A DNA stretch of 64,000 bases, from positions 434,001 to 498,000 of the forward strand of contig RSEE01000021.1 in assembly GCA_003971905.1 (NCBI GenBank), read 5' to 3'. The position numbers and the translations under genes were made by a program. This stretch comes from Moniliella sp. 'wahieum' (Eukaryota). Below, piece by piece: positions 1 to 64,000 of the stretch. Below the pieces are notes generated by a model that ran no database searches, was not told the origin of the DNA, and worked only from the letters and a program-made list of their open reading frames with translations. The stretch's first letter is position 1. Each line of letters starts with the position of its first letter.

Positions 1-239
1 ACCAATCAACCCGAGCTGCCGTCCGCATTTCTTCCCTCTGTCCCGGCCCCACCGTCAACTTTTTCGATCTTCGAGCCGTTGATGGCCAGCATACGCTCCT
101 CCCTCTGCCCATTCATTTGATGGGGAGACAGAATCTGACTCGTTGATTCAACGTCGTCGGCGTCCTCGCGGGCAAACGGACTTGGTCGGCCACGGGTCCA
201 AGCCGACAGGACTCACAGTCAGCACACCGTCAGCTGTGG

Positions 240-3200
240 GTGTCACTCCGCCTCCGCCCGCAGCCGCATCGCCCTATTCACCCAAACGCGTGCGCCCCAC
301 CGCCCTTCGGGACTTCGCTTCTCCTCTACTGTTCTGGACCAGACTTCGGCCCCAGCGTCGCCGTCCCGACCAGAAGAAGGCATGCATCCATCGGGCTACA
401 ACCCACCTACTTCGGCATGAATTTTGCCTCGTTCCCTGGATCGGGATGGATCGCACCCTTCCCACCCGGTCCCGCTCCCGTCGGACCTGGGACCGATGAG
501 TTGTCCCCGACCGTGCTGCGGCCGCTAGACTCCATGCTCGCGAACGCCTCCCTTTTTGCTGCAATGGGGAACCCATTTGATATTTCGCCCTTCCTTACGT
601 CCGAAACTCCCTCCGCAGTCCTCCCGCAATCCCAAAGTGGCGCAGATTCTCTCTCGCTCGACCCCTTGAGCACCGCGCTCCCGGCGTCACCGCAAGCTTC
701 CCTTCCCAGTCGGGAGGGGCAAACTCCCTTCAACTCAAAAACAGTCCCCTCATCTGCCTTGGCTCCTCCAAACCAGCCTGGCACATCTGCCCAGCCGCAT
801 TCCCTTGCTGCTCCCGTAGTAGGCATAACCCAACACGAAGCCGAGACAGTTGATTCTGCTTCTGCTAAGACTGCTGCTCTCACCGCCGGATCCTCAAGTG
901 CGAAAACGGGATCGATTGCTTTCCCCTCATGCACGGATTCCGGAGAGAATGTGCCGCACATCCTCCCTCTATCTCATCTGACTCGCCTAGTCCAGGCCTA
1001 CCTTGCCGCACCGGCGGGCTCGCGCAATGGCGACCGCATGATTCGGTCTCTGACACCCAAAGTGGTTCAAAAGTCGTATGGACCAGTGGAGAAACGGTTT
1101 ATGTGTCCGCCTCCGATGCTGCTCTTGAGGCAGCAACTGGGTCACTCCGCTCGCCTCTCCCGCAGCTCAGGCGAAGGAGATGGGTGTGGGTGCGGGCGGA
1201 CTGGTGAGCTCATCCTTGTCGACCGGGATGGGGTCCACGCAGGCCGCGCGGGAGCCCAGGATGGCGCCAACCGTTCAGCCACGCCAATTGATGGTTGGGT
1301 GCAAAATGTCATACGAATCGACGGCGGAGTTCCGAATACCCTTGCGCTGGTGGAACACGGCGGGCCAAATGGTCGACATCCACCCTCCAAACTCGGTGTG
1401 CCAACCAGAAGAGGCATGGAAGACAATGATCCTGGCCAAATCAACGTTTAAGCAGATGGCTGTATCCGAGATAGCACAAGTGGCTGCAGCCGCCCGGCCT
1501 GGGACCAGCAGCGAGAAGGACGCAGCGGCGTTGCAGCGCGACGTTCACGCCGAGTTTGTCCTCACAGCCCCTTCCAGTGCGTACCCAGGCCAGCACAAGC
1601 TTCTCGGTACCTTTCCCTCGAGTCCGGTCCGCCGAATCATCTCCAAGCCGTCCAAGAAACGGCAGTCGATTCGGGGGTCGGAAAGTGAGTACTCCCATTC
1701 AGAGCAACTGCGCACACACCTACTAACAAGAGGTCTTTTTTTCTTTTTCTCTTCCTCTGACAGTGCTCATCACCCATGGTTCGTAGTCTCCCTTTTCCAT
1801 CGTCAGCGCGCCCAAGCCTCCTCGACCAAGCACCTCTGTGTAGCCCGCAGCGACCTCGAGGCCCGCTTCAAGACAGACGATGGGATCGCGCCGGACGAGT
1901 TGAGCAAGTTGCCGGGCAACTCGTTTGTTGCTGCCGATAATTACTGGGATCCTTTCGTCATCTACCTCGTTGATCCGGCCAAGCCAACTGGGAGCGAGTC
2001 ATCCAATTTACCCCGCCATGGTGGCACTCGCCCCGCGCGCACGCCCCGGACCGGTTCACCCTTCCGGGCCGGCGACGATCCTCTCCCTCCTCCTCCACTT
2101 AACGCACTTCCTTTCCTGCCGTACGAGCCACAAGCAGTGCTCTACAATCGCCCTGTGGTACTGCAATGTGGTGACCGGATTCGTCACGCCTACGATGGTG
2201 CTTCGGCGGGTGGAAAAGGGAACGTCAGTGTTTGGTGGCTTTGCCTCGATCCAAACGGATGCGCAAGGGGCGGAGAAGGTACAATCGATTCGGCTCGGCT
2301 TGGGCCGCGAACCTTCCGACTCGCCTGTGCTCCAATTGCACAAACTCGCCCTGGAGCTGTACAATCCCCCCTCTGGTTCTGATTCGCCTTCCGCCCTCTC
2401 CGCCTCTGGCCCGGCCAACGCCAGCGGGAGTTTCCTCGCTTGTCTCAACGACATGGTTGGCATGCACAAGCTGGCTGACCACCGGCAGTGGAACTTGCAT
2501 CCGGTCCAGCCGCACAAACCACGCGCCAGCTCGGTCGCGTCGAGATCGGGATCGGGATCGGTCTGCTCTGTCGTGGGGAGTAAGCGATCTGCTTCGTTGT
2601 CCACTGGGCTGGGAGCGGGCTGGGTCGAACCGAGACCCGATCTGCCCACACGCGCCTTCCCTTCTCGTGCCTGCACGCCGCGCGTCAGTGCGACCAGCGA
2701 CCCCGATCCACCGGGCACCGAGCAGGTGCCCCCATTGTCAGCATGCGATCCACGGCGCCGGTCCGAGTCGATGGCACGGGGCCACAGTGATCTGGGCGGA
2801 GGCTCGGATGCCGAGCGGCCCGGGGCCGGCATCGGACCCATGCGCCACCCCCGTCGCGCCAGTTCAGCCTGGTCGGCACAAAACCAAAAGGACCGTCGGG
2901 CCTCACGGGTACGAAGGCAGGAGCAGTCGTTCGACTGCGAATCCGAGAGTGGGGCGTCGGGGGTTCAGTCGGGGTGGGAGGATAGCGAGAGTAATGATGC
3001 TTTGGGCAGTCGGACTCGGACCGCGTCCTGGAGCAGTTTGGCTGCGACTAATGGTCCGGACGAAGATGGGAATTCGAGAGCGGCACAAATTCATTCCTGG
3101 GTTCTGGACGTGGCGAAGAGCAACGTGTGGTGCATTGTTGGTGCCGAGACGACCGAGTACAAGTTTAGTATTCCTCCGGAACTGGTGGGGGATGTGGCGC

Positions 3201-3631
3201 CGGGTGAAGCGCATGAAACCAAAGGACGCAGCGAGCCGTTCATTGCGCCCTCTCCGACCCCGCATCCGCCCCGCTCCCTCTCGACTGGATCGCTCCCCAA
3301 CCCCAAAGACGATGCCCCGCTCGCGCCAGCCAACAGTTCTTTGGTCGCTCCCATCTCCCATTTCCCGCGCGTGTACGCATTAAAAGACATCCGCGATGGC
3401 CAAGGTACCACCTACCTTGTCCTCCATGGCGAAAACCTCGATGCCCATTTTCACATCTTCTTGGGTCTACACGTGGCACCGACGGTCTATGCCGCATCAT
3501 CGCACCAGCTGGTCTGCAAATTGCCTCCCAGTCTCCCCTTCCTCTGCCAAGCTCGGAACCCAGGCCCGGTTCCCACCGCCTTCTCCTCGTCCGGGGATGG
3601 GATCATCTTCCCCACCAACTTTGCTCTCTAA
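240..3631 (+). CDS. Fungal CSL-family (CBF1/Su(H)/LAG-1; Cbf11/Cbf12-like) transcription factor with LAG1 DNA-binding, beta-trefoil and C-terminal IPT domains; frameshifted in the assembly; start uncertain
   Basis: CSL motifs occur in order across frames: TPKVVQKSYGPVEKRFMCPPP (cf. AKVAQKSYGNEKRFFCPPP), LGTFPSSPVRRIISKPSKKRQS, SLFHRQRAQASSTKHL, FVAADNYWDPFVIYLVD, YNRPVVLQC-VVTGFVTPTMVLRRVEK, PVLQLHKLALEL, WCIVGAETTEYKF, LVLHGENL...IFLG, DGIIFPTNF. Likely intron 1685-1763 (GTGAGT...CAG). Long Ser/Pro-rich N-terminus. Confidence 0.92.
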
Positions 3632-4818
3632 CCACCCTCTTCTTATCCCGTGCATGTCTCCTTGTTCTCCGCATTGCTCCATCTGTTCATCTCGGCCGTG
3701 TCCACGCCATTCCTCCAGCTATCCCGGCTCGATAGTCCGTCCGATGTCCTCTTCCCACACCACATGCTCGCCTTCTCGACCTTGACTGCTCTACCCTACC
3801 CCTGTACCCCTGTACCCCTGACCTGCCTTCTCCCATCTCATATCATTCTTCTCATTTTTGCCCCTCAACACTGCTGGCCAGCGCCGCTGTTTCCCTGTTC
3901 CGCCCTCGTGGCGCAGATATCCCTGAGCTGCGTTGGATTGAGAGCGAGACCAGGGCCTGGCCTCGTTGAGGGGTCGACCTTTGCCTCGTCCTGCTTACTT
4001 TGCCTCTGAACTCTGTTTCCGTCTGACATCCCTCTCACTTTTCCTCTTTGAACTTCACACGACTTTGCCCCCGTCCCTGCGCCTCCCTCCGCTATACTAT
4101 ACCAGCTGGAGTACTGTACGTCCAAGTGAATGGCGCTCGCCCATATAGATGCCTGTACAGTACAGTAGGAATACAATAATGGGAGCGAATTAGTTACGGC
4201 TTGTTGGAGATTCAAGCTTCAAGCTTCACAGTTCACAGTGGTGCAATAATTCCCCTACAAGTGTGGTACAGGCGGCGTTCCCACTGTCATGATGAGAGAC
4301 CACAGGTAAAACGGGCGTAGGCGGCATGCCTTATAATTAACGGGCGATTGCCCATATTGGACGAGAGCAACAGCCGAGAGTCTCACTTATGCATACTTAT
4401 ATTAGTCACTCAGCCTGTCGATTGGGCCGTCGGCTAGAACCATATCGCCGGGCTCGCGCAATGATGAGAGTTTTACTTGACACTGGAGAAAAGCGCAAGC
4501 TTTCCTAGGCATTAGCAACTAATGCACTCTCGCTTCCAATTCCCCCCTCTACTGTATTGGTTCCCCTACTAACTATCGACTATCGGCATTGGCTATACGA
4601 CCTTCCGACGACAAAATGGGTTTGTTGTGACTCCATCGTGAATTGATCCGGTCATACTTTTTAACAAAATCATTACAAGGCATTTAGGGGTAACTGGCAG
4701 GCAAAAGGGAGAAGCGGGTAGGCTTGGAGCCCGTCCGCAATAACACAAAAAACAGGTGAGAGGCAGGGACATCAAAGTGAAAGCTGATGAGAAAGCGCAA
4801 GAAAAAAGTAAAGAACGG

Positions 4819-6696
4819 TCATGGAGAGTAGGTCTGAGCCATCTTGCCACAAGCCGGGTTGGGAAGCGCATTGATGTAGTCCATGGTGGAGGTGTGAGAG
4901 CCCATGGCGGGCACAGCACCATTGGCAATCTGTTGCAGGAACGAATACTGCATCTGATGTTCTGGCGGCTCGGCCTTTACGGGCGTGGTGGAGTTCATCA
5001 TCTTGAACCCCCAGAAGAAGGAGCCAGCGCCCGAGGCGTAGGCCGCCACTTGGGTCGCGTAATACTGCGCATTCCAGCCGGCATCGGTGGGGCCAGACAC
5101 CAAGCTAAACTCAGTCTTGGCCATGGGTACGGGGAAACCGTCGTAGATGGAGGTGATTTGGCACACCAGGTTGGTGATCTTGCTCTCGTCCATCACGGCC
5201 GGGAACCAGCCGGGGTACGGGTTGTCGTTGATCACCAGCATCGATGCATTCTTGCCGGTCGCAAAGGGGGCCCAGTACTGGGCGGGTTTAGGGGCAAATC
5301 CATGGTGGAAAAACATGCTGTACCCAGCCTTTTGCAGCGTGGTGTACGACCGCTCGTAAAAGGCCTCGGTCACGTTGAGGTGCGTGCCGACGGTCGCATA
5401 AAACACTCCATTCGGCTCATTGACCGGCGAGATGGCACTGACGACCGACTTGTAGGGGTTGTAGCTCAACCAGTCAATCAACGCCGCCAGCGTCGCATCC
5501 GACCGCTGCTGGTTCTGGTCAGTCCACCAGGCGGGAGAAGTGGTGTTGAGTCCACTGGATTGATCACCCGACTATACATAGACAAGATTCAAAAGGAGGA
5601 GTTAGCCAGCGCCCAGGATATGTACAGGGGGTCGGTGTGTGTGGGAGGAGGGTAGACGTACCTGAGATCGGGCAGACCGTGCAGGTCAATCACCGCGTAC
5701 ATCTTGCGTTCCACAGCCATCCAAGCGCACGGGTGAGGTGGAACAGTTGGGTCGAGTTGACATAGGGTTCGCCATCGACCAGGGGGATGAAGGGCCAAAA
5801 GCCAATCGGGATGCGAACTTGGTTGACACCGTACTGGTACAACGTCTCAATCTCGTCCTCGGTTACCCATTGATCGAAATGGTCGTTGAGGACCTGCGAC
5901 GTGTTGGCACCTACCGTTTGGGAAAAGTGCCACTCGTCCCAGTCGTTGGGAGCATACTGGGTGAACCAGTCTTCATCCGACCATCGTTCGAGGATAAGCC
6001 AGTTGTTGAGCGAGACGCCCAATGCCTTCTGGTTGTTATTAGCCCAGTCCCAGAAGGGGAGGGGTGTAATGTTTTTGGGATTGTTGCCACTGCTATCGAG
6101 GGGAGAAGCAGCGGGTTGGCCGTTACCAGAAGGAGTGCTGTGGGTTGTGACGGCGCTTGCGATTGCGACGGCGATGGTGATTGCGATGATTGCGATTGCG
6201 AGAGTGGTGGTGGGTGCCAATTCCCACGGTCGACGATGTGGTTTCTTTGACAATCCTACTCCCAAGCCGGCCCCCAGTCCGACAGCCAGGGCAACAATCC
6301 GAGTGCAGCCAAGAGGACAGCCATTTTCTTGTGAGACGCGAACCAAGAGCGTTGACCTACTGGCTTCTCTCCGACGGGTGTAGGAAGAGCATAGGGGTCG
6401 TCCTGTGGGAACTGATGGCCACGAGACGAGGCGGCGCCTGTGGCAGCTGCGCCACTGGTGCCTAGGCGAGAGGAGCTGTGTGGATAATCGGGGCTGTCAG
6501 AGCGGTAGCCGGCGTGAGTGTGTTGATTGGGGGTGGGTTCGAGCAAGACGGAGTCGGATCGGCCCCAGTCGGTGCTGGCGCCGCCGGCGGTGCTTGGACG
6601 GGCGAACATGGCGGTAGAAGACTTGCTGGGCATCATGGGCTCTGCTGTCGACGAGGGGTTGACAGAGAGCTTCATATCGGGTGAGGGCGAGGCCAT
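4819..6696 (-). CDS. GH5 (subfamily 9-like) exo-1,3-beta-glucanase / glucan 1,3-beta-glucosidase with a cytoplasmic N-terminus, one TM helix and a Ser/Gln/Pro linker
   Basis: GVSLNNWLILERW, DEWHF, LNDHFDQWVTEDEI, GVNQVRIPIGFW, VIDLHGLP(GSQ), acid/base VNEP, nucleophile TEFSL and GSFFWGFK. Intron 5661-5572 (GTACGT...CTAAC...TAG). Hydrophobic segment LALAVGLGAGLGVGL near 6260-6320. Confidence 0.92.
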
Positions 6697-8451
6697 GATG
6701 GCGGTCGGGTGGCTGAATAGGATGGATTAGGGGGTTGGGGGGTTGGGGGCGGCGGTGGCAGGAAGAAGAGGGAGACAGAGACGGGCAGAGAAGCGAGAGG
6801 GGGAGCCCGCGCGTATGCCTGGGTGTAGCCGCTGTGTGCGACGCAGCAAGGCAGAGTGGTATTTATACAGAGGTACTGGCCGCGTGGCGTAGTAGGTTGC
6901 TGCAGAGCCGATGCGGATGATGGGAGCGGCGTGGTGCTGTACTTCTGCGTATGGCCAGTCTGATCCTCGTCTCAGGTACTCAGTACCGGGTATATCACAC
7001 CGAACACAGACGATCCTCGAGCCTCGAGGTGCCGCAGGACGCGCATGGGCGCGGCAGGGCGCCGCATGGCACTGGGGCGCGCGGCGTTGGGCGCTTGAGC
7101 CTTATAGCAGCGTCTGCGCTGAGCGGCTGGGCGACTGGGAGACTGCGGACTGAGTCTGAGCGGCTGAGCACGCAGTACTGAGTAGCTTCTCAGCCGCTGC
7201 GATGCATCCCTGCATCAGACGGCTACTGCAGCAGCGCCAACGCTGCCGACGGGCCAACGCCTGCTTGCTGCCGGGCATGCCGGGCAACGCCCTAGTCCCT
7301 CGTCCCAAGCACGCGCCACCCCACTAGTCACTAGCACTAGCTAGTCACTGCAGTCGCTGGGAGTGGGTCGCCCCGAGGGCCGCGGGTGTCTGCAGCACGG
7401 GTGTCTGCAGCCGTGCTGCAGCACCCTCTGGATCCAACTCAAAACTGAGACTCAGTACTCAGTAGGTGCCCAGCCGACGATCACTCGCTGACCGGTCACC
7501 GGTCACCTAAGCTGACGCGCTGACGGATCATCGATTGGGACAGGCTCGGGGCCTGTGTCCATTGCAGCGCCCTGGGTGCTGGTCCCTGGCTGGCGCTTGC
7601 CACTAGCCACTGTTTGCCACCTACTGCCCCGCGCCAAGCACACGGCGAATAAGGCGGCTGCCCCCTGCTGCCCCAGGGCACACGGCAAGTAACTGTTCCT
7701 GGACAGCCAACCCCGCTGGGCGGAGGCGTGGGTGCGTGGGCGCAGGGGCGCGTGGGCATCGGAGTTGGGTGGACGGGCGCAATGGGTTGGCTGGGAGCCT
7801 GGTCTACGAAAGCGGGGAAAGTCGCTCACCTAGATCGCCGATCTTACCCGTTCTCCTGATCAGATTGCCCATCCGGATCATCATGTGAGCGTCATAGCGC
7901 ATGATGCATGAGTGCATGAGCGCCCGACCTATGATCCTCCGAACGTCATCGAGCGTCATCGATCATCGACGTCATCGCGTCATCGCAATCGACGCAGGGA
8001 TGCGAAAATCATGTTAATCATGTTTGATCGTCCACGTTCCACTGACATGTGCGACACATTGGCTGCGTACAGAAGCGCAGGCCCAACGAAGCATTGATGA
8101 CATAGAAACCACTGCAACATTTTGTAACTACATGTGATTGTACCGAGTACATGGTAAATTGGCGTCCAGGTACGCCGTCACGAGGTGCTCCGAAGAGAGG
8201 AGAGGGGGGCATAACAGTGGGGCGCGTTTGCGAGTGTGCGACGGCGCACAGTGTTGAAAGCGTTGGGGAAATCGAGCATGGCGATTGAATTTGTCTAGCT
8301 CCAGGACCTCCTCCCCACAGTTGGTGCTGTAATATAAAACGCTCTATAGACCATCCGCTCGATGGGCTCCACTTCTTACGCGATGATATCTCCAGTTGAG
8401 TTGGGAGGAGCCTTGTGGCCCGAGCAGAGCGAGCGGTGGTGATGACGGGGC

Positions 8452-8480
8452 GGCGGTGGCGGTGGCGGTGGCGGTGGCGG
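8452..8480. repeat. (GGCGGT)n microsatellite, about 5 copies
   Basis: Directly visible tandem ggcggt units. Confidence 0.85.
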
Positions 8481-8995
8481 CAGGCGTCTGCGTCATCAGA
8501 ACCAAGTAAACCACGCGCTATTTTGAGAGTTTGTATAACTATGAAATGGTACCCACGCCCAGGTGGCGTAAGTAGTGGTTACCGGTTACCGGTTATGCGT
8601 CAAGTGTGCTGCAAGTCTCTCCACGGATCACAGATCACATGGGATCACACAATGTTATGTTTGCTGCCCTAACCAATGCGCTGCCTGTCTTTCTCGTCCA
8701 TAGCCTTCGGTAGTCCATCCTGCAACAAGGCCACGGCGTGTCGCCTGAACCCCTAGGTGGACAGGATCCGATCAAAATGATGAATATACGACTGTCGGAT
8801 GATACTGTGTGCAATGACTCGATGTACCTTTTGCTCGCTGTGGCTTCCTACGAGTACTATGGCTTCCTGCTATGGCGGATATCAAAAGTGGAGGAAACCA
8901 ATAATGACTTTTTTCATCAACAAGACCAAACAAATTAACGAAACCAATTAAAAAGCACAACAACAATCGCAAGCAAAATGAACAGGAGCCTATCT

Positions 8996-9505
8996 TTAAA
9001 CGTCGTCCGCGGTCCAGGCTCGGCGAAGGGGAGATGGCCCAGGCGAGACGTCGGAGCCAGCACGCTGGCGTGCCAGCCTGGTTTTGTACCTGTTGCTCCC
9101 CGCCTTCCGCCTGGCGTAGTAGGCGGCGCGGCGCTCAGCGTCAGGCAGGAGGTGGGGCTCAAACACGTGGACCAAGTCTGGGCGGGTCGTGAAGAACGAG
9201 TGGTCGGAAGGAGAAGGAGAAGGAGAAGGAGAAGGAGAAGGAGAAGGAGAAGGAGAAGGAGAAGGAGAAGGAGAAGGAGAAGGAGAAGGAGAAGGAGAAG
9301 GAGAAGGAGAAGGAGAAGGAGAAGGAGAAGGAGAAGGAGAAGGAGAAGGAGAAGGAGAAGGAGAAGGAGAAGGAGAAGGAGAAGGAGAAGGAGAAGCAAT
9401 TAAAGAAGAAGTCAAAAGAAACGAGGGAAAGAAATAGTATGTGGTCAAGGAAGGGTGCATGAGCAGGATAAGCATGAGGCTGGTGTGGCGCGGAGCCAAG
9501 CCCAT
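8996..9505 (-). CDS. Possible small Ser-Pro-repeat protein spanning the microsatellite (hypothetical)
   Basis: The open frame runs through (SP)n into a non-repetitive, protein-like tail: DHSFFTTRPDLVHVFEPHLLPDAERRAAYYARRKAG...PGPSPLRRAWTADDV*. No family recognised. Confidence 0.3.
   Translation of the reverse strand: MGLAPRHTSLMLILLMHPSLTTYYFFPSFLLTSSLIASPSPSPSPSPSPSPSPSPSPSPSPSPSPSPSPSPSPSPSPSPSPSPSPSPSPSPSPSPSPSPSDHSFFTTRPDLVHVFEPHLLPDAERRAAYYARRKAGSNRYKTRLARQRAGSDVSPGPSPLRRAWTADDV
9207..9396. repeat. Perfect (GAAGGA)n hexanucleotide microsatellite, about 31 copies (190 bp, all purines on the + strand)
   Basis: Uninterrupted gaagga repeats; these produce the poly-L, SP, SF, R and EG ORFs in the track. 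Confidence 0.98.
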
Positions 9506-10727
9506 GACAGGAATGGAGGACGGATAAGAAGATGAAGAGGACGGGCTGGGGGACCGGGAGGATGGACATGAATCATACGAGGACGGTTGAGAAGCATGGG
9601 AGGGTAGACAGGAAACAGAAGAGGACGAGGAGGAATAGATGAGTTGGACAGGGGTGCGGGCAGTAGCAGCAAGAAGTTGACGCGACTGAAGGGAGCAGCA
9701 GCGCGGCACCGAATAAACGGTTCATCGCGAACAGCGCAGGGGATGATGGGGGGGAATTGCGTGGCGACAGCGCCTACTCGCCGCTTTTAAATGCCTGTGC
9801 ACCCGCTGTTTTACAATGTCTCAGTCTGACCACCGGGATTACGCGATTACGTGATGGCACATTGAATATTCAATGTTCAAGGCGGTCCACGTTCAACTTG
9901 AAATTGAATCTTGAACGTTCAACACGTTCAACGTTATATAGAAGCGGGTCCTCTTTGTTGAAGCTTGAAGGGGTATGTGTGAGGATTCCCCTGCACGACC
10001 CTCAGTTGATCGGTGACGCTCGCCTAGCGGCCGATGGGCGGAAGAGTTCCGCTCGCAGGCGGCGCGCCCCATGCTCGCTCCATCTCCCTGTTCTCTCTCC
10101 TGACTCCTTCCCTTCAGACGTTGCTAGAAGATTTGGCTTACCACTTTTGCCTTCAAGCTTCACGCCTTGTCTGAAGGTTGCTTTGCAGCTGATCCATACT
10201 GGTCGCGAGGACTCCTAATTCGCACTCGAGCATCCTTTAGTCGGTCCCGATCCCTGGCTCAGGCCTGAGCCTCAGGCGAGCAACGCATCTACCACTAATC
10301 AGCGCTCAGCGCTCAGCATACTAGCCGGCGAACCAGCTTATGACCGTGCCATCCCCAGCCATCCCCACTGACAGACGATGGAGATGGGGAGGAAGGGATC
10401 ACCTCAGAATCATATTCATAGGCGAGGTAAATATATGCCTCGGAGAAGAGAACATGCGAGCTGAATGACATCGAGAACAGGAAGTGGAGCATAGACAAAG
10501 GGGAAAACAGGGCCTAGACCAAATCAAGGGGCCCATCCAACCTGGTGACTGTGTGTGCCAGGTGGGTCTGACTGAGGTCTGATCCCAACACTCACGCTTC
10601 GTTGTCGTATCCCATCCACAGCTCCTGCGCCCCGCTGAGGCCCACTCCGCTCAGTGAACTGGAAGCTCCCGCGAACCGACTGTTGACTTCTTGAGCCATC
10701 AAGCTTCAAGGAGAGGAGGACAAGTAC

Positions 10728-10963
10728 TTTGACTGTGATCCTCTGGCTCCCAGTCGGTAGACCAGGTTCGCCTCGGTTCCATCGGCTCCACGCTGACGTC
10801 CCTGCGTGTCACTGTCCCTGTGCCCTGCACTCTCTCTGTGTGACTCACTGTCCCTGTGCCTAGTCCAGCCTCCTATATAGATGCCTCTGTACCCAGACCC
10901 AACTCTGGCTCCAATCCATCACCTTCTCCTCATCCTTCTGCCCGTCCGCTCCCTAGGCCAACA
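10728..10963 (+). repeat. 5' LTR
   Basis: t(g)ttgactgtgatcctctggc...ctaggccaaca; contains a TATATAG TATA-like box at about 10874. Confidence 0.93.
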
Positions 10964-11084
10964 GAGCTACAATCTGATCCCCCGGAAGGGGAGCGCTCTT
11001 CAAGCAAGCCCACCCCCAAGCCTACAAGCCCAAGCTAAGCCGCCAAGCCCACAAGACACACCCGTCCTCCCGCCCAACAACACC

Positions 11085-11164
11085 ACCGCCACAATCGGCA
11101 CCTTACCGCCACAATCGGCATACTACCGCCACAATCGGCATACTACCGCCACAATCGGCACACT
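11085..11164 (+). repeat. 20-bp tandem minisatellite (ACCGCCACAATCGGCATACT) x4 inside the LTR element
   Basis: Four near-identical units are visible at 11085-11164. Confidence 0.92.
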
Positions 11165-11870
11165 CGTCCCCCACAGATGGGCATGATTTTTAGGGACAAC
11201 ACACGACGAACAAAACGTGTCGGGTATCGTCAACGAGACGAAATTCCTCCAACGACAAAACGGCGCAGGCGAATCGCAGAAAGCGGGGTGGCTGCTCATC
11301 AAGTGCCCCACCCACGGCTACACGCCCCGGATTGCCAATTCATCCGGGGCACCTGGGGAAAGGATGGGGGGGGGTGGTCACCCAACTTCTTCCACTCCTC
11401 TTTTTCAACCAAGAGAACCCAAACAGATCAAGACGGTTGACGCATAGCGCCCGTTCATTTCCCATGCCCAATGGACCCCACTGGCACCAGGCATGCGGAA
11501 CCAAACAACTACCAAACGCATCCAATTTTGATGCCAAACGACCTTGGACCGCATTTACTCAAGTTTCCAATTTTCTTTCACTACACCTATAACTGGTGCT
11601 TTTTACTTTTGCCCACCAAATCGCTTCGGGGCGCAACCCCTACTACTTTTACTTCTAAGACTTCTACAAGCATCTGGCGGTCGCACAATACACCAACCAC
11701 AAGCGCTCGGCTCGTTCAGGTGTCTCCTGGACAGCGGGGGTGTAGGCCAGTCGTGTGGCCATGCACAACTCCAGGCCATTCGTCCCGGTGCCACTCAAGT
11801 CTCCCCTCTCTACATCCAGGCAGGAGCTCATCCCACAACCGATGTCTCCGGGTTCCCTGGCCAGCGGGGG

Positions 11871-12105
11871 TGTTGACTGTGATCCTCTGGCTCCCAGTCG
11901 GTAGACCAGGTTCGCCTCGGTTCCATCGGCTTCCACGCTGACGTCCCTGCGTGTACTGTCCCTGTGCCTGCACTCTCTCCTGTGTGACTCACTGTCCCTG
12001 TGCCTAGTCCAGCCTCCTATAGATGCCTCTGTACCCGACCCAACTCTGGCTCCAATCCATCACCTTCTCCTCATCCTTCTGCCCGTCCGGCTCCCTAGGC
12101 CAACA
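11871..12105 (+). repeat. 3' LTR
   Basis: tgttgactgtgatcc...ctaggccaaca; differs from the 5' LTR only by small indels. Confidence 0.93.
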
Positions 12106-13668
12106 AGTACCGTATACATAAGGGCTAAGGAGAGAGTATACAAACGTAGAGAACAGGAGGCTCACAATAAACGCACACTCAGCGGCTCAGGATTCCACGG
12201 GCGCACACACGGCTCACATATGCACGAGAAGGGAGCAGTCAGAGATAGTTTCTTGCAAGCCCCAACGCGTAACGCGGGTCCGATCTCGAGGGCCAGAGGG
12301 AGAGAGAAAGTCTTCGGCTTCTTGTGGCAATGGCTTGGACGCTGAGCTATGACATAAGGTGTGGGATCACTGATCCCATCGTCTAGTCGAGTTTCTCACG
12401 ACGCCAAAATTGGGTGGAAAAGTCGATGACCGGTGCCGGTGAGGTGCAGACAAGCATATCAGTGGGTGACATCAATGTCAGTAAGGTGTGGCGCAGGACG
12501 CCTGAGGTCAGGTCTGGGAGGGTGCGCGATGGACACACCGCGGCGGGCAGAGGGGTGGCCGGTGGCCGGTGGCTGCCAGAGCTTGGGTGGACAGCGCGTA
12601 GGGACCAGAGGAACGGGAGAACAGAGAACCGGTGGGGCCTCCGGGACAGTACCGCGCCAAGGAGATGTACCACTTAGCTCGTAACAGTGTAACTAAGTAC
12701 GAACCGTAACTGTGTGGGTTGGCTCACAGGGTAGAATGCCCGAACAATGAGATGATGCGTGACACGTTATGATCGATGATAACTTTGAACGTGGAACGTG
12801 ATTAGACCGATTAAGGTTGGTGGTAATATACCCGGACATGTTTTGATGGGCACAAACCCTGTTGGGAGACAGGAAAACGCAGTACTGTTTTTAAGCGCAT
12901 TGTTGCTGCCTGCCGGGCACAGGTGGGTTTTTCTGACGGGAGCACAGGCTGGGCGCTGGAGCGGCTGGCAGCCAAACGGTACATCTGAAGCATCCAAGTG
13001 TTTGCGAGCACTCGGACTGAGGAGCGTTGAGCAAGTGACCATGGCGGTGAAAGACGGAAAGCCAGTGCGATGTGAAAACTGGGAAACCGAGCTGTAACAG
13101 AATACCGTCGCTCCGCAAGCATGTGTCAGGCTCAGTCCATGTCACGCTCCGCGCTCCGCAGGGCTCAGGCGCTAGGCCGGGGGCGAGGGAGGGCAGGGGT
13201 GGGAGGGTGCGGCTGGTGTGGTGGCAACGCCACCCACGCGCTGGAGGTGCCTGGGCACCTGCCCCTGCCACCGGTGGGGGGGGCGAAGCAGGGGCGGCAC
13301 TAGGCCGCAGGGGGGGGGGGCGCACGCGTGGGATGGGTGATGGGGATGGCGCATGTGTGGCATGCCAGGGCCATGTGCGTGTGACATGTGATGCATGCAA
13401 CCACGGCGGCAGCGGCCACTCGAGCGAGGCAGCCAGCCAGCAGCCCAGGCCGCACCCAAGCCAGCTGCTGTCGCCTCTGCAACCCTTAGGCCTTACTCAG
13501 TAACTGTACTCCTACTCACATCTCAGACGCGGTACGCCTTCAAATTTCAACCCCGAACGAGCGACTCGACCCGCTTCCAGGCGTGCCTTATTTCTGCCGG
13601 CCAGCCACGCCCGCCGCTCGACGCCCCCACCGCCCCCACCTCGCCATCCCCCCCGCCAGCCTGCCAGC

Positions 13669-16600
13669 ATGGCCGGCCCCGCCTGGCCCGTGTCGGGTGC
13701 CTGCCTGGCTCTGGCCATCCTTGCTGCGCTTCCCGTCCCCGCCGGTGCCCAGAACGCGGCCCCACGGCGGCTCCAATCGGGCCCCCAGGCCACCTCCGAG
13801 TCCGGCGGCAGATCGCCGTCTCGCTCTGGGTCAACGGCGGCGTGTTCTGCCATCGAGATCATTCTTTTCCTCATGCTGCGCCCGCGCTTCAAGAAGGTCT
13901 ACGCCCCTCGCACCTTTCTTGGCCCCAAATCCAAGCGTGTGCCTCCCCAGCCCAACTCCCTCTTTGGCTGGATCGTCCCCGTCGTCAAGGCATCCAAGTT
14001 TGACATCCTCGCTACCCAGGGCCTGGACGCGTTTGTCTACCTCGAGTATCTCGAGATGAACATTGTTATCTTCCTCCCCATCTTTTTCTTACCTTTGTCA
14101 TCCTCATGCCCATCTACTCCACCGGCATCACCGCCCACAAGAGCGGCATCGACCAGCTCACCTTTGCCAATGTCGGCCGAGAGCAGACGGCACAACTGCG
14201 CTACATTGCCACCTTGTGATCCAGCTGTGTGCACAGTGTGGACGTGTTTTGTGGTGCATGCCAAGGTCAAGAATGTGGTCACCATTCGCCAAGACTACCC
14301 ACCTCTCCGCGCCATACCCAGTCGGCCCAAGCTCGTACCATCCTCGTCACCGGCATTCCCAACAACCTCCTCTCCGAGAAGCGCCTGACCAAAATGTACT
14401 CCCACCTCCTGGTGGTGTGGCCAAAGTGTGGATCAACCGCAATATGCGTGACTGCCCGCGCTTGTTTCGCAACGCGTCAAGTGGACCGAAAAGCTGGAGG
14501 AGGCACAGACCCAGTACATCCTCAAGGCGTACAAACTGGTCGCAAGGGCAAGCTCGCAGTCCAAGAGGTGTACACTCCGGATGGTGTCGTTACCCAGTTC
14601 ACCGCCACGGAAGACGAGATTGCCCGCCTCCTGCCCCGCCCCACCTATCGCGACAGCCGGATTCCTTTTCGGGGGGAGAAACACAATACCTTGGACCTTT
14701 GTCGCGCACAGATTGTGCGTCTGAACCAGGAAATTGATCAGCGACGCCGCGAGATGGCCAGGAATAGGAAAAAGTATCCCCCCAAGAACTCTGCATTTAT
14801 TCTTTTCATCAACAAATTGCTGCCTATCTCGCCCTACTCGGCCCAGACCATCACCTTCCATACATGATGGTCAACCGCTACTTTGAAGCTCACCCGAAGG
14901 ATATTGTTTGGGCCAACCTCAACGTGAATCCGTATGAGAAAAGATCCGAACCTCGGTCTTTTGGGCGAGCGACATGGGGGATGGTGCTGTTCTGGGTATC
15001 CCCGTCGCCCTCGTTGGGTGATCTCCAACATTGATGCACTGGTCAAGGTGGTTCACTTTCTGGATTCATGACGCACATGGCTCCTCCGCAGATGATTCAA
15101 GGCATGTTCCTTCTGCTATGCTAGCCCTCGTCAATTCCTGCTTGCCCATTGTTCTGGCATATTTGGTCGCTGTCGGGCGAGCCAACGCGCACGTCGATCG
15201 AGCTTTCCCTCATGGACCGGATGTTCTACTTTAACTTTTTCCAGAACTTTCTCTTTCTCACCATCGTTTCCGGCTCCGTGTCGGACATTACCAACTTTAT
15301 TTACTCCTTGGCCAATCCCCTACCGCGTTTCCGGGCGACGTGGCCGGTGCGATCCCACAAGGCGCAACCTTTTTCATCGCGTACATCATGCTTGCAGGTG
15401 TCCAAGGCGCCTCCGCTGGGTTGCTGCAAGTGGTGCCGTTTGCCCTGTACTACATTCGCAAATTCGTCTTTGGCCAGTCACCTCGCGGGGTGTGGCGGAC
15501 AGACAACCATCTGTTCAGAGGCGAATGGGGTGTGCTCTTTCCCAACACGACCCTCATCACGATCATTGCCACAGGCTACATGGTGATTGCACCCTTAGTC
15601 TCTCTGTTTGCCTTGACAACATTTGCCTGTATTGGCTGTTGTACCGCTACCAACTGATCTACGTCTGGCTCCAGCGCCCTGCTCACGAGACGCTGGGCCT
15701 TTACTTTCCCCGTGCCATTGACCAGTTCTTTTGGGGGCTGTACCTCGAGATGGTCATGCTCGCTGCCCTCTTCTTCCTTGCCGGTGCGCCGAACTCAAGG
15801 GGGATCCAGAAACAAACTGCCTTACCAGAAGGTACGTCCTCTCTGCCCTCTGTATCCTTTGCATTGTAATGCAAGAGAAGACTAACGTACTTACGAATAT
15901 GATAGGTGCGCTGATGGTGATCTTGATTGTGGGTGTCGCCTGTTTCCACTTTTTTCTCAACGACTCGTACAAGCCGCTTCTCACCACCCTTCCCTCAGCT
16001 TGGTGCACGACGATGATGAGTTGTTGCGCGAGCTGCACGACGAAGAGCTTGAGGACGAAGAACGGCAGGGTGAGATTGTTGCTGGGCCCATGATGGACGA
16101 CCCAGAGGAAGCGGATGAAGAAGTGGACGAGACGCTCTCGTCTTCCCACGATTTTCCCTCGGCCCCTGATTACCTCCCCTAGTTCGGAACTGCCACCACC
16201 GTTTTCGGTGGAACCGACTTCTAGGCAGGAAGGCGAAAAATCGCTGGGGGAAGAAACGCTGATGGAATCGTTGTGGGGAACCACACAATGGCAATCTTGG
16301 GCGAGAAGACCAACATGCAAACGATTCGGGGAGAAAAGATGCCACAAACGCCGCCTACGGCCAAGGTCCCGCCCCCGATTCTTGTCCCCACCACGTCCTC
16401 CAGCACCACTGGTACCCCTTCATCTGCTCGTCCGCCGTCCAGTTGGATGCCTTCACGGAAGAATTCGAGGGACCCAACGATCCAGTGGGCCGATGTGGAG
16501 TTGGAGGGCCCGTTGTCTCCGTTGGCGCTCAAGTCCTCTGGCATATCCTTAGCGCAGTCGGGGGGATATTTGCTTCACAAGGATTCGAGCGGGTCCTTGG

Positions 16601-17649
16601 GCCCCAATCCGGTGTCTCCGTTGGCTCACAAAGCCTCTGGATCTTCCTTGACTCCGTCCGAGGGACCTTTAGCTCACAAAGCATCCAACGGGTCCTTGAC
16701 CCCGACTGTGATTCGCACCAGCTCGATTTCCAGCCGCTTGCCGAAGCACCAACACACTCAGAGTGCTCCTCTTGCTGTCGTGGCGCCAATGGAAATCCTT
16801 GCCTCCCCCCACTTGGCCAACCAGCCTCTGGCCCCCTCACCCAGTACCCCTGTCTTGGGCTTGCCTGGCGTGTCGGACGTACCGCTCCTTTCGCCTGCCT
16901 CCTCGAAAGTGTCAAGAGTGACGCAGGTACGGCCGCCCTTGGACCAACCCGAGCCTCTGCCCCCCCTCGGTCAGCCTGCACCAAACCCGCCCGAGCCTAG
17001 GCAAAAAAGAATCGACCGTGCTCTTGACCAAGGAAAAGAGTGTGCAAGAACGCAAACCTTCCTATACCTGGGGCAGCTTTTTCTCTCTCCCGACCTTGCT
17101 CCGACAAGGTTCCCTGCCCCCCCTCTTGCCTACCAGCTCTCTCCCGCGGCGATACCGATGCCACCCTGGCCCGGAGAAGGGAGAAAAAGGAGAGAAGACA
17201 GAGAAAGCAGTGTCTCCTCCCGGCCTGAGGCGGGATGGCGCCGCACGCTCACCCTTAGCTCGCTCAATGTCCCCATCTCCAAGCGTTCACTTACTGCGCC
17301 CTTGGGGTTTATGCGGGTGGCGGACCAAGCGCGTGAGCACCGTTCGCAACGCTCGTTGTTTGAACGAGAATTCCACGTTGACTATGACGAGTTGATGAGC
17401 GCGTTCCTCCACCCCGCAGCTCGGGAAGAGCAGTGCCCCTCTGGTACCCGCAGGACGAGTTTGGCTTGGCCCACCAAGCTTTGGCCCAGGCCCAAGCCGC
17501 TGGGTTGGCCGCTACCACCGATGGCGCGCGGGTGGACAAGACGGTGGTTCATTATGGAGTGGGCAAGCTCCGGTTCGAGCATCCCACCGAAGCCATCACT
17601 GTCTCTGCACCCCACCCCCGGCGAACCGTGGGAAACGAACATTGATTGA
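13669..17649 (+). CDS. OSCA/TMEM63 (DUF221; Csc1/Rsn1/Phm7 family) stress-gated cation channel with a long low-complexity C-terminal insert and a PHM7_ext-like tail
   Basis: LFLMLRPRFKKVYAPRT, SLFGWI, GLDAFVYLEYL, SAQARTILVTGIP, NSAFILF, P.DIVWANL, FYFNFFQNFLFLTIVSG, ATFFIAYIML, EWGVLFPNTTL...YMVIAPL, YRYQLIYV...ETLGLYFPRAIDQFFWGLYL, AFLHPA...PLWYPQDEFG. Intron 15832-15905. Confidence 0.95.
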
Positions 17650-19020
17650 TTGAACTTGATTGATCTCCATACCCTTTGCTCTCCCTTGGGCTCCCTTTTC
17701 CTCTTTCGTGGATCTCCTTTGCACTCCTCTCGTTGGTGAATCCCCTGCCACATCTCTTCAGGTCATCGTTAGTTCTCGAATCGGACACTCGACACCCACA
17801 TCCTACTCAAGGCACATCTTCATCCCCACCCCACCCCTCCATACATCTTTATTTTCCCACACACTGCCAGCTTGACTGGTTAGACACACATGTCCTCTAT
17901 TGTCTCTTATGCATCGCGTGGGTAGCCTGTTTGGTTCAGCACCTAGCATTTTGCGCGTAGGTTTGGGGTAATCGTAGCCTGCGAGGCCACCATACTGACC
18001 ACAACTAGCCTAGCGAACACCGAGGCAGGGAACCCGGAGCCTCTCTCGCACCGCTGTCCCGCATGTATGACTCTGTGCGGCTCCGTGGAAAGCAAGACTT
18101 GCCCTGCCGTTCACGGACGAAAAAACGCGGCCCGGACGCATCCTCCTATTAGCCATGGTGGGAACAACCTGAGGCCTGATGTGTCTCCAGTATTTGGTCG
18201 AAACAGAGGACGCGGGCTGCGGGCTCGACTGACGACCCGGTTGCTCGCTTCGATTGACTCTGCTGCCCATCTCGCCCGCTCATGGCCATGCTCACCATGT
18301 TTGACAATCCCCGTCCCGTCCTATCAACAGTCGTGGGCCAGCAGCGGGGAACGGCCCAGCGAAACACGTTCTGCACATCAGGCCCACGGTCGGTGCTGTA
18401 GTAGCCGTCGTGGCCCCACCTAATATAGGTCCGCTTAGCTATGCTCTCCTGCTGGAGCAAGACGAGGCTGATGGTGTGCATACTCACTGGCGGTCCGAAC
18501 AAACCTCATCGGCCACCGCGATGGCTAACACGGCCACGACATGAGGAAGCGGCGATGCACTGGCCCTCCCCCGTGTGCCACCTGGACTTTTAGTGGGGTG
18601 TTGGTGCTAGGCGGGGGGCACGCGGGCACGCGGTCACTTTCTCTCAGGCAACACATTGTCAGCGGGGTTCGCCTGGCTTTTGGTAGGGTCCCGAGCAGAA
18701 AGGACAGACGCGGCTTGGGTGCGTGTCATTCGTAGTAATGGCAACTTGAAGGGGGCGTGTTGTTGGTGCCACATCCCTTGATGACCTATTAGTGTGGTTT
18801 GACAAAAGGGTGAGAGCACTATATCAGGGCGATGGGTGGCTGCGTTCTCTGTCCGGCCAACACTGCGTCAATCGGGCCTCGAAGACGCCGAGTCCTCAAC
18901 GGCACCGAGGTACTCGGAATGCCACTGCGGTACGCTTTTCTACATGTAGACAATGTTGGGCGCCTATACCACGCCATGTGTGGGCAAAGAAAAAAATAAA
19001 GTACAAGCATGATTCGTTAA

Positions 19021-20282
19021 TCACAGGCGTGGGCGTACAGTAACAGACACAAAGCAAGATGGGAGGGGGAGGGAGGGGGACTGGGATCCGATACTGGTTC
19101 TACCATGGGGGGCCTCCTCCTCCATCTCGGGGCGGAACTGGTCATCGACACTCACTTGCAGTGTCAGGCCACCATAGAGGTACTGGTCAAACCGTTCCAA
19201 CGCACGACCCGCATCGATGGCGGAGGCGAACCGGACAAACCCCCGTTTTTGGCCCTGCCGCTCTTCTAGCGTTGCACTCACCAAGGGCGCAACCGTATCA
19301 AACAGATCAAACAGGTCGTCTCGCTCCGTCTCGGTGGGAAGATTGTCTACCACCAGCTGAGTTGGTTCACGCACCGGCCATGCTGGTGGCGCCGCCCGAA
19401 CGGGGAAGGCGCTCCTGCCACCGGTACCAGACCAGCGCGATCCCGCATGTCAGTACGTCGCGCACGTCACGAGCCTCACGACGGTCAGTGGGTCACGCCG
19501 TACGTCGCGGGGATCGCGCGCGTCCACCTCCCCGGGGCATGCTGCTGTCTGCTTGGGCCGAGTGGGTTAGGGCCCAGTGATCTGCGCGCACAGAGATTGC
19601 CCTCCCATTCAAGTTGGCCAAGTGTAGCTTCTCACACGCCCACCGCGCCGAAGCGGGATGGGCAAACTCAACGACCGCATCGCCATTCCGGGAACCATCC
19701 GGATGCAACAACACCTCCACCCCCAAAACTCTCCCAGCTGCCTCATCAGTTTGCGAAGTCGTGGTGGCGGTACCGCAGCATCCAAATTCCCCACCAAAAT
19801 CCGCCGCTCCCCGCGTGCGGCATGCGCTCCATCCACTCTGCGTCCCGTAGAGGAGGACGAGGATGGTCGCGTTCGCGTTCGCGCGGGTGTCGGGGCTCAG
19901 GCCTCGGTCGCTCGACATGGGGAGAGGGACGCTCATGAGGAGGGGCTCATGCGCATCCAAGATGGCGGAAGTAGGGTCGCGAACAATGGGAGGCGGAGCA
20001 GCAAGGAGCTCGCGCTGTGGGGAGGCAGGGGATCGTGCTCCTCTTCAGCTTGTGCGAGAACGGCCGCTCATCCTCCCTTGGCCCCCATGTGCGGCGCGCG
20101 GCACTGAAAGAGTCGTGACGGGGAGCTGTGCGTGGTGGGGGGGAGCGCGATCGTGAGGCACGTGGGCGGACGCGCCGACCCATCGTGGCCAGATGAGATG
20201 GGAGAGATGGGACGGGAGAGTCCAGGCTGTCTCGTCTGGCCCCATCGTCCGGCACTCTTGACCCCTCCTTAGGCCTTATCAT
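19021..20282 (-). CDS. RNA-binding protein with an Arg/Ser-rich N-terminus and two RRMs (Gbp2/Hrb1-like)
   Basis: RRM1: RRILVGNL...GSRNGDAVVEFAHPASARWACEKLHLANLNGRAISVRAD. RRM2: QLVVDNLP.....DDLFDLF...RGFVRFASAIDAGRALERFDQYLYGGLTLQV. N-terminal RASRSRSPPPR. Confidence 0.8.
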
Positions 20283-20604
20283 TCATTCCGCCTCAGCGTC
20301 CCACAGTCCATTCCGCTACGCTGGCTCCAACTACAGTCTACCGCACGCGCACAAGCAACAAGAGGCCATTTTGGGATGCTTTCGCCTGTCCTGGCTGGAG
20401 TGTTTCCGCAAAGAAGATCGATCGCAGTGGTTGTAACAGGCAGATGCAGGGGAAGAATACATGGGAAGAGGGGGCATGCCAAACAAATGTTCGGGGTTGA
20501 TGGGGTAAGGGCGGTGAGGGATGGGCCCGCCACAACCACAGCAGATTAGGGTGGGGGGCGTGGCCCATCAAGCAATAACAGGAACGGGAAATATGTCAAA
20601 AAAA

Positions 20605-21604
20605 TTAATCGTTCACCTTGAGGAACGGGTCAGCCTCTTGTTGGGCCGCAGTGCGTTTGAACGCAACGATGCCCACAATCACCCCGCAGGCAAAGAACCC
20701 GACAGCGATCAAAAGCCAGATAAACCCGTGGCATTGTGGTGTGCCACCAAAGAGCTTGGCGAACGCCGATGCATCCGATTCGTTTACCTTGCGGAAGATG
20801 AGGTCATCACAGATGTCCCAGATACAGTAAAGGCAATTGTGGACTCCCTGTCGGCGTCGAATGGGTCAGTGGTGGGAAGGATAGACGCCAAGGAGGCACG
20901 CACAATGAACAATACGAAGAAGCGGAGCGCTACTGAATCCTTGATGAACCAGAATGCTAGGAAGACTGTGCGAAGGGTTAGTGGGGATGTATAGCTTTTG
21001 AGGTGGGACGGGACGTACGGCCAATCCAGATCTAGCATGCAACAGGTGATGGGTTAGTGGGTTGAAAAATTGCCAGTTAGCATCCTTTGTGACAGAGAAA
21101 GAGGAAAAGATAACACAATGACTAGAAGCCATGAAACCAATCACGTCGAGCCCACCAGAGAGTGATGAGGAAAAAGACGCCCACGACAATCGAGGCAATC
21201 TTGGAAGCCTTCTCGTCAAACCCGCAGGCAATGAGGGCGGCACCAATAAAGGCACTTCCTGTATACCCGGCTGGAAGAGTCAGGGCTGGGATCCCACCAC
21301 GCATCCGGGTCACGCCCCCCTCGTAGGGGTCGAGCTCGATGCTCTCGATCTTGGCGCAAGTGAGCAAGCCAACGGCAGCATGGGAGAATTCGTGGAAACC
21401 AACGGCAAGGAGACGGAAGGGGTAGAAGACCCAATTTACCACCGGCAGCCAGCTCAAGAGCGCAATACCGGCAATGTAACAGCAGGCCACGATCACCACC
21501 ACTTTTTGGTCCGAGGTGAGAGCGAGACGGTTGGTCGACGTGCTGCCGCTCCCGTCGTTCCACTCCCACCCACGTTCATAGAGGGCATAAGGCAATGCTG
21601 GCAT
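20605..21604 (-). CDS. Peptidase M50B-like multi-pass membrane protein
   Basis: HExxH motif in YPFRLLAVGFHEFSHA, then IELDPYEGGVTRMRGG and LPAGYTGS. The last exon reads GVHNCLYCIWDICDDLIFRKVNESDASAFAKLFGG...* (TAA at 20605). Short introns lie around 20850-20900 and 21040-21120. Confidence 0.9.
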
Positions 21605-22885
21605 AATCAGGCTGAAGTTGAAGAGTCAAGCCAGTCGAGGTTGTCGAGGATGGGCACGAGACGGGGCACAGAGGGTGGTGGGAGAAGCAATAGGCCGGCA
21701 GCGTTACGGACCCCCTCGGTGTTTTTGAACGTCTACCGTTAAGCGGAGTACCGCCCTGTGCTGCGCTGCGCCACTCGCACTTGAGACTGGGCTCGTGCTG
21801 CGCCGGCTGCGCAGCGATCCTGGCTGATCCAGTGCGGCCGCCCGAGGAGCCAAGGCAGGAGGGCTGTACACTTAAAGCGCGGCAGAACACAGGTCGCAGT
21901 CGTAGTCACTCATGTGGCAGTCACTAGTCATAGCCAGTCACCTAGTCCCCGGTCCCCGGTCACCGGTCACCCGTCACCCGTCACCCGTCACCCGTCACCA
22001 ACTCCGAAGTCTGACTCAGTGTTGACAGACTAGTTTTATAGGCCCTCAGAGCTGAGCGCTGGTACACTGGCAGCCAATGAGATCTGAGAAATGATGTCCG
22101 TGTTGGTGGGTTTGCCAGCCCCTGCCGCCGCGATCCATCCAGCTGCCCAGTCAATGCACCCTATAGTCAAGCTTACGCTCGAACTCGTCCGATACGCTGC
22201 GGCTGCGCGTCCCCTACTATTAAGAAAGGGATCAACGTTCAACTTGATCAGCAAGCTTGAAGCTTGAAGCTTGAAGGGCCGCCATCAGCCTGTAAAAAAA
22301 CACACTTGTGTCCAGATTTGATTCCTCAATGGGCATATGCGGGGTGCGGGAATGAGGAGAGCTGCCTGTGAGCTAGAGATTTCAGCGTAATTGTGGACTT
22401 TGGGATGCGCTCTGCTGTATGGCTGTCACTCTTGGGGCAGTCGTGAGCGAGAAGGGCAAAGCTTGGAAAACCTGCTGTGCTGGGGTGGGAGTACGATCAT
22501 TGATCGGAATGATCAGTCTCGCGAGTCAGTACTCAGTCAGTACTCAGTTGATATGGTCTTGTAGGTTGGCAGTGCTGGACACAATGCCCAGACAGCATCG
22601 TATTGGCTGTCCCAGATCTCAATATTCAATTTACAATGTTCAATATTCAATCGCGTCAATCTTCAAAATTGAAAATTGAATCGCACGGAAGAATTACATA
22701 ACACGGTTGATTGTATTCCGAATTCCGGCGCGCGCGCACGGTCCACGGTCCTTCAAATTTTTCTGCGCGCTGCGCGCGGTTTCTTCTCTCTTCCACCTAC
22801 CGCTTTTGCCTCGAGTCGACAAGCTTGTGTATGTCCTGCTCGTTCTCTCTCGTTGCCCGCTTTTCTGACCCCCCATTATCAGATA

Positions 22886-23671
22886 ATGGCGCCTTTCGAT
22901 TTGGAACAGAACCAGCCGCAGGAAGTGCCTGCTGAGCTGCAAGCTGAGCTGGAGCAGCTCCAGAAGGAGGCTGCCGCTGTCGACCTGAGCATGATGACAA
23001 AGGCCATGAAGGCGCACGCGCCCCTTGACGCCAAGCGCGGGGAGATTGTTCGCAAGATCCCCCACTTCTGGGCCCAGACAGTTATGAACTCCTCGCTTGC
23101 CACTTTCCTCGACGCGGAGGATGTAGAGGCGATGGCTTACCTCGAGGACCTCAAGGTCGAATACCCTAGCCTCGAGCAGGGTGACCCCCGGCCCGTCACG
23201 ATCACCTTCACTTTCGGTGAGAACCCCTACTTCTCCAACAAAGAGCTCGTCAAGGCGTTTACCATCAAGGAGGATGCTCCCGCCCCCGAACCTGAATTTG
23301 ATCTGGCCGACGTGGCGGTGACGGAAGCTACCGAGATTGCGTGGAAGGACGATGAACACAACTTGGCCAAGAAGAACCCGCATGTCAAGGGGGAGGATGA
23401 GGACGACTTTGAACCGGGCAGCTTCTTCTCCCATTTCTTCCAGGGTACCGACCTGGAGGTGGCTGGTCCTGTGGCTACTGCCATTGTGGCGGATCTGTGG
23501 CAGCACCCGACCGGTATTTACACTGGCACTCATGACGGTGTTGACCTCGGCGCGCTGGAGTTTGAAGACTCGGATGAGGATGATGAGGACGAGGACGAAG
23601 ACGAAGACCCTGAGGCTGAGATTGATCTCGAGGAGGACGAGCGCCCGAAGAAGAAGGCGAAGAAGGACTAA
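22886..23671 (+). CDS. NAP/SET-family nucleosome assembly protein (Vps75/SET-like histone chaperone)
   Basis: Intact ORF: PLDAKRGEIVRKIPHFW, YLEDLKVEY, ITFTFGENPYFSNKELVK, TEIAWK, SFFSHFF, IVADLWQHP; acidic tail and C-terminal NLS RPKKKAKK. Confidence 0.95.
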   Translation: MAPFDLEQNQPQEVPAELQAELEQLQKEAAAVDLSMMTKAMKAHAPLDAKRGEIVRKIPHFWAQTVMNSSLATFLDAEDVEAMAYLEDLKVEYPSLEQGDPRPVTITFTFGENPYFSNKELVKAFTIKEDAPAPEPEFDLADVAVTEATEIAWKDDEHNLAKKNPHVKGEDEDDFEPGSFFSHFFQGTDLEVAGPVATAIVADLWQHPTGIYTGTHDGVDLGALEFEDSDEDDEDEDEDEDPEAEIDLEEDERPKKKAKKD

Positions 23672-24379
23672 GCAGGCCTATTATCTTTGTTTCTCAGAAT
23701 CTTATACCAGCTTACCATTTGATGTGCTGATCTAACATAAAACGTGCATAGCCGAGAAAATGCCTGTGTAGTGTAGTAGCCCGGTCGGAAGACAAACGGA
23801 TGACGGGGATGACGCGCTGAAGGAAAAGTAGGCAGGAAATCAGCAAACTGACGAGAGAAAGACCTCTTGATCTCTTGTTCCACTAATCCATTAGTGCGAG
23901 CGGGGGGATCTCCTTCATCGCTTTCCAGATTGTGGGAACGGTAATTGCTCCTTTAGCATATGTGCAGTTCATAACGCCCTCTGTGGACCACCGAGGCACT
24001 GGTAGATGTGGAGACCAACAATAGACCGTTTTTCAGTGAGAGGATTCCGAAGCGCCAGTCAAAGTGGGATTGTGTTTAAGATGGATCTGGGCAAGAATAA
24101 GTGCTTGCGTGAAGCGACTGTTGAGCAGCAGAGGCTCGGCGTACGAAAAGCAGGATGAGAGTACTAATGTGCGGGCCTTATCCACCCAGTCCTCCAATGG
24201 TCTTGTCAAACAGTCACGCAGGCAACTTCACGAGGCAATTGGCCTACTGGGCTCCCGGGTAAACAAACACCCACACTCACTCTCCCTGGAGTCGAGGACC
24301 ACTGTACTTTTTGCCTAGAAGGCAGATCTGACAGCAAGGAAGAAGTTAGGTAGTTAGGCAGGATGACGATGAAAAAAAT

Positions 24380-24461
24380 CTCTCCGACCGGGAATCGAAC
24401 CCGGGTCTCGTCCGAACACGTTTTTGACAGGGACGTGTCATAGCCACTAAACTATCGGAGA
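24380..24461 (-). tRNA. tRNA-Asp(GTC) with a 10-nt canonical intron
   Basis: Reverse complement reads TCTCCGATAGTTTAGTGGCTATGACA CGTCC CTGTCA [AAAACGTGTT] C GGACG AGA CCCGGGTTCGATTCCCGG TCGGAGA G. It has a 7-bp acceptor stem, a T-loop GTTCGATTC and a G discriminator. An oligo-T Pol III terminator follows at 24372-24378. Confidence 0.97.
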
Positions 24462-25289
24462 TGTCTTAGTCAGGGCGGATCAAAACACGTCAAATTAGCA
24501 ATGCACTTGTTTTCTAAACAGCACCGAAGTTCCCCATGTCCTGAAATGGCCCAAACCCCAAACTATAACCACGAGCTTTCAGCGCCCAAGCGGATAAGAG
24601 AGGGTACAATGTTGTGGTCGAGGGGAGCACCAAGATAAGGGTGTGCGAAGTGCGCAGCAATAGTGTGATGTACTCAGTGGGGGGCTGCGTGTCCTCTGTG
24701 ATATAAGTTTTCGCGATCGAGAGGGTCTCTCTTTGGGGGCGGTCGCAGCAATATTGTACTACTGCGCACACAGGGTGTGATGGAAACTGTCCCACCACTC
24801 GTTCGCTTTTACATCCTTCCAACCTTCCAGCAAGCCTTCAGCCTCGCCTCCCTCTAACACTTCATTATTAACCTTCTCTTTGATCCACACCTCAGTTGTG
24901 GAAATCTCACTATTAGACCAAAGGCCCGTGGGGGGGGGACGGGGGTGGTACGATTGTACGTATGGCCGCGCAGAGTTTGGGATCGTGGCGCAGTGGGCAC
25001 GAGTAATATAGACTCCCCAGCCAGACACTTGCGCCCGCCTTATACAGTAGGGACAACAACAGCCTTGACGGTAAAACGTTTATAAGGCCCGCCTGACTGA
25101 TCGCATATGCTTCCTGACAATATGTTGGTTTGCGCCCTTCGCTACTGATTTTACAACTAACAGTGCAACCACCCGCATGCCCATCCTGAGGGCCGTTTTG
25201 TTCCCCGGACGAGAGCACATCCCGATCTTTTAACATCGGCTGACCCCGTTTTGACCTCTTTTCCAACGCCTCCCACCTTTTATTCACAC

Positions 25290-26625
25290 TACTGTATTAT
25301 GGTGCCTACATGCAAGAAGGTCTTCCACCTCGGTTGCCGATTTGATTGGATCATCTTCCAATGTACTTTGTACATACAACCAAGAGCTCTGGAAACACCA
25401 ACAACCTTTTCAGCTATCTATCGCGCCCCAGCCCCACTTGCAAGAAGCCGTACTAAATGTGAGCGATATGGAAGAGCTCCACCCACAAAAGGTTGATGTA
25501 TTCGGTGAAGATGGCGTTCCGAGCATTAGCCATCAGGGGCGAATTGGGTTCCAGAGTCAGGGCAGGGCTCATACCAGCACTTGAATGCTGTTGACCCATC
25601 CTTACCAGCATGGCTGAAGTGCTTGCTCCAAGCAGACTCATCTTCAATGGGCGTGCCCTTCCATCCCGTATTCCCTCAGGGGAGTATCTTTCCAGACAGC
25701 AAGTCTGATTTGGATGCCCTCCCGCTCGTTTCTACTCCTGATGGCACACAAGGGTGTGACCCGATGGTGTATCCACACTCCACTACCATGATCCTTGGAC
25801 AGAACAGGATATGCTCTTCCTCATTTGCCAAGACCGAGCATCAGGCGCCCATACTCTCTCAAAGGAGGCGACACGGAAAGCGAACAAAGTCCACTTGGAA
25901 CACTTTAAAAAACGTCCAAGAGATGATGGCAAACCCGTATGTGCTATACTACCCTCGCCCAGGTAAAAAGGGTGTGACAGCAAGAAATCATGCCCATCCC
26001 CTCCTGACCTCATCAACGCCGATGGATTGATGACCTACATCCCCCAGAGGAACAAGCGATTTCGCAACAGAGGCTCTTGGTGCGTTCCACTTTTTCCTGT
26101 TGATATGAGTCCTATACTAACTCTTCCCCCATCACACAAAGTTGCACCTGCGCGAACCGCTGTATCGCTGGCTCGGCGTCAAGCGAGTTTCGTCAGTTGC
26201 GCTCCGAGGAGCCCAAAGGGTGGGTGAAACGGCGTGCCTACGCCGCCGACGACAGTTCGATGGGAAAGGGAGGTCTTCAATCTTGACTACGAGACTCGTA
26301 ATACTACAAGGCCAATGCTGCCTTGATGGACAAAATGGTCGATTGGGGGATGAAGCTGGTGGCGCGGCAGTCGGAGGTCTATGGCGTTGTCCACGGCATC
26401 CTGAGACGTGAACATGTGGAGGACGTATGCAAGGATCTGCTGGACTCTGCCCGGTCGGGCTTTCGCCTGGCGGTACGCTTGCGAGCGCAAGCAGCCGCAA
26501 CGCCTCTTCTGACCGCACCTGGCCTATCCCAATGGCAACCAGATGGCAGTGAGAGGGAAACGGTACTGCGTACCATACCTCAGGACTTGATTAAGATGGC
26601 GATATGCATGAGTGCCCGAAGCTGA
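25290..26625 (+). CDS. Hypothetical or degenerate gene; no family recognised
   Basis: Chain of protein-like ORF fragments (25342-25584, 25581-26030, 26323-26625) and an intron-like segment 26080-26141 (GTGCGT...CTAAC...AAG). Confidence 0.35.
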
Positions 26626-27830
26626 GGTTAATGATTAAGCATGGTGGGAAGACCGAGCTCATGCGCTCATGTAACTAGTAACTGCGGGCGTACCGACGGA
26701 TAATATTGATGCGTGACGGGGAACGAGGTAGCTTTGCGTTCTTCGTGTGGGCGTTTCTATCATTCTGAAAAGCGGCTCCGCCTCTGCATTCCAATTGGTT
26801 GGGCGGGTATTGGCGGCGACGGCCACCGCTGGCCACCACAGGTCACCGGTCACCCCGGTCACCGCCCCAGTCGGCGCTGACGTGTGACATGTGACGATGA
26901 GCGCTTTCTGAACGTGTGGAAATGAGAGACAGCCCCTCGCGCCTAGCTATATCATGTCCTCACGGAGATGACAGTTTTGATGGATGATTGATGCATGATG
27001 ATCGGTAACAGGTAACGCGTAGCGCGTAACGCCTGACGCGTGACGCTGAGGATGACGCGTGACGATGAAGACTAGATGGCGCTCAGTATGTGCTCAGTCT
27101 CTAATTAGCGCTTAGCCCGTCAGTGTCCGGACCGGGCCAGGTTATATCCGGCGCAACGTGGCATCGGCCCAGTGTACTGTTTACCGCCCGGGCCGGAAAA
27201 AGAGACCATGCATCATGCATCATGCATTACTCATCCCATCAGGCTGGCCAGGCCCCAGGGCCTCAGGCTCTCAGGATCTCAGGCCTCAGGTGAGGTGCCT
27301 ACCCGCACCAGCGAAGTCTGGTCACACTAATCACCCAGTCACCAGCAAAGCTACTGGCTGCCAGTCACTAGTCACTGATGGATCGCTGATGATGTCATCG
27401 ATTACCAAGGCACTGCCTCACAGAACATCGTTGCCGTCATGACTCCGCCATCTCGATCACCGATGAGAGGCTAGAGGCTGGGCGCCCCGGTGCTCAGCCC
27501 AGATCATCGGTCGCAGGGCATCATCGATCGCCATGCGCCAGCAGGCACCCCGCGCGTCCGCAGCCTTTGGGCAACTCTCCCACGGCAATGACCGGTGACC
27601 GGTGACCGGTGACCACCTGCGCCAACCCTGCGCCCCCGCCGCCCCCGCAAACAGGCTCATCGATCTCATCGGTGAACGTGAGTAGTGCCAACGCAGGCAT
27701 AAGCGCTAGCCTAACAAAACAATCCACCTTGCTCCCTTGCCTCCCCCTCACCACCGTTGCTGCCGCCACCACCGCCCCAGAACTCCCCTCCCCTCCATCT
27801 GCTCTGTTTCCCAACCAACCCGACGTAAGC

Positions 27831-29640
27831 ATGCTTGTTTGCCTTGCTCGGCGCGTTTGTGCGCCACGACCCACTCCCCGGCACACCTGTGCCTTTTCGA
27901 CAATTGCCGACATCCGCCTCCCCAGCGACCTCCCCCTCCCTAGAGGGTGGCAACGGGGCGATACCAAGCCTCCGATTCCCATCCCAGCGAGGAATTGTTG
28001 GGTGTTCCGGAAAAGGCGCAACACCCAACTATGGACGACGAAACCGAATCCGCCACCTCTTGGCAGCACGGAGGCGAATCATGCCCCTGGGCTGCGTGCC
28101 ATGCGGGAGCAAGTCGAGAAGCAACAAGGCGCCAACTATGTCCATGAAGTGTGTATCCCTTTTCTCTTCCACTGAACAAAATGCTGACTCCCCTTCAGTA
28201 CTCTCCATCGACACGGACGAAGCGTCCCTTGCCTCAACATACATACTTCTCGTCTCCCATGGGAGTAGTCTAGCTGCTGGGTTGGGGGGTTCCACCGCCA
28301 GCGAACTCAAGAGGAAGAGGACGGCCTTGATTTTTGCAGGGCAAGGGGCACAGTACATTGGGATGGCACAAAAGCTCTACCAGACCTTTGGAGCAGCGCA
28401 AAAAGTTTGGCTTGACGCAGAAGAGGCCCTATCACGCCCGTTTAATCCCTCATCGCGTCCCAATGGCTTACCGGAGTTTGCCTCCCCAACGCAACGAGCC
28501 GCATTCGAGGCTGCACTGGCCACTACCTCATACGCCGACCCCGCTCGTGAAGGGAAAGGGCAGCATGGTTGGCTCCGCGATACGGTTTTTCATGGTGATC
28601 AACTTAACCTGACTCGTGCCGAAAATGCATGGCCGCCGTTTTTACGGCAACCATCACTTTCCTCGAGGTGCTTAAAAAGGAATTTGCTGTTGATCTGGTC
28701 GCGGATCATGTGGATGCGGTGGCCGGACACGGGCTGGGTAACCTGGCCTCACTTGTCACTGCAGGCTCGCTGGAGTTTACGGACGGGGTACGGTTGATGG
28801 CCACTTCGGCTTGGCCTCGACGATGCACTTGCGAACCCACCCTACCTTCTCTCCGCCAGACAATCACCACCCCTAAGTGCCTATGATTCCTGGGGTTTCC
28901 TGGGCGAAGGGGGTGCCCGTCCGTTGATGTGCGCAGTGATGCTTCAACCCGGAAGACTGCATGCGGCCCTGATGGAGGTGGAAATGGCGGCGACTGACTT
29001 GGCTGCTGGCTCGGTGGAGGGGATTGCGAAGGGCGGGTACGCCGAAGTGGCCAACGTCAATTCGTCTATGCAACTAGTTTTGGGGGGCACCAGGGAGGCG
29101 GTACTTTACGTGGCGGACCGACTTCGCATCAAGGGGTACGGAGCGAAAGCCGTCAACCTGCCTGTGTCCGGACCGTGGTTCACGAGCAAGATGCAGGGCG
29201 CTGCCGACTTTACTCGGCCGGCAGTGGCGAACCTGCCGCTTGCCTCTCCTCAAGGCTTTAATGTTGTCAGCCCCTACACTGGCGACTGGCTTCCCACAAG
29301 CGACCTCGTGCGGCAGGACTTGCATAATGCCTTGGCCAAGCCGGTGCGGTGGATGGGGGCGATCGAGTCCCTCCTGGCGAGTGGGGTGGAGCGGTTCATC
29401 TGTTTGGGACCAGGACGGGCTTGTGCCCACTTGCTCAGCAAGGAACTGGCCTATCGTGACCAGATCGCGCGTCACCTTACTCGCCGTGGACTGGGGCAAC
29501 CACCTCAGGCCGAGTATGAGGTCTGGTCAGTCGCTTCGACCGAAGATATTGTCCAGCTGGGTGGCCAGCTCCAGCACCTGTCATTTGCTCACCGGTCGGA
29601 ACCCTCGCGCCAGCTACCGCTGCCAGGCTGTGTTGTAGCT
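27831..29640 (+). CDS. Mitochondrial malonyl-CoA:ACP transacylase (FabD/Mct1)-like protein lacking the catalytic Ser and His (probable pseudo-enzyme); 3' end approximate
   Basis: Presequence-like MLVCLARRVCAPRPTPR, then TALIFAGQGAQYIGM, LNLTRAENA, VAGHGLGNL (cf. GHSLGEY), VANVNSSMQLVLGG, LPVSGPWFTSKM (cf. LPVSAPFHSPLM), KPVRW and FICLGPG. Intron 28149-28198. Confidence 0.88.
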
Positions 29641-30182
29641 AGCTTGCTTGTTCTTTATGCACTCTGGCCTGTCCGCCTCCCAAGGGGCGCTCCTTGGCTA
29701 CCATTTGTAAGACTACTTCCACATGACGTTCGCATTCTTCACCCTCTCGTACTTACCTGTACACCCCAACCAGGCCGGCGGGTTGCTTCAGAGCGATAGA
29801 TGTAGGCGTTGTGCGACAACCTCGGCAGCGTAAAGGCTAGCGAAGGCTTGAGGCGTAGATGGCCCTGAGGGCCTCAGTCTGAGTGAGGTCAGGGCTCTCG
29901 AGTGAGGAGGGCAGCGTAAGCGTGACCATTCAGGCTGATGGGCAGGCAGCGGAAGAAGAGCGGAATTGGACGTTGAGAGGTACTAGGCAGGGGCGATCGC
30001 AGGGTCGGCGCTGGCTGGCGGTCGGCCCAGAGCAGCCGATTGGCGGGGAAGATTGCAATCGACGAAAATTAATCCCACCTCATGGCCTCATCTGGGCTCC
30101 AAGCATGCTTGCCCCAATCGCCTGCGGGTGGACACCAACCACAGGGGGCTCGCCAGCTTTTGCTTTACCTGCCTCTAGTTCC

Positions 30183-30880
30183 ATGGCACCAGTGGCGACA
30201 AAAGACGGTGCAAGGACGTCCGCCTGGCAGCCTTCTTCGCCCCCTATACAAACAGCGGAACAAAGAGCTCTTCGCCCCCGCTGCAACCGTCTGACGAAGG
30301 AAGTGCCGAGCCCGGGCCGAGCCCTCGCCTGGTCCAGAAGCCCATTTCGCTCCCGAGCCGGAACAAGTGGAAGAGGAAGAGCTGATGGAAGGATCATCCC
30401 ATCCCTCTATCTCCGACTTCTCCTCCTGATCTACCATCTACTGCCTTTCCAATTCAAACCTCAGCCTTATCACTTTCGTATGCGACCCGTCGGTCTAGGC
30501 AACGACTCTCTGCCCGTTCTCGGCAACGGCCGTATCCAAGAACCTCCCTCTCTCCACAAAGAGCGGAACCGGAGGCACCACGCATGGCTTTACCTCCAGA
30601 TGGCCTGTTCTCAGCGATCGATCCGCCGTCCACACCCTAACTCAGATTCGTATTTCTCTGCACGCATGTTCTGCGCCAAGCATCCGAAATCCTGGACCAG
30701 TCCGAGAGGTTCTTGACTGAGGGTGACAATTTTGCAGCGCTCCGTCCCTACTTTCATGGAGTCGAAACCTTGTCCGCACATACAATCTCGAACGCTCCAG
30801 ACGCTAAGTATTCACATCTGGCCCCAGGTTCTTTCAATCGACCGAGACCGATCGGCTTGGCCACTCTTCTAGTCTAGACT
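30183..30880 (+). CDS. Hypothetical protein (frameshifted)
   Basis: Protein-like segments in shifting frames, e.g. PEAHFAPEPEQVEEEELME and FVFLCTHVLRQASEILDQSERFLTEGDNFAALRPYFHGVETL; no family recognised. Confidence 0.3.
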
Positions 30881-31003
30881 CTGTATGTACACACCACCAC
30901 CATGTCATGTAGCGACTGGACACATAGCGCAGCAGATAGCGATCCCTTTGAGGGTGGCGTATAAAGACCAAAGGCATACATGCAGGCTTTGTTCAAGCCA
31001 AGA

Positions 31004-32744
31004 TCAAGCTTCCGCCATTTCCACGTCCCCGTCGTCCACAGTCCCGTTGGGGGCTCCAGGATTTGGGCTTGGGCTCTCTTTGTCCCCGGTCGTACCGTTG
31101 GCCTGAGGGGTAGATGCGACCGTGGGTCGGTGGCTTGCGCTGGTATCGAGGGCACCTGGCTTGCAGGTACACCATTCAAGGGGGAGTGCTGCGGTGGCTC
31201 CGAGTCCGCAACAGGGTCAGTGCGATTGCGTCGGCCCGGATCCCCACGGAGATCGTCTTCATCGTCCGATTCGTCGAGAGACGGGTGCCCTCGTTTCCGT
31301 CCCGCATGAGTGGGCGTCGTGCTACTCTGCGGCCCATGAGCTGCAGCCCGGTCCTCAGCCATCTCACGATCAATTTGGTCCCGCTCATCCAGACTGATCT
31401 CTTCGCCTTCATCATTAAGTTGAAACCGTTCGGGAGGATGGTGCATTTGAACACTAGGCACGGGCGCAGCTCGCTCAAGTGGCGAAAGACAATTTCCTTC
31501 GTCCGTTGCAACGAGGCCGGCGTATTCCGATTGGGCATGTTGTTCGCCAATACGTTGAGCTGATAGTCCGGACGAAGTACTCGTAATATTCGCTCACCGG
31601 GATTTGGGGCGACATCTCTTGCCCGGCTGCGATCCCCGTCTCATATGCCCAGGTACGGGAGACATTTCGGATGGTGTATCCCCCCGCCTCCAACCATGAG
31701 GGTGGGTAGGCAATGACTTGACAAACTTGACGCAGTTTGCGTGTCCGTGCATCGAGAGGTTGAACGGCCCGATTCGATCTCCGGCCAACGAGTCGGAACC
31801 GCATTGCAGAACCACCGCCCCGGGAGCATACGTCTCCATAATCCGGGTAATGGTCGGCTCAAACACCGATTGGTAGTTGGCGTCCGTAATGCCGTCCCGG
31901 AGGGGAAAGTTGACAGCGAGTATTTTCCCTTGCCTATGCCCACATCCGAAATGTCACCCGTACCTGGGAAGAACTCCCCGTATTTGTGGAAAGAACACGT
32001 CATCACCCGATCGGTAGTGAGAAATGCTTCCTCCACCCCGTCGCCATGGTGCACATCAATCATGTACAGCACGCGTTGGTGGTACCGAAGCAGCTCGAGG
32101 ATTCCGAGCACATGTCGTTCACGTAACAGAACCCACTCGCTTCGCACTTCTTTGCATGGTGGAGTCCGCCGGCCCAGTTGACGGCAATGTCGCACTTGTC
32201 TCGCGACAGCCGAGCGGCGCCCTCCATCGACCCCCGGCCGAGATGGAGCAATAGTCAAATAGGCCGTCGAAAAGGGGGCAGTCATCGCCAATGTTGTACT
32301 TGTTGACCTCCTTCCCGTAGTTGCTCACCAGGCTAGGCGTGACACGGTATAGAAATTCAACATACTCATCAGTGTGAAATTGGGACATTTCGCGCTTCGT
32401 CGCGGGTTTAGCTCGCTAGCGGAACCGTCTTAGTATCCCAGATTACGCACGCGTGGGGGAAGGAAAACATACGAAGATTTCCATATGTTTGTACAGCCCA
32501 TAGTTCATCACAAGCGAATGGGCCATGCGGATGCGCGTGGGCTTCATGGGGTGACCCGTGCCGTAGTGAAAGTTGCCAATGTCCGTGTCGAAAAGTAGCA
32601 GACACGTGGATCGCGCGCCCTCTTCGTCGCACCGCTGGCGGGGAGTGGTTGGAGCAGCCCCGAAGACATATACGTCGGCGGCTCAAATATGGTCGACGTG
32701 TGTGCTGTCGGCTGCGGGTTGGGTGGCAGAAGTGTGTCGGACAT
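31004..32744 (-). CDS. RPD3: Class I histone deacetylase Rpd3
   Basis: [132 protein letters not shown]. Intron 32472-32416; acidic tail ends ...DGDVEMAEA*. Confidence 0.97.
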
Positions 32745-33046
32745 GGTCGGGACGCGTGTGCAAAAGCACGGACCGATGGGGCGGGCCGACGGTTAGTGGT
32801 TGGTGGCCGTGGCTTGGTCTGTATTAGTCCTGGATTGGCTTGTAGGTGTCGAGGGGGCGGAACTACAGGGACTATTTCGATTGTTCGATTGTCTATTGAT
32901 TGATTAGCGCCTTGCATTTAACCAACTAACGGGGCGGAATGCGGAATTGCGTTCGCTGCGCCTACCTGTCGAACTCGGTGTCGATATCGGCCACCCTCTC
33001 CCAACCCCTCGTCCTCCAACCAGCGACGGTGGGGCCCAGGAGCACC

Positions 33047-33466
33047 ATGTCGCACGCCCCCTCCGGCGCTGCCGATCGTACCCTCCTCGCTCTTATTACG
33101 GATGAGGACAGCACCACTGGCCTCCTCCTTGCGGGCGTAGGAAACATTGACGATGACGGCAGCAAGAACTTCTTCATTGTCGAGCCCCGCACCGCGACGG
33201 CCGATATCGAAGCTGCCTTCCACGAGTATACCGAGGAGAGAACGACATTGCGATTGTGTTGATCAATCAGCACATTGCTGAACGTATCCGTCCTCTGGTC
33301 GACAAGTACACCCAGGCCTTCCCTGCTCTCCTGGATTCCGTCCAAGGACCATCCCTACGACCCCTCTAAGGATTCCGTCCTACGCCGCGTGCAAAAGGTG
33401 TGTATCTCCCTCGCAATTCTGGATCTGTCATCTAACGTATTACTCTTGCAGCTGTTTGGCGAGTAA
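33047..33466 (+). CDS. VMA7: V-type ATPase subunit F
   Basis: [78 protein letters not shown]. Intron 33398-33451. Confidence 0.97.
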
Positions 33467-33631
33467 CACATCTGTTTTTGGTGTCTTTCTACTTCTTCGC
33501 TCATTTGGTTAGCTTGGGCCTGTCCGGCGTACCAATGTATCCACCTCTCTAGACCAAATGAGAGTAATGATTCGTATCGGGTTTTGACTACCATCAAACC
33601 AGAGTAGCAGGGAGATGGTCGAAGGCAGAGT

Positions 33632-34374
33632 TTATACGCGGAAGCGCTTGGTGTCGTTGCGGTTGAAGAGGAAGCGGACCACCCCTACCTGGGCCAACGA
33701 CATGCTGATAATAACGACCGACTCGAGAAGTGAATACCAGAAGATACGGGACCTACACGAGTCAGTTGCTGGGCAAGAAGAAGAAATGTGAGAACATACT
33801 GGGTGTTCTTGACTGTATCGAAATTCCTCTTTTCCCTCGTCCGGAAGAAGCGTTGGGTCCTCTCAATTGCGGTCATTTCGCCCCAGAGTGAAGACAGGCT
33901 CTCTTCCAAAGGAGCCGTGTGGTCCGAAACGACGTGCCCCTCCGAAATGGGCAGCTCAAGACGAGGTTCAGACTCGACCGTAATGTCAAGTCGATCTGCA
34001 GGCACGTCAGGGTTCGCTCCATAAGTAGAGAAGAAAGGAATACGTACCATCTTGTCATCAGGGCCATTGTAGAAGCAAAAGACGTATTCGCCCACCGTGT
34101 TGCCCGTAAAGATCACGTCCAGCTGGCGTGCCGACGGCTCCTCAAGAATGGACTCGTCGTTGGGGTCGTGGATTGAATAGGCCACCCGGAAATCCCCTCC
34201 AGATTGGACAGCATAGTAAAAGCCCACCTTCTCCCCCACCTGGTCGACCCAGGCGTAGTAACATGACTTCTCGTGTGAGTCAATTTTGGTGGTTAATGCA
34301 GCTCCCCTAGCGGGTGAGGAAAGCAGGACAACCAGGAGGCTGAAGAAGCCCAGAACAGAGAGGAGCAGGCGCAT
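33632..34374 (-). CDS. p24/emp24/gp25L GOLD-domain cargo receptor (Erp-like)
   Basis: Signal peptide MRLLLSVLGFFSLLVVLLSSPARG, EKSCYYAWVDQVGEKVGFYYAVQSGGDF, GEYVFCFYN, FFRTREKRNFDTVKNT, a C-terminal TM and ...RFLFNRNDTKRFRV*; two short introns. Confidence 0.95.
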
Positions 34375-37206
34375 CCTGGGATGGGGGTTGGTGGGCGAGG
34401 GTAGTCTAACAGGAAGCCCCACACGACATTCCGCTGCGCTGTGGCGCAGCGGATCAGTGTCCACGTAATTACGCGCATTACCAAACCAGCGTTCGCGGCT
34501 GCAACTATTTTACTAGCGCAAATCCAAATCTGCCAAGTAGCTAGAGTAACTGTCGATGAGGCCTGATCTGGGATCTGACCGTGCTCTCGTGCGCAGCGCA
34601 TCCTCTGAAACGGCCCCGCGTAAAGAGCAAGCGTTGGTACCATCATCAGTCGTCGAGTCGATGGAATAAGACGAAGGCGAGGGCAGGAGCTGAGGCTCTG
34701 CGCTCATTCTGAGCCCTTAGCCATACGCTGCCAGTCTCCACGACTCGATGGCCCACTATGGCTTGCGTCTGGTTACGTCAGATGTTTCTTTGTCTGCGAT
34801 GCTAGAGCGCTTTTAACCCTACTACTACCACTCGCCGACTCGCTAGCCGTATTATAGTAGTAACGCCCACCTCGGTTCCCTCCGCCCACGATGGTGAGCG
34901 CCGGGTACCCAGGACCCACACTTGATGTAAGGCGCCCACTGACTGCTGAACCAGTTGCTGACAACGGGGGAGGATTCTGTGCCGGTTACGTCAAGCCATC
35001 ATGGTGCAAGTTCCGTGTCCCAATTGGCGTACTCTCGGTCCTTCTTTCATTGTCCATCCCCCCCACCATCGTCTGCGATGGATGAGTGCCGGATGGTAGA
35101 GAAAGTCTAGAGCGCAAGCGACAGTAGTACCTAAGCCCAATGTGGATGTTACGGTGGGGCGCTCGGTATCTCCGGACGCTGAGCCGCGCATGTCGTAGAC
35201 ATCTCATCCAAACACGCGTCAGTCCTGTTAGGCTATATAGCGAGAGAGAGTCAGTCGACATCTTGTCCATGCTGCGGATATCATCCCCAGCCCACCAAGG
35301 TCGCGTGGGTTCATTGGTACGATGTTTTGCGCCCATTGCGCCCTGTATTGGCAGAACCTGTTGAGCCATCGGGTGGCTCGTGCTTTGGCCAATGCCTCTT
35401 CCGTTGTTTTCTCTCTCTTGTTTTCCTTGTTCTGTGCAGCTTAGCCCCTGGTGGCGACTCGCTGCTTGTTGTTCCTCTGTAGACGTTACTGGCTGGCTTA
35501 GACCACCACCACCATCAGTGCGATTGCATCCCTCGAGGACCATCAGGCCTCAGGCCTCAGGACTCCAAGCCTCATCAGAACCCTTCCCGCTGCGCCCGAC
35601 TACGCAGCGTCAGCGCCTTTGAGAGCATGGAGTGCATCAGTCTTTTTTCACCTCTCTGGAAAGTGCTCCGCATCTGTTTATACATGTCATGAGGTGCATG
35701 AGGCACTTGAGGCCTGGTTCTTCTGTATATACGCAGCCATGCCCATCAGGGCTTGCTAACTGTAGTCCTTGTCGATCGGACCATCCTGTCTCTGTCTTTG
35801 GTCTCCCCTACTTCCCGTTTCTATCTCTCACCTTTCCACCTTCTACCGCCCTTACGAATTTACGACTTCATCGAGTACCCTGCAAGTCGCGGTTATACTA
35901 TCAGTATAGCGCTTGCTCTTCATAAGAACACCGTCTGTTTCCACCTATACCACAACGCGCCGAGTTTGGCAACGCTGCGGGGAACAGAGTAACTTCGGAG
36001 CTCCTGGAACGCGGTTGAACTGGTCTAACGACTCGTACACGGGTCCTATTTCGGAGGGTCTGAGCTGCGGCCTTTGCACGCAGGCAGTCACCCCAACTAG
36101 AGGGTCTCTCCCTCACCTCTACACCCGCTCGGTTCAACGTTCAACGTTCAATCAGGATCTGAAGCAGGACCTAACGTACGAGACTCCGATTGGCCTGTCC
36201 AAGAGTTTATATTCCTAAAAAACTACTGGGGTGGGGGTCTCACCTCGGGACTCCGCCCCATGACAGTGGCGAAGAGGCAGATTGTCAAGAGGCTCTCAGA
36301 GTAAAGCGAATGATGAATGATGTTAATGATGCAACACTTCCAGCACCTCCTGAAACGGTATCCGAGGGAATAACGGACCCACTTTGCGAGGTTCAACGTT
36401 CATCAGCTTCACGACCTACTATACTATGTGGCAATAGAGATACTATCGAAAGTATTAGGGCTAATATATAGGGGTCTGTACACACGTGTGTCGTTGCCTT
36501 CTCGCCGCGATTCTTTTAAATTTTTATCGTAACGTTCGAGTCTTCGCTCTCGTCCGGGCGCTATTGTTGGGGCGCTGGGCGTTATATAGTAGGTCGCAGC
36601 TAATATGAATAGCCGTTGGTACACTGCTTGCATGCACTGCTTCCACCGGAGGAGCGATCCATGCTCAAGCTCTCAAGAGCGAAGAACACAGCCTACAAGA
36701 GAATCGCTGCCTCCTATATCATCTCATCTACATCTCATCTGATGTATAGTCTTCTATATATAGTGTTTCGTGGGCCACTCTGGCAGTGGCCACCAGTCTT
36801 TCTCACAGTCCTCTTCGCGTTTTTCCAATAAAGCCTCCTCATCGATCATCGCAGATGAGGCGATGAGGATCTGCTGCCACTCGTTGATTAATGATTCTTG
36901 TCCAGGGTATCTGTGCGGGGCTAGAAGTCAAACCCACAGCACCAGTAGGCTAGTCACCGTAAGTCGGGATTCTAACACCACCACGGCATAGCACAAAATA
37001 GACATGTAACATGTTAGGCAAAACGCTTAGTATACACTGTTGGCAAAAAAAGCTTGTTGCATCCTCGGAAGGGCCGAGAGCTTATAACCCTGTTGTCTCT
37101 CTTATTATATGTAGTTGCCAAAGCGTCGGCCATCATCGATCATCTCTCTCTCTTCTTTCTTCAGAATCCTACACCCCTTGCTATCGCGCCACCGCCACCT
37201 CCACCT

Positions 37207-39017
37207 ATGCTCTCTAAGTCCTTATTAGCCAACTTCGTGTACGCCGCACTAGCCTTCACTGGCTTTGCCAGCGCCGCCACCACCCACTCCATCGAACGTG
37301 TGCCCAAATCGTACAGGGAGTTGGCCGATGCTCCTGGCACCAAGCCTATCTTTACACCATCACTGTCAAGGGCGAGCGTGAGCATGAGCTTGACGCCAGA
37401 TTGCACGCCATCTCCGTCACTGGTGGTAAGTGGTTGTCGGAGGAAGAGCTGGGTGCCTACATTTCCCCTAAGCCGCAGCATATTGCCGCCATCAAGAGCC
37501 CATCTTGCCTCAGTTGGTGTGCCGGAGGACGGAATCACCTCCAGCAAGTTCGGCGACCGGATTGAGGTTCGCAGCACCGTTGCTCAGGCCAACAAGGCTT
37601 GGGGAACAACGCTCAAGCACTATGTGATGTCAACCAGGGGGTTGCTCTGCGTACGACCTCGTACACCCTTCCGGAAGACCTTGAGGACTTTGTGGTAGCC
37701 GTCCATCCCTTTACTTCGTTTGACCTTCCACGCCCGTCCCTTCCCACACTCCGCACTTTATCAGCTAAGAAGGATAACATGCTGGTACGCGGCGGTACCC
37801 CTGCGTTGGCGGAGCGGGCAAGGTGCGATAGCCAATACGTGACGTTAAAATGTCTGATGCAACAATATGGAGCCGATTCATACATTCCTGCCAACAGCTC
37901 CTGGGGAGGGGAGACATTGTACTGATGGCCTATTCTTCGTACGCAAGTGTGAGCCCATCGGACTTTCACAAGTTCATTTCCGAGTTCCGTCCATCTATGG
38001 AAGGGGAGACTTTAACCATCAAGACGGGACCTGGTGACGGGAGCAACAATCCGTCGAACCCAGACAGGAAAGCAACCTGGATGTGCAATCGGCTGTGCTG
38101 GCGGCCCCGCTCAAGATTGGTTATTATCGTGCCAATAGTAACAACCAGGACTTCTCTACCGACATGACAAACAGTCTGAACACCATCGGTGATAGTTACT
38201 CCCCTCTCCCCGGTGTGATCTCTGTCAGCTACGGTGTGTCGGAGACGATGTCTCCCGGGGAGATGCCCAGGCCTTCTGCACTGCTGCCAAGAAGCTCACA
38301 GCACAGGTGTGACGCTTGTATTTGCCTCCGGTGACGGTGGTCTAGAAGGCGGTCACGATGAAGGCCAATCCTGCCATTCCGATGGATTCGGGGTCTCTTA
38401 CCCGAGTGGTTGCCCATATGTTCTTTCCGTCGGTGCCACGGTTGGATTCAATCCCCCAAAGGTGGCCAGCAACCCCGACGGCTCTTCTGCTTCTTCAGCT
38501 CCAGTGGGTATAGTAAATTCTTCGACGTTCCCCAATACCAGGCAAGCGCTGTGCGTTCGTACAATTCGAGCATTCCCTTTAAACAAATTATGGCTTGTTT
38601 AACCCCAAAGGTCGTGCCTTCCCCGACGTCAGCGCCAAGTACGTGTTTTACTCCACCCGCGGTAGACCCTGTATAATATACTGACTTTGCCCCGCCCTTT
38701 GGTCCCAGTGGATGGAAATTTGTCACGATCATTAACGGAACACAGACTCCAGCAGGTGGTACTTCCGCGTCAGCTCCGATTGTCGGCGCGATTCTGGCCT
38801 GGTGAACAATCACCGTGCTTCCTTGGGCAAAGACAACTCGGTTTTGCCAACCGACATTCTACGAAAACTCGTGGGCCTGGACGGACGTCACTTCGGGTTG
38901 GGCGGGTGGATGCGACGATAACCCCAAGTACTACTCCCTGCCACCAAGGGCTGGGATGTGGCTTCGGGATTGGGTCTACCCAACCTGACCGAGCTTTCAA
39001 GTTACCTTGAGACATGA
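37207..39017 (+). CDS. Secreted sedolisin (peptidase S53, tripeptidyl-peptidase I-like) with a pro-domain; many frameshifts
   Basis: Signal peptide MLSKSLLANFVYAALAFTGFASA; catalytic E-x-x-L-D (ESNLDVQ); PGVISVSYG; GVTLVFASGDGG; YPSGCPYVLSVGAT; GRAFPDVSA; GGTSASAP (catalytic Ser); WDVASGLGLPN. Confidence 0.92.
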
Positions 39018-39294
39018 CCTCTGATTGTCTCATGTTTCTGATGGACTCCCACTTTCGACTTCTGCTCTACCATTTTCAACTCTTCGCCGTATGACTCTAT
39101 GGATACATGGATTTCAGTGTTAGTACGGTTGATCGATCATACTTGCACAAGTATTGGTATAGAACATAAACCATTATTGGCGAAAACATGTGCAACTGCG
39201 GGGGATACGTGGGCGGTACAGTGGGCCCCTTCGAAAAAAGAGGAAGAGAGGCAAACGCCTCGCGGGAATCGGTGAAAGAAGTGGAGCTGTGCGA

Positions 39295-40626
39295 TTAATT
39301 ATGCTGAAAAGCTTGTGGCTTGTTCCAAGACAAGTGCTTTGTGTCTCCCAGACGTCTCGGTCGGACAAGCTGGAGGACGGAGATGAGAATGCCAATGCCG
39401 AAACAGAAGGCAGCGACGGAAAACATGGTGATCCCAAGGAAAGGGTTCCGTCCACCTGTCCAATTGGCGGTAGAGATGACAAAGCTCTTGGTCCCTTGAA
39501 ACGAGCAACGGGGTAGTTGTCCTCATCTGGATGCTGTAGTGCCCCAACCAGATCAGTATCGTCATTGCGCATATACAATTTGCGATCACAGGCAAACCTG
39601 CGGTTCGCATCCAAACGGCAAAGTGTTCGTTTCCCTCGGGGTTGAAGAAGTTGTCGGCGGTATAAAAGCCAGTAGGAATCCCAACCTCCCCGTCGCGTTC
39701 TGCCAATTGGGGGAGGGACGACGTCGTTAAAATTGTACTTTGACCGAATGTACTTTTTCATCTCCCCTGGCCAAACCAACCCTTTTCCTGCATTGGGTAG
39801 GGCGTGACACCCACATTACTCCCGTCTCCTGAGGTACGCTGGATCTGGTAAAATGTGTCTGTTGGCGTTAGCTAGTGCCTCGTGCGTGGGAAATGCATAC
39901 CATTGAAGACACTGTTTGGGATCAACCCGCACGGGTAAATGGGAACTTGGATCGTGCTTCCGTTGGGGTAGGTGCGATAGAAGTTATGCACCGGCTTGCA
40001 TGTCTGTCGCTTAAGGTCATGGAGGGAGCGGCGGTGACCCAGAAGCTGTTCGTAGTCGAAGGAACGGAGGTAGCGACGGTGAGCTTGGTAGTAATTCGTC
40101 AACTTGTAGTACAAAAACACCGACTTCTTCAGATCCATAGGGACATAAAAGTCAACCTGGCACACCTTGCCGTTGGGTGTGTTGCTGTCGATCCACGACC
40201 ATTGAGGCTTCGGCCAGGCCTCGGACGTGTTGGGTGCCTTACGTGCATCAATCTGATACTCGTATTTCGGCATGGGTGATGGCGTAGAGCCCTGCTGGAA
40301 ACATGTGGTATAGTCAAAAGTCAACTCGTTCACCGTCTGGCTGTCGACGTAGAGCACGGCTCCAATTGGCGCAAAAAAGACAGCCACCAAAAAGAAGATG
40401 CAGATCGCGAGCTTGGGGTAAAGATGGGTTCCATCCGGGCAGGCGTTGCTGGCGGAGGGGCGAGTCTGGAGCATAGTGAGCGGAAGAACTTGCGAGGGGG
40501 GAGGGGAAGTGGGAAGGGGCGGATACACACCCAGTGGTGGCTTATCGAGGAAGCTCTTCTTCTGCTGCTGCGCTCCTCGGCCTGGGATTGAGCATCGTCC
40601 ACGGACTTGCGCTTAAAGAGACCCAT
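39295..40626 (-). CDS. CDC50/LEM3 family P4-ATPase (flippase) beta subunit
   Basis: IFFLVAVFFAPIG, LTFDYTTC, SVFLYYKLTNYYQAHRRYLRS, IYPCGLIPNSVFN, NEHFAVWMRTAGLP, NYPV.RFKG, RPRRLGDTKHLSWNK; several short introns. Confidence 0.95.
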
Positions 40627-41398
40627 AGCGGAACGGTGGTCGGCGGAGGCCCGTCGGCGTACGGAGACAGGCAAGCGAGATGAGGCGGAGGCGGTTGGCT
40701 TCTGGGAGGATGACAACGGATTGGCGATGGCTGAGGAGGGTGAGCGGCTGCTGCTGAGGCTTTCCTGAGGCCTGAGGGAAAGCGGCGGAGCAATGGTGGC
40801 GAGCGAGCAGCGAGCTATGAACGTATGAACATGCCTCCAGTGGAGCGCAAGTCTTACATAACGCAACGCGGCCACATGGGGCGTGTCCGTGATCGCCTAG
40901 ACGCCCTTTGGCGAAAGATGCAATTCGATCGTCGTGAGGCGTGAGGCGTGAGCGCGTGAGGTGTGAGCCGGTGACCCCGAGATCGCAGCATCAATGAATG
41001 ACTGCTACGGCCCCAAACCGCGGGGCGCGGCACGCTGACTCTTTCGCGACGGCCGAGCCGCTTGGCGGCGGGTGATAAAGCAAACCGGTGGGGGGGCCGC
41101 GCTCGCCTTCCCTTCGCCTGGAGGGGACGGCACGCGGGCATCGCCACCTGCAGGCGGAGTGGGCTCGCCTGGCGGCAGGCTTGCTGGTGGACGCACCCCC
41201 GTGCCTTGCTTCGTCAAGTGCACGTGCTCGGCGCGGGCGGAATAGCAGGGCGCAAAAGAGACAGGGCGGAACACTGGCGCTGTGCAGAGCGGCGCCGAGT
41301 GGCGACGAGCCCAGTCGCCTTGGCGTTGCCTCCACCACCCCCAGCGTCCGCGTGTGCCTTGCTGTCCACCCACCCCGCCCCACACCGGCCTGCGCACC

Positions 41399-42600
41399 AT
41401 GCCCCCCACCCCCCCGACTGAATCTGCTGCTGCCCTTCCAAGCCCAGCGATGCTCCCCGAGAGCACGTCGCACGACTCGGACAGCCAAGGGCTCGAAGAG
41501 GAGGAGCTGGAAGGTATGTGTCTCTTCCTTGAATTCACAGGAAACTAACGTTGTAACTTGCGTGCCCGCAGACGAGTACTCCCTTACCGAGTCGGGCACC
41601 GAGTCTCTCACCTGGATCTCATGGTTCTGCTCCCTGGCTGGTCACGAGTTTCTCGCCGAGGTCGCAGAGGAGTTTATCGAGGATGACTTCAACATGACTG
41701 GGCTCAACGCTGTTGTGCCCTACTACCGCGAGGCGATGGAGATGATTCTCGACATTGAGCCAGGTCCGTGCCTCATTTCGCCTGGGATTTTGCAGCACGC
41801 ACTAGTACTAACCCATCGTCCTGCAGAAGAAGATTCTCCTCAAATCCCCGACATTTCCATTGTTGAGTCATCGGCCGAGTTGCTGTACGGCATGATCCAT
41901 CAGAGATATATCTTGACTGCGCCAGGAATGCAGCAAATGGTGACCAAGTTGGAAGACGGTGTATTTGGCTGCTGCCCACGCGTCTACTGCGATGACCAAC
42001 CTATTCTCCCGTGCGGCCGGTCCGACACCCCAGGAATCGACACTGTTAAACTCTTCTGCCCCAACTGCATGGACCTCTATACCCCCCTTCGTCTCGTTTC
42101 CATGGGATTGATGGTACGCTATCCTCCCTCTTTCTTGGTGGGAGTAATCTAACTCAGCCCCTGGATACAGGATTTTACTTTGGCACCACTTTTCCCCACT
42201 TGATCCTACAAGCCTGCAAGGACCTCGCTTCCAGTCCCATCGCCTCTCTCAGTCTGCGGGGGCGGCGAAGGAGGCGAAGCTCGGAGGAGGATGAATTTGG
42301 GAACGAGGGCGTTCCATCCGACTCAGACCCTGTTACGCCCGGGGGAAGCGACGCGGAGGAGGAGCCGGGGTGGTCGAGTCGGCCTTGGGGGAGATCGGGG
42401 GATTCCCCGATGGGCGTTATGAGGATCTAGATTTGCCACCTAGTCTCTTGTCGACGGGTGTGCCCACGTGGCGGGTGTATCAGCCGCGGATCTATGGCTT
42501 CCGCGTCTCTGAGTTGGCACGGTCAGGGCCACGGATGCGCTGGATGCGTGCACGGCCCTCCACGTATGCTCAGCTCATGGGGCGTGAGACCCTCGCAAGT
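41399..42600 (+). CDS. CKB1: Casein kinase II regulatory beta subunit; start either 41399 or 41450; 3' end approximate
   Basis: TWISWFCSLAGHEFLAEVAEEFIEDDFNMTGL, SAELLYGMIHQRYILT, FGCCPRVYC...LPCGRSDTPGIDTVKLFCPNCMDLY, DG.YFGTTFPHL, YQPRIYGFRVSELARSGPRMRWMR. Introns at about 41514-41569, 41764-41826 and 42114-42170. Confidence 0.95.
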
Positions 42601-43389
42601 CCGCTCTTCAACCTGCGCCCTCCCCTAGTTCTGTGGAGAACACGAGAACGATGTCTCTGCTTCCCCGAGCAAGACGAGCGGTACAGATGCGGCGGCTCGA
42701 GCTCCACTGGCGCCAGAGCCGGCTGCCTCACAGAATGCGTAGGCAAGCTACCTGGCCTACATGTGCACCTTGCTCTCACGATTTTGTACCACTTGCTTCG
42801 TTCGTGTGGCTACGATGTTTACGTGCCGCCATCTTTTCGTACATGCATCGTTCTGTTGACCAGAGCAGCTCAAGGATTGGGCTTATATAGAAGCTAACAG
42901 AGGAGGTAGATCGGCTTCGAGAGGGTTTCCTGCATCTCAAGACGCCCCATGGCCACTCAGCAGAGACCCCTTTCCCCTTTAATTACCACACGTCCCCTGC
43001 CACTTTATATCTGGCGCCGAGAGACTTGCGGCAGCGCCAGAGCCTCATTCCCGGCGGGTTTGCGATCCGTCCTTGGTGCCTTTCTTCTTGATTCTGTCAG
43101 TAACGACCGTCCCCTGCGTTCTACAGCCCACGCTCAACCTTCTTCGTTCACATCTTTCAGACTACTCACCAGAGCTAACGTAAGAAGAAAAGATGTAGAT
43201 GTATAGCGATGAGATCCGGCATACGCCAGGAACATGAATGTTGACAATCTTAAACAAGAACAAATTGACGTGCAAAAAACAAGGGGGAACTAGCGATCAG
43301 TAACCCCAAGACCAGAGAGCTTGAGGTATAGATAAATATACTGTTTTGTCACGGCCAAGGCGGGTGGGAACGATGCAAGGGAGCAAAAG

Positions 43390-45285
43390 GTACTAAGTAT
43401 GAATCGTCGGCCAAGCATCCTGGACTTGATCCGGGAAAAGGAGGCTGAACGCGACGTGTCGGGGGAAGGGCCGTCAAGAGACGGGACGCCGAGAATTGGG
43501 CAGGACGCGAGCGTGACGAGCACCAGTGTATCGGTGCACCGGCCGCGGGGACGGATGAACTCGGCTGCGTCTTGCCCTCCAACGACAGGCTCGAGCAGCC
43601 GTCACTTGGGCTGTCGATGCCACCACGGCCTCCGCTGCTTTAGCTTGTGACACAATTCGCGACACCGACCGGCGAGTCGGAAGGGGATCCTCTTCTGACG
43701 ACTCGAGGAGTAGCTGTGCCACCTGATCCAATACCGGAGTATCATCCTGTCCAGGAATGTACTGCTCTCGTCAGGTCGAGGTGAGGGGGGAGCCGGGCTC
43801 CGGCAGGCGAGTCCTGCGCGCCGCGCGGCTTCCTGGGCCGCACGTCGTTCTCGGCGTCGCCACTGTGGGGTAGGACGGCGCCAGTCCCATTCTGACCCTG
43901 CAGCAGCTCGTCCGGGGAAAAAACGTTCAAACCAATAGTCTGGTTCGTCTACCACCGAGGACGATGACATTGCCGAGTCGGTCGGGCTGAAACACATGTT
44001 GTCTGTGCTTGAGGTTGTCGAAGCGCGAGACTGTTCCCGGATCCCAACAAAGGAAAGGGATTTCAGTTCCTCGTCCATCGCACTGGAGTGGGCACGCGCG
44101 TGAGCCCGAGCATGGATCTGTGCATGAGCGCCAGCATGCAGCGCATGGGCCGAAAGTGCATGCAGACGCATGTCCGAACGCGCATGGGAAGGCAACCCTG
44201 TTGTGCCCAGCGAATCCTCCAGCGAAACACGAAGGGAGGGCGCTGGCCGCCGCCCCTTGCCTTGAGGCGGGGCGATTGCAATTCGCGGGTACTGGTGAGG
44301 AGCGCATTGAGTTGGACGCGCGTCCGGCGCGTGCATGGGACTCGACAAACGGTTGCCAGTCCGGCTCTTTCAGCCGAATGCGACGGCCCGCACTGGATCC
44401 CTGAGAGGAGGAATACGACTCCCTTCGGCTCATTGCGTCGGGCTCCGAAGGGGCGCGCGCCTTGCTATCCGAGCTCGCAGAGGAAATGAGAATTGGGTCA
44501 GGGGCTGAGGCACGGCGCTTGGACATGGTGGAGGGGGAGAAGGGGCTAGGAAAGCGCTCGGAGGAGTATTGTGCAAATCATGGGCTTGGAGCATCCGAGA
44601 AAGATTGCTACCCTCCTTAGATGGGTGGAGGGGAACAGTGATAGGATGAGAAGCAAGGGGTGGTGGAATCGGATGAAGTGATGGCCACCACACAAGGGCC
44701 ACTAGACGATGTGTCGTCCCCTGGGGAGTCGGGAGAAACATCACCAGGCTCGTCCATTTCGACAATAGCATCGTCCATGGATGTGCCGATCCGGACCCGG
44801 CAGACGCTAAGCGGGCGTCCAGCTCGGCTTGTGCACGCATGGCCATCTGATGCAGCTCGAGCGCTAGATTGCTGGAGGTGCCTCCTCCTGGACACGTATC
44901 CTCCATCGAGGGGGAAGGAACGCGCTCCGTGTCACCTGACCCAGAGAGCGAACCTTCCTCGGAGTCGGAATCAAACCATGTTGGCCTGTATTGCTTTCTT
45001 CGTCGTTGCCAAAGGTGTGGGGTTCCAGGGGATGTTGCCCGGCGTCGTGGTGGATATGATGGTGGTGGATATGATTGGCTGATTAGGGCGGCCCAGGAGG
45101 AAGCGATTCAGGCTTACATCCCGGTCCAATGCGCTCGCCACATGGTACCGTTGGTTGCGGCTGTGGGGAGTGACCTCCTCATCAGCGCTGGCGTAGCTGT
45201 CCACGTCGCTGGGATAGACGCGAACATTGCTGCCGTATTCAAGGCGTGCGAAGGTGCGTTGGAGAACGGCCAACAGATGGGACAT
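43390..45285 (-). CDS. Hypothetical Ser/Arg-rich, largely disordered protein (frameshifted)
   Basis: Consecutive overlapping minus-strand ORFs (44971-45489, 44430-44906, 43927-44526, 43602-44348, 43474-43731) form one continuous low-complexity coding-like unit starting MSHLLAVLQRTFARLEYG. Confidence 0.6.
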
Positions 45286-47389
45286 AGCAAGAATGGCGAC
45301 GCGAAGAATGAGAGTTCCCAGCGCCAGTACAATGTGGGCAGCGAGAAAAAGAACAAAGAAAGTGTGCGGCCAGGATGAGAACGGGCCGGAAAAGGGGGCG
45401 GAAGACGCTTGGCGTCGACATGTACATCCGTGCCGGCCGGGACGGCGGCGGAGGGGGGCATGCGGCAGGGATCCTAGAAGCACAGGCAAGCTGCGTTTGG
45501 CACTTCACTGAGGCAGGCGGCCAGCGCACAGCATGGAGCCCACAGCAAACAAAGGGAGATGGTGGTCGGTACTTGCAGGCTATCAGCTCTCGCCAAATAT
45601 TGAACGTCGCAAAATAAGCCACCAGAGATTGGGGCGGTGTAGATGAGACAGTGCTGAGAATTGAATACTCGATTCCATGTTCAACATTCAACGGAAGCTT
45701 GAGAAGACATCAATGCCTGCGCCAGCCCACACAACTATAGCGTGCTGCTCCTTTCCAGTACAGGCGCAAGCCAAATCACCTAGCCGCCAGTTACTAGTTA
45801 CTAGTTACTGGTTACTCACTAGTCAAGCACAAGCCAACGTGGATTCCCTTCGACGCCCCGATGGTTGACGCGTTGATGGCGGCAGGCGAGGGTCAATATT
45901 CAATAGTCGACGATCGATGATTATCAATTGGTGAACTCGATGAACGCATCCCATTCTGCACGCAGCTAGTGTGCCAACAGGTGCGTCTGTGCTTGGGCCG
46001 CAACGTGTGTGATGCGTGTGCATGCCTGTGTCCTCTACACAACATGCGGTAATCCTTTCGCGCTAATCCTCCTGTGTGGATTGGCCCAACATTTAGAACA
46101 GCCCCTAACCCCCCTGATGCACCCGATGTACAGTGGAGAGTGGCTCTTCTCGTTGGATATATGAGCCTTAGTACACTGCGTCATGCGTTATACTATGGTA
46201 CCCTAATTAGTTGTATGGGCGCGAGAACGTTGCCAACATCATTAGGTTGACATCATTATACTACCTCTATACCCCGCTCTCAATTTTGACCCCGCCATAT
46301 CGCAAGGTTGCCATGCACTCCAGTACCGTCGTGACCCTTTCCGGCGAGCCATATGCACATGGTGCATAGTTTTGGCAAATTATGAAGGTGGCAGAGAGAT
46401 GGTACTTCTCTCTGACAGAATAGTAGCAACACAGATGTACCACAACATCATATAGCGAAGCGTTTGAGAGACGCAGGCTATAGAATCACACACACATTAT
46501 CATACTCGTATTCAAATATCATGATGAGAGACTGATGATGACGTCGATGAGTTCTTATATGGTCACAGAGAGCACCAAACACCTCACAAGCCACACAAGT
46601 ATATGTGGCTTTCCAGTGCATATATCTGCTTGATGTGGAACACACAGGCTTGCTCTCTGAGATCTGAGATGCGAGAGAGATGTGATACACATATGGCAAA
46701 GACATGCACTGCGTCTCCTCCACAGGAAAGAAAGAGCGGTGGCTCTCTCTCGTATTACAGCACCACCTGTTGTGACAGTGAGTCAAGTGTTGTGTGAACA
46801 ACAAATCGAACGTGCCAGGAGGACCATAACTAGTGGTCCATAGTACGAGTCGCGTTGCATCCGGCATGGCGAGCGGCGTGGATCGTCAGAAAGATGAGGC
46901 TGGAGGGGGCGCCAGTTGGCTGGTGTCGTCATGGTGCCGGCGCCCGTTACAGCACTCATGTAACTAGTAGTTAAATACCGACCACAATCAATTACTATTG
47001 CGCCCAACAAACTTCTCGGCATGCAGGGGCGTTTTCCCATCGCTGCTTCCATTTCAATGGCAGAGCTTAAGGCTGGGACAGGAATATTAGTACTAGTACT
47101 AAAAATAAGCAAAGAGCGCCTCCCATTTAAGGAAACCATGCCCAAAGCTCGGGCTCCGTAACCCCTCTTATTTCGTCTACCACCCGTCTACTCGTCAGCG
47201 GGCTGTCAGACATGGCACCTAGGGCCCGCACAGGCTTTGAGGGGTCAAAGGGCTTACTGGTGACGCTCGCGGCAAGCGGCGCTCCTCCACCCAGAGTGCG
47301 GCAGGGGCGCCGCCGGCAGACGCTGTTACCACAACGCCTGCTCGCACGACACGTGGGATCCATCGTCGTACCCCGTCCGCGGAGGGGAC

Positions 47390-48309
47390 ATGGAGCAAGA
47401 CACTAATATGGACGAAGCGGCGGCGGGGTCGGACGAGGAAGTTGCAGGGCAGGGACGCCTTCCTGCGGTGGCTGCCGACGACATCTCACTCGAGCAAGTG
47501 ACCTCGAACCAACGGGAGCTACTGCAAAAGTTCGATAAGATCAATGCTCTACAGGCCAAGGTCAACCACATGGAGGCTAAGATCAACCACATGGAGGCCA
47601 AGGTCAAGCGCATCGAGTCCCTGCAAGAGGATCAGATCAGCGCCCACGATTAACATGTCAACAACGGTCGAAAAGTTGCGGGACCAAAGTCACGACAATG
47701 GCCGCACCCTCGTCGAAATCCTTGAACGTATTCGCGCCCTGGCTCAGCATTCCCCTCAACCCGGCCATGTAACCGAATCTGGGAAAGATGTGTTCCGTGG
47801 TCTGACACCTGCCAAGTTGGCGTGGACGATTGCGCTGAGCCTGGAAACTAATGTCTTTGCAGCCAGGTCGTCCCTCGTTCCCGACAACCAACAGAAGCTC
47901 GCCAAGCGGATGGCGAAACTTGTGGTGACGCAGGACAATATCACGGACGAGACTGAGGCTGGACTTATCCGGACCGGTATCATGGCCGACTCTAAGGCGG
48001 CTGACGCGCTCAGCACAGTTCGGTCTTACATCCTCCGTAACATCGTCCGAGCTGGCTCGACGCGCTCCTTCGTCTTGGATATAGCAATAAAGCGCATTTC
48101 TCGCACGTTCGTCGTTGCGGAGCAGGTCCTGAACCGGTTCAAGAGCTGGCGTCAGACCTTCGCGGCGGAAAGGAGAAGGGATGGGATGTTGCGGACGCAG
48201 AGTGGAACCGATCAGGAACGACGCGGGGGCGCTTGCTAAGCTGAAACAGAAGGACGCTGAGATATACCCGGAGCTGAATCCCTCGCCCAGTGACGAAGAA
48301 GACGAGTGA
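47390..48309 (+). CDS. Hypothetical coiled-coil protein, possibly transposon-borne
   Basis: MEQDTNMDE...; heptad repeat LQAKVNHMEAKINHMEAKVKRIESLQ (21-bp DNA duplication); a helical domain follows after a frameshift, ending LKQKDAEIYPELNPSPSDEEDE*. Intronless, in a gene-poor, lower-GC region. Confidence 0.6.
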
Positions 48310-49516
48310 ACTACCACTGTATACACCATATCCCCACAAATCGGTGTATGGGTGGGGGCGCCTTCTCGGGTCCCGGTTTGGGATGGCGCCAACCTCCCTG
48401 ATGTTAAGAAAATGATGCACGCTCCACTGTTGATTATTGGTGGTAACAGGGATGATATATATGATCCAAGGCGAAAAGATCGTACTGTATATTACTCGTA
48501 CAGTTGGACTGGTATTCATATAGTACCGTCTGTCTGTCATGACACGCACAACACAAAACCGAATGATAATAAAAGGTCAGGCAGCACGGGGCCGCAGTGA
48601 CCTGGCGGTGGCGTTGGGCAACACTGGCGCCATGCGGGTGGACCACCGGTGGTTGCCCTATAACCGCACGCAGCTGCACCGATGCTCTTGCCTCTCGACT
48701 ACCACCACCACCGCCACCGCCCTTCTCTCGCTGGCCACACATTGTGCTACCGGAGCTGGCGACACGTGTCCGGCTCGTTGCGCTGCCATTATATGCCCCC
48801 CCCGACGCGCTTGCTGTGCTAGCGCCTGGCCTCGGTATGTCCACGCCCTCCGGGCGGATGCCTGTCGTACTGACTCGTCTGTTGCGCAGCTGACGGAAGA
48901 GTCGACCACGCCTGGTGGCATGATCTTGCCTGGTATCCTTAGCGTCAGGATATCGGCCATGCCTTCCAACAGCGAGTTGAACATCAACGACAAGGGCGCT
49001 TTTCGAACGGACGGTCGACGGCGACGGTTGCCCCCGCTGGGGCTCGACGGTCAGTACCTGTGTTTTGTCCTTGTCCACCCACTGATAACACCTTGAGCAG
49101 GATGACTGGAGATGGCGCTCAAGTGCTGCAACAACGAACACGGAACATGTGCAGGCTTGCGCACACATCGTCCACTGTATAGTCGCCTGGCTCATCATTT
49201 TCTCTTTCTCGACCGCGATTCGCCTGTGCGACCTGGCCCTTGGATCTTGGTTTTTGCCCTTCGGTCCCTTTTCATCTCGGTGGTCCCATGATGTTTTTCC
49301 CTTCGTGATTCAGCGATGAATGCGAAGTCTCTGGCTGCCGCCGGCCTGAGGCTCCTATAACAACCTGCCGTTGCCTTTGCGCACCTCTCTACTCCTTTCC
49401 ATGTCTAACCCTGGCAATGCATGCTTTGAAAAGTAATCCATACTGCCTGATCTGGCACTATGTGGCAGACTATCCACCACACCCTAGCTACCAGCCTGTC
49501 AGCAACGACCCGTCCG

Positions 49517-49582
49517 GGGATCCGGGTGGATAAATGGGGATATCTGGTAGATAGATGGGGGATATCTGGTGGATAGCTGGGG
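49517..49582. repeat. About three imperfect ~20-bp tandem repeats (GGGGATATCTGGTRGATAG/A)
   Basis: ggggatccgggtggataaat / ggggatatctggtagatagat / ggggatatctggtggatagct are visible in tandem. Confidence 0.75.
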
Positions 49583-49829
49583 CAAGCTGCCGGTCAGATT
49601 CTCTCGACCTTGCGACGATCTTGCCGCCAGCGTCCCTTGTCGCGAGATTGTGGCAACGCTGGTGATAGTCTGGCGAACACGACAGTTAATCTTGCGGCAA
49701 GGTCTGCGGCAACCTTGTAACCAGAAATTTCGATTAGCTATGTGCCCTCTCCCAAGTTTCTGATAAGAGCACTCACCATGTACACCACAAGGGAAAGTGT
49801 CATAGATGGCATCGGACGCACTCGATCCA

Positions 49830-50690
49830 TCACTTCAGCAAACTGCGCAGTATAAAAAGACAGAAGGACAGAGGTGTTTCCAAACCCGAAGTAGTGCGAT
49901 GTGTGGATACGATTGGGCGTGGTAAATATCCGAGCGGTGAACGATCTCCACTTGAAAGACTATGGCAAAGGACTGTAGTTTTGTTAATTCTTTTCAGTGC
50001 CCCAACATCCACCGCGTCAGTTGCCCGTCGCCGTGACGGCGGCATAGTATCATCGCGTTGTCATAACCACAACGAGAGGAAGGGTTCTTGAGTGCGGCCC
50101 TGTGGCACTTGACGTTCTTGTCGCATTCTGCTTGTTCCAACGATCATTTATTCTCACGACGTTCCAAAGGCGTTGTTGCGGTGCTCTCGCGTAGCACCCT
50201 CCGTCGGTATGAATAAGACGTCGCTTTGGCCGCGTTCTCGAGTCCCGCAACGTGTATGGTCTTCCTCCATTCCTGCACTTCCGAATGAGCTAGGTCCCAG
50301 CCCTCGGTAGTCAGTATACGGCTTTCGCCTTTCTCCCGCGCCTCGTACCATCCTCTCCATAGCCGGCTCACTGTGGATGTGGGTGTCGGGGATGGAGCGC
50401 ACGAGCTGGAGAATGGGCTCTCGCATCGCCTCACCAATGGACTGTTGGTGCGGGTGTAAAGCCTGAATCTGCTTGTCCGCGAGCCGGAGGCACGCGGCCG
50501 ATGGGATTGAGGAGAGCCGTATGTGGTTGAGTAGGTTCCTGTGCTCGGCCACATTGCGACCGTCGAATCGTCGAATTTCTTGAGCAACTCTTGCCCTATG
50601 AGATGAGACCTGGAGTCCAGATGGTCCTCGAGGGTGATGCAATCGCACTGGTGGTGGTTGTGGTCTAAGCCAACCAGCAACGCCTACAGA
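49830..50690 (-). pseudogene. Degenerate coding-like fragment of unknown family
   Basis: Protein-like minus-strand frames (LDHNHHQCDCITLEDHLDSRSHL..., LLNHIRLSSIPSAACLRL..., GWDLAHSEVQEWRK) broken by shifts and stops. Confidence 0.3.
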
Positions 50691-52565
50691 GGAACATTAA
50701 GCAGCGAATCGCCACAGGGGCTAAGCTGCGGAACAAGGAAAAACATGAGAGAAAACAACGAACTCCCAGGCCTGAGAAGGAACTGAAGGACATTGGCCAA
50801 AGCACGAGCCACTGATGCCTGATGCCTGATGGCTCAGCACCCTAAGGGTATCTTCCGGTCTCTTCGTTTTGTTGGTATACATGATTATACCTTTCTAGTA
50901 ATATATGCTGACTGGTAGGGGGGGATACCAAAGCTGTGGAAGACAATTCTTGAAGTATATATGCCTCATCGACTCACCGACCTCATCAGCGTTTCTTTTG
51001 TCACCCTGTCTTGATCCTTGTTGAATACAAAGGATGGCTACCGCAGGGCGAGTCTCCTAACGAAAGACCTCCGAAGGATGCCACCGAGGATGTTTCATCT
51101 GTTCCGGCGGCTGCGGCGAAGTGGACGGCCGCACCGGAGCCGCGCGAGTCCTGTTATTAATAACTACTAAGGTACTAAGTACTAAGGCCTAATCAGAAGG
51201 CCCCTTAAATTCCTTAAAAGCTCCTTGAGCTTTAAGACTGACCCAAAGCCTGTGCCCACGCATATGTGCCAGTAACCGACTTTGATCGTCAATATTCAAT
51301 CTGGTCCGTCCACACCTAGGACAAAACACTCTTGTGGGCGAGGAAACAGCGCGGGGCTCTCTCCTAAGGCCCATGACCTATAAGCGCTATAAGCCTGAGG
51401 TCTGAGGCTTAGATCTGAAGTCCTGAGGACCTTGGGGACCTCTGGGAGGGGCCTGAGGTGAGGGGCGCGATGTGCGAGAGGGTGTAACGTGTACGTCTGT
51501 TGTGTAGGTGCGGGGCGTTTTGTGCCAGGTTGTGTCCCTGCGTGCTTCTCCCCGCGATCACCGGTCACCCGACCATCGACCAAACGCACGCGTCAGGCTC
51601 CAAAGCTTCAAGCTCTTCAAGTTCGATCAAGTTAGCGGCCAGCGGGCTCAGGCACTCAGGAGCTCAGGCGTCACGCGTCACACGTCACAACCTCGCATGT
51701 CACATGTCACATGTAGCCTGCAACATATCACAGATCTCAGATCTCGATCTCCGAGCTTGGCCAGTGCTGGATCTGTTTGAGCTTGTGGCTTGACCAGTGA
51801 CCGTGACCAGTGACCGCCCCTTGACCCCGCACCGGCATCTGGGGGCGGCGGGATGGCGTATGAACGAGGCGGAAAGTCAGTTCTCAGTCCTCAGTACTCC
51901 GTTACTCTCTGCCCAGGACCCAGTCGCTCTCTGCCGCACTAGTCACTAGTCACTCTGGCCGTTCGCTGTTCCTGTCTGCGACGCGTACATCGCGCCACAC
52001 TGCCCCCGATGGGACGAGCAGGGGCCGCTTTGTGCCGCCCCGCCACCCCACGCGGATGCCGCCACTCCCCCAAGCGTTGATATTGATACGCTGATAGGTC
52101 CATCATCGATCCATCATCGATGAAAGACGTGCCTCCGGCAGTGTGTCTCTGATACATGGTGCATGGCAGGGTATAGCCGGCAGCAGTACAGCTTGGGGGG
52201 CCTCGCGCCTCCACGCCTCCCCACGCCTCCACTGCCTCCCTGCGCCCCCCTGTGTAGGCCGCTGCGGGCTGGGTCCGAGATGTGGGGACAAGCCGGAGAG
52301 GACGAGGAGAGGGACCACTAACAGGTAACGACACTGGGTACTGCCTGGGACTGCACTGCGGCCTCTCCGCCCTCGTTTGGGCCGAACCGCCGCTTCGGCT
52401 TCACAGCCACTGTCGCCTGTTTGGCTGTGCCAGGCGCTGTCCTGGACACTGGCTGGTGATCTCTCGATCATCGATCACTCGTATTTAACCCCCGCCTTTC
52501 CGAGCCCCGAGCACGCCCGCTTCCATTTGGGCCCGCCAACTCGGATAACCTTGACGACCCACACC

Positions 52566-53043
52566 ATGTCTGCCGAACCCACTGCTGCCGACGTTATCCT
52601 GAGACCGTGCCCGAGGAGGCGGGTGCGCCTGCCGCCGCCGCCCCTGCCCAGCGCCGGGATTCTTCCGCCGCATCTCGCACCAGAATCATCCCGACCGTCC
52701 TGGGTTCTTGCGCAAGTTCTCCCATCAAAAGGAGTCTAAGACGCCCTCGCGTCCTGGTACGCCTGGTACACCTGGCACGCCTTCCGAAGAGCAACCTGAA
52801 CGCCCAGGATTCATTCGTCGTATTTCCCACCTGTCCGAGAAGGGCTCTGCTTTCCCCTCGCGCCCCCGCCCGGGTTCCGGTCCGGCATCGGGTGCGGCTA
52901 CACCCACCCATGAGAAGACCCATGCGCTCACCCAGGAAGAGCTCGATGCCCCCTGGGCCGAAACTTGGGCCAAGAAGCAAGCCGAGCACAAGAACAAATT
53001 CGGATCCTTTGCCGAGCCAGGCGGAGGAAGTGGTGGATACTGA
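52566..53043 (+). CDS. Small hydrophilic hypothetical protein
   Basis: TATTTAA at about 52482 and a good ACCATG context. Joined frames give MSAEPTAADV...PGFLRKFSH...SRPGTPGTPGTP...RPGFIRRISH...HKNKFGSFAEPGGGSGGY*. Confidence 0.6.
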
Positions 53044-56000
53044 GAAGCCCCCTCTTCTCTCAGATTGGCCTAGTCCACCTTGCGTCCATATGTGCTTCAA
53101 CAGCGCTTCCAGCACGTGAAGGTGTTTTACTTTACTTTCTTGAGTGTGGATATACTCTTTGGTTCCCCTTCTTGATTTTTTCGGCTTAGTGGCAGGTGCA
53201 TGCTATTGCCACAATTGCGACTATTCCCCCTCCCACTGCCTCTTCTCCTATATACTGTTGGGCCCTTCAGAAGCTTTACAACACATCCGTCTACCTTTTA
53301 TGAAGTGGGCGATGTATACCAGAGGCGAATGGAGTTGAATGTCCTATTCTCGTCTCAGCCTACTTTTCTCGTTACATGGTTCAATCCATAGTACAGCACC
53401 GCTGGCAACAGAAACTTTTATTTTCCCTGGCAGTGGTGGGCTACCAAGTAACACACACAAGATGAACCGGTCGGTTTAGGCGTAGCGTTTCCCTGTCCCA
53501 ATCTTAAGCTCTGTCAATGATATGGATGCGATATAGGACAGGGGGATTCTCGCATGCTCACGCATGCTGGCACGCTCATAAGATGCATGATTGATGCATA
53601 ACGCGATGACTCTGGGTTACATGACATGCGACTCACATTGTCCCACCTACGCCGCGTGTGAACACGGGGGCAGACGGAGCATTGCAACTGCGGCCCAGTC
53701 TCTTCTTGTCCGCTTTTCAAGGTCTTCAAGCTTTCCTAGACCCTCCCCCATCTCCTCCTGCATGGGGCTTTACTTGGCTTCACAAAATTGGCGAAGTTCA
53801 TAATAGTGATCAAAAGCTTATTAAGGAAGAGTGATGATATTGGTATGTTGTTTAAGCAGTTCCAGAGATCTCTGGCATGGACCTGCCAAAGACCTTTGTG
53901 GCCAAAACGAAAGCATGGAGGGTCCCGGAGGAGTATATTAGCACAGCGCATACGCGCAGCAGGTGTAAGGTTATGCACAGCGAACATCAGAAAACGCTAT
54001 CACCACAACATATCGTGATCGTACAGATATGTCCTGCAGACAGGGGTTCGTGCGGCCAGCACAGTTTTACTCATCGCCCAGCGGGAGGGCCATGCCATTT
54101 TATACAATGCATCACTGCATCACCGGTATCTGCGTCACCACTTTTCTCTGTATGTCTCGACGGAGTGTATAATACAGAAAGGGTTATACGTTACCGGAGT
54201 TGCTCCTCTGAGGGTTTGATTCGCCTTGATTCGAGCCATTTTTCCTGAGCACTCTCCCGGGGGATAACTATAAACATATCGTACCCTTGTAGTTGACTGA
54301 GCAGTGTCCACCATCCAGGCAATAGCGATAGGCGGGTCTCGGTACTCAGTCGTAGCACTGAAGGGATTCCTCCATAGCACAGTAAACATGAAGTTGAGCA
54401 AAGGATACTCATGAATTCACCTGCATCAGTATAAGGTGGAATGTAATCGTTCACAACGTATGAATTTAGGAATGGCAAGTGTGCGCAGATGAAACGGTGG
54501 GGCAGGTTGCTATACACTTGTGCTGGTAGGTGAAATGGAAGAGAAGCCGCCTGCTAAACTGGTTGGGTCATGGAACGAAAAAGGGAAAAGGATGAGAAAA
54601 AGAAGCTGTTGAAAAAGTTTGGACCGTCAGCGTTTATCCTTTCTCCCCAACCGTGACGCCAATGCCAAGACTTGAATCCACATTCAAGAATATGGGAACG
54701 TACCTCGTATCTGTTAGTAAACATCGTTGACCCATTGGTCGTTTAACCGAATGGCCTTCTACCTTCCCACGGAAGGAGTTGTTGCTGGAAGGATCCTTTC
54801 GTGTGAACCGGGGTTCATGGAACAGAGATAAACTGGGACCGCGTCAGACACGCACACACGAGGGCGTGTTCTCTTTGGTAAAATGCCATCATTCTGCACA
54901 GTCTCGACCTACTTGATGTAGGTGAGACGGAGAGACTTGCTAAAACTGGGTCAACTCCGTGGCTCATTGCTCAACAGTTGAGTCAGAGTGACAGGTTGAC
55001 GGAGAAATGTGCAACGTTCGGGCTCAGGCATGGGCAGTGACCTTATGGGTCGAGGCGCAAGGGGGGGCATAGCTGACCCATCGGACGGCAAAGCCATCCC
55101 TCCCAACGAAGGTGCCACCCCTTTTGGACCGTCATTCGAGCATTGGATAAGGTGCTGCACACCGCGGCCAGGCATATAAACGCGAACGGCCAGCGAAAGG
55201 GGATGAAGTGTGGTCACAGTTCCTTTAAAATTGGACGAGAGAGGGGACATTGCGTCCAGAGTGAGCTGGCGTAGCGGTGGTGGTGGGGCGATGGAGATGG
55301 GAAAGCGAACGACGACCGGGCGAGCCACAGGTCTTTTAAGAGTACTTTTCTATAGGGGTGGCGAACACAAGTGGGGGGTGCACAGGGCGCAAGCTATGTT
55401 CGCAACCCCTACTTGTGGAGGAGGCGCAGGGGCGGTTCGAGAATGAGACTGCTCCAATGCGAGACGACCGAGGAAATAGCTCTCCACCGCACGGTGTTGT
55501 GAGAGCTTTCAATGAAGAGGGCACAGGGCCAGCGTATTCGGCTCTGAGATCTGACTCGGGTCATGCGCATGACACCCTCTGTCATCTTCAGGCGATGGCG
55601 GCGGGAGGAGCCACTTTTGGCCAGGGGCGTGGGAAGCAGCAGCCCAATAAATGCCTGGCGGGGTGTCAATATTGTCAATCGTCTCCCTTCCTCCGTTTCG
55701 TCCCAGCCCGTCTCGCCCGGCATGCTGCTGGCTGTGGTTCATAGTAGGGTTTCCACTTGAACGTTATATAGGCCGCACGAGCCACGCGAAAGTCAGTGGG
55801 TGGAGATGAGACCAAGACACGGTGTGTGGAGAGCAGAGATGAATATTGCATCCTCGATGGCTTGAGGCCTGAGGGAGGACATGGAGGGAGTATGGCAAGA
55901 GTACGCCGCATGAGCGACACGTGACATGGGAACCAGTGACAACTGTGACAGTGAAGCGTACAGTGTGACAGTGACATCCAAAGTGCCTAAGCGCCTCCTC

Positions 56001-56434
56001 AGCGCCTCAGCGCCGAAAGGGCATGTGACAGGATGTGACGCCCGTATCACACCTCCTTTTCAACTTTCAGAGGCGTGCCTGGCCATCGCGTCTACCGATC
56101 TCTGTTTCGCCCGTGAACTTGTGCTTTTGATGCAGTTGGCTGGGTTCGGTGGCGGTGAGCGCGTGCTGACGTCATGCACGTCATAGGGATGGCGATGGAG
56201 CTGCACCAAGCAGGTGGTTGAGCCGATGAGCGATGGGCCTCAGGCCCTCATCGATCATCGCTGAGCGCCGCGCGCCCCCACATTAACGCTCAGGTGGCCA
56301 GGCTCAGGCTTGGCCTTACCCTGGCTTATCCCATTCGCCCAGCTCGCCCGGTTATCGTTCGTTCCGCGCCACCACCGCCTCTTTCTCCCCCGCTTGTTCT
56401 TCCTCTTTTTCTTCCTCTTCGTCAGCCTCACAGC

Positions 56435-57386
56435 ATGTCACACAAGTGGGATCGTCTCGGTCTCAAGGCTGCCAACGTGGTATCTTTTGTGCTCTTCTTT
56501 CGTCCAATGCCTATGCCGCTCTGGTCCCGCGTCATGCTGGCTGGGGGGCTGGCCCACACGAAACGTACCTCACTCCTGCTGCGTGGCTTTTTGCCACATG
56601 GCCCTTGATCCACACCTTACTCCTGGGCATGCTGGTGTACCAATTTACCGATGCCGGTTATGACCCAGTGATCAAGACGGTCGGGTGGCGCTTTCCCGTC
56701 CTTGCCGTACTGGTGAGCATCTATTCCTACTGGAACTCGCGCCCGACAAACGAGCACCCGCACCGTCTGTCCTCTGTGTTGGCCTTCTGTGCTTTGCTGG
56801 CTGCGGCGGGTGTGGTGTCCGCCATTTATCGGGACGCACGGCAGCGGACCAAGAACGACCCTACTACGTCCCTCCCGCGCGCCACGAGTTGGGGAGAGAC
56901 ACTTTTTGTTCAATGGCCTTTTAGTCTCTACCATGGTTTCAATGCTGTTCTCCTCGCTGTCGCTGCTTTTTCAGCATTCGGGGTCAACGCCAACAAACAC
57001 AGGCCTGGGGTCGTTACTGATGTTGCGGCTTTTGTCACACTTCTTTGTCTTGAAGCCACGGCTGCCGGCTACGTTGTACGTACCTACCTCGCTGATCCAT
57101 TTCTCTCCCGAGCAGCTCATCTGACGTCCTGTAGTATTACGGCAATGGTGATGCGGGCGGTGCTGTGGTAATTGCGGCAGGTTTGCTGGCCATTGCTGAG
57201 CACCAACAAAAAGCGCGCTTCATCCATTGGTCGGCGCTTATTTTCTTCGTCTTGACCCTCCTGGCGCTTGTCCGAGCCAGTGCCGATGCCAAGTACCGCA
57301 GCCGCCGGTGGAACACAACCGCGACGGATGAAGAGCGGGCGCCTGTGTTGGCTGAAGCTGCGGCAGCTGTGACACCGGCGAGTTAA
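56435..57386 (+). CDS. Conserved fungal multi-pass membrane protein (DUF1774/TspO-like, tentative)
   Basis: LKAANVVSFVLFF.SNAY, ETYLTPAAWLFATWPLIHTLLLGMLVYQF, VGWRFPVLAVL, LFVQWPFSLYHGF, FIHWSALIFFVL. Intron 57076-57134. Confidence 0.8.
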
Positions 57387-57599
57387 TCTGGGTATAGGTT
57401 CTGGTTATGATCATGTTATCTTTTTTTCCTCTTTTGGGTTGCCTCTACTTCACTGAACGCTGAACGGGCTGGCCTTTTAATCTCCCTCAAAAACTTCGCG
57501 TGAAACGGTCAATTGTGAGGATAGAACAGAGCAACAGAGACGAATCGTATCAGGGGGCGGTGGAAGGGTAAAACGAAAACAAAAAGGTCCACAATGAGC

Positions 57600-58997
57600 T
57601 TAACTGTAAATGTAGTCGTCATAGTATGACGCCGTTGGGTTCGAGATGCTTTCCGACCCGCAGAACGATAAGCAGTGAGTCCTTCGAATCGTAGTAATCG
57701 CTGTAAGGATCCGCACCATAGTCGTCCAGCACCGGCGAGTTGGAGTACGAGTTCTCGCGGTAGCGGTCGTACCCTTTGTCATCAAACCGTCATAAGATCG
57801 GGTGCGTAGCGCTCCGTGAACCGGTTGGGCGCTGCATTCTTGTATCGGTCATAAGACGTGACCGTCGGCCGCGATTTAGACTGAGGGTACGCTGCTGTAT
57901 CTGACCCAGAGTGGTAGCTCTCGGCCCCCGTCGCATATGTCGTGGCGTACGTGGGGAAATCGTCGTAGGGAACTGAGGAGTACCCGTATGATCCACGTTT
58001 GCTGCTTGACACTGTACGGGGTTTGGCCTCCATTGGAACGTACTGTCCCCTGACCGACCATGGCAGAGGAAGGTAGAATCCCGGGTGGGCAAAAAGGAAC
58101 ACCTAGCATATTTTCACGTTAGGTCCAAGGCGTGACCGAGGTACGGGTGCAAGGGGGTACGGGGGCATAAGGAGGGTCGCTTACCCAAATTGCTACCGCG
58201 ATCATAGCACCATCAAAGATGCAGAACCAAATTTCAGTGGTAGACAGGCGTCCAACCCAACCCTCCTTCATCTCTGCGCAACGGTAAGCGCACCGACAGA
58301 GAATGAAGATGGTGGAGATGAAAGTTGCCCACGAGACACGGATCGTGCCCTTAGTCCAGCGGTCGTGGTTCAAGCCCTCTTTCCAAGCGCGGTAATGGCG
58401 ATAGTGGAAGTCCAAGAAGAGCATGAGGAATGGCCCAGTCACAAGCACTTGAATGATCACTCCGGCCAGGGCGATGTCAGACCCATGGCGAACACCCTTG
58501 CTTGTAGCTGCTGTTGCGCTCATCGCACCACCGGCAGCCTGGACAACGAGCGAAAGGATGTCGCCACTGATGAAGATGATAAAGTAAACTTTAGTGCTCA
58601 GCCGGGCCATTTCATTACCAACACAGAGCGTAATGCGCTCCAGCGCCACATAGTTGGCCGCGCTGATAAAGATGGGGCTGATGATGAGGCAGATAAGCTG
58701 GACAAGGTAAGGGGTGCGGCTGAAAAAGTCATAGTGGCTCGTGGTGCGCGCAGCCCAGCCGGCCAGCTCGCCTCCGGCGCAGACGGTGGCCAGGAGCATG
58801 AAGCCTCCGCGCTGGAAGCGGCCGGGCCAGATGGCGAAGAGGAGGTGGGTGAGGAAGGCGGCGGCATAGATGCAGGAAAAGAGGACGCCGACCCAGAGGG
58901 TGGGGATGTAGCGATAGGGCGCATGCTGAAGCTGGCAGATGGAGCCAGGTGTGTTGTCGATGGCGACACACTTGGATACCTCGGAGTAGGCGCCCAT
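57600..58997 (-). CDS. RTA1/Rsb1-like 7-TM lipid-translocating exporter family protein
   Basis: YRYIPTLWVGVLF, GELAGWAAR, YLVQLICLIISPIFISAANY, FISGDILSLVVQAAGGAM, IALAGVIIQ, RCAYRCAEM.EGW.G.LSTTEIWFCIFDGAMI|VFLFAHPG. Intron 58184-58103; Tyr/Asp-rich C-terminal tail. Confidence 0.95.
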
Positions 58998-59455
58998 CTC
59001 CACGGCACTGCTGGTCGAAGGGAAGGAGGAGGAGGCAAGGCGGGCAGGGCAGGCAGGAGTTGAGAATGTGATGCCGTGGGAGCCGCCCAACGCCAAGCTC
59101 ACCTAGAGTACCAAACCCGCTTTGCGGGGCGAAACGCATCGCGACTGCCGCTCTGCCTCAGTCTGCGCAGCACGGCAGAGCACTTACGCAAGCCGTCGCT
59201 GCAGGCCGTCTCGTCCCCGCTTAGGTACCGGTTGTTGTTGAAAACATGCACGCATGGTTCCGCCTGGGCGGAATGGAGCGTCAATGGAGCGTCACCTCCT
59301 GGTCACCTTTTTGCAGCTTAGAAATGGGCTGGGGCACCAGGGCACAGTGCGGGCGTTTGTCCCATCACCCCCGCACATCACGCGCCCTGCCTCGCCCTCA
59401 GCGCCCCCCAGCACGCCCACATCCCGGCCTTGGCCCCCTCAGGCCTCACCCCACA

Positions 59456-60073
59456 ATGTTGTTTGCGTCAGCCCTGCGGACGCCTCTGGCGCGCACGTCC
59501 GTGCGCAGCCTCAGCACCAGTGCTCGCGCTTCCTTCATTGGCAAGGCCGGTCCTGGACAGACCTCTCTGCCGTGTCTGGCAAGACGGGCTCCCGGGATCT
59601 GGCCGCGGAGGAGGCGCGTCTCGCCCAGGCCCACACCGCGGACATGGTCAGCGACGCCCCGCCCGAGCTGGCGCAGCGTCCTGTGCGCATCTTTCGCCCC
59701 AACAAGTCGGCCACTACGTCGGGAAAGGCGGGTACCGCGACCTGGCGTGTAGACTGGGATATTCTTCAGGGCTCGGGCCGGTGGGAGAACCCGTTGATGG
59801 GCTGGGCTTCCTCTGCCGATTACATGCAAGGGACCAGCATGAAGTTCAAGACGAAGGAGGACGCTATCCATTTCTGTGAAAAGCAAGGTACGCAAGCGCA
59901 CCCCGCTAGGTGGGAGAGGGCACCTACGGTGGGCTCATCCACTAACTCATTCTTACCCATCCAGGATGGCCCTTCTTTGTCCAAGAGCCTCACGTCTCGC
60001 GTATCCCACCCAAGAGCTATGCAGCAAACTATAGCTATGCGCCCGGCAAGTTGCGCATTGTGACACCAAGTAA
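59456..60073 (+). CDS. NDUFS4: NADH:ubiquinone oxidoreductase subunit NDUFS4 (18-21 kDa, NUYM)
   Basis: Presequence MLFASALRTPLARTSVRSLSTSAR; RPVRIFRPNKSATTSG, RWENPLMGWASSADYMQG, KFKTKEDAIHFCEKQG|W...PPKSYAANY. Intron 59888-59964. Confidence 0.97.
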
Positions 60074-61318
60074 ACTGTCTGATCGCACCTTCTTGCTTTG
60101 TTGCATACCCTGATTCTGTAGTCTGGCTAGCAGCTGGAGGGTAAGATTGTTCTCGTGCTGTGGCTCAAGTTATGATCAAGGGGCCAGTAGAGGATAGGAA
60201 AGCAAAGTGTTCCAAAAAGGTGGAAGATGGTGAGACAACATCGGCAGCTATATACTAGGTTGTAGGAGGCGATGGGGTGGAAGGGGTGCTAGAACGGCAG
60301 TATCGACGGATGGAAGATGTAGTGGGAGGCTGATTCATTGTCAAGGGTGCCAGTCAGGTAGGAAAACTCTTTCCTGCATGACGCGCCAATAGTGAGCAGT
60401 GAGCGCTGTGAGCACTGCGGTGGGTCTTCCCTCGGAGCTCCCGGGTTCATGGGCACGAATTTAGGTGATGAAGGCCTTGTCCCATCGAAGGGTATGCAGG
60501 TGGGTGTGGCGGCGTGTGGCCTCCTTGATTGAGGGACTGCCTGCCTGTCAGAACCAAGAGAAGCAAATCCAGCGGTGCGGGTCCTATTGAATAAGCGAAT
60601 CAGAAGTGGAAGTGTTTCACCTGGTGAGAATCGTCGTCCCAACGACTGCCTAACAGCAGTACTCGCCGAGCGGCGAGCGAGGCGGGTGAAGAAGCAGGAT
60701 GCAGATCAAACCACTACGCGCGAGGACCGTGACAAGGAGCCAATAGGGCGAGGTATGTCGCAACCGTCTACACGGAGGCCCAGACGGGTACAGTTCGCAT
60801 TGCTGTGACAATTGGAAGAAGCCCTCCGCGTGCACTCGACTCGCCTGATGAGGCGGTTAGTACCGTGCCGCCGCGTTTCGTCTGGTGGGGGTGGCAAAAT
60901 GAGGATGCTGGCGGCGCTTGCTTGCAGATTCAACCACTGGTTGAAAGTGCTTTGAAGGAAGGATTGAAAAGCCAACCTTGAGTGTGTTGAGGCTTGAAGC
61001 TTCAAGGCGCCTCAGACGATGTGGAGATGAATATACTCCTGTCGTTGATGGCAGCCGAGAGCTGCGTGTTGTCCTGTTGTTTCTCTGCCCGCCAGCGCTG
61101 CGTTGGCGGTGGTGCAATTGAAATTGAAAGTTGCATTCCACAATGCTTTGTGTGGATCATCGATCTCGCTCGCAGGCTCATCACCCTCACGCCCCACGTG
61201 CATCACGTGGCCCAATTGTCAGCATCACCCTGCCGCTGCCACTCGAGGCAAGAACTGGGTCGAGCAAGCATCAAGAACGACATCGGCCTCACCATCGCCC
61301 CATCCACATCCATCAGAC

Positions 61319-62343
61319 ATGCTGCCCATCACATCTCGGGGCGTGCTCCCCGCGGTCCGCGCCGCTGTGCGACCAGCCATGGTCACGGCCCACACCCCAA
61401 GGCCAGCTATGCGGGCCTTCGCCTCCACGCGCGCCGCTGGCCGGCCCACTTCTGTCCCACGTACCTTCACTACCGCAGCTGCCGCGACCGCTGTTTCTTT
61501 GGTCTTGTACACCTGGCTGGGACAGCCGCTCTCTCTCGAAGCGCCTGCTCCCTCGGAACTTCTGGGGACGGATGTCGGTGATAACTTTTTCTCTGACCCG
61601 ACCACCGGTGTGGCCTTCCCCAAGCGTTCGTCGCTTATAAAAGCGGACTCTACCGATGCGAACGAGGCTGCCCCCTTGGGCGAACTTGATTTGCTTGGAA
61701 CAGGTGTGCGCACCGTCACCTTTCTCCGTGTAAGAGTATATGTGGCTGGATTTTACACCAACGTTGCCCAGGCGACCAAGGTACTTCAGTCAGCCAAGCT
61801 GCCTGATGATGCTCCTTTGGACGAGGTGGTGGGAACGCTACTGGATGCTGGCGTACCCTTCGCAGTCCGAATCGTGCCCGTACGGACTACCGACTTTTCC
61901 CATATTCACGGTGGGCTTACACGTGCCGCAGCCGGACGCGCCAAGCTTCTTCCTGCTTCCGAGTCCGAGCCGGACGAGGTCGAGGAGAAGCTGGCAGCAA
62001 GGATTCGGCTCTGTTCAAGTCACTGTTTGCGAAACGGACAAAGATTCACAAGGGCCACACCCTCGATCTTCTCTTCCAGCGTGTCGCACTCAAGGATCGC
62101 GCTACCACGGCGGTCACTATTGCTCACGATGGGGTGGCACTGGGTACGGTCGTACCTCAAGTCCATGGCACACCCCTCACCCGCAACCTGGTCCTGGCCT
62201 ACGTGTCACAGGGCAACGTGCCTTCTCCTCCGGTACGTTCTTCGATTAGTGCGATGCGCATCAAACTAACATTGTAACGCCTTGACGTACAGTTACGAAA
62301 AGCCGTGGAAGAATCTTTTGACCATATCAAGTCCCTTTCTTGA
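61319..62343 (+). CDS. Mitochondrial chalcone-isomerase-fold protein (Aim18/Aim46-like)
   Basis: Presequence-like N-terminus plus TM; DPTTGVAFP, LLGTGVRTVTFLRVRVYVAGFY, AVRIVPVRTTDFSHIHGGLTRA, LVLAYVSQGNVPSPP|LRKAVEE. Intron 62233-62292. Confidence 0.9.
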
Positions 62344-63914
62344 TCAAGCCTTGGAAGAGAGTTTGCTCACCACTTGTACATCTTTGTGCCAAATAATACA
62401 TGGGGCGACCGTCTCGTCTTCTACAGTATCGGGGTAGAAGTGGAATGCAGCAATAGAACTCACAGCAGGAGCAAGGATAGACTGTAAGTGCTTGTTGGGT
62501 AGGAAAGATACCACCCTGAGGGGCGGAGTAGAACTTCCTGTGGGGGGCACTCCACCATGATCAAGTTGGAGGAGGAGGATCGGCATCGGCGCATTGAACG
62601 CATTTTGACTTGTGCGCTTGGAGAAGCCACTCAAACTGGCAAGAACTCCAATCTGCACTTCAAGCGGAGCAGTGGTGGCCTGGCTCCCTTGGCTAGCCGG
62701 AGGCGTCTCGGAAGCATGCGAGTCTGAATGGGGATACCGGGCCACCTCTGCCCCTCCGAAGCATCACGCGCCCACCACCCTCCACTCGTATCGGTAGTCT
62801 CGACACCAGCCCCAGCCCAGGCGGCACGATGTAAAGTCCCCTCGAGTTCACGAAGGATCTTGGGCCCCAACGGTCGTTTCTCTCTGCTTTGCACTGTACG
62901 ATCACCCGCATGTTCAAACCCGGAGCGTGTTGTCGCCACGCCTTCGCGGGGAGACCAACGAATTTTCCACCACCCCCGCAAGTCCGCACCTTGGTCGTTC
63001 CTCCCCCCCACGATAAAGGTCCATACCCAAGGAAGAGAGGTAGGCGAGCGTGCCAAACTCGAAACGTGTACCACGCGCCACAGTCGACTCCAGCCCGGTG
63101 TCGCACCCTTCACAGGCCCAGACGGTGCAAATGGAGGAGACATGACTGTCATATCAGGATCCTCGGCCCCTTGGGGTAACGAATTCAGCTGGCGCAACGC
63201 ATCCTTCTTGCTTGGCTTGGGCTGGGGAGGTGGATCCCCCAAGGTAAGGGTACCCTCGGCAACAGCCTTCTTGGGGCGCCCTCTGCGACGTGTCGTAACT
63301 GAACCGCTACAGGTAATGTCCCTGCGGGGGCGGCATCTTTCTCGGTCCCAGATATTGCACTTAGCGCCACGCTTTTTTTGGGTCTTCCTCTCGCCCGTTT
63401 CTGTACCAAGCCGTCTGAAGAGTAGGGCGGTGCAGGGACAGGGGCCTGGGCTGGCGTAGGAGCGTAGACCACACGTACAGTGGACAGCTGTGAAGATGGA
63501 AGAAAGGGGCGCAGAGACAGATTGGCATACGTCCTCATCCTCGTGGGCTTCCGCAGACCATGGGATATGGTGCATCGCAGGCATTGAGCCCACGCGGGAG
63601 GACGCATAGGAGGCGATGGTAAATTGGCACGAAGGATGCGCTGATGTCCATGTTGTGCTGCTGTATGCGTTTTTGCAAGTTGCATTTTTGGCTCGTGGGG
63701 ATCCTGGTCCTTTACACCTCTGCTGCATCTGCTGGCATTTTGAGTTACTGAGCTCGGATGAAGGTGAGCACCAAAGGTGTCTCCCCGGTCCACGCTGGAT
63801 AGAATGAACAGCACTATGGGCAAACAACGCTGTATGAGGGGGATCATAGCAATCGCATGATAGGAGAGGGCATGGAGTGCTCGCCTGGCGGAAGCCAGGC
63901 GCGTTTTGGAGCAC
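62344..63914 (-). CDS. Hypothetical protein with two AT-hook-like RGRPKK motifs; 5' end uncertain or outside the window
   Basis: Overlapping minus ORFs 62344-62745 and 62631-63914; RRRGRPKK (~63268-63290) and RARGRPKK (~63373-63396); globular-looking C-terminus ending KDVQVVSKLSSKA*. Confidence 0.55.
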
Positions 63915-64000
63915 GATCTAGGCGTGGGCAATAGACCGATGGAACTGGTGTGTGTGCGCCCCTCCAGGGGCAGAATAGACGCCGGGCGGAGAAGGACGCA

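Follow-up and report, generated by a model that had tools for sequence, protein, structure and literature searches.

Footprint-forming systems and the present putative scars

Transposons with 7-bp target duplications are known in basidiomycetes, namely hAT7 of rust fungi and Kyakuja (KDZ) of the Agaricomycotina, the latter widespread in mushroom-forming species (PMC12730594, available portion). Hairpins on flanking DNA are made by hAT, Transib and Mutator-like elements and by RAG; they are opened by host enzymes and sealed by end joining (PMC5499845, available portion). Excision of hAT elements leaves P-nucleotide footprints, which were heterogeneous in experiments in C. albicans (28 types among 128); the palindromes of Ac-type footprints have an odd centre, which is the complement of the element-adjacent base (PMC5873905, available portion).

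The putative scars described here, in the window (the whole 64-kb stretch of DNA that was analysed), share with hAT7, a cut-and-paste group of the hAT superfamily, the basidiomycete host and the deduced 7-bp duplication. The available text and supplement of PMC12730594 state no target consensus for hAT7. The window, however, contains neither a hAT transposase nor hAT termini, and its palindromes are even-centred, in contrast to those of the Ac type, which counts against the reading favoured below. In Transib/RAG-type excision, opening of the hairpin off its tip adds palindromic bases with an even centre. The target duplication of Transib is 5 bp, whereas the repeat here is 7 nt. A further likeness to this type would be that the nick is made exactly at the border and the flank becomes a hairpin (PMC5499845, available portion). 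Kyakuja elements differ in that they have no inverted termini, and no KDZ gene is present in the window; how they excise and what footprints they leave is not covered by the available portion of PMC12730594. Ac/Ds in S. cerevisiae and C. albicans resembles the present case in that target copies are kept in a fungal host and are joined with small deletions and with palindromic inserts of 1-3 nt. It differs in that it concerns single experimental sites rather than a genome-wide deposit, and in that the duplications are 8 bp long, the outcomes are heterogeneous and the palindromes have an odd centre (PMC5873905, available portion). Ordinary slippage in micro- and minisatellites likewise arranges copies head to tail in non-coding DNA and makes paralogues differ in copy number, but it lacks the 12-nt founder, the fixed phase, the inverted dinucleotide and the period-specific palindromy seen here.

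A single 12-mer behind the period-7 arrays

The period-7 stutters are real and far from random. All 16 arrays of the initial annotation were found again, with positions agreeing within 0-2 nt. When perfect tandem repeats of at least two units were compared with 100 block-wise dinucleotide shuffles, the window contained 48 of period 7 against a shuffle mean of 4.05 (maximum 9), which is beyond the control. The corresponding values were 52 and 15.8 for period 6, 9 and 1.0 for period 8, and 9 and 0.33 for period 9; TRF assigned period 7 to 36 of 123 rows. Apart from one central base, 25 of the 48 period-7 units are self-reverse-complementary (random expectation 10.6%), and 23 of these 25 consist of T-N-A and a 4-bp palindrome. 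The palindrome excess is confined to period 7, being absent at periods 4-6 and 8-11. In same-strand autocorrelation at distance 7, the four strongest signals are T-N-A trinucleotides (3.4-4.7x), and TCA-TGA shows no enrichment (1.0x). All 13 palindromic cores annotated initially were confirmed; shorter runs contribute TTAA and AATT, bringing the total to 15 of 16 palindromes. The cores are built from at least 12 different dinucleotides, and the G+C preference of the palindromic units is weak. It should be mentioned that about 13 of the 48 perfect arrays contain neither T-S-A nor T-W-A and require a different origin.

The annotated rule of T-N-A plus a 4-bp palindrome is thus present, but it is a by-product. 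A single 12-mer underlies the "grammar": T-S-A-c-d / d'c' / T-S-A-c-d, also found in mirror form, in which a pentamer occurs twice in direct orientation around a 2-base spacer complementary to the pentamer's end. The 4-bp palindrome consists of the last two duplicated bases of the target and two complementary P-like bases, which makes the palindrome rule secondary. Period-7 runs of T-N-A plus palindrome numbered 26, 9, 26, 14 and 6 at lengths of 10, 11, 12, 13 and 14 nt, respectively, and peak at 12 rather than 14 nt. A plain 7-bp duplication is incompatible with this length. The form R-x-R is found in 22 of the 26 twelve-mers; R is T-S-A-c-d and x is d'c' in 13 of them, and the other 9 are mirror forms. 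Direct repeats of T-S-A-n-n with fillers of 0 to 7 nt numbered 5, 12, 106, 31, 35, 12, 26 and 9. The two-nt filler is the reverse complement of R's final two bases in 72 of the 106 cases (chance 1/16), and the complement of its first two bases in just 7.

An unbiased census of R followed by its last m bases in reverse complement and then by R again was compared with 20 shuffles. At m = 2 it gave 132 cases against 10.0 for period 7, 23 against 2.6 for period 8, and 14 against 0.5 for period 9. The period-7 logo of R emerged unprompted as T (95/132), C/G (100/132), A (92/132), n, n. P2 footprints, T-S-A-type direct repeats with two P-like bases between the copies, amount to 107 events in 67 loci (Table 1), whereas 50 shuffles averaged 0.58 events and 0.50 loci; this corresponds to 67 loci per 64 kb, or about one scar per kilobase. 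Period 7 accounts for 84 of the 107 events. The other 15 possible base pairs around the centre gave 0-9 events each, the central base is C or G in 58 of the 67 loci, and T-C-A/T-G-A pairs are inverted in 7 cases versus 59 direct. Where the period-7 filler is not P-like, the repeat is an exact 7-bp copy centred on T-S-A in 18 of 34 cases (both strands counted); T-S-A is also exactly central in three of the four non-palindromic 14-nt arrays.

Table 1. Scar loci and related repeats in the window
Position	Strand	Feature
4210..4230	+	P2 footprint locus, 2 events, TCA-AGCT (array 4211-4228)
7450..7463	+	P2 footprint locus, 2 events (array 7450-7464)
7494..7525	+	P2 footprint locus, 4 events
7900..7921	-	P2 footprint locus, 2 events, period 8 class
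7954..7984	+	P2 footprint locus, 2 events (array 7956-7969)
8007..8022	-	complete 7-nt repeat + 2 P-like nt + complete repeat, period 9
8577..8597	+	P2 footprint array, 3 events (array 8577-8595)
8626..8639	+	exact 7-bp tandem copy, TCA central, no P nt
9837..9851	+	P2 footprint, period 8
9917..9932	-	P2 footprint, period 9
9957..9970	+	P2 footprint
10151..10164	-	P2 footprint
10297..10317	+	P2 footprint array, 3 events (array 10299-10317)
10697..10710	+	P2 footprint
13380..13393	-	P2 footprint
13484..13497	-	P2 footprint, T-W-A centre
18168..18181	-	P2 footprint
20267..20280	-	P2 footprint, T-W-A centre
21919..21932	-	P2 footprint
21958..21971	+	P2 footprint, 2 events
21966..21999	+	longest period-7 array, 34 nt; unit non-palindromic, TCA central
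22076..22089	+	P2 footprint
22230..22243	+	P2 footprint
22256..22276	+	P2 footprint array, 4 events (array 22253-22276)
22524..22548	+	two overlapping 12-mers; TRF period 11
22617..22651	+	P2 footprint locus, 2 events (array 22619-22630)
26657..26683	-	P2 footprint locus, 2 events
26841..26863	+	P2 footprint locus, 3 events, including one of period 9
26883..26896	-	P2 footprint
26987..27000	+	P2 footprint
27032..27064	+	P2 footprint locus, 2 events
27103..27116	+	P2 footprint, T-W-A centre
27211..27224	+	P2 footprint array, run 27207-27227
27269..27290	-	P2 footprint locus, 2 events; mixed fillers close by
27363..27376	+	7-nt odd palindrome, two exact copies
27587..27614	+	P2 footprint array, 5 events; 26-nt run 27589-27614
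30078..30092	-	P2 footprint, period 8
35541..35561	+	P2 footprint array, 3 events; adjoins end of paralogous segment (array 35543-35561)
35688..35703	-	P2 footprint, period 9
36132..36152	+	P2 footprint array, 3 events (array 36132-36151)
36308..36331	-	exact 7-bp copy (36308-36322) + period 9 P2 event
36391..36404	-	P2 footprint
36663..36677	+	P2 footprint, period 8
36837..36850	+	P2 footprint
36883..36896	+	P2 footprint, TTAA core
37131..37144	+	P2 footprint
40764..40777	+	7-nt odd palindrome, two exact copies
40816..40830	+	P2 footprint, period 8
40933..40961	-	exact 7-bp copies, TGA central (40933-40952) + period 8 P2 event
45789..45809	+	7-nt odd palindrome, three exact copies, T-W-A centre
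45891..45904	+	P2 footprint
46656..46669	+	P2 footprint, 2 events
50812..50831	+	non-palindromic period-7 array, TGA central; paralogous copy = single unit (13-nt indel)
51166..51187	-	P2 footprint locus, 2 events, T-W-A centre
51203..51218	+	P2 footprint, period 9, T-W-A centre
51287..51300	+	P2 footprint
51379..51394	+	P2 footprint, period 9, T-W-A centre
51556..51569	+	P2 footprint
51606..51621	+	P2 footprint, period 9
51669..51689	-	P2 footprint + exact 7-bp copy (51676-51689); array 51668-51681
51698..51711	+	P2 footprint array, run 51696-51714
51731..51745	+	period-7 array, unit = T-C-A + palindrome
51941..51954	+	P2 footprint array, run 51937-51954
52466..52479	-	P2 footprint, run 52464-52477
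54110..54124	-	P2 footprint, period 8
55543..55556	-	P2 footprint
55664..55679	+	P2 footprint, period 9
55861..55874	+	P2 footprint
55997..56011	+	P2 footprint, period 8
56246..56259	+	P2 footprint
59437..59450	-	P2 footprint, sole locus in Pfam-matching ORF, upstream of matched domain
60391..60404	+	exact 7-bp tandem copy, TGA central
60982..61017	.	inverted form, T-G-A ... T-C-A around one core, one of 7 such cases

Deduced target and location of the putative scars

In the minor classes, the direct repeat reaches 6 or 7 bases (a-b-T-N-A-c-d) and is never longer. Nine of the 14 period-9 cases consist of a complete a-b-T-N-A-c-d, d'c' and a second a-b-T-N-A-c-d, and the census contains no 8-nt repeat with 2 P-like nt. 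The repeat therefore does not exceed 7 nt and is centred on T-N-A. The 7-bp target deduced in this way is palindromic in 2 of 41 single-event loci (chance 2.6). The palindrome is therefore created by the event, as P-nucleotides are, in the 39 loci with a non-palindromic target. In these 41 loci, base use at position 1 agrees with the complement of that at position 7 (chi-square p = 0.99); a two-fold symmetric enzyme would leave such a pattern.

The loci are located in non-coding DNA, mostly upstream of genes, and identical 7-mers reappear at several promoters. Pfam-matching ORFs, which cover 22.6% of the window, contain 1 of the 67 loci (binomial P = 7e-7), in line with the initial annotation, in which no arrays were noticed in the conserved coding sequences; a permissive, crude codon-usage mask (49% of the window) contains 8. 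Two paralogous copies within the window, about 90% identical, differ in their arrays, and one array occurs in a single copy, as a 13-nt indel. At 35543, two alternative alignments of the paralogues are possible. The array at 4210-4230 is downstream of the last long reading frames of the CSL gene, apparently on its 3' side.

Probable excision footprints and competing explanations

The stutters are probably excision footprints of one or several related cut-and-paste DNA transposons with a 7-bp target-site duplication; the transposon, the hairpins, their opening position and the ligation route are all deduced from the pattern. An element would enter non-coding DNA at a 7-bp target a-b-T-S-A-c-d and duplicate it. 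On excision, both flanks might be sealed as hairpins, a step known from hAT, Transib/RAG and Mutator-like elements. A host nuclease would then open each hairpin 2 nt off the tip, leaving a 4-nt self-complementary 3' overhang made of the two terminal bases of the flank and their complements. Of the two overhangs, one would be ligated to the recessed 5' end of the opposite flank, and the second would be lost. The joint would measure 5 + 4 + 5 = 14 nt and read a-b-T-S-A-c-d-d'-c'-T-S-A-c-d, or the mirror of this sequence. Opening of the second hairpin at +1 or at the tip might account for the less frequent forms of period 8 and period 9, and opening of both at the tip for exact 7-bp copies.

The recurring symmetric cut-and-repair scar proposed initially agrees with the pattern, and so does one of its candidates, transposon excision footprints with hairpin P-nucleotides; none of the others does. 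The 7-nt repeat and the predominance of C or G at the centre are inconsistent with a 3-bp T-W-A duplication of the PIF/Harbinger type. Fill-in at topoisomerase II or Spo11 breaks predicts direct duplications of 4 or 2 bp and leaves the inverted dinucleotide unaccounted for.

No transposon with matching ends or duplications was found in the window, and no convincing inverted termini among 2161 pairs of identical NNTNANN 7-mers in it. None of the 154 ORFs scanned, a subset of the stop-to-stop frames of at least 110 aa, matched a transposase family of Pfam. The plus-strand scan gave no joint with P bases from both flanks. To our knowledge, the density of loci is far higher than that of any known transposon footprint. 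The uniformity of the scars is unusual compared with the heterogeneous experimental hAT footprints and counts against the excision reading; it is partly a matter of ascertainment, because joints with lost bases go unrecognised.

The very high density and the window without an element would be explained if the same chemistry were performed by a host-encoded, perhaps domesticated, transposase-like nuclease. Staggered, hairpin-ended 7-bp breaks at NNT(C/G)ANN in open chromatin, followed by end joining, would leave +7 scars and account for the same pattern. This seems unlikely: duplication of the target requires strand transfer or stagger fill-in, beyond a nuclease alone, and no candidate gene was found in the window. 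We know of no such system in fungal promoters.

Replication error is also unlikely as the source. It might act by short template switches (direct, inverted 2-3 nt, direct) or by quasi-palindrome-favoured slippage, in which units forming mini-hairpins evade flap or loop repair. Short tandem duplications do exceed the shuffles at every period from 6 to 11, and T-S-A repeats with unrelated fillers occur at periods 8, 9 and 11 (31, 35 and 26). Furthermore, the unit of the longest array (21966-21999) is non-palindromic, so that slippage surely works on arrays once formed. However, replication error gives no reason for a 7-nt limit centred on T-S-A or for exactly two inverted bases. The weak G+C preference of the palindromic units and the lack of a palindrome excess at other periods also count against it. 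Fold-back copying predicts T-C-A beside T-G-A, against the scarcity of inverted pairs and the unenriched TCA-TGA.

A selected promoter code, either multimerised sites of a dimeric transcription factor or a structural element holding promoters open, would agree with the gene-upstream location and the shared 7-mers, but is very unlikely. The palindrome is set solely by two adjacent bases, the targets being almost always non-palindromic, and no single factor fits cores formed by so many dinucleotides; in addition, arrays vary between the paralogous copies and one is apparently on the 3' side of a gene. A sequencing or assembly artefact is extremely improbable, since base-calling errors would not make a target-dependent inverted dinucleotide, spare coding DNA or follow a symmetric target logo.

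In the excision-footprint reading, each cycle would leave a net gain of 7 bp over the empty site, and the joint would hold a fresh 7-bp site centred on T-S-A. Further cycles of insertion and excision, or ordinary slippage, may then add exact 7-bp units, so that the arrays would grow to 2-5 copies.

The period-7 arrays and the twelve-base motif

The initial annotation had described stutters of seven bases, in which T(C/G/T)A alternates with a 4-bp palindrome. All of its listed arrays are present, with an offset of 0–2 nt, and all of its 13 palindromic cores were found; TTAA and AATT are added from shorter runs. When perfect tandem repeats of at least two units were counted against 100 block-wise dinucleotide shuffles, a test of the kind that it had proposed, period 7 was enriched: 48 repeats were observed, against a shuffle mean of 4.05 and a maximum of 9. 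The corresponding observed and shuffle values were 52 and 15.8 for period 6, 9 and 1.0 for period 8, and 9 and 0.33 for period 9. Period 7 accounts for 36 of the 123 TRF rows. Apart from one central base, 25 of the 48 period-7 units are self-complementary (10.6% expected), 23 of which carry T-N-A around that base, and no excess of self-complementary units was found at the other periods in the range of 4 to 11. In addition, the four T-N-A trinucleotides rank as the top four in same-strand autocorrelation at distance 7 (3.4–4.7-fold). Odd palindromes of seven bases centred on T-C/G-A number 205 against 134 expected (z = 7), the other seven centre classes being at or under expectation. At distance 7, TGA does not follow TCA more often than expected (1.0-fold); owing to this lack of the inverted partner, fold-back or hairpin copying of whole units was rejected.

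It should be mentioned that both T-S-A and T-W-A (S, C or G; W, A or T) are missing from approximately 13 of the 48 perfect arrays, and that tandem repeats at periods 8–11 likewise exceed the shuffles. This means that short duplications and slippage of the ordinary kind are also at work. Three non-coding stretches (see the table) show cryptic simplicity, of which the footprint model accounts for a part only.

The length of the period-7 runs with T-N-A and palindrome units is informative. There were 26 runs of 10 nt, 9 of 11 nt, 26 of 12 nt, 14 of 13 nt, and 6 of 14 nt. The 12-mers are in two mirror forms, that is, two phases out of seven, in 22 of the 26 cases: 13 read T-S-A-c-d / d'c' / T-S-A-c-d and 9 read a-b-T-S-A / b'a' / a-b-T-S-A, where a-b and c-d are the target bases flanking T-N-A and the primes denote complements. 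A slippage microsatellite would show a smooth fall of run length and no preferred phase, whereas a 12-nt peak in two mirror phases is observed here. Since a 12-nt run is impossible from plain duplication of seven bases, the event adds five copied and two inverted bases. Repeats of T-S-A-n-n show the same pattern: for fillers of 0 to 7 nt they number 5, 12, 106, 31, 35, 12, 26, and 9, respectively. Where the filler has two bases, it is the reverse complement of the preceding dinucleotide in 72 of the 106 cases (chance, 1/16) and complements the dinucleotide that follows in 7. Among the period-7 repeats with other fillers, 18 of 34 are exact 7-bp copies with T-S-A in the centre (both strands counted).

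A census without the T-N-A assumption was made for a direct repeat R, the reverse complement of its last m bases, and R again, with 20 shuffles as control. For m = 2, 132 cases were observed at period 7 (shuffle mean, 10.0), 23 at period 8 (2.6), and 14 at period 9 (0.5). Thus, palindromic bases complementary to the flank end (P bases) occur at the joint in the census as well as in the fillers. The composition of R at period 7 emerged unprompted as T (95/132), C or G (100/132), A (92/132), and then any two bases. The complete a-b-T-N-A-c-d + d'c' + a-b-T-N-A-c-d is found in 9 of the 14 period-9 cases, and the census contains no extension to eight bases plus two. Therefore, the direct repeat does not exceed 7 nt and has T-N-A in its middle, and two fixed-length copies of a target duplication occupy a site that is otherwise empty.

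A detector for the three classes, with direct repeats of 5, 6, or 7 nt plus two P-like bases, recovered 107 events in 67 separate loci (84, 14, and 9 events at periods 7, 8, and 9, respectively). Fifty shuffles gave means of 0.58 events and 0.50 loci, and the detector with each of the other 15 base pairs round the centre gave 0–9 events. The copies are arranged directly, with the same central base in both, in 59 instances and inverted in 7, the shuffles giving 1.8 of each. Of the 67 loci, 58 have C or G at the centre; since the repeat also reaches 7 nt, the 3-bp T-W-A duplication of PIF/Harbinger elements, one of the sources suggested by the annotation, does not hold.

The full 7-bp target could be read from the intact copy in 41 single-event loci. 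It is palindromic in only two of them, against 2.6 by chance. This means that the target itself is no palindrome, and pre-existing palindromic targets were discarded as an explanation. The 4-bp palindrome of the initial annotation is a product of the event, composed of c-d and the two new bases d'c'. Base preference at the ends of the target is symmetric: position 1 (C17 G13 A6 T5) agrees with the complement of position 7 (C17 G12 A7 T5; p = 0.99), whereas the agreement of positions 2 and 6 is poorer (p = 0.10).

Position of the loci and their lability

The 64-kb window is nuclear fungal DNA with a G+C content of 57%. Pfam matches were obtained for reading frames of RTA1-like, CSL/LAG1-type, NAP, casein kinase II beta, CDC50, EMP24, histone deacetylase, NDUFS4, RSN1/PHM7, and M50B-like peptidase proteins. 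For the RTA1-like protein, labelled as fungal RTA1 family, five related proteins were found, with a top identity of 86%. The NAP protein matched one metagenome locus at 33% identity, which is too distant for promoter comparison. The CSL/LAG1-type family is not known from Pezizomycotina and Saccharomycotina; given this absence, the CSL gene would suggest a basidiomycete as the source of the window, or else a different early-branching lineage of fungi.

Only 1 of the 67 loci lies in the Pfam-matched frames, which cover 22.6% of the window (P = 7e-7), so that the scarcity of arrays in coding sequence noted in the annotation is borne out. In codon-usage masks, 2 of the 67 loci fall in the strict one (24% of the window) and 8 in the permissive one (49%). 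With 7, 8, or 9 bases gained per event, selection against frameshifts could by itself cause this absence from coding DNA. Several of the clusters lie between divergent genes, such as M50B-like/NAP and CDC50/CK2 beta, whereas at least one array seems to be on the 3' side of a gene (see the table), the label "promoter" being approximate.

Two paralogous segments in the window differ chiefly by short tandem-repeat indels, some of which involve the arrays themselves (see the table). These differences mean that the arrays are young and changeable, not conserved.

Positions of arrays, genes, and other repeats in the window
Position	Strand	Feature	Description
147–3631	+	CSL/LAG1-type transcription factor gene	LAG1 DNA-binding and TIG domains
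4210–4230		Array	Downstream of the last long reading frames of the CSL gene, apparently on its 3' side
6–10.7, 21.9–22.7, 26.6–27.6, 35.5–37.2, 40.7–41.0, 45.8–46.7, 51.1–52.5, 54.1–56.3 kb		Clusters of loci	
7000–8100, 26950–27300, 51380–51900		Non-coding stretches	Nearly all overlapping short repeats, periods 7–17, TGA/TCA-rich
9207–9396		Perfect hexamer array	GAAGGA x 31.7, 190 nt, 100% matches; may encode a long dipeptide repeat
9207–9572	-	Top-scoring minus-strand codon-usage segment of the region	Contains the GAAGGA array
10729–10948, 11873–12089		Nearly identical tandem duplication	Spacing ~1144 bp; several blocks 98–100% identical; 1-nt and 3-nt indels between copies
11080–11164		20-nt repeat	x 4.2
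20180–20248		55-bp element	12-nt inverted termini (11/12 matching), exact flanking 7-bp direct repeat without central T-N-A; perhaps a miniature transposon that duplicates 7 bp, or merely a hairpin
24380–24461	-	tRNA-Asp (GTC)	82 nt; Rfam and ARAGORN agree; sole RNA family match in the window
35373–35551, 50613–50812		Paralogous segments	~190 bp, ~90% identical, inverted orientation, 15 kb apart
35543–35561		Array	May be a 14-nt insertion beside a single T-C-A-G-G; a second alignment is also possible
47553–47607		21-nt repeat	x 2.6, within a coding-like stretch of the plus strand; the encoded protein may have a repeat of 7 residues
50812–50831		Period-7 array	Single unit in the paralogous copy; 13-nt indel

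Proposed excision model and alternatives

The joints match transposon excision sites, because they hold two target copies of fixed length and a few bases inverted-complementary to one flank. On balance, the stutters are probably transposon excision footprints. The annotation was thus right in kind in proposing a scar of recurring symmetric cut-and-repair, and hairpin excision with P nucleotides is the one of its candidates that fits. As outlined in a section of PMC5499845, hAT, Transib, and Mutator-like elements and RAG free the element through a hairpin of the flanking DNA, which is then opened by a host enzyme and sealed by end joining.

In the model proposed here, both hairpins would be opened 2 nt from the tip, so that each flank would keep five base pairs of the target copy and end in a 3' overhang of 4 self-complementary nt. 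Ligation would connect one of these overhangs with the opposite flank at its recessed 5' end, and trimming would remove the second overhang. The resulting joint would be 5 + 4 + 5 = 14 nt long, seven above the empty site, and could take two mirror forms, as observed. Were the second hairpin opened only 1 nt from its end, or at the very tip, a joint of period 8 or 9 would result, and opening of both at the tip would give an exact 7-bp copy; P tracts of at least four bases would invert the central base (seven such cases were seen). Furthermore, the joint would hold a new, perfectly symmetric 7-bp site centred on T-S-A. A repeated cycle at this site, or slippage, might add further exact units, which would account for the observed 19-nt and 26-nt runs, whose first bases are T-S-A and which stop two bases beyond a T-S-A.

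The 7-nt repeat matches the 7-bp target duplications given for basidiomycete transposons in the part of PMC12730594 that treats them, namely those of hAT7 (hAT superfamily; rust fungi) and Kyakuja/KDZ (mushroom-forming fungi). A hAT transposase gene and short inverted termini were absent from the window, in which ORFs of at least 110 aa were scanned. Kyakuja/KDZ elements have as hallmarks a KDZ transposase and CA..TG termini, and no such element is present in the window. In the Ac-type hAT footprints described in a portion of PMC5873905, the palindrome has an odd centre, which is the complement of the element-adjacent base, whereas the c-d-d'-c' palindromes here are even-centred. The joints are also more uniform than experimental hAT footprints, and joints that lost bases would escape the detector. 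Transib duplicates 5 bp, whereas the repeat in the period-9 class is 7 nt. Transib and RAG nick exactly at the element border, and the even-centred palindromes seem to fit such a nick better than classical hAT excision. A 5-bp duplication with P bases was rejected, since it would place T-S-A at the outer end of a target that lacks symmetry, and the period-9 class shows 7 nt; also rejected was a 3-bp duplication with remnants of transposon ends, which would require more than 12 different terminal dinucleotides.

In two scans of the window for inverted termini beside 7-bp (also 3-, 8-, and 9-bp) repeats, none was found with a T-N-A target, NNTNANN repeats included. None of the 154 ORFs scanned (at least 110 aa) matched a transposase family in Pfam. 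A host nuclease acting by the same chemistry, with no mobile element, would produce the same joints; we consider this unlikely. Replication template switching, or slippage favoured by hairpins, is likewise an unlikely source, and it leaves the 7-nt limit, the two-base inversion, and the lack of inverted centres unaccounted for. A promoter code kept by selection, which the annotation had also put forward, is contradicted by the arbitrary cores, the non-palindromic targets, and the differences between paralogues, and is very improbable. Arrays of transcription factor sites, initiator-like TCA elements, and "stop codons in all three frames" do not account for the inverted dinucleotide, and the orientation of the arrays relative to genes is mixed where it could be judged. 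Breaks by topoisomerase II or Spo11, another earlier suggestion, have a stagger of 4 or 2 nt, fill-in of which gives a direct duplication of the stagger without inverted bases; period 7 with an inverted dinucleotide is observed instead. Small inverted triplications of replication origin, approximately 150 bp according to PMC13334657, are of a different scale. An artefact of sequencing or assembly is hardly credible.

Precedent and meaning of the probable scars

Transposon footprints, P nucleotides, and the 7-bp duplications of basidiomycete elements are already known. In the full-text literature, no description was found of 7-bp stutters of T-N-A and palindrome or of genome-wide footprint deposits in fungi. 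Likewise, no precedent was found there for a 7-bp target centred on T-C/G-A, for the predominance of a P joint of two bases with an even centre, or for a deposit of scars so dense as to be the main tandem-repeat class of non-coding DNA. One scar per kb is well above the density known for any genome. Simple-repeat surveys that end at six-base units would overlook the whole class. The 12-mer rule, R followed by the reverse complement of its last two bases and R, provides a simple genome-wide detector for any fungal assembly.

If the excision model is true, the scars alone reveal the target length of the transposon (7 bp), its target preference (symmetric flanks around a central T-C/G-A), the chemistry of its excision (hairpins on the flanks), and the position at which the host opens the hairpin (2 nt from the tip). 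Transposon traffic, not slippage, would then have written a large share of the promoter tandem repeats, which would bear on how promoters acquire new sequence. It is conceivable, if doubtful, that the promoters of this fungus are cut at NNT(C/G)ANN by a hairpin-forming transposase that is undescribed and of extreme activity, be it a free element or a host-kept gene, and that new promoter sequence stems mainly from its +7 scars. The scar density under this reading is about 1 per kb of genome and about 2 per kb of non-coding DNA. Such a transposase, if real, would give the genome its own means of writing short self-complementary repeats at gene starts.
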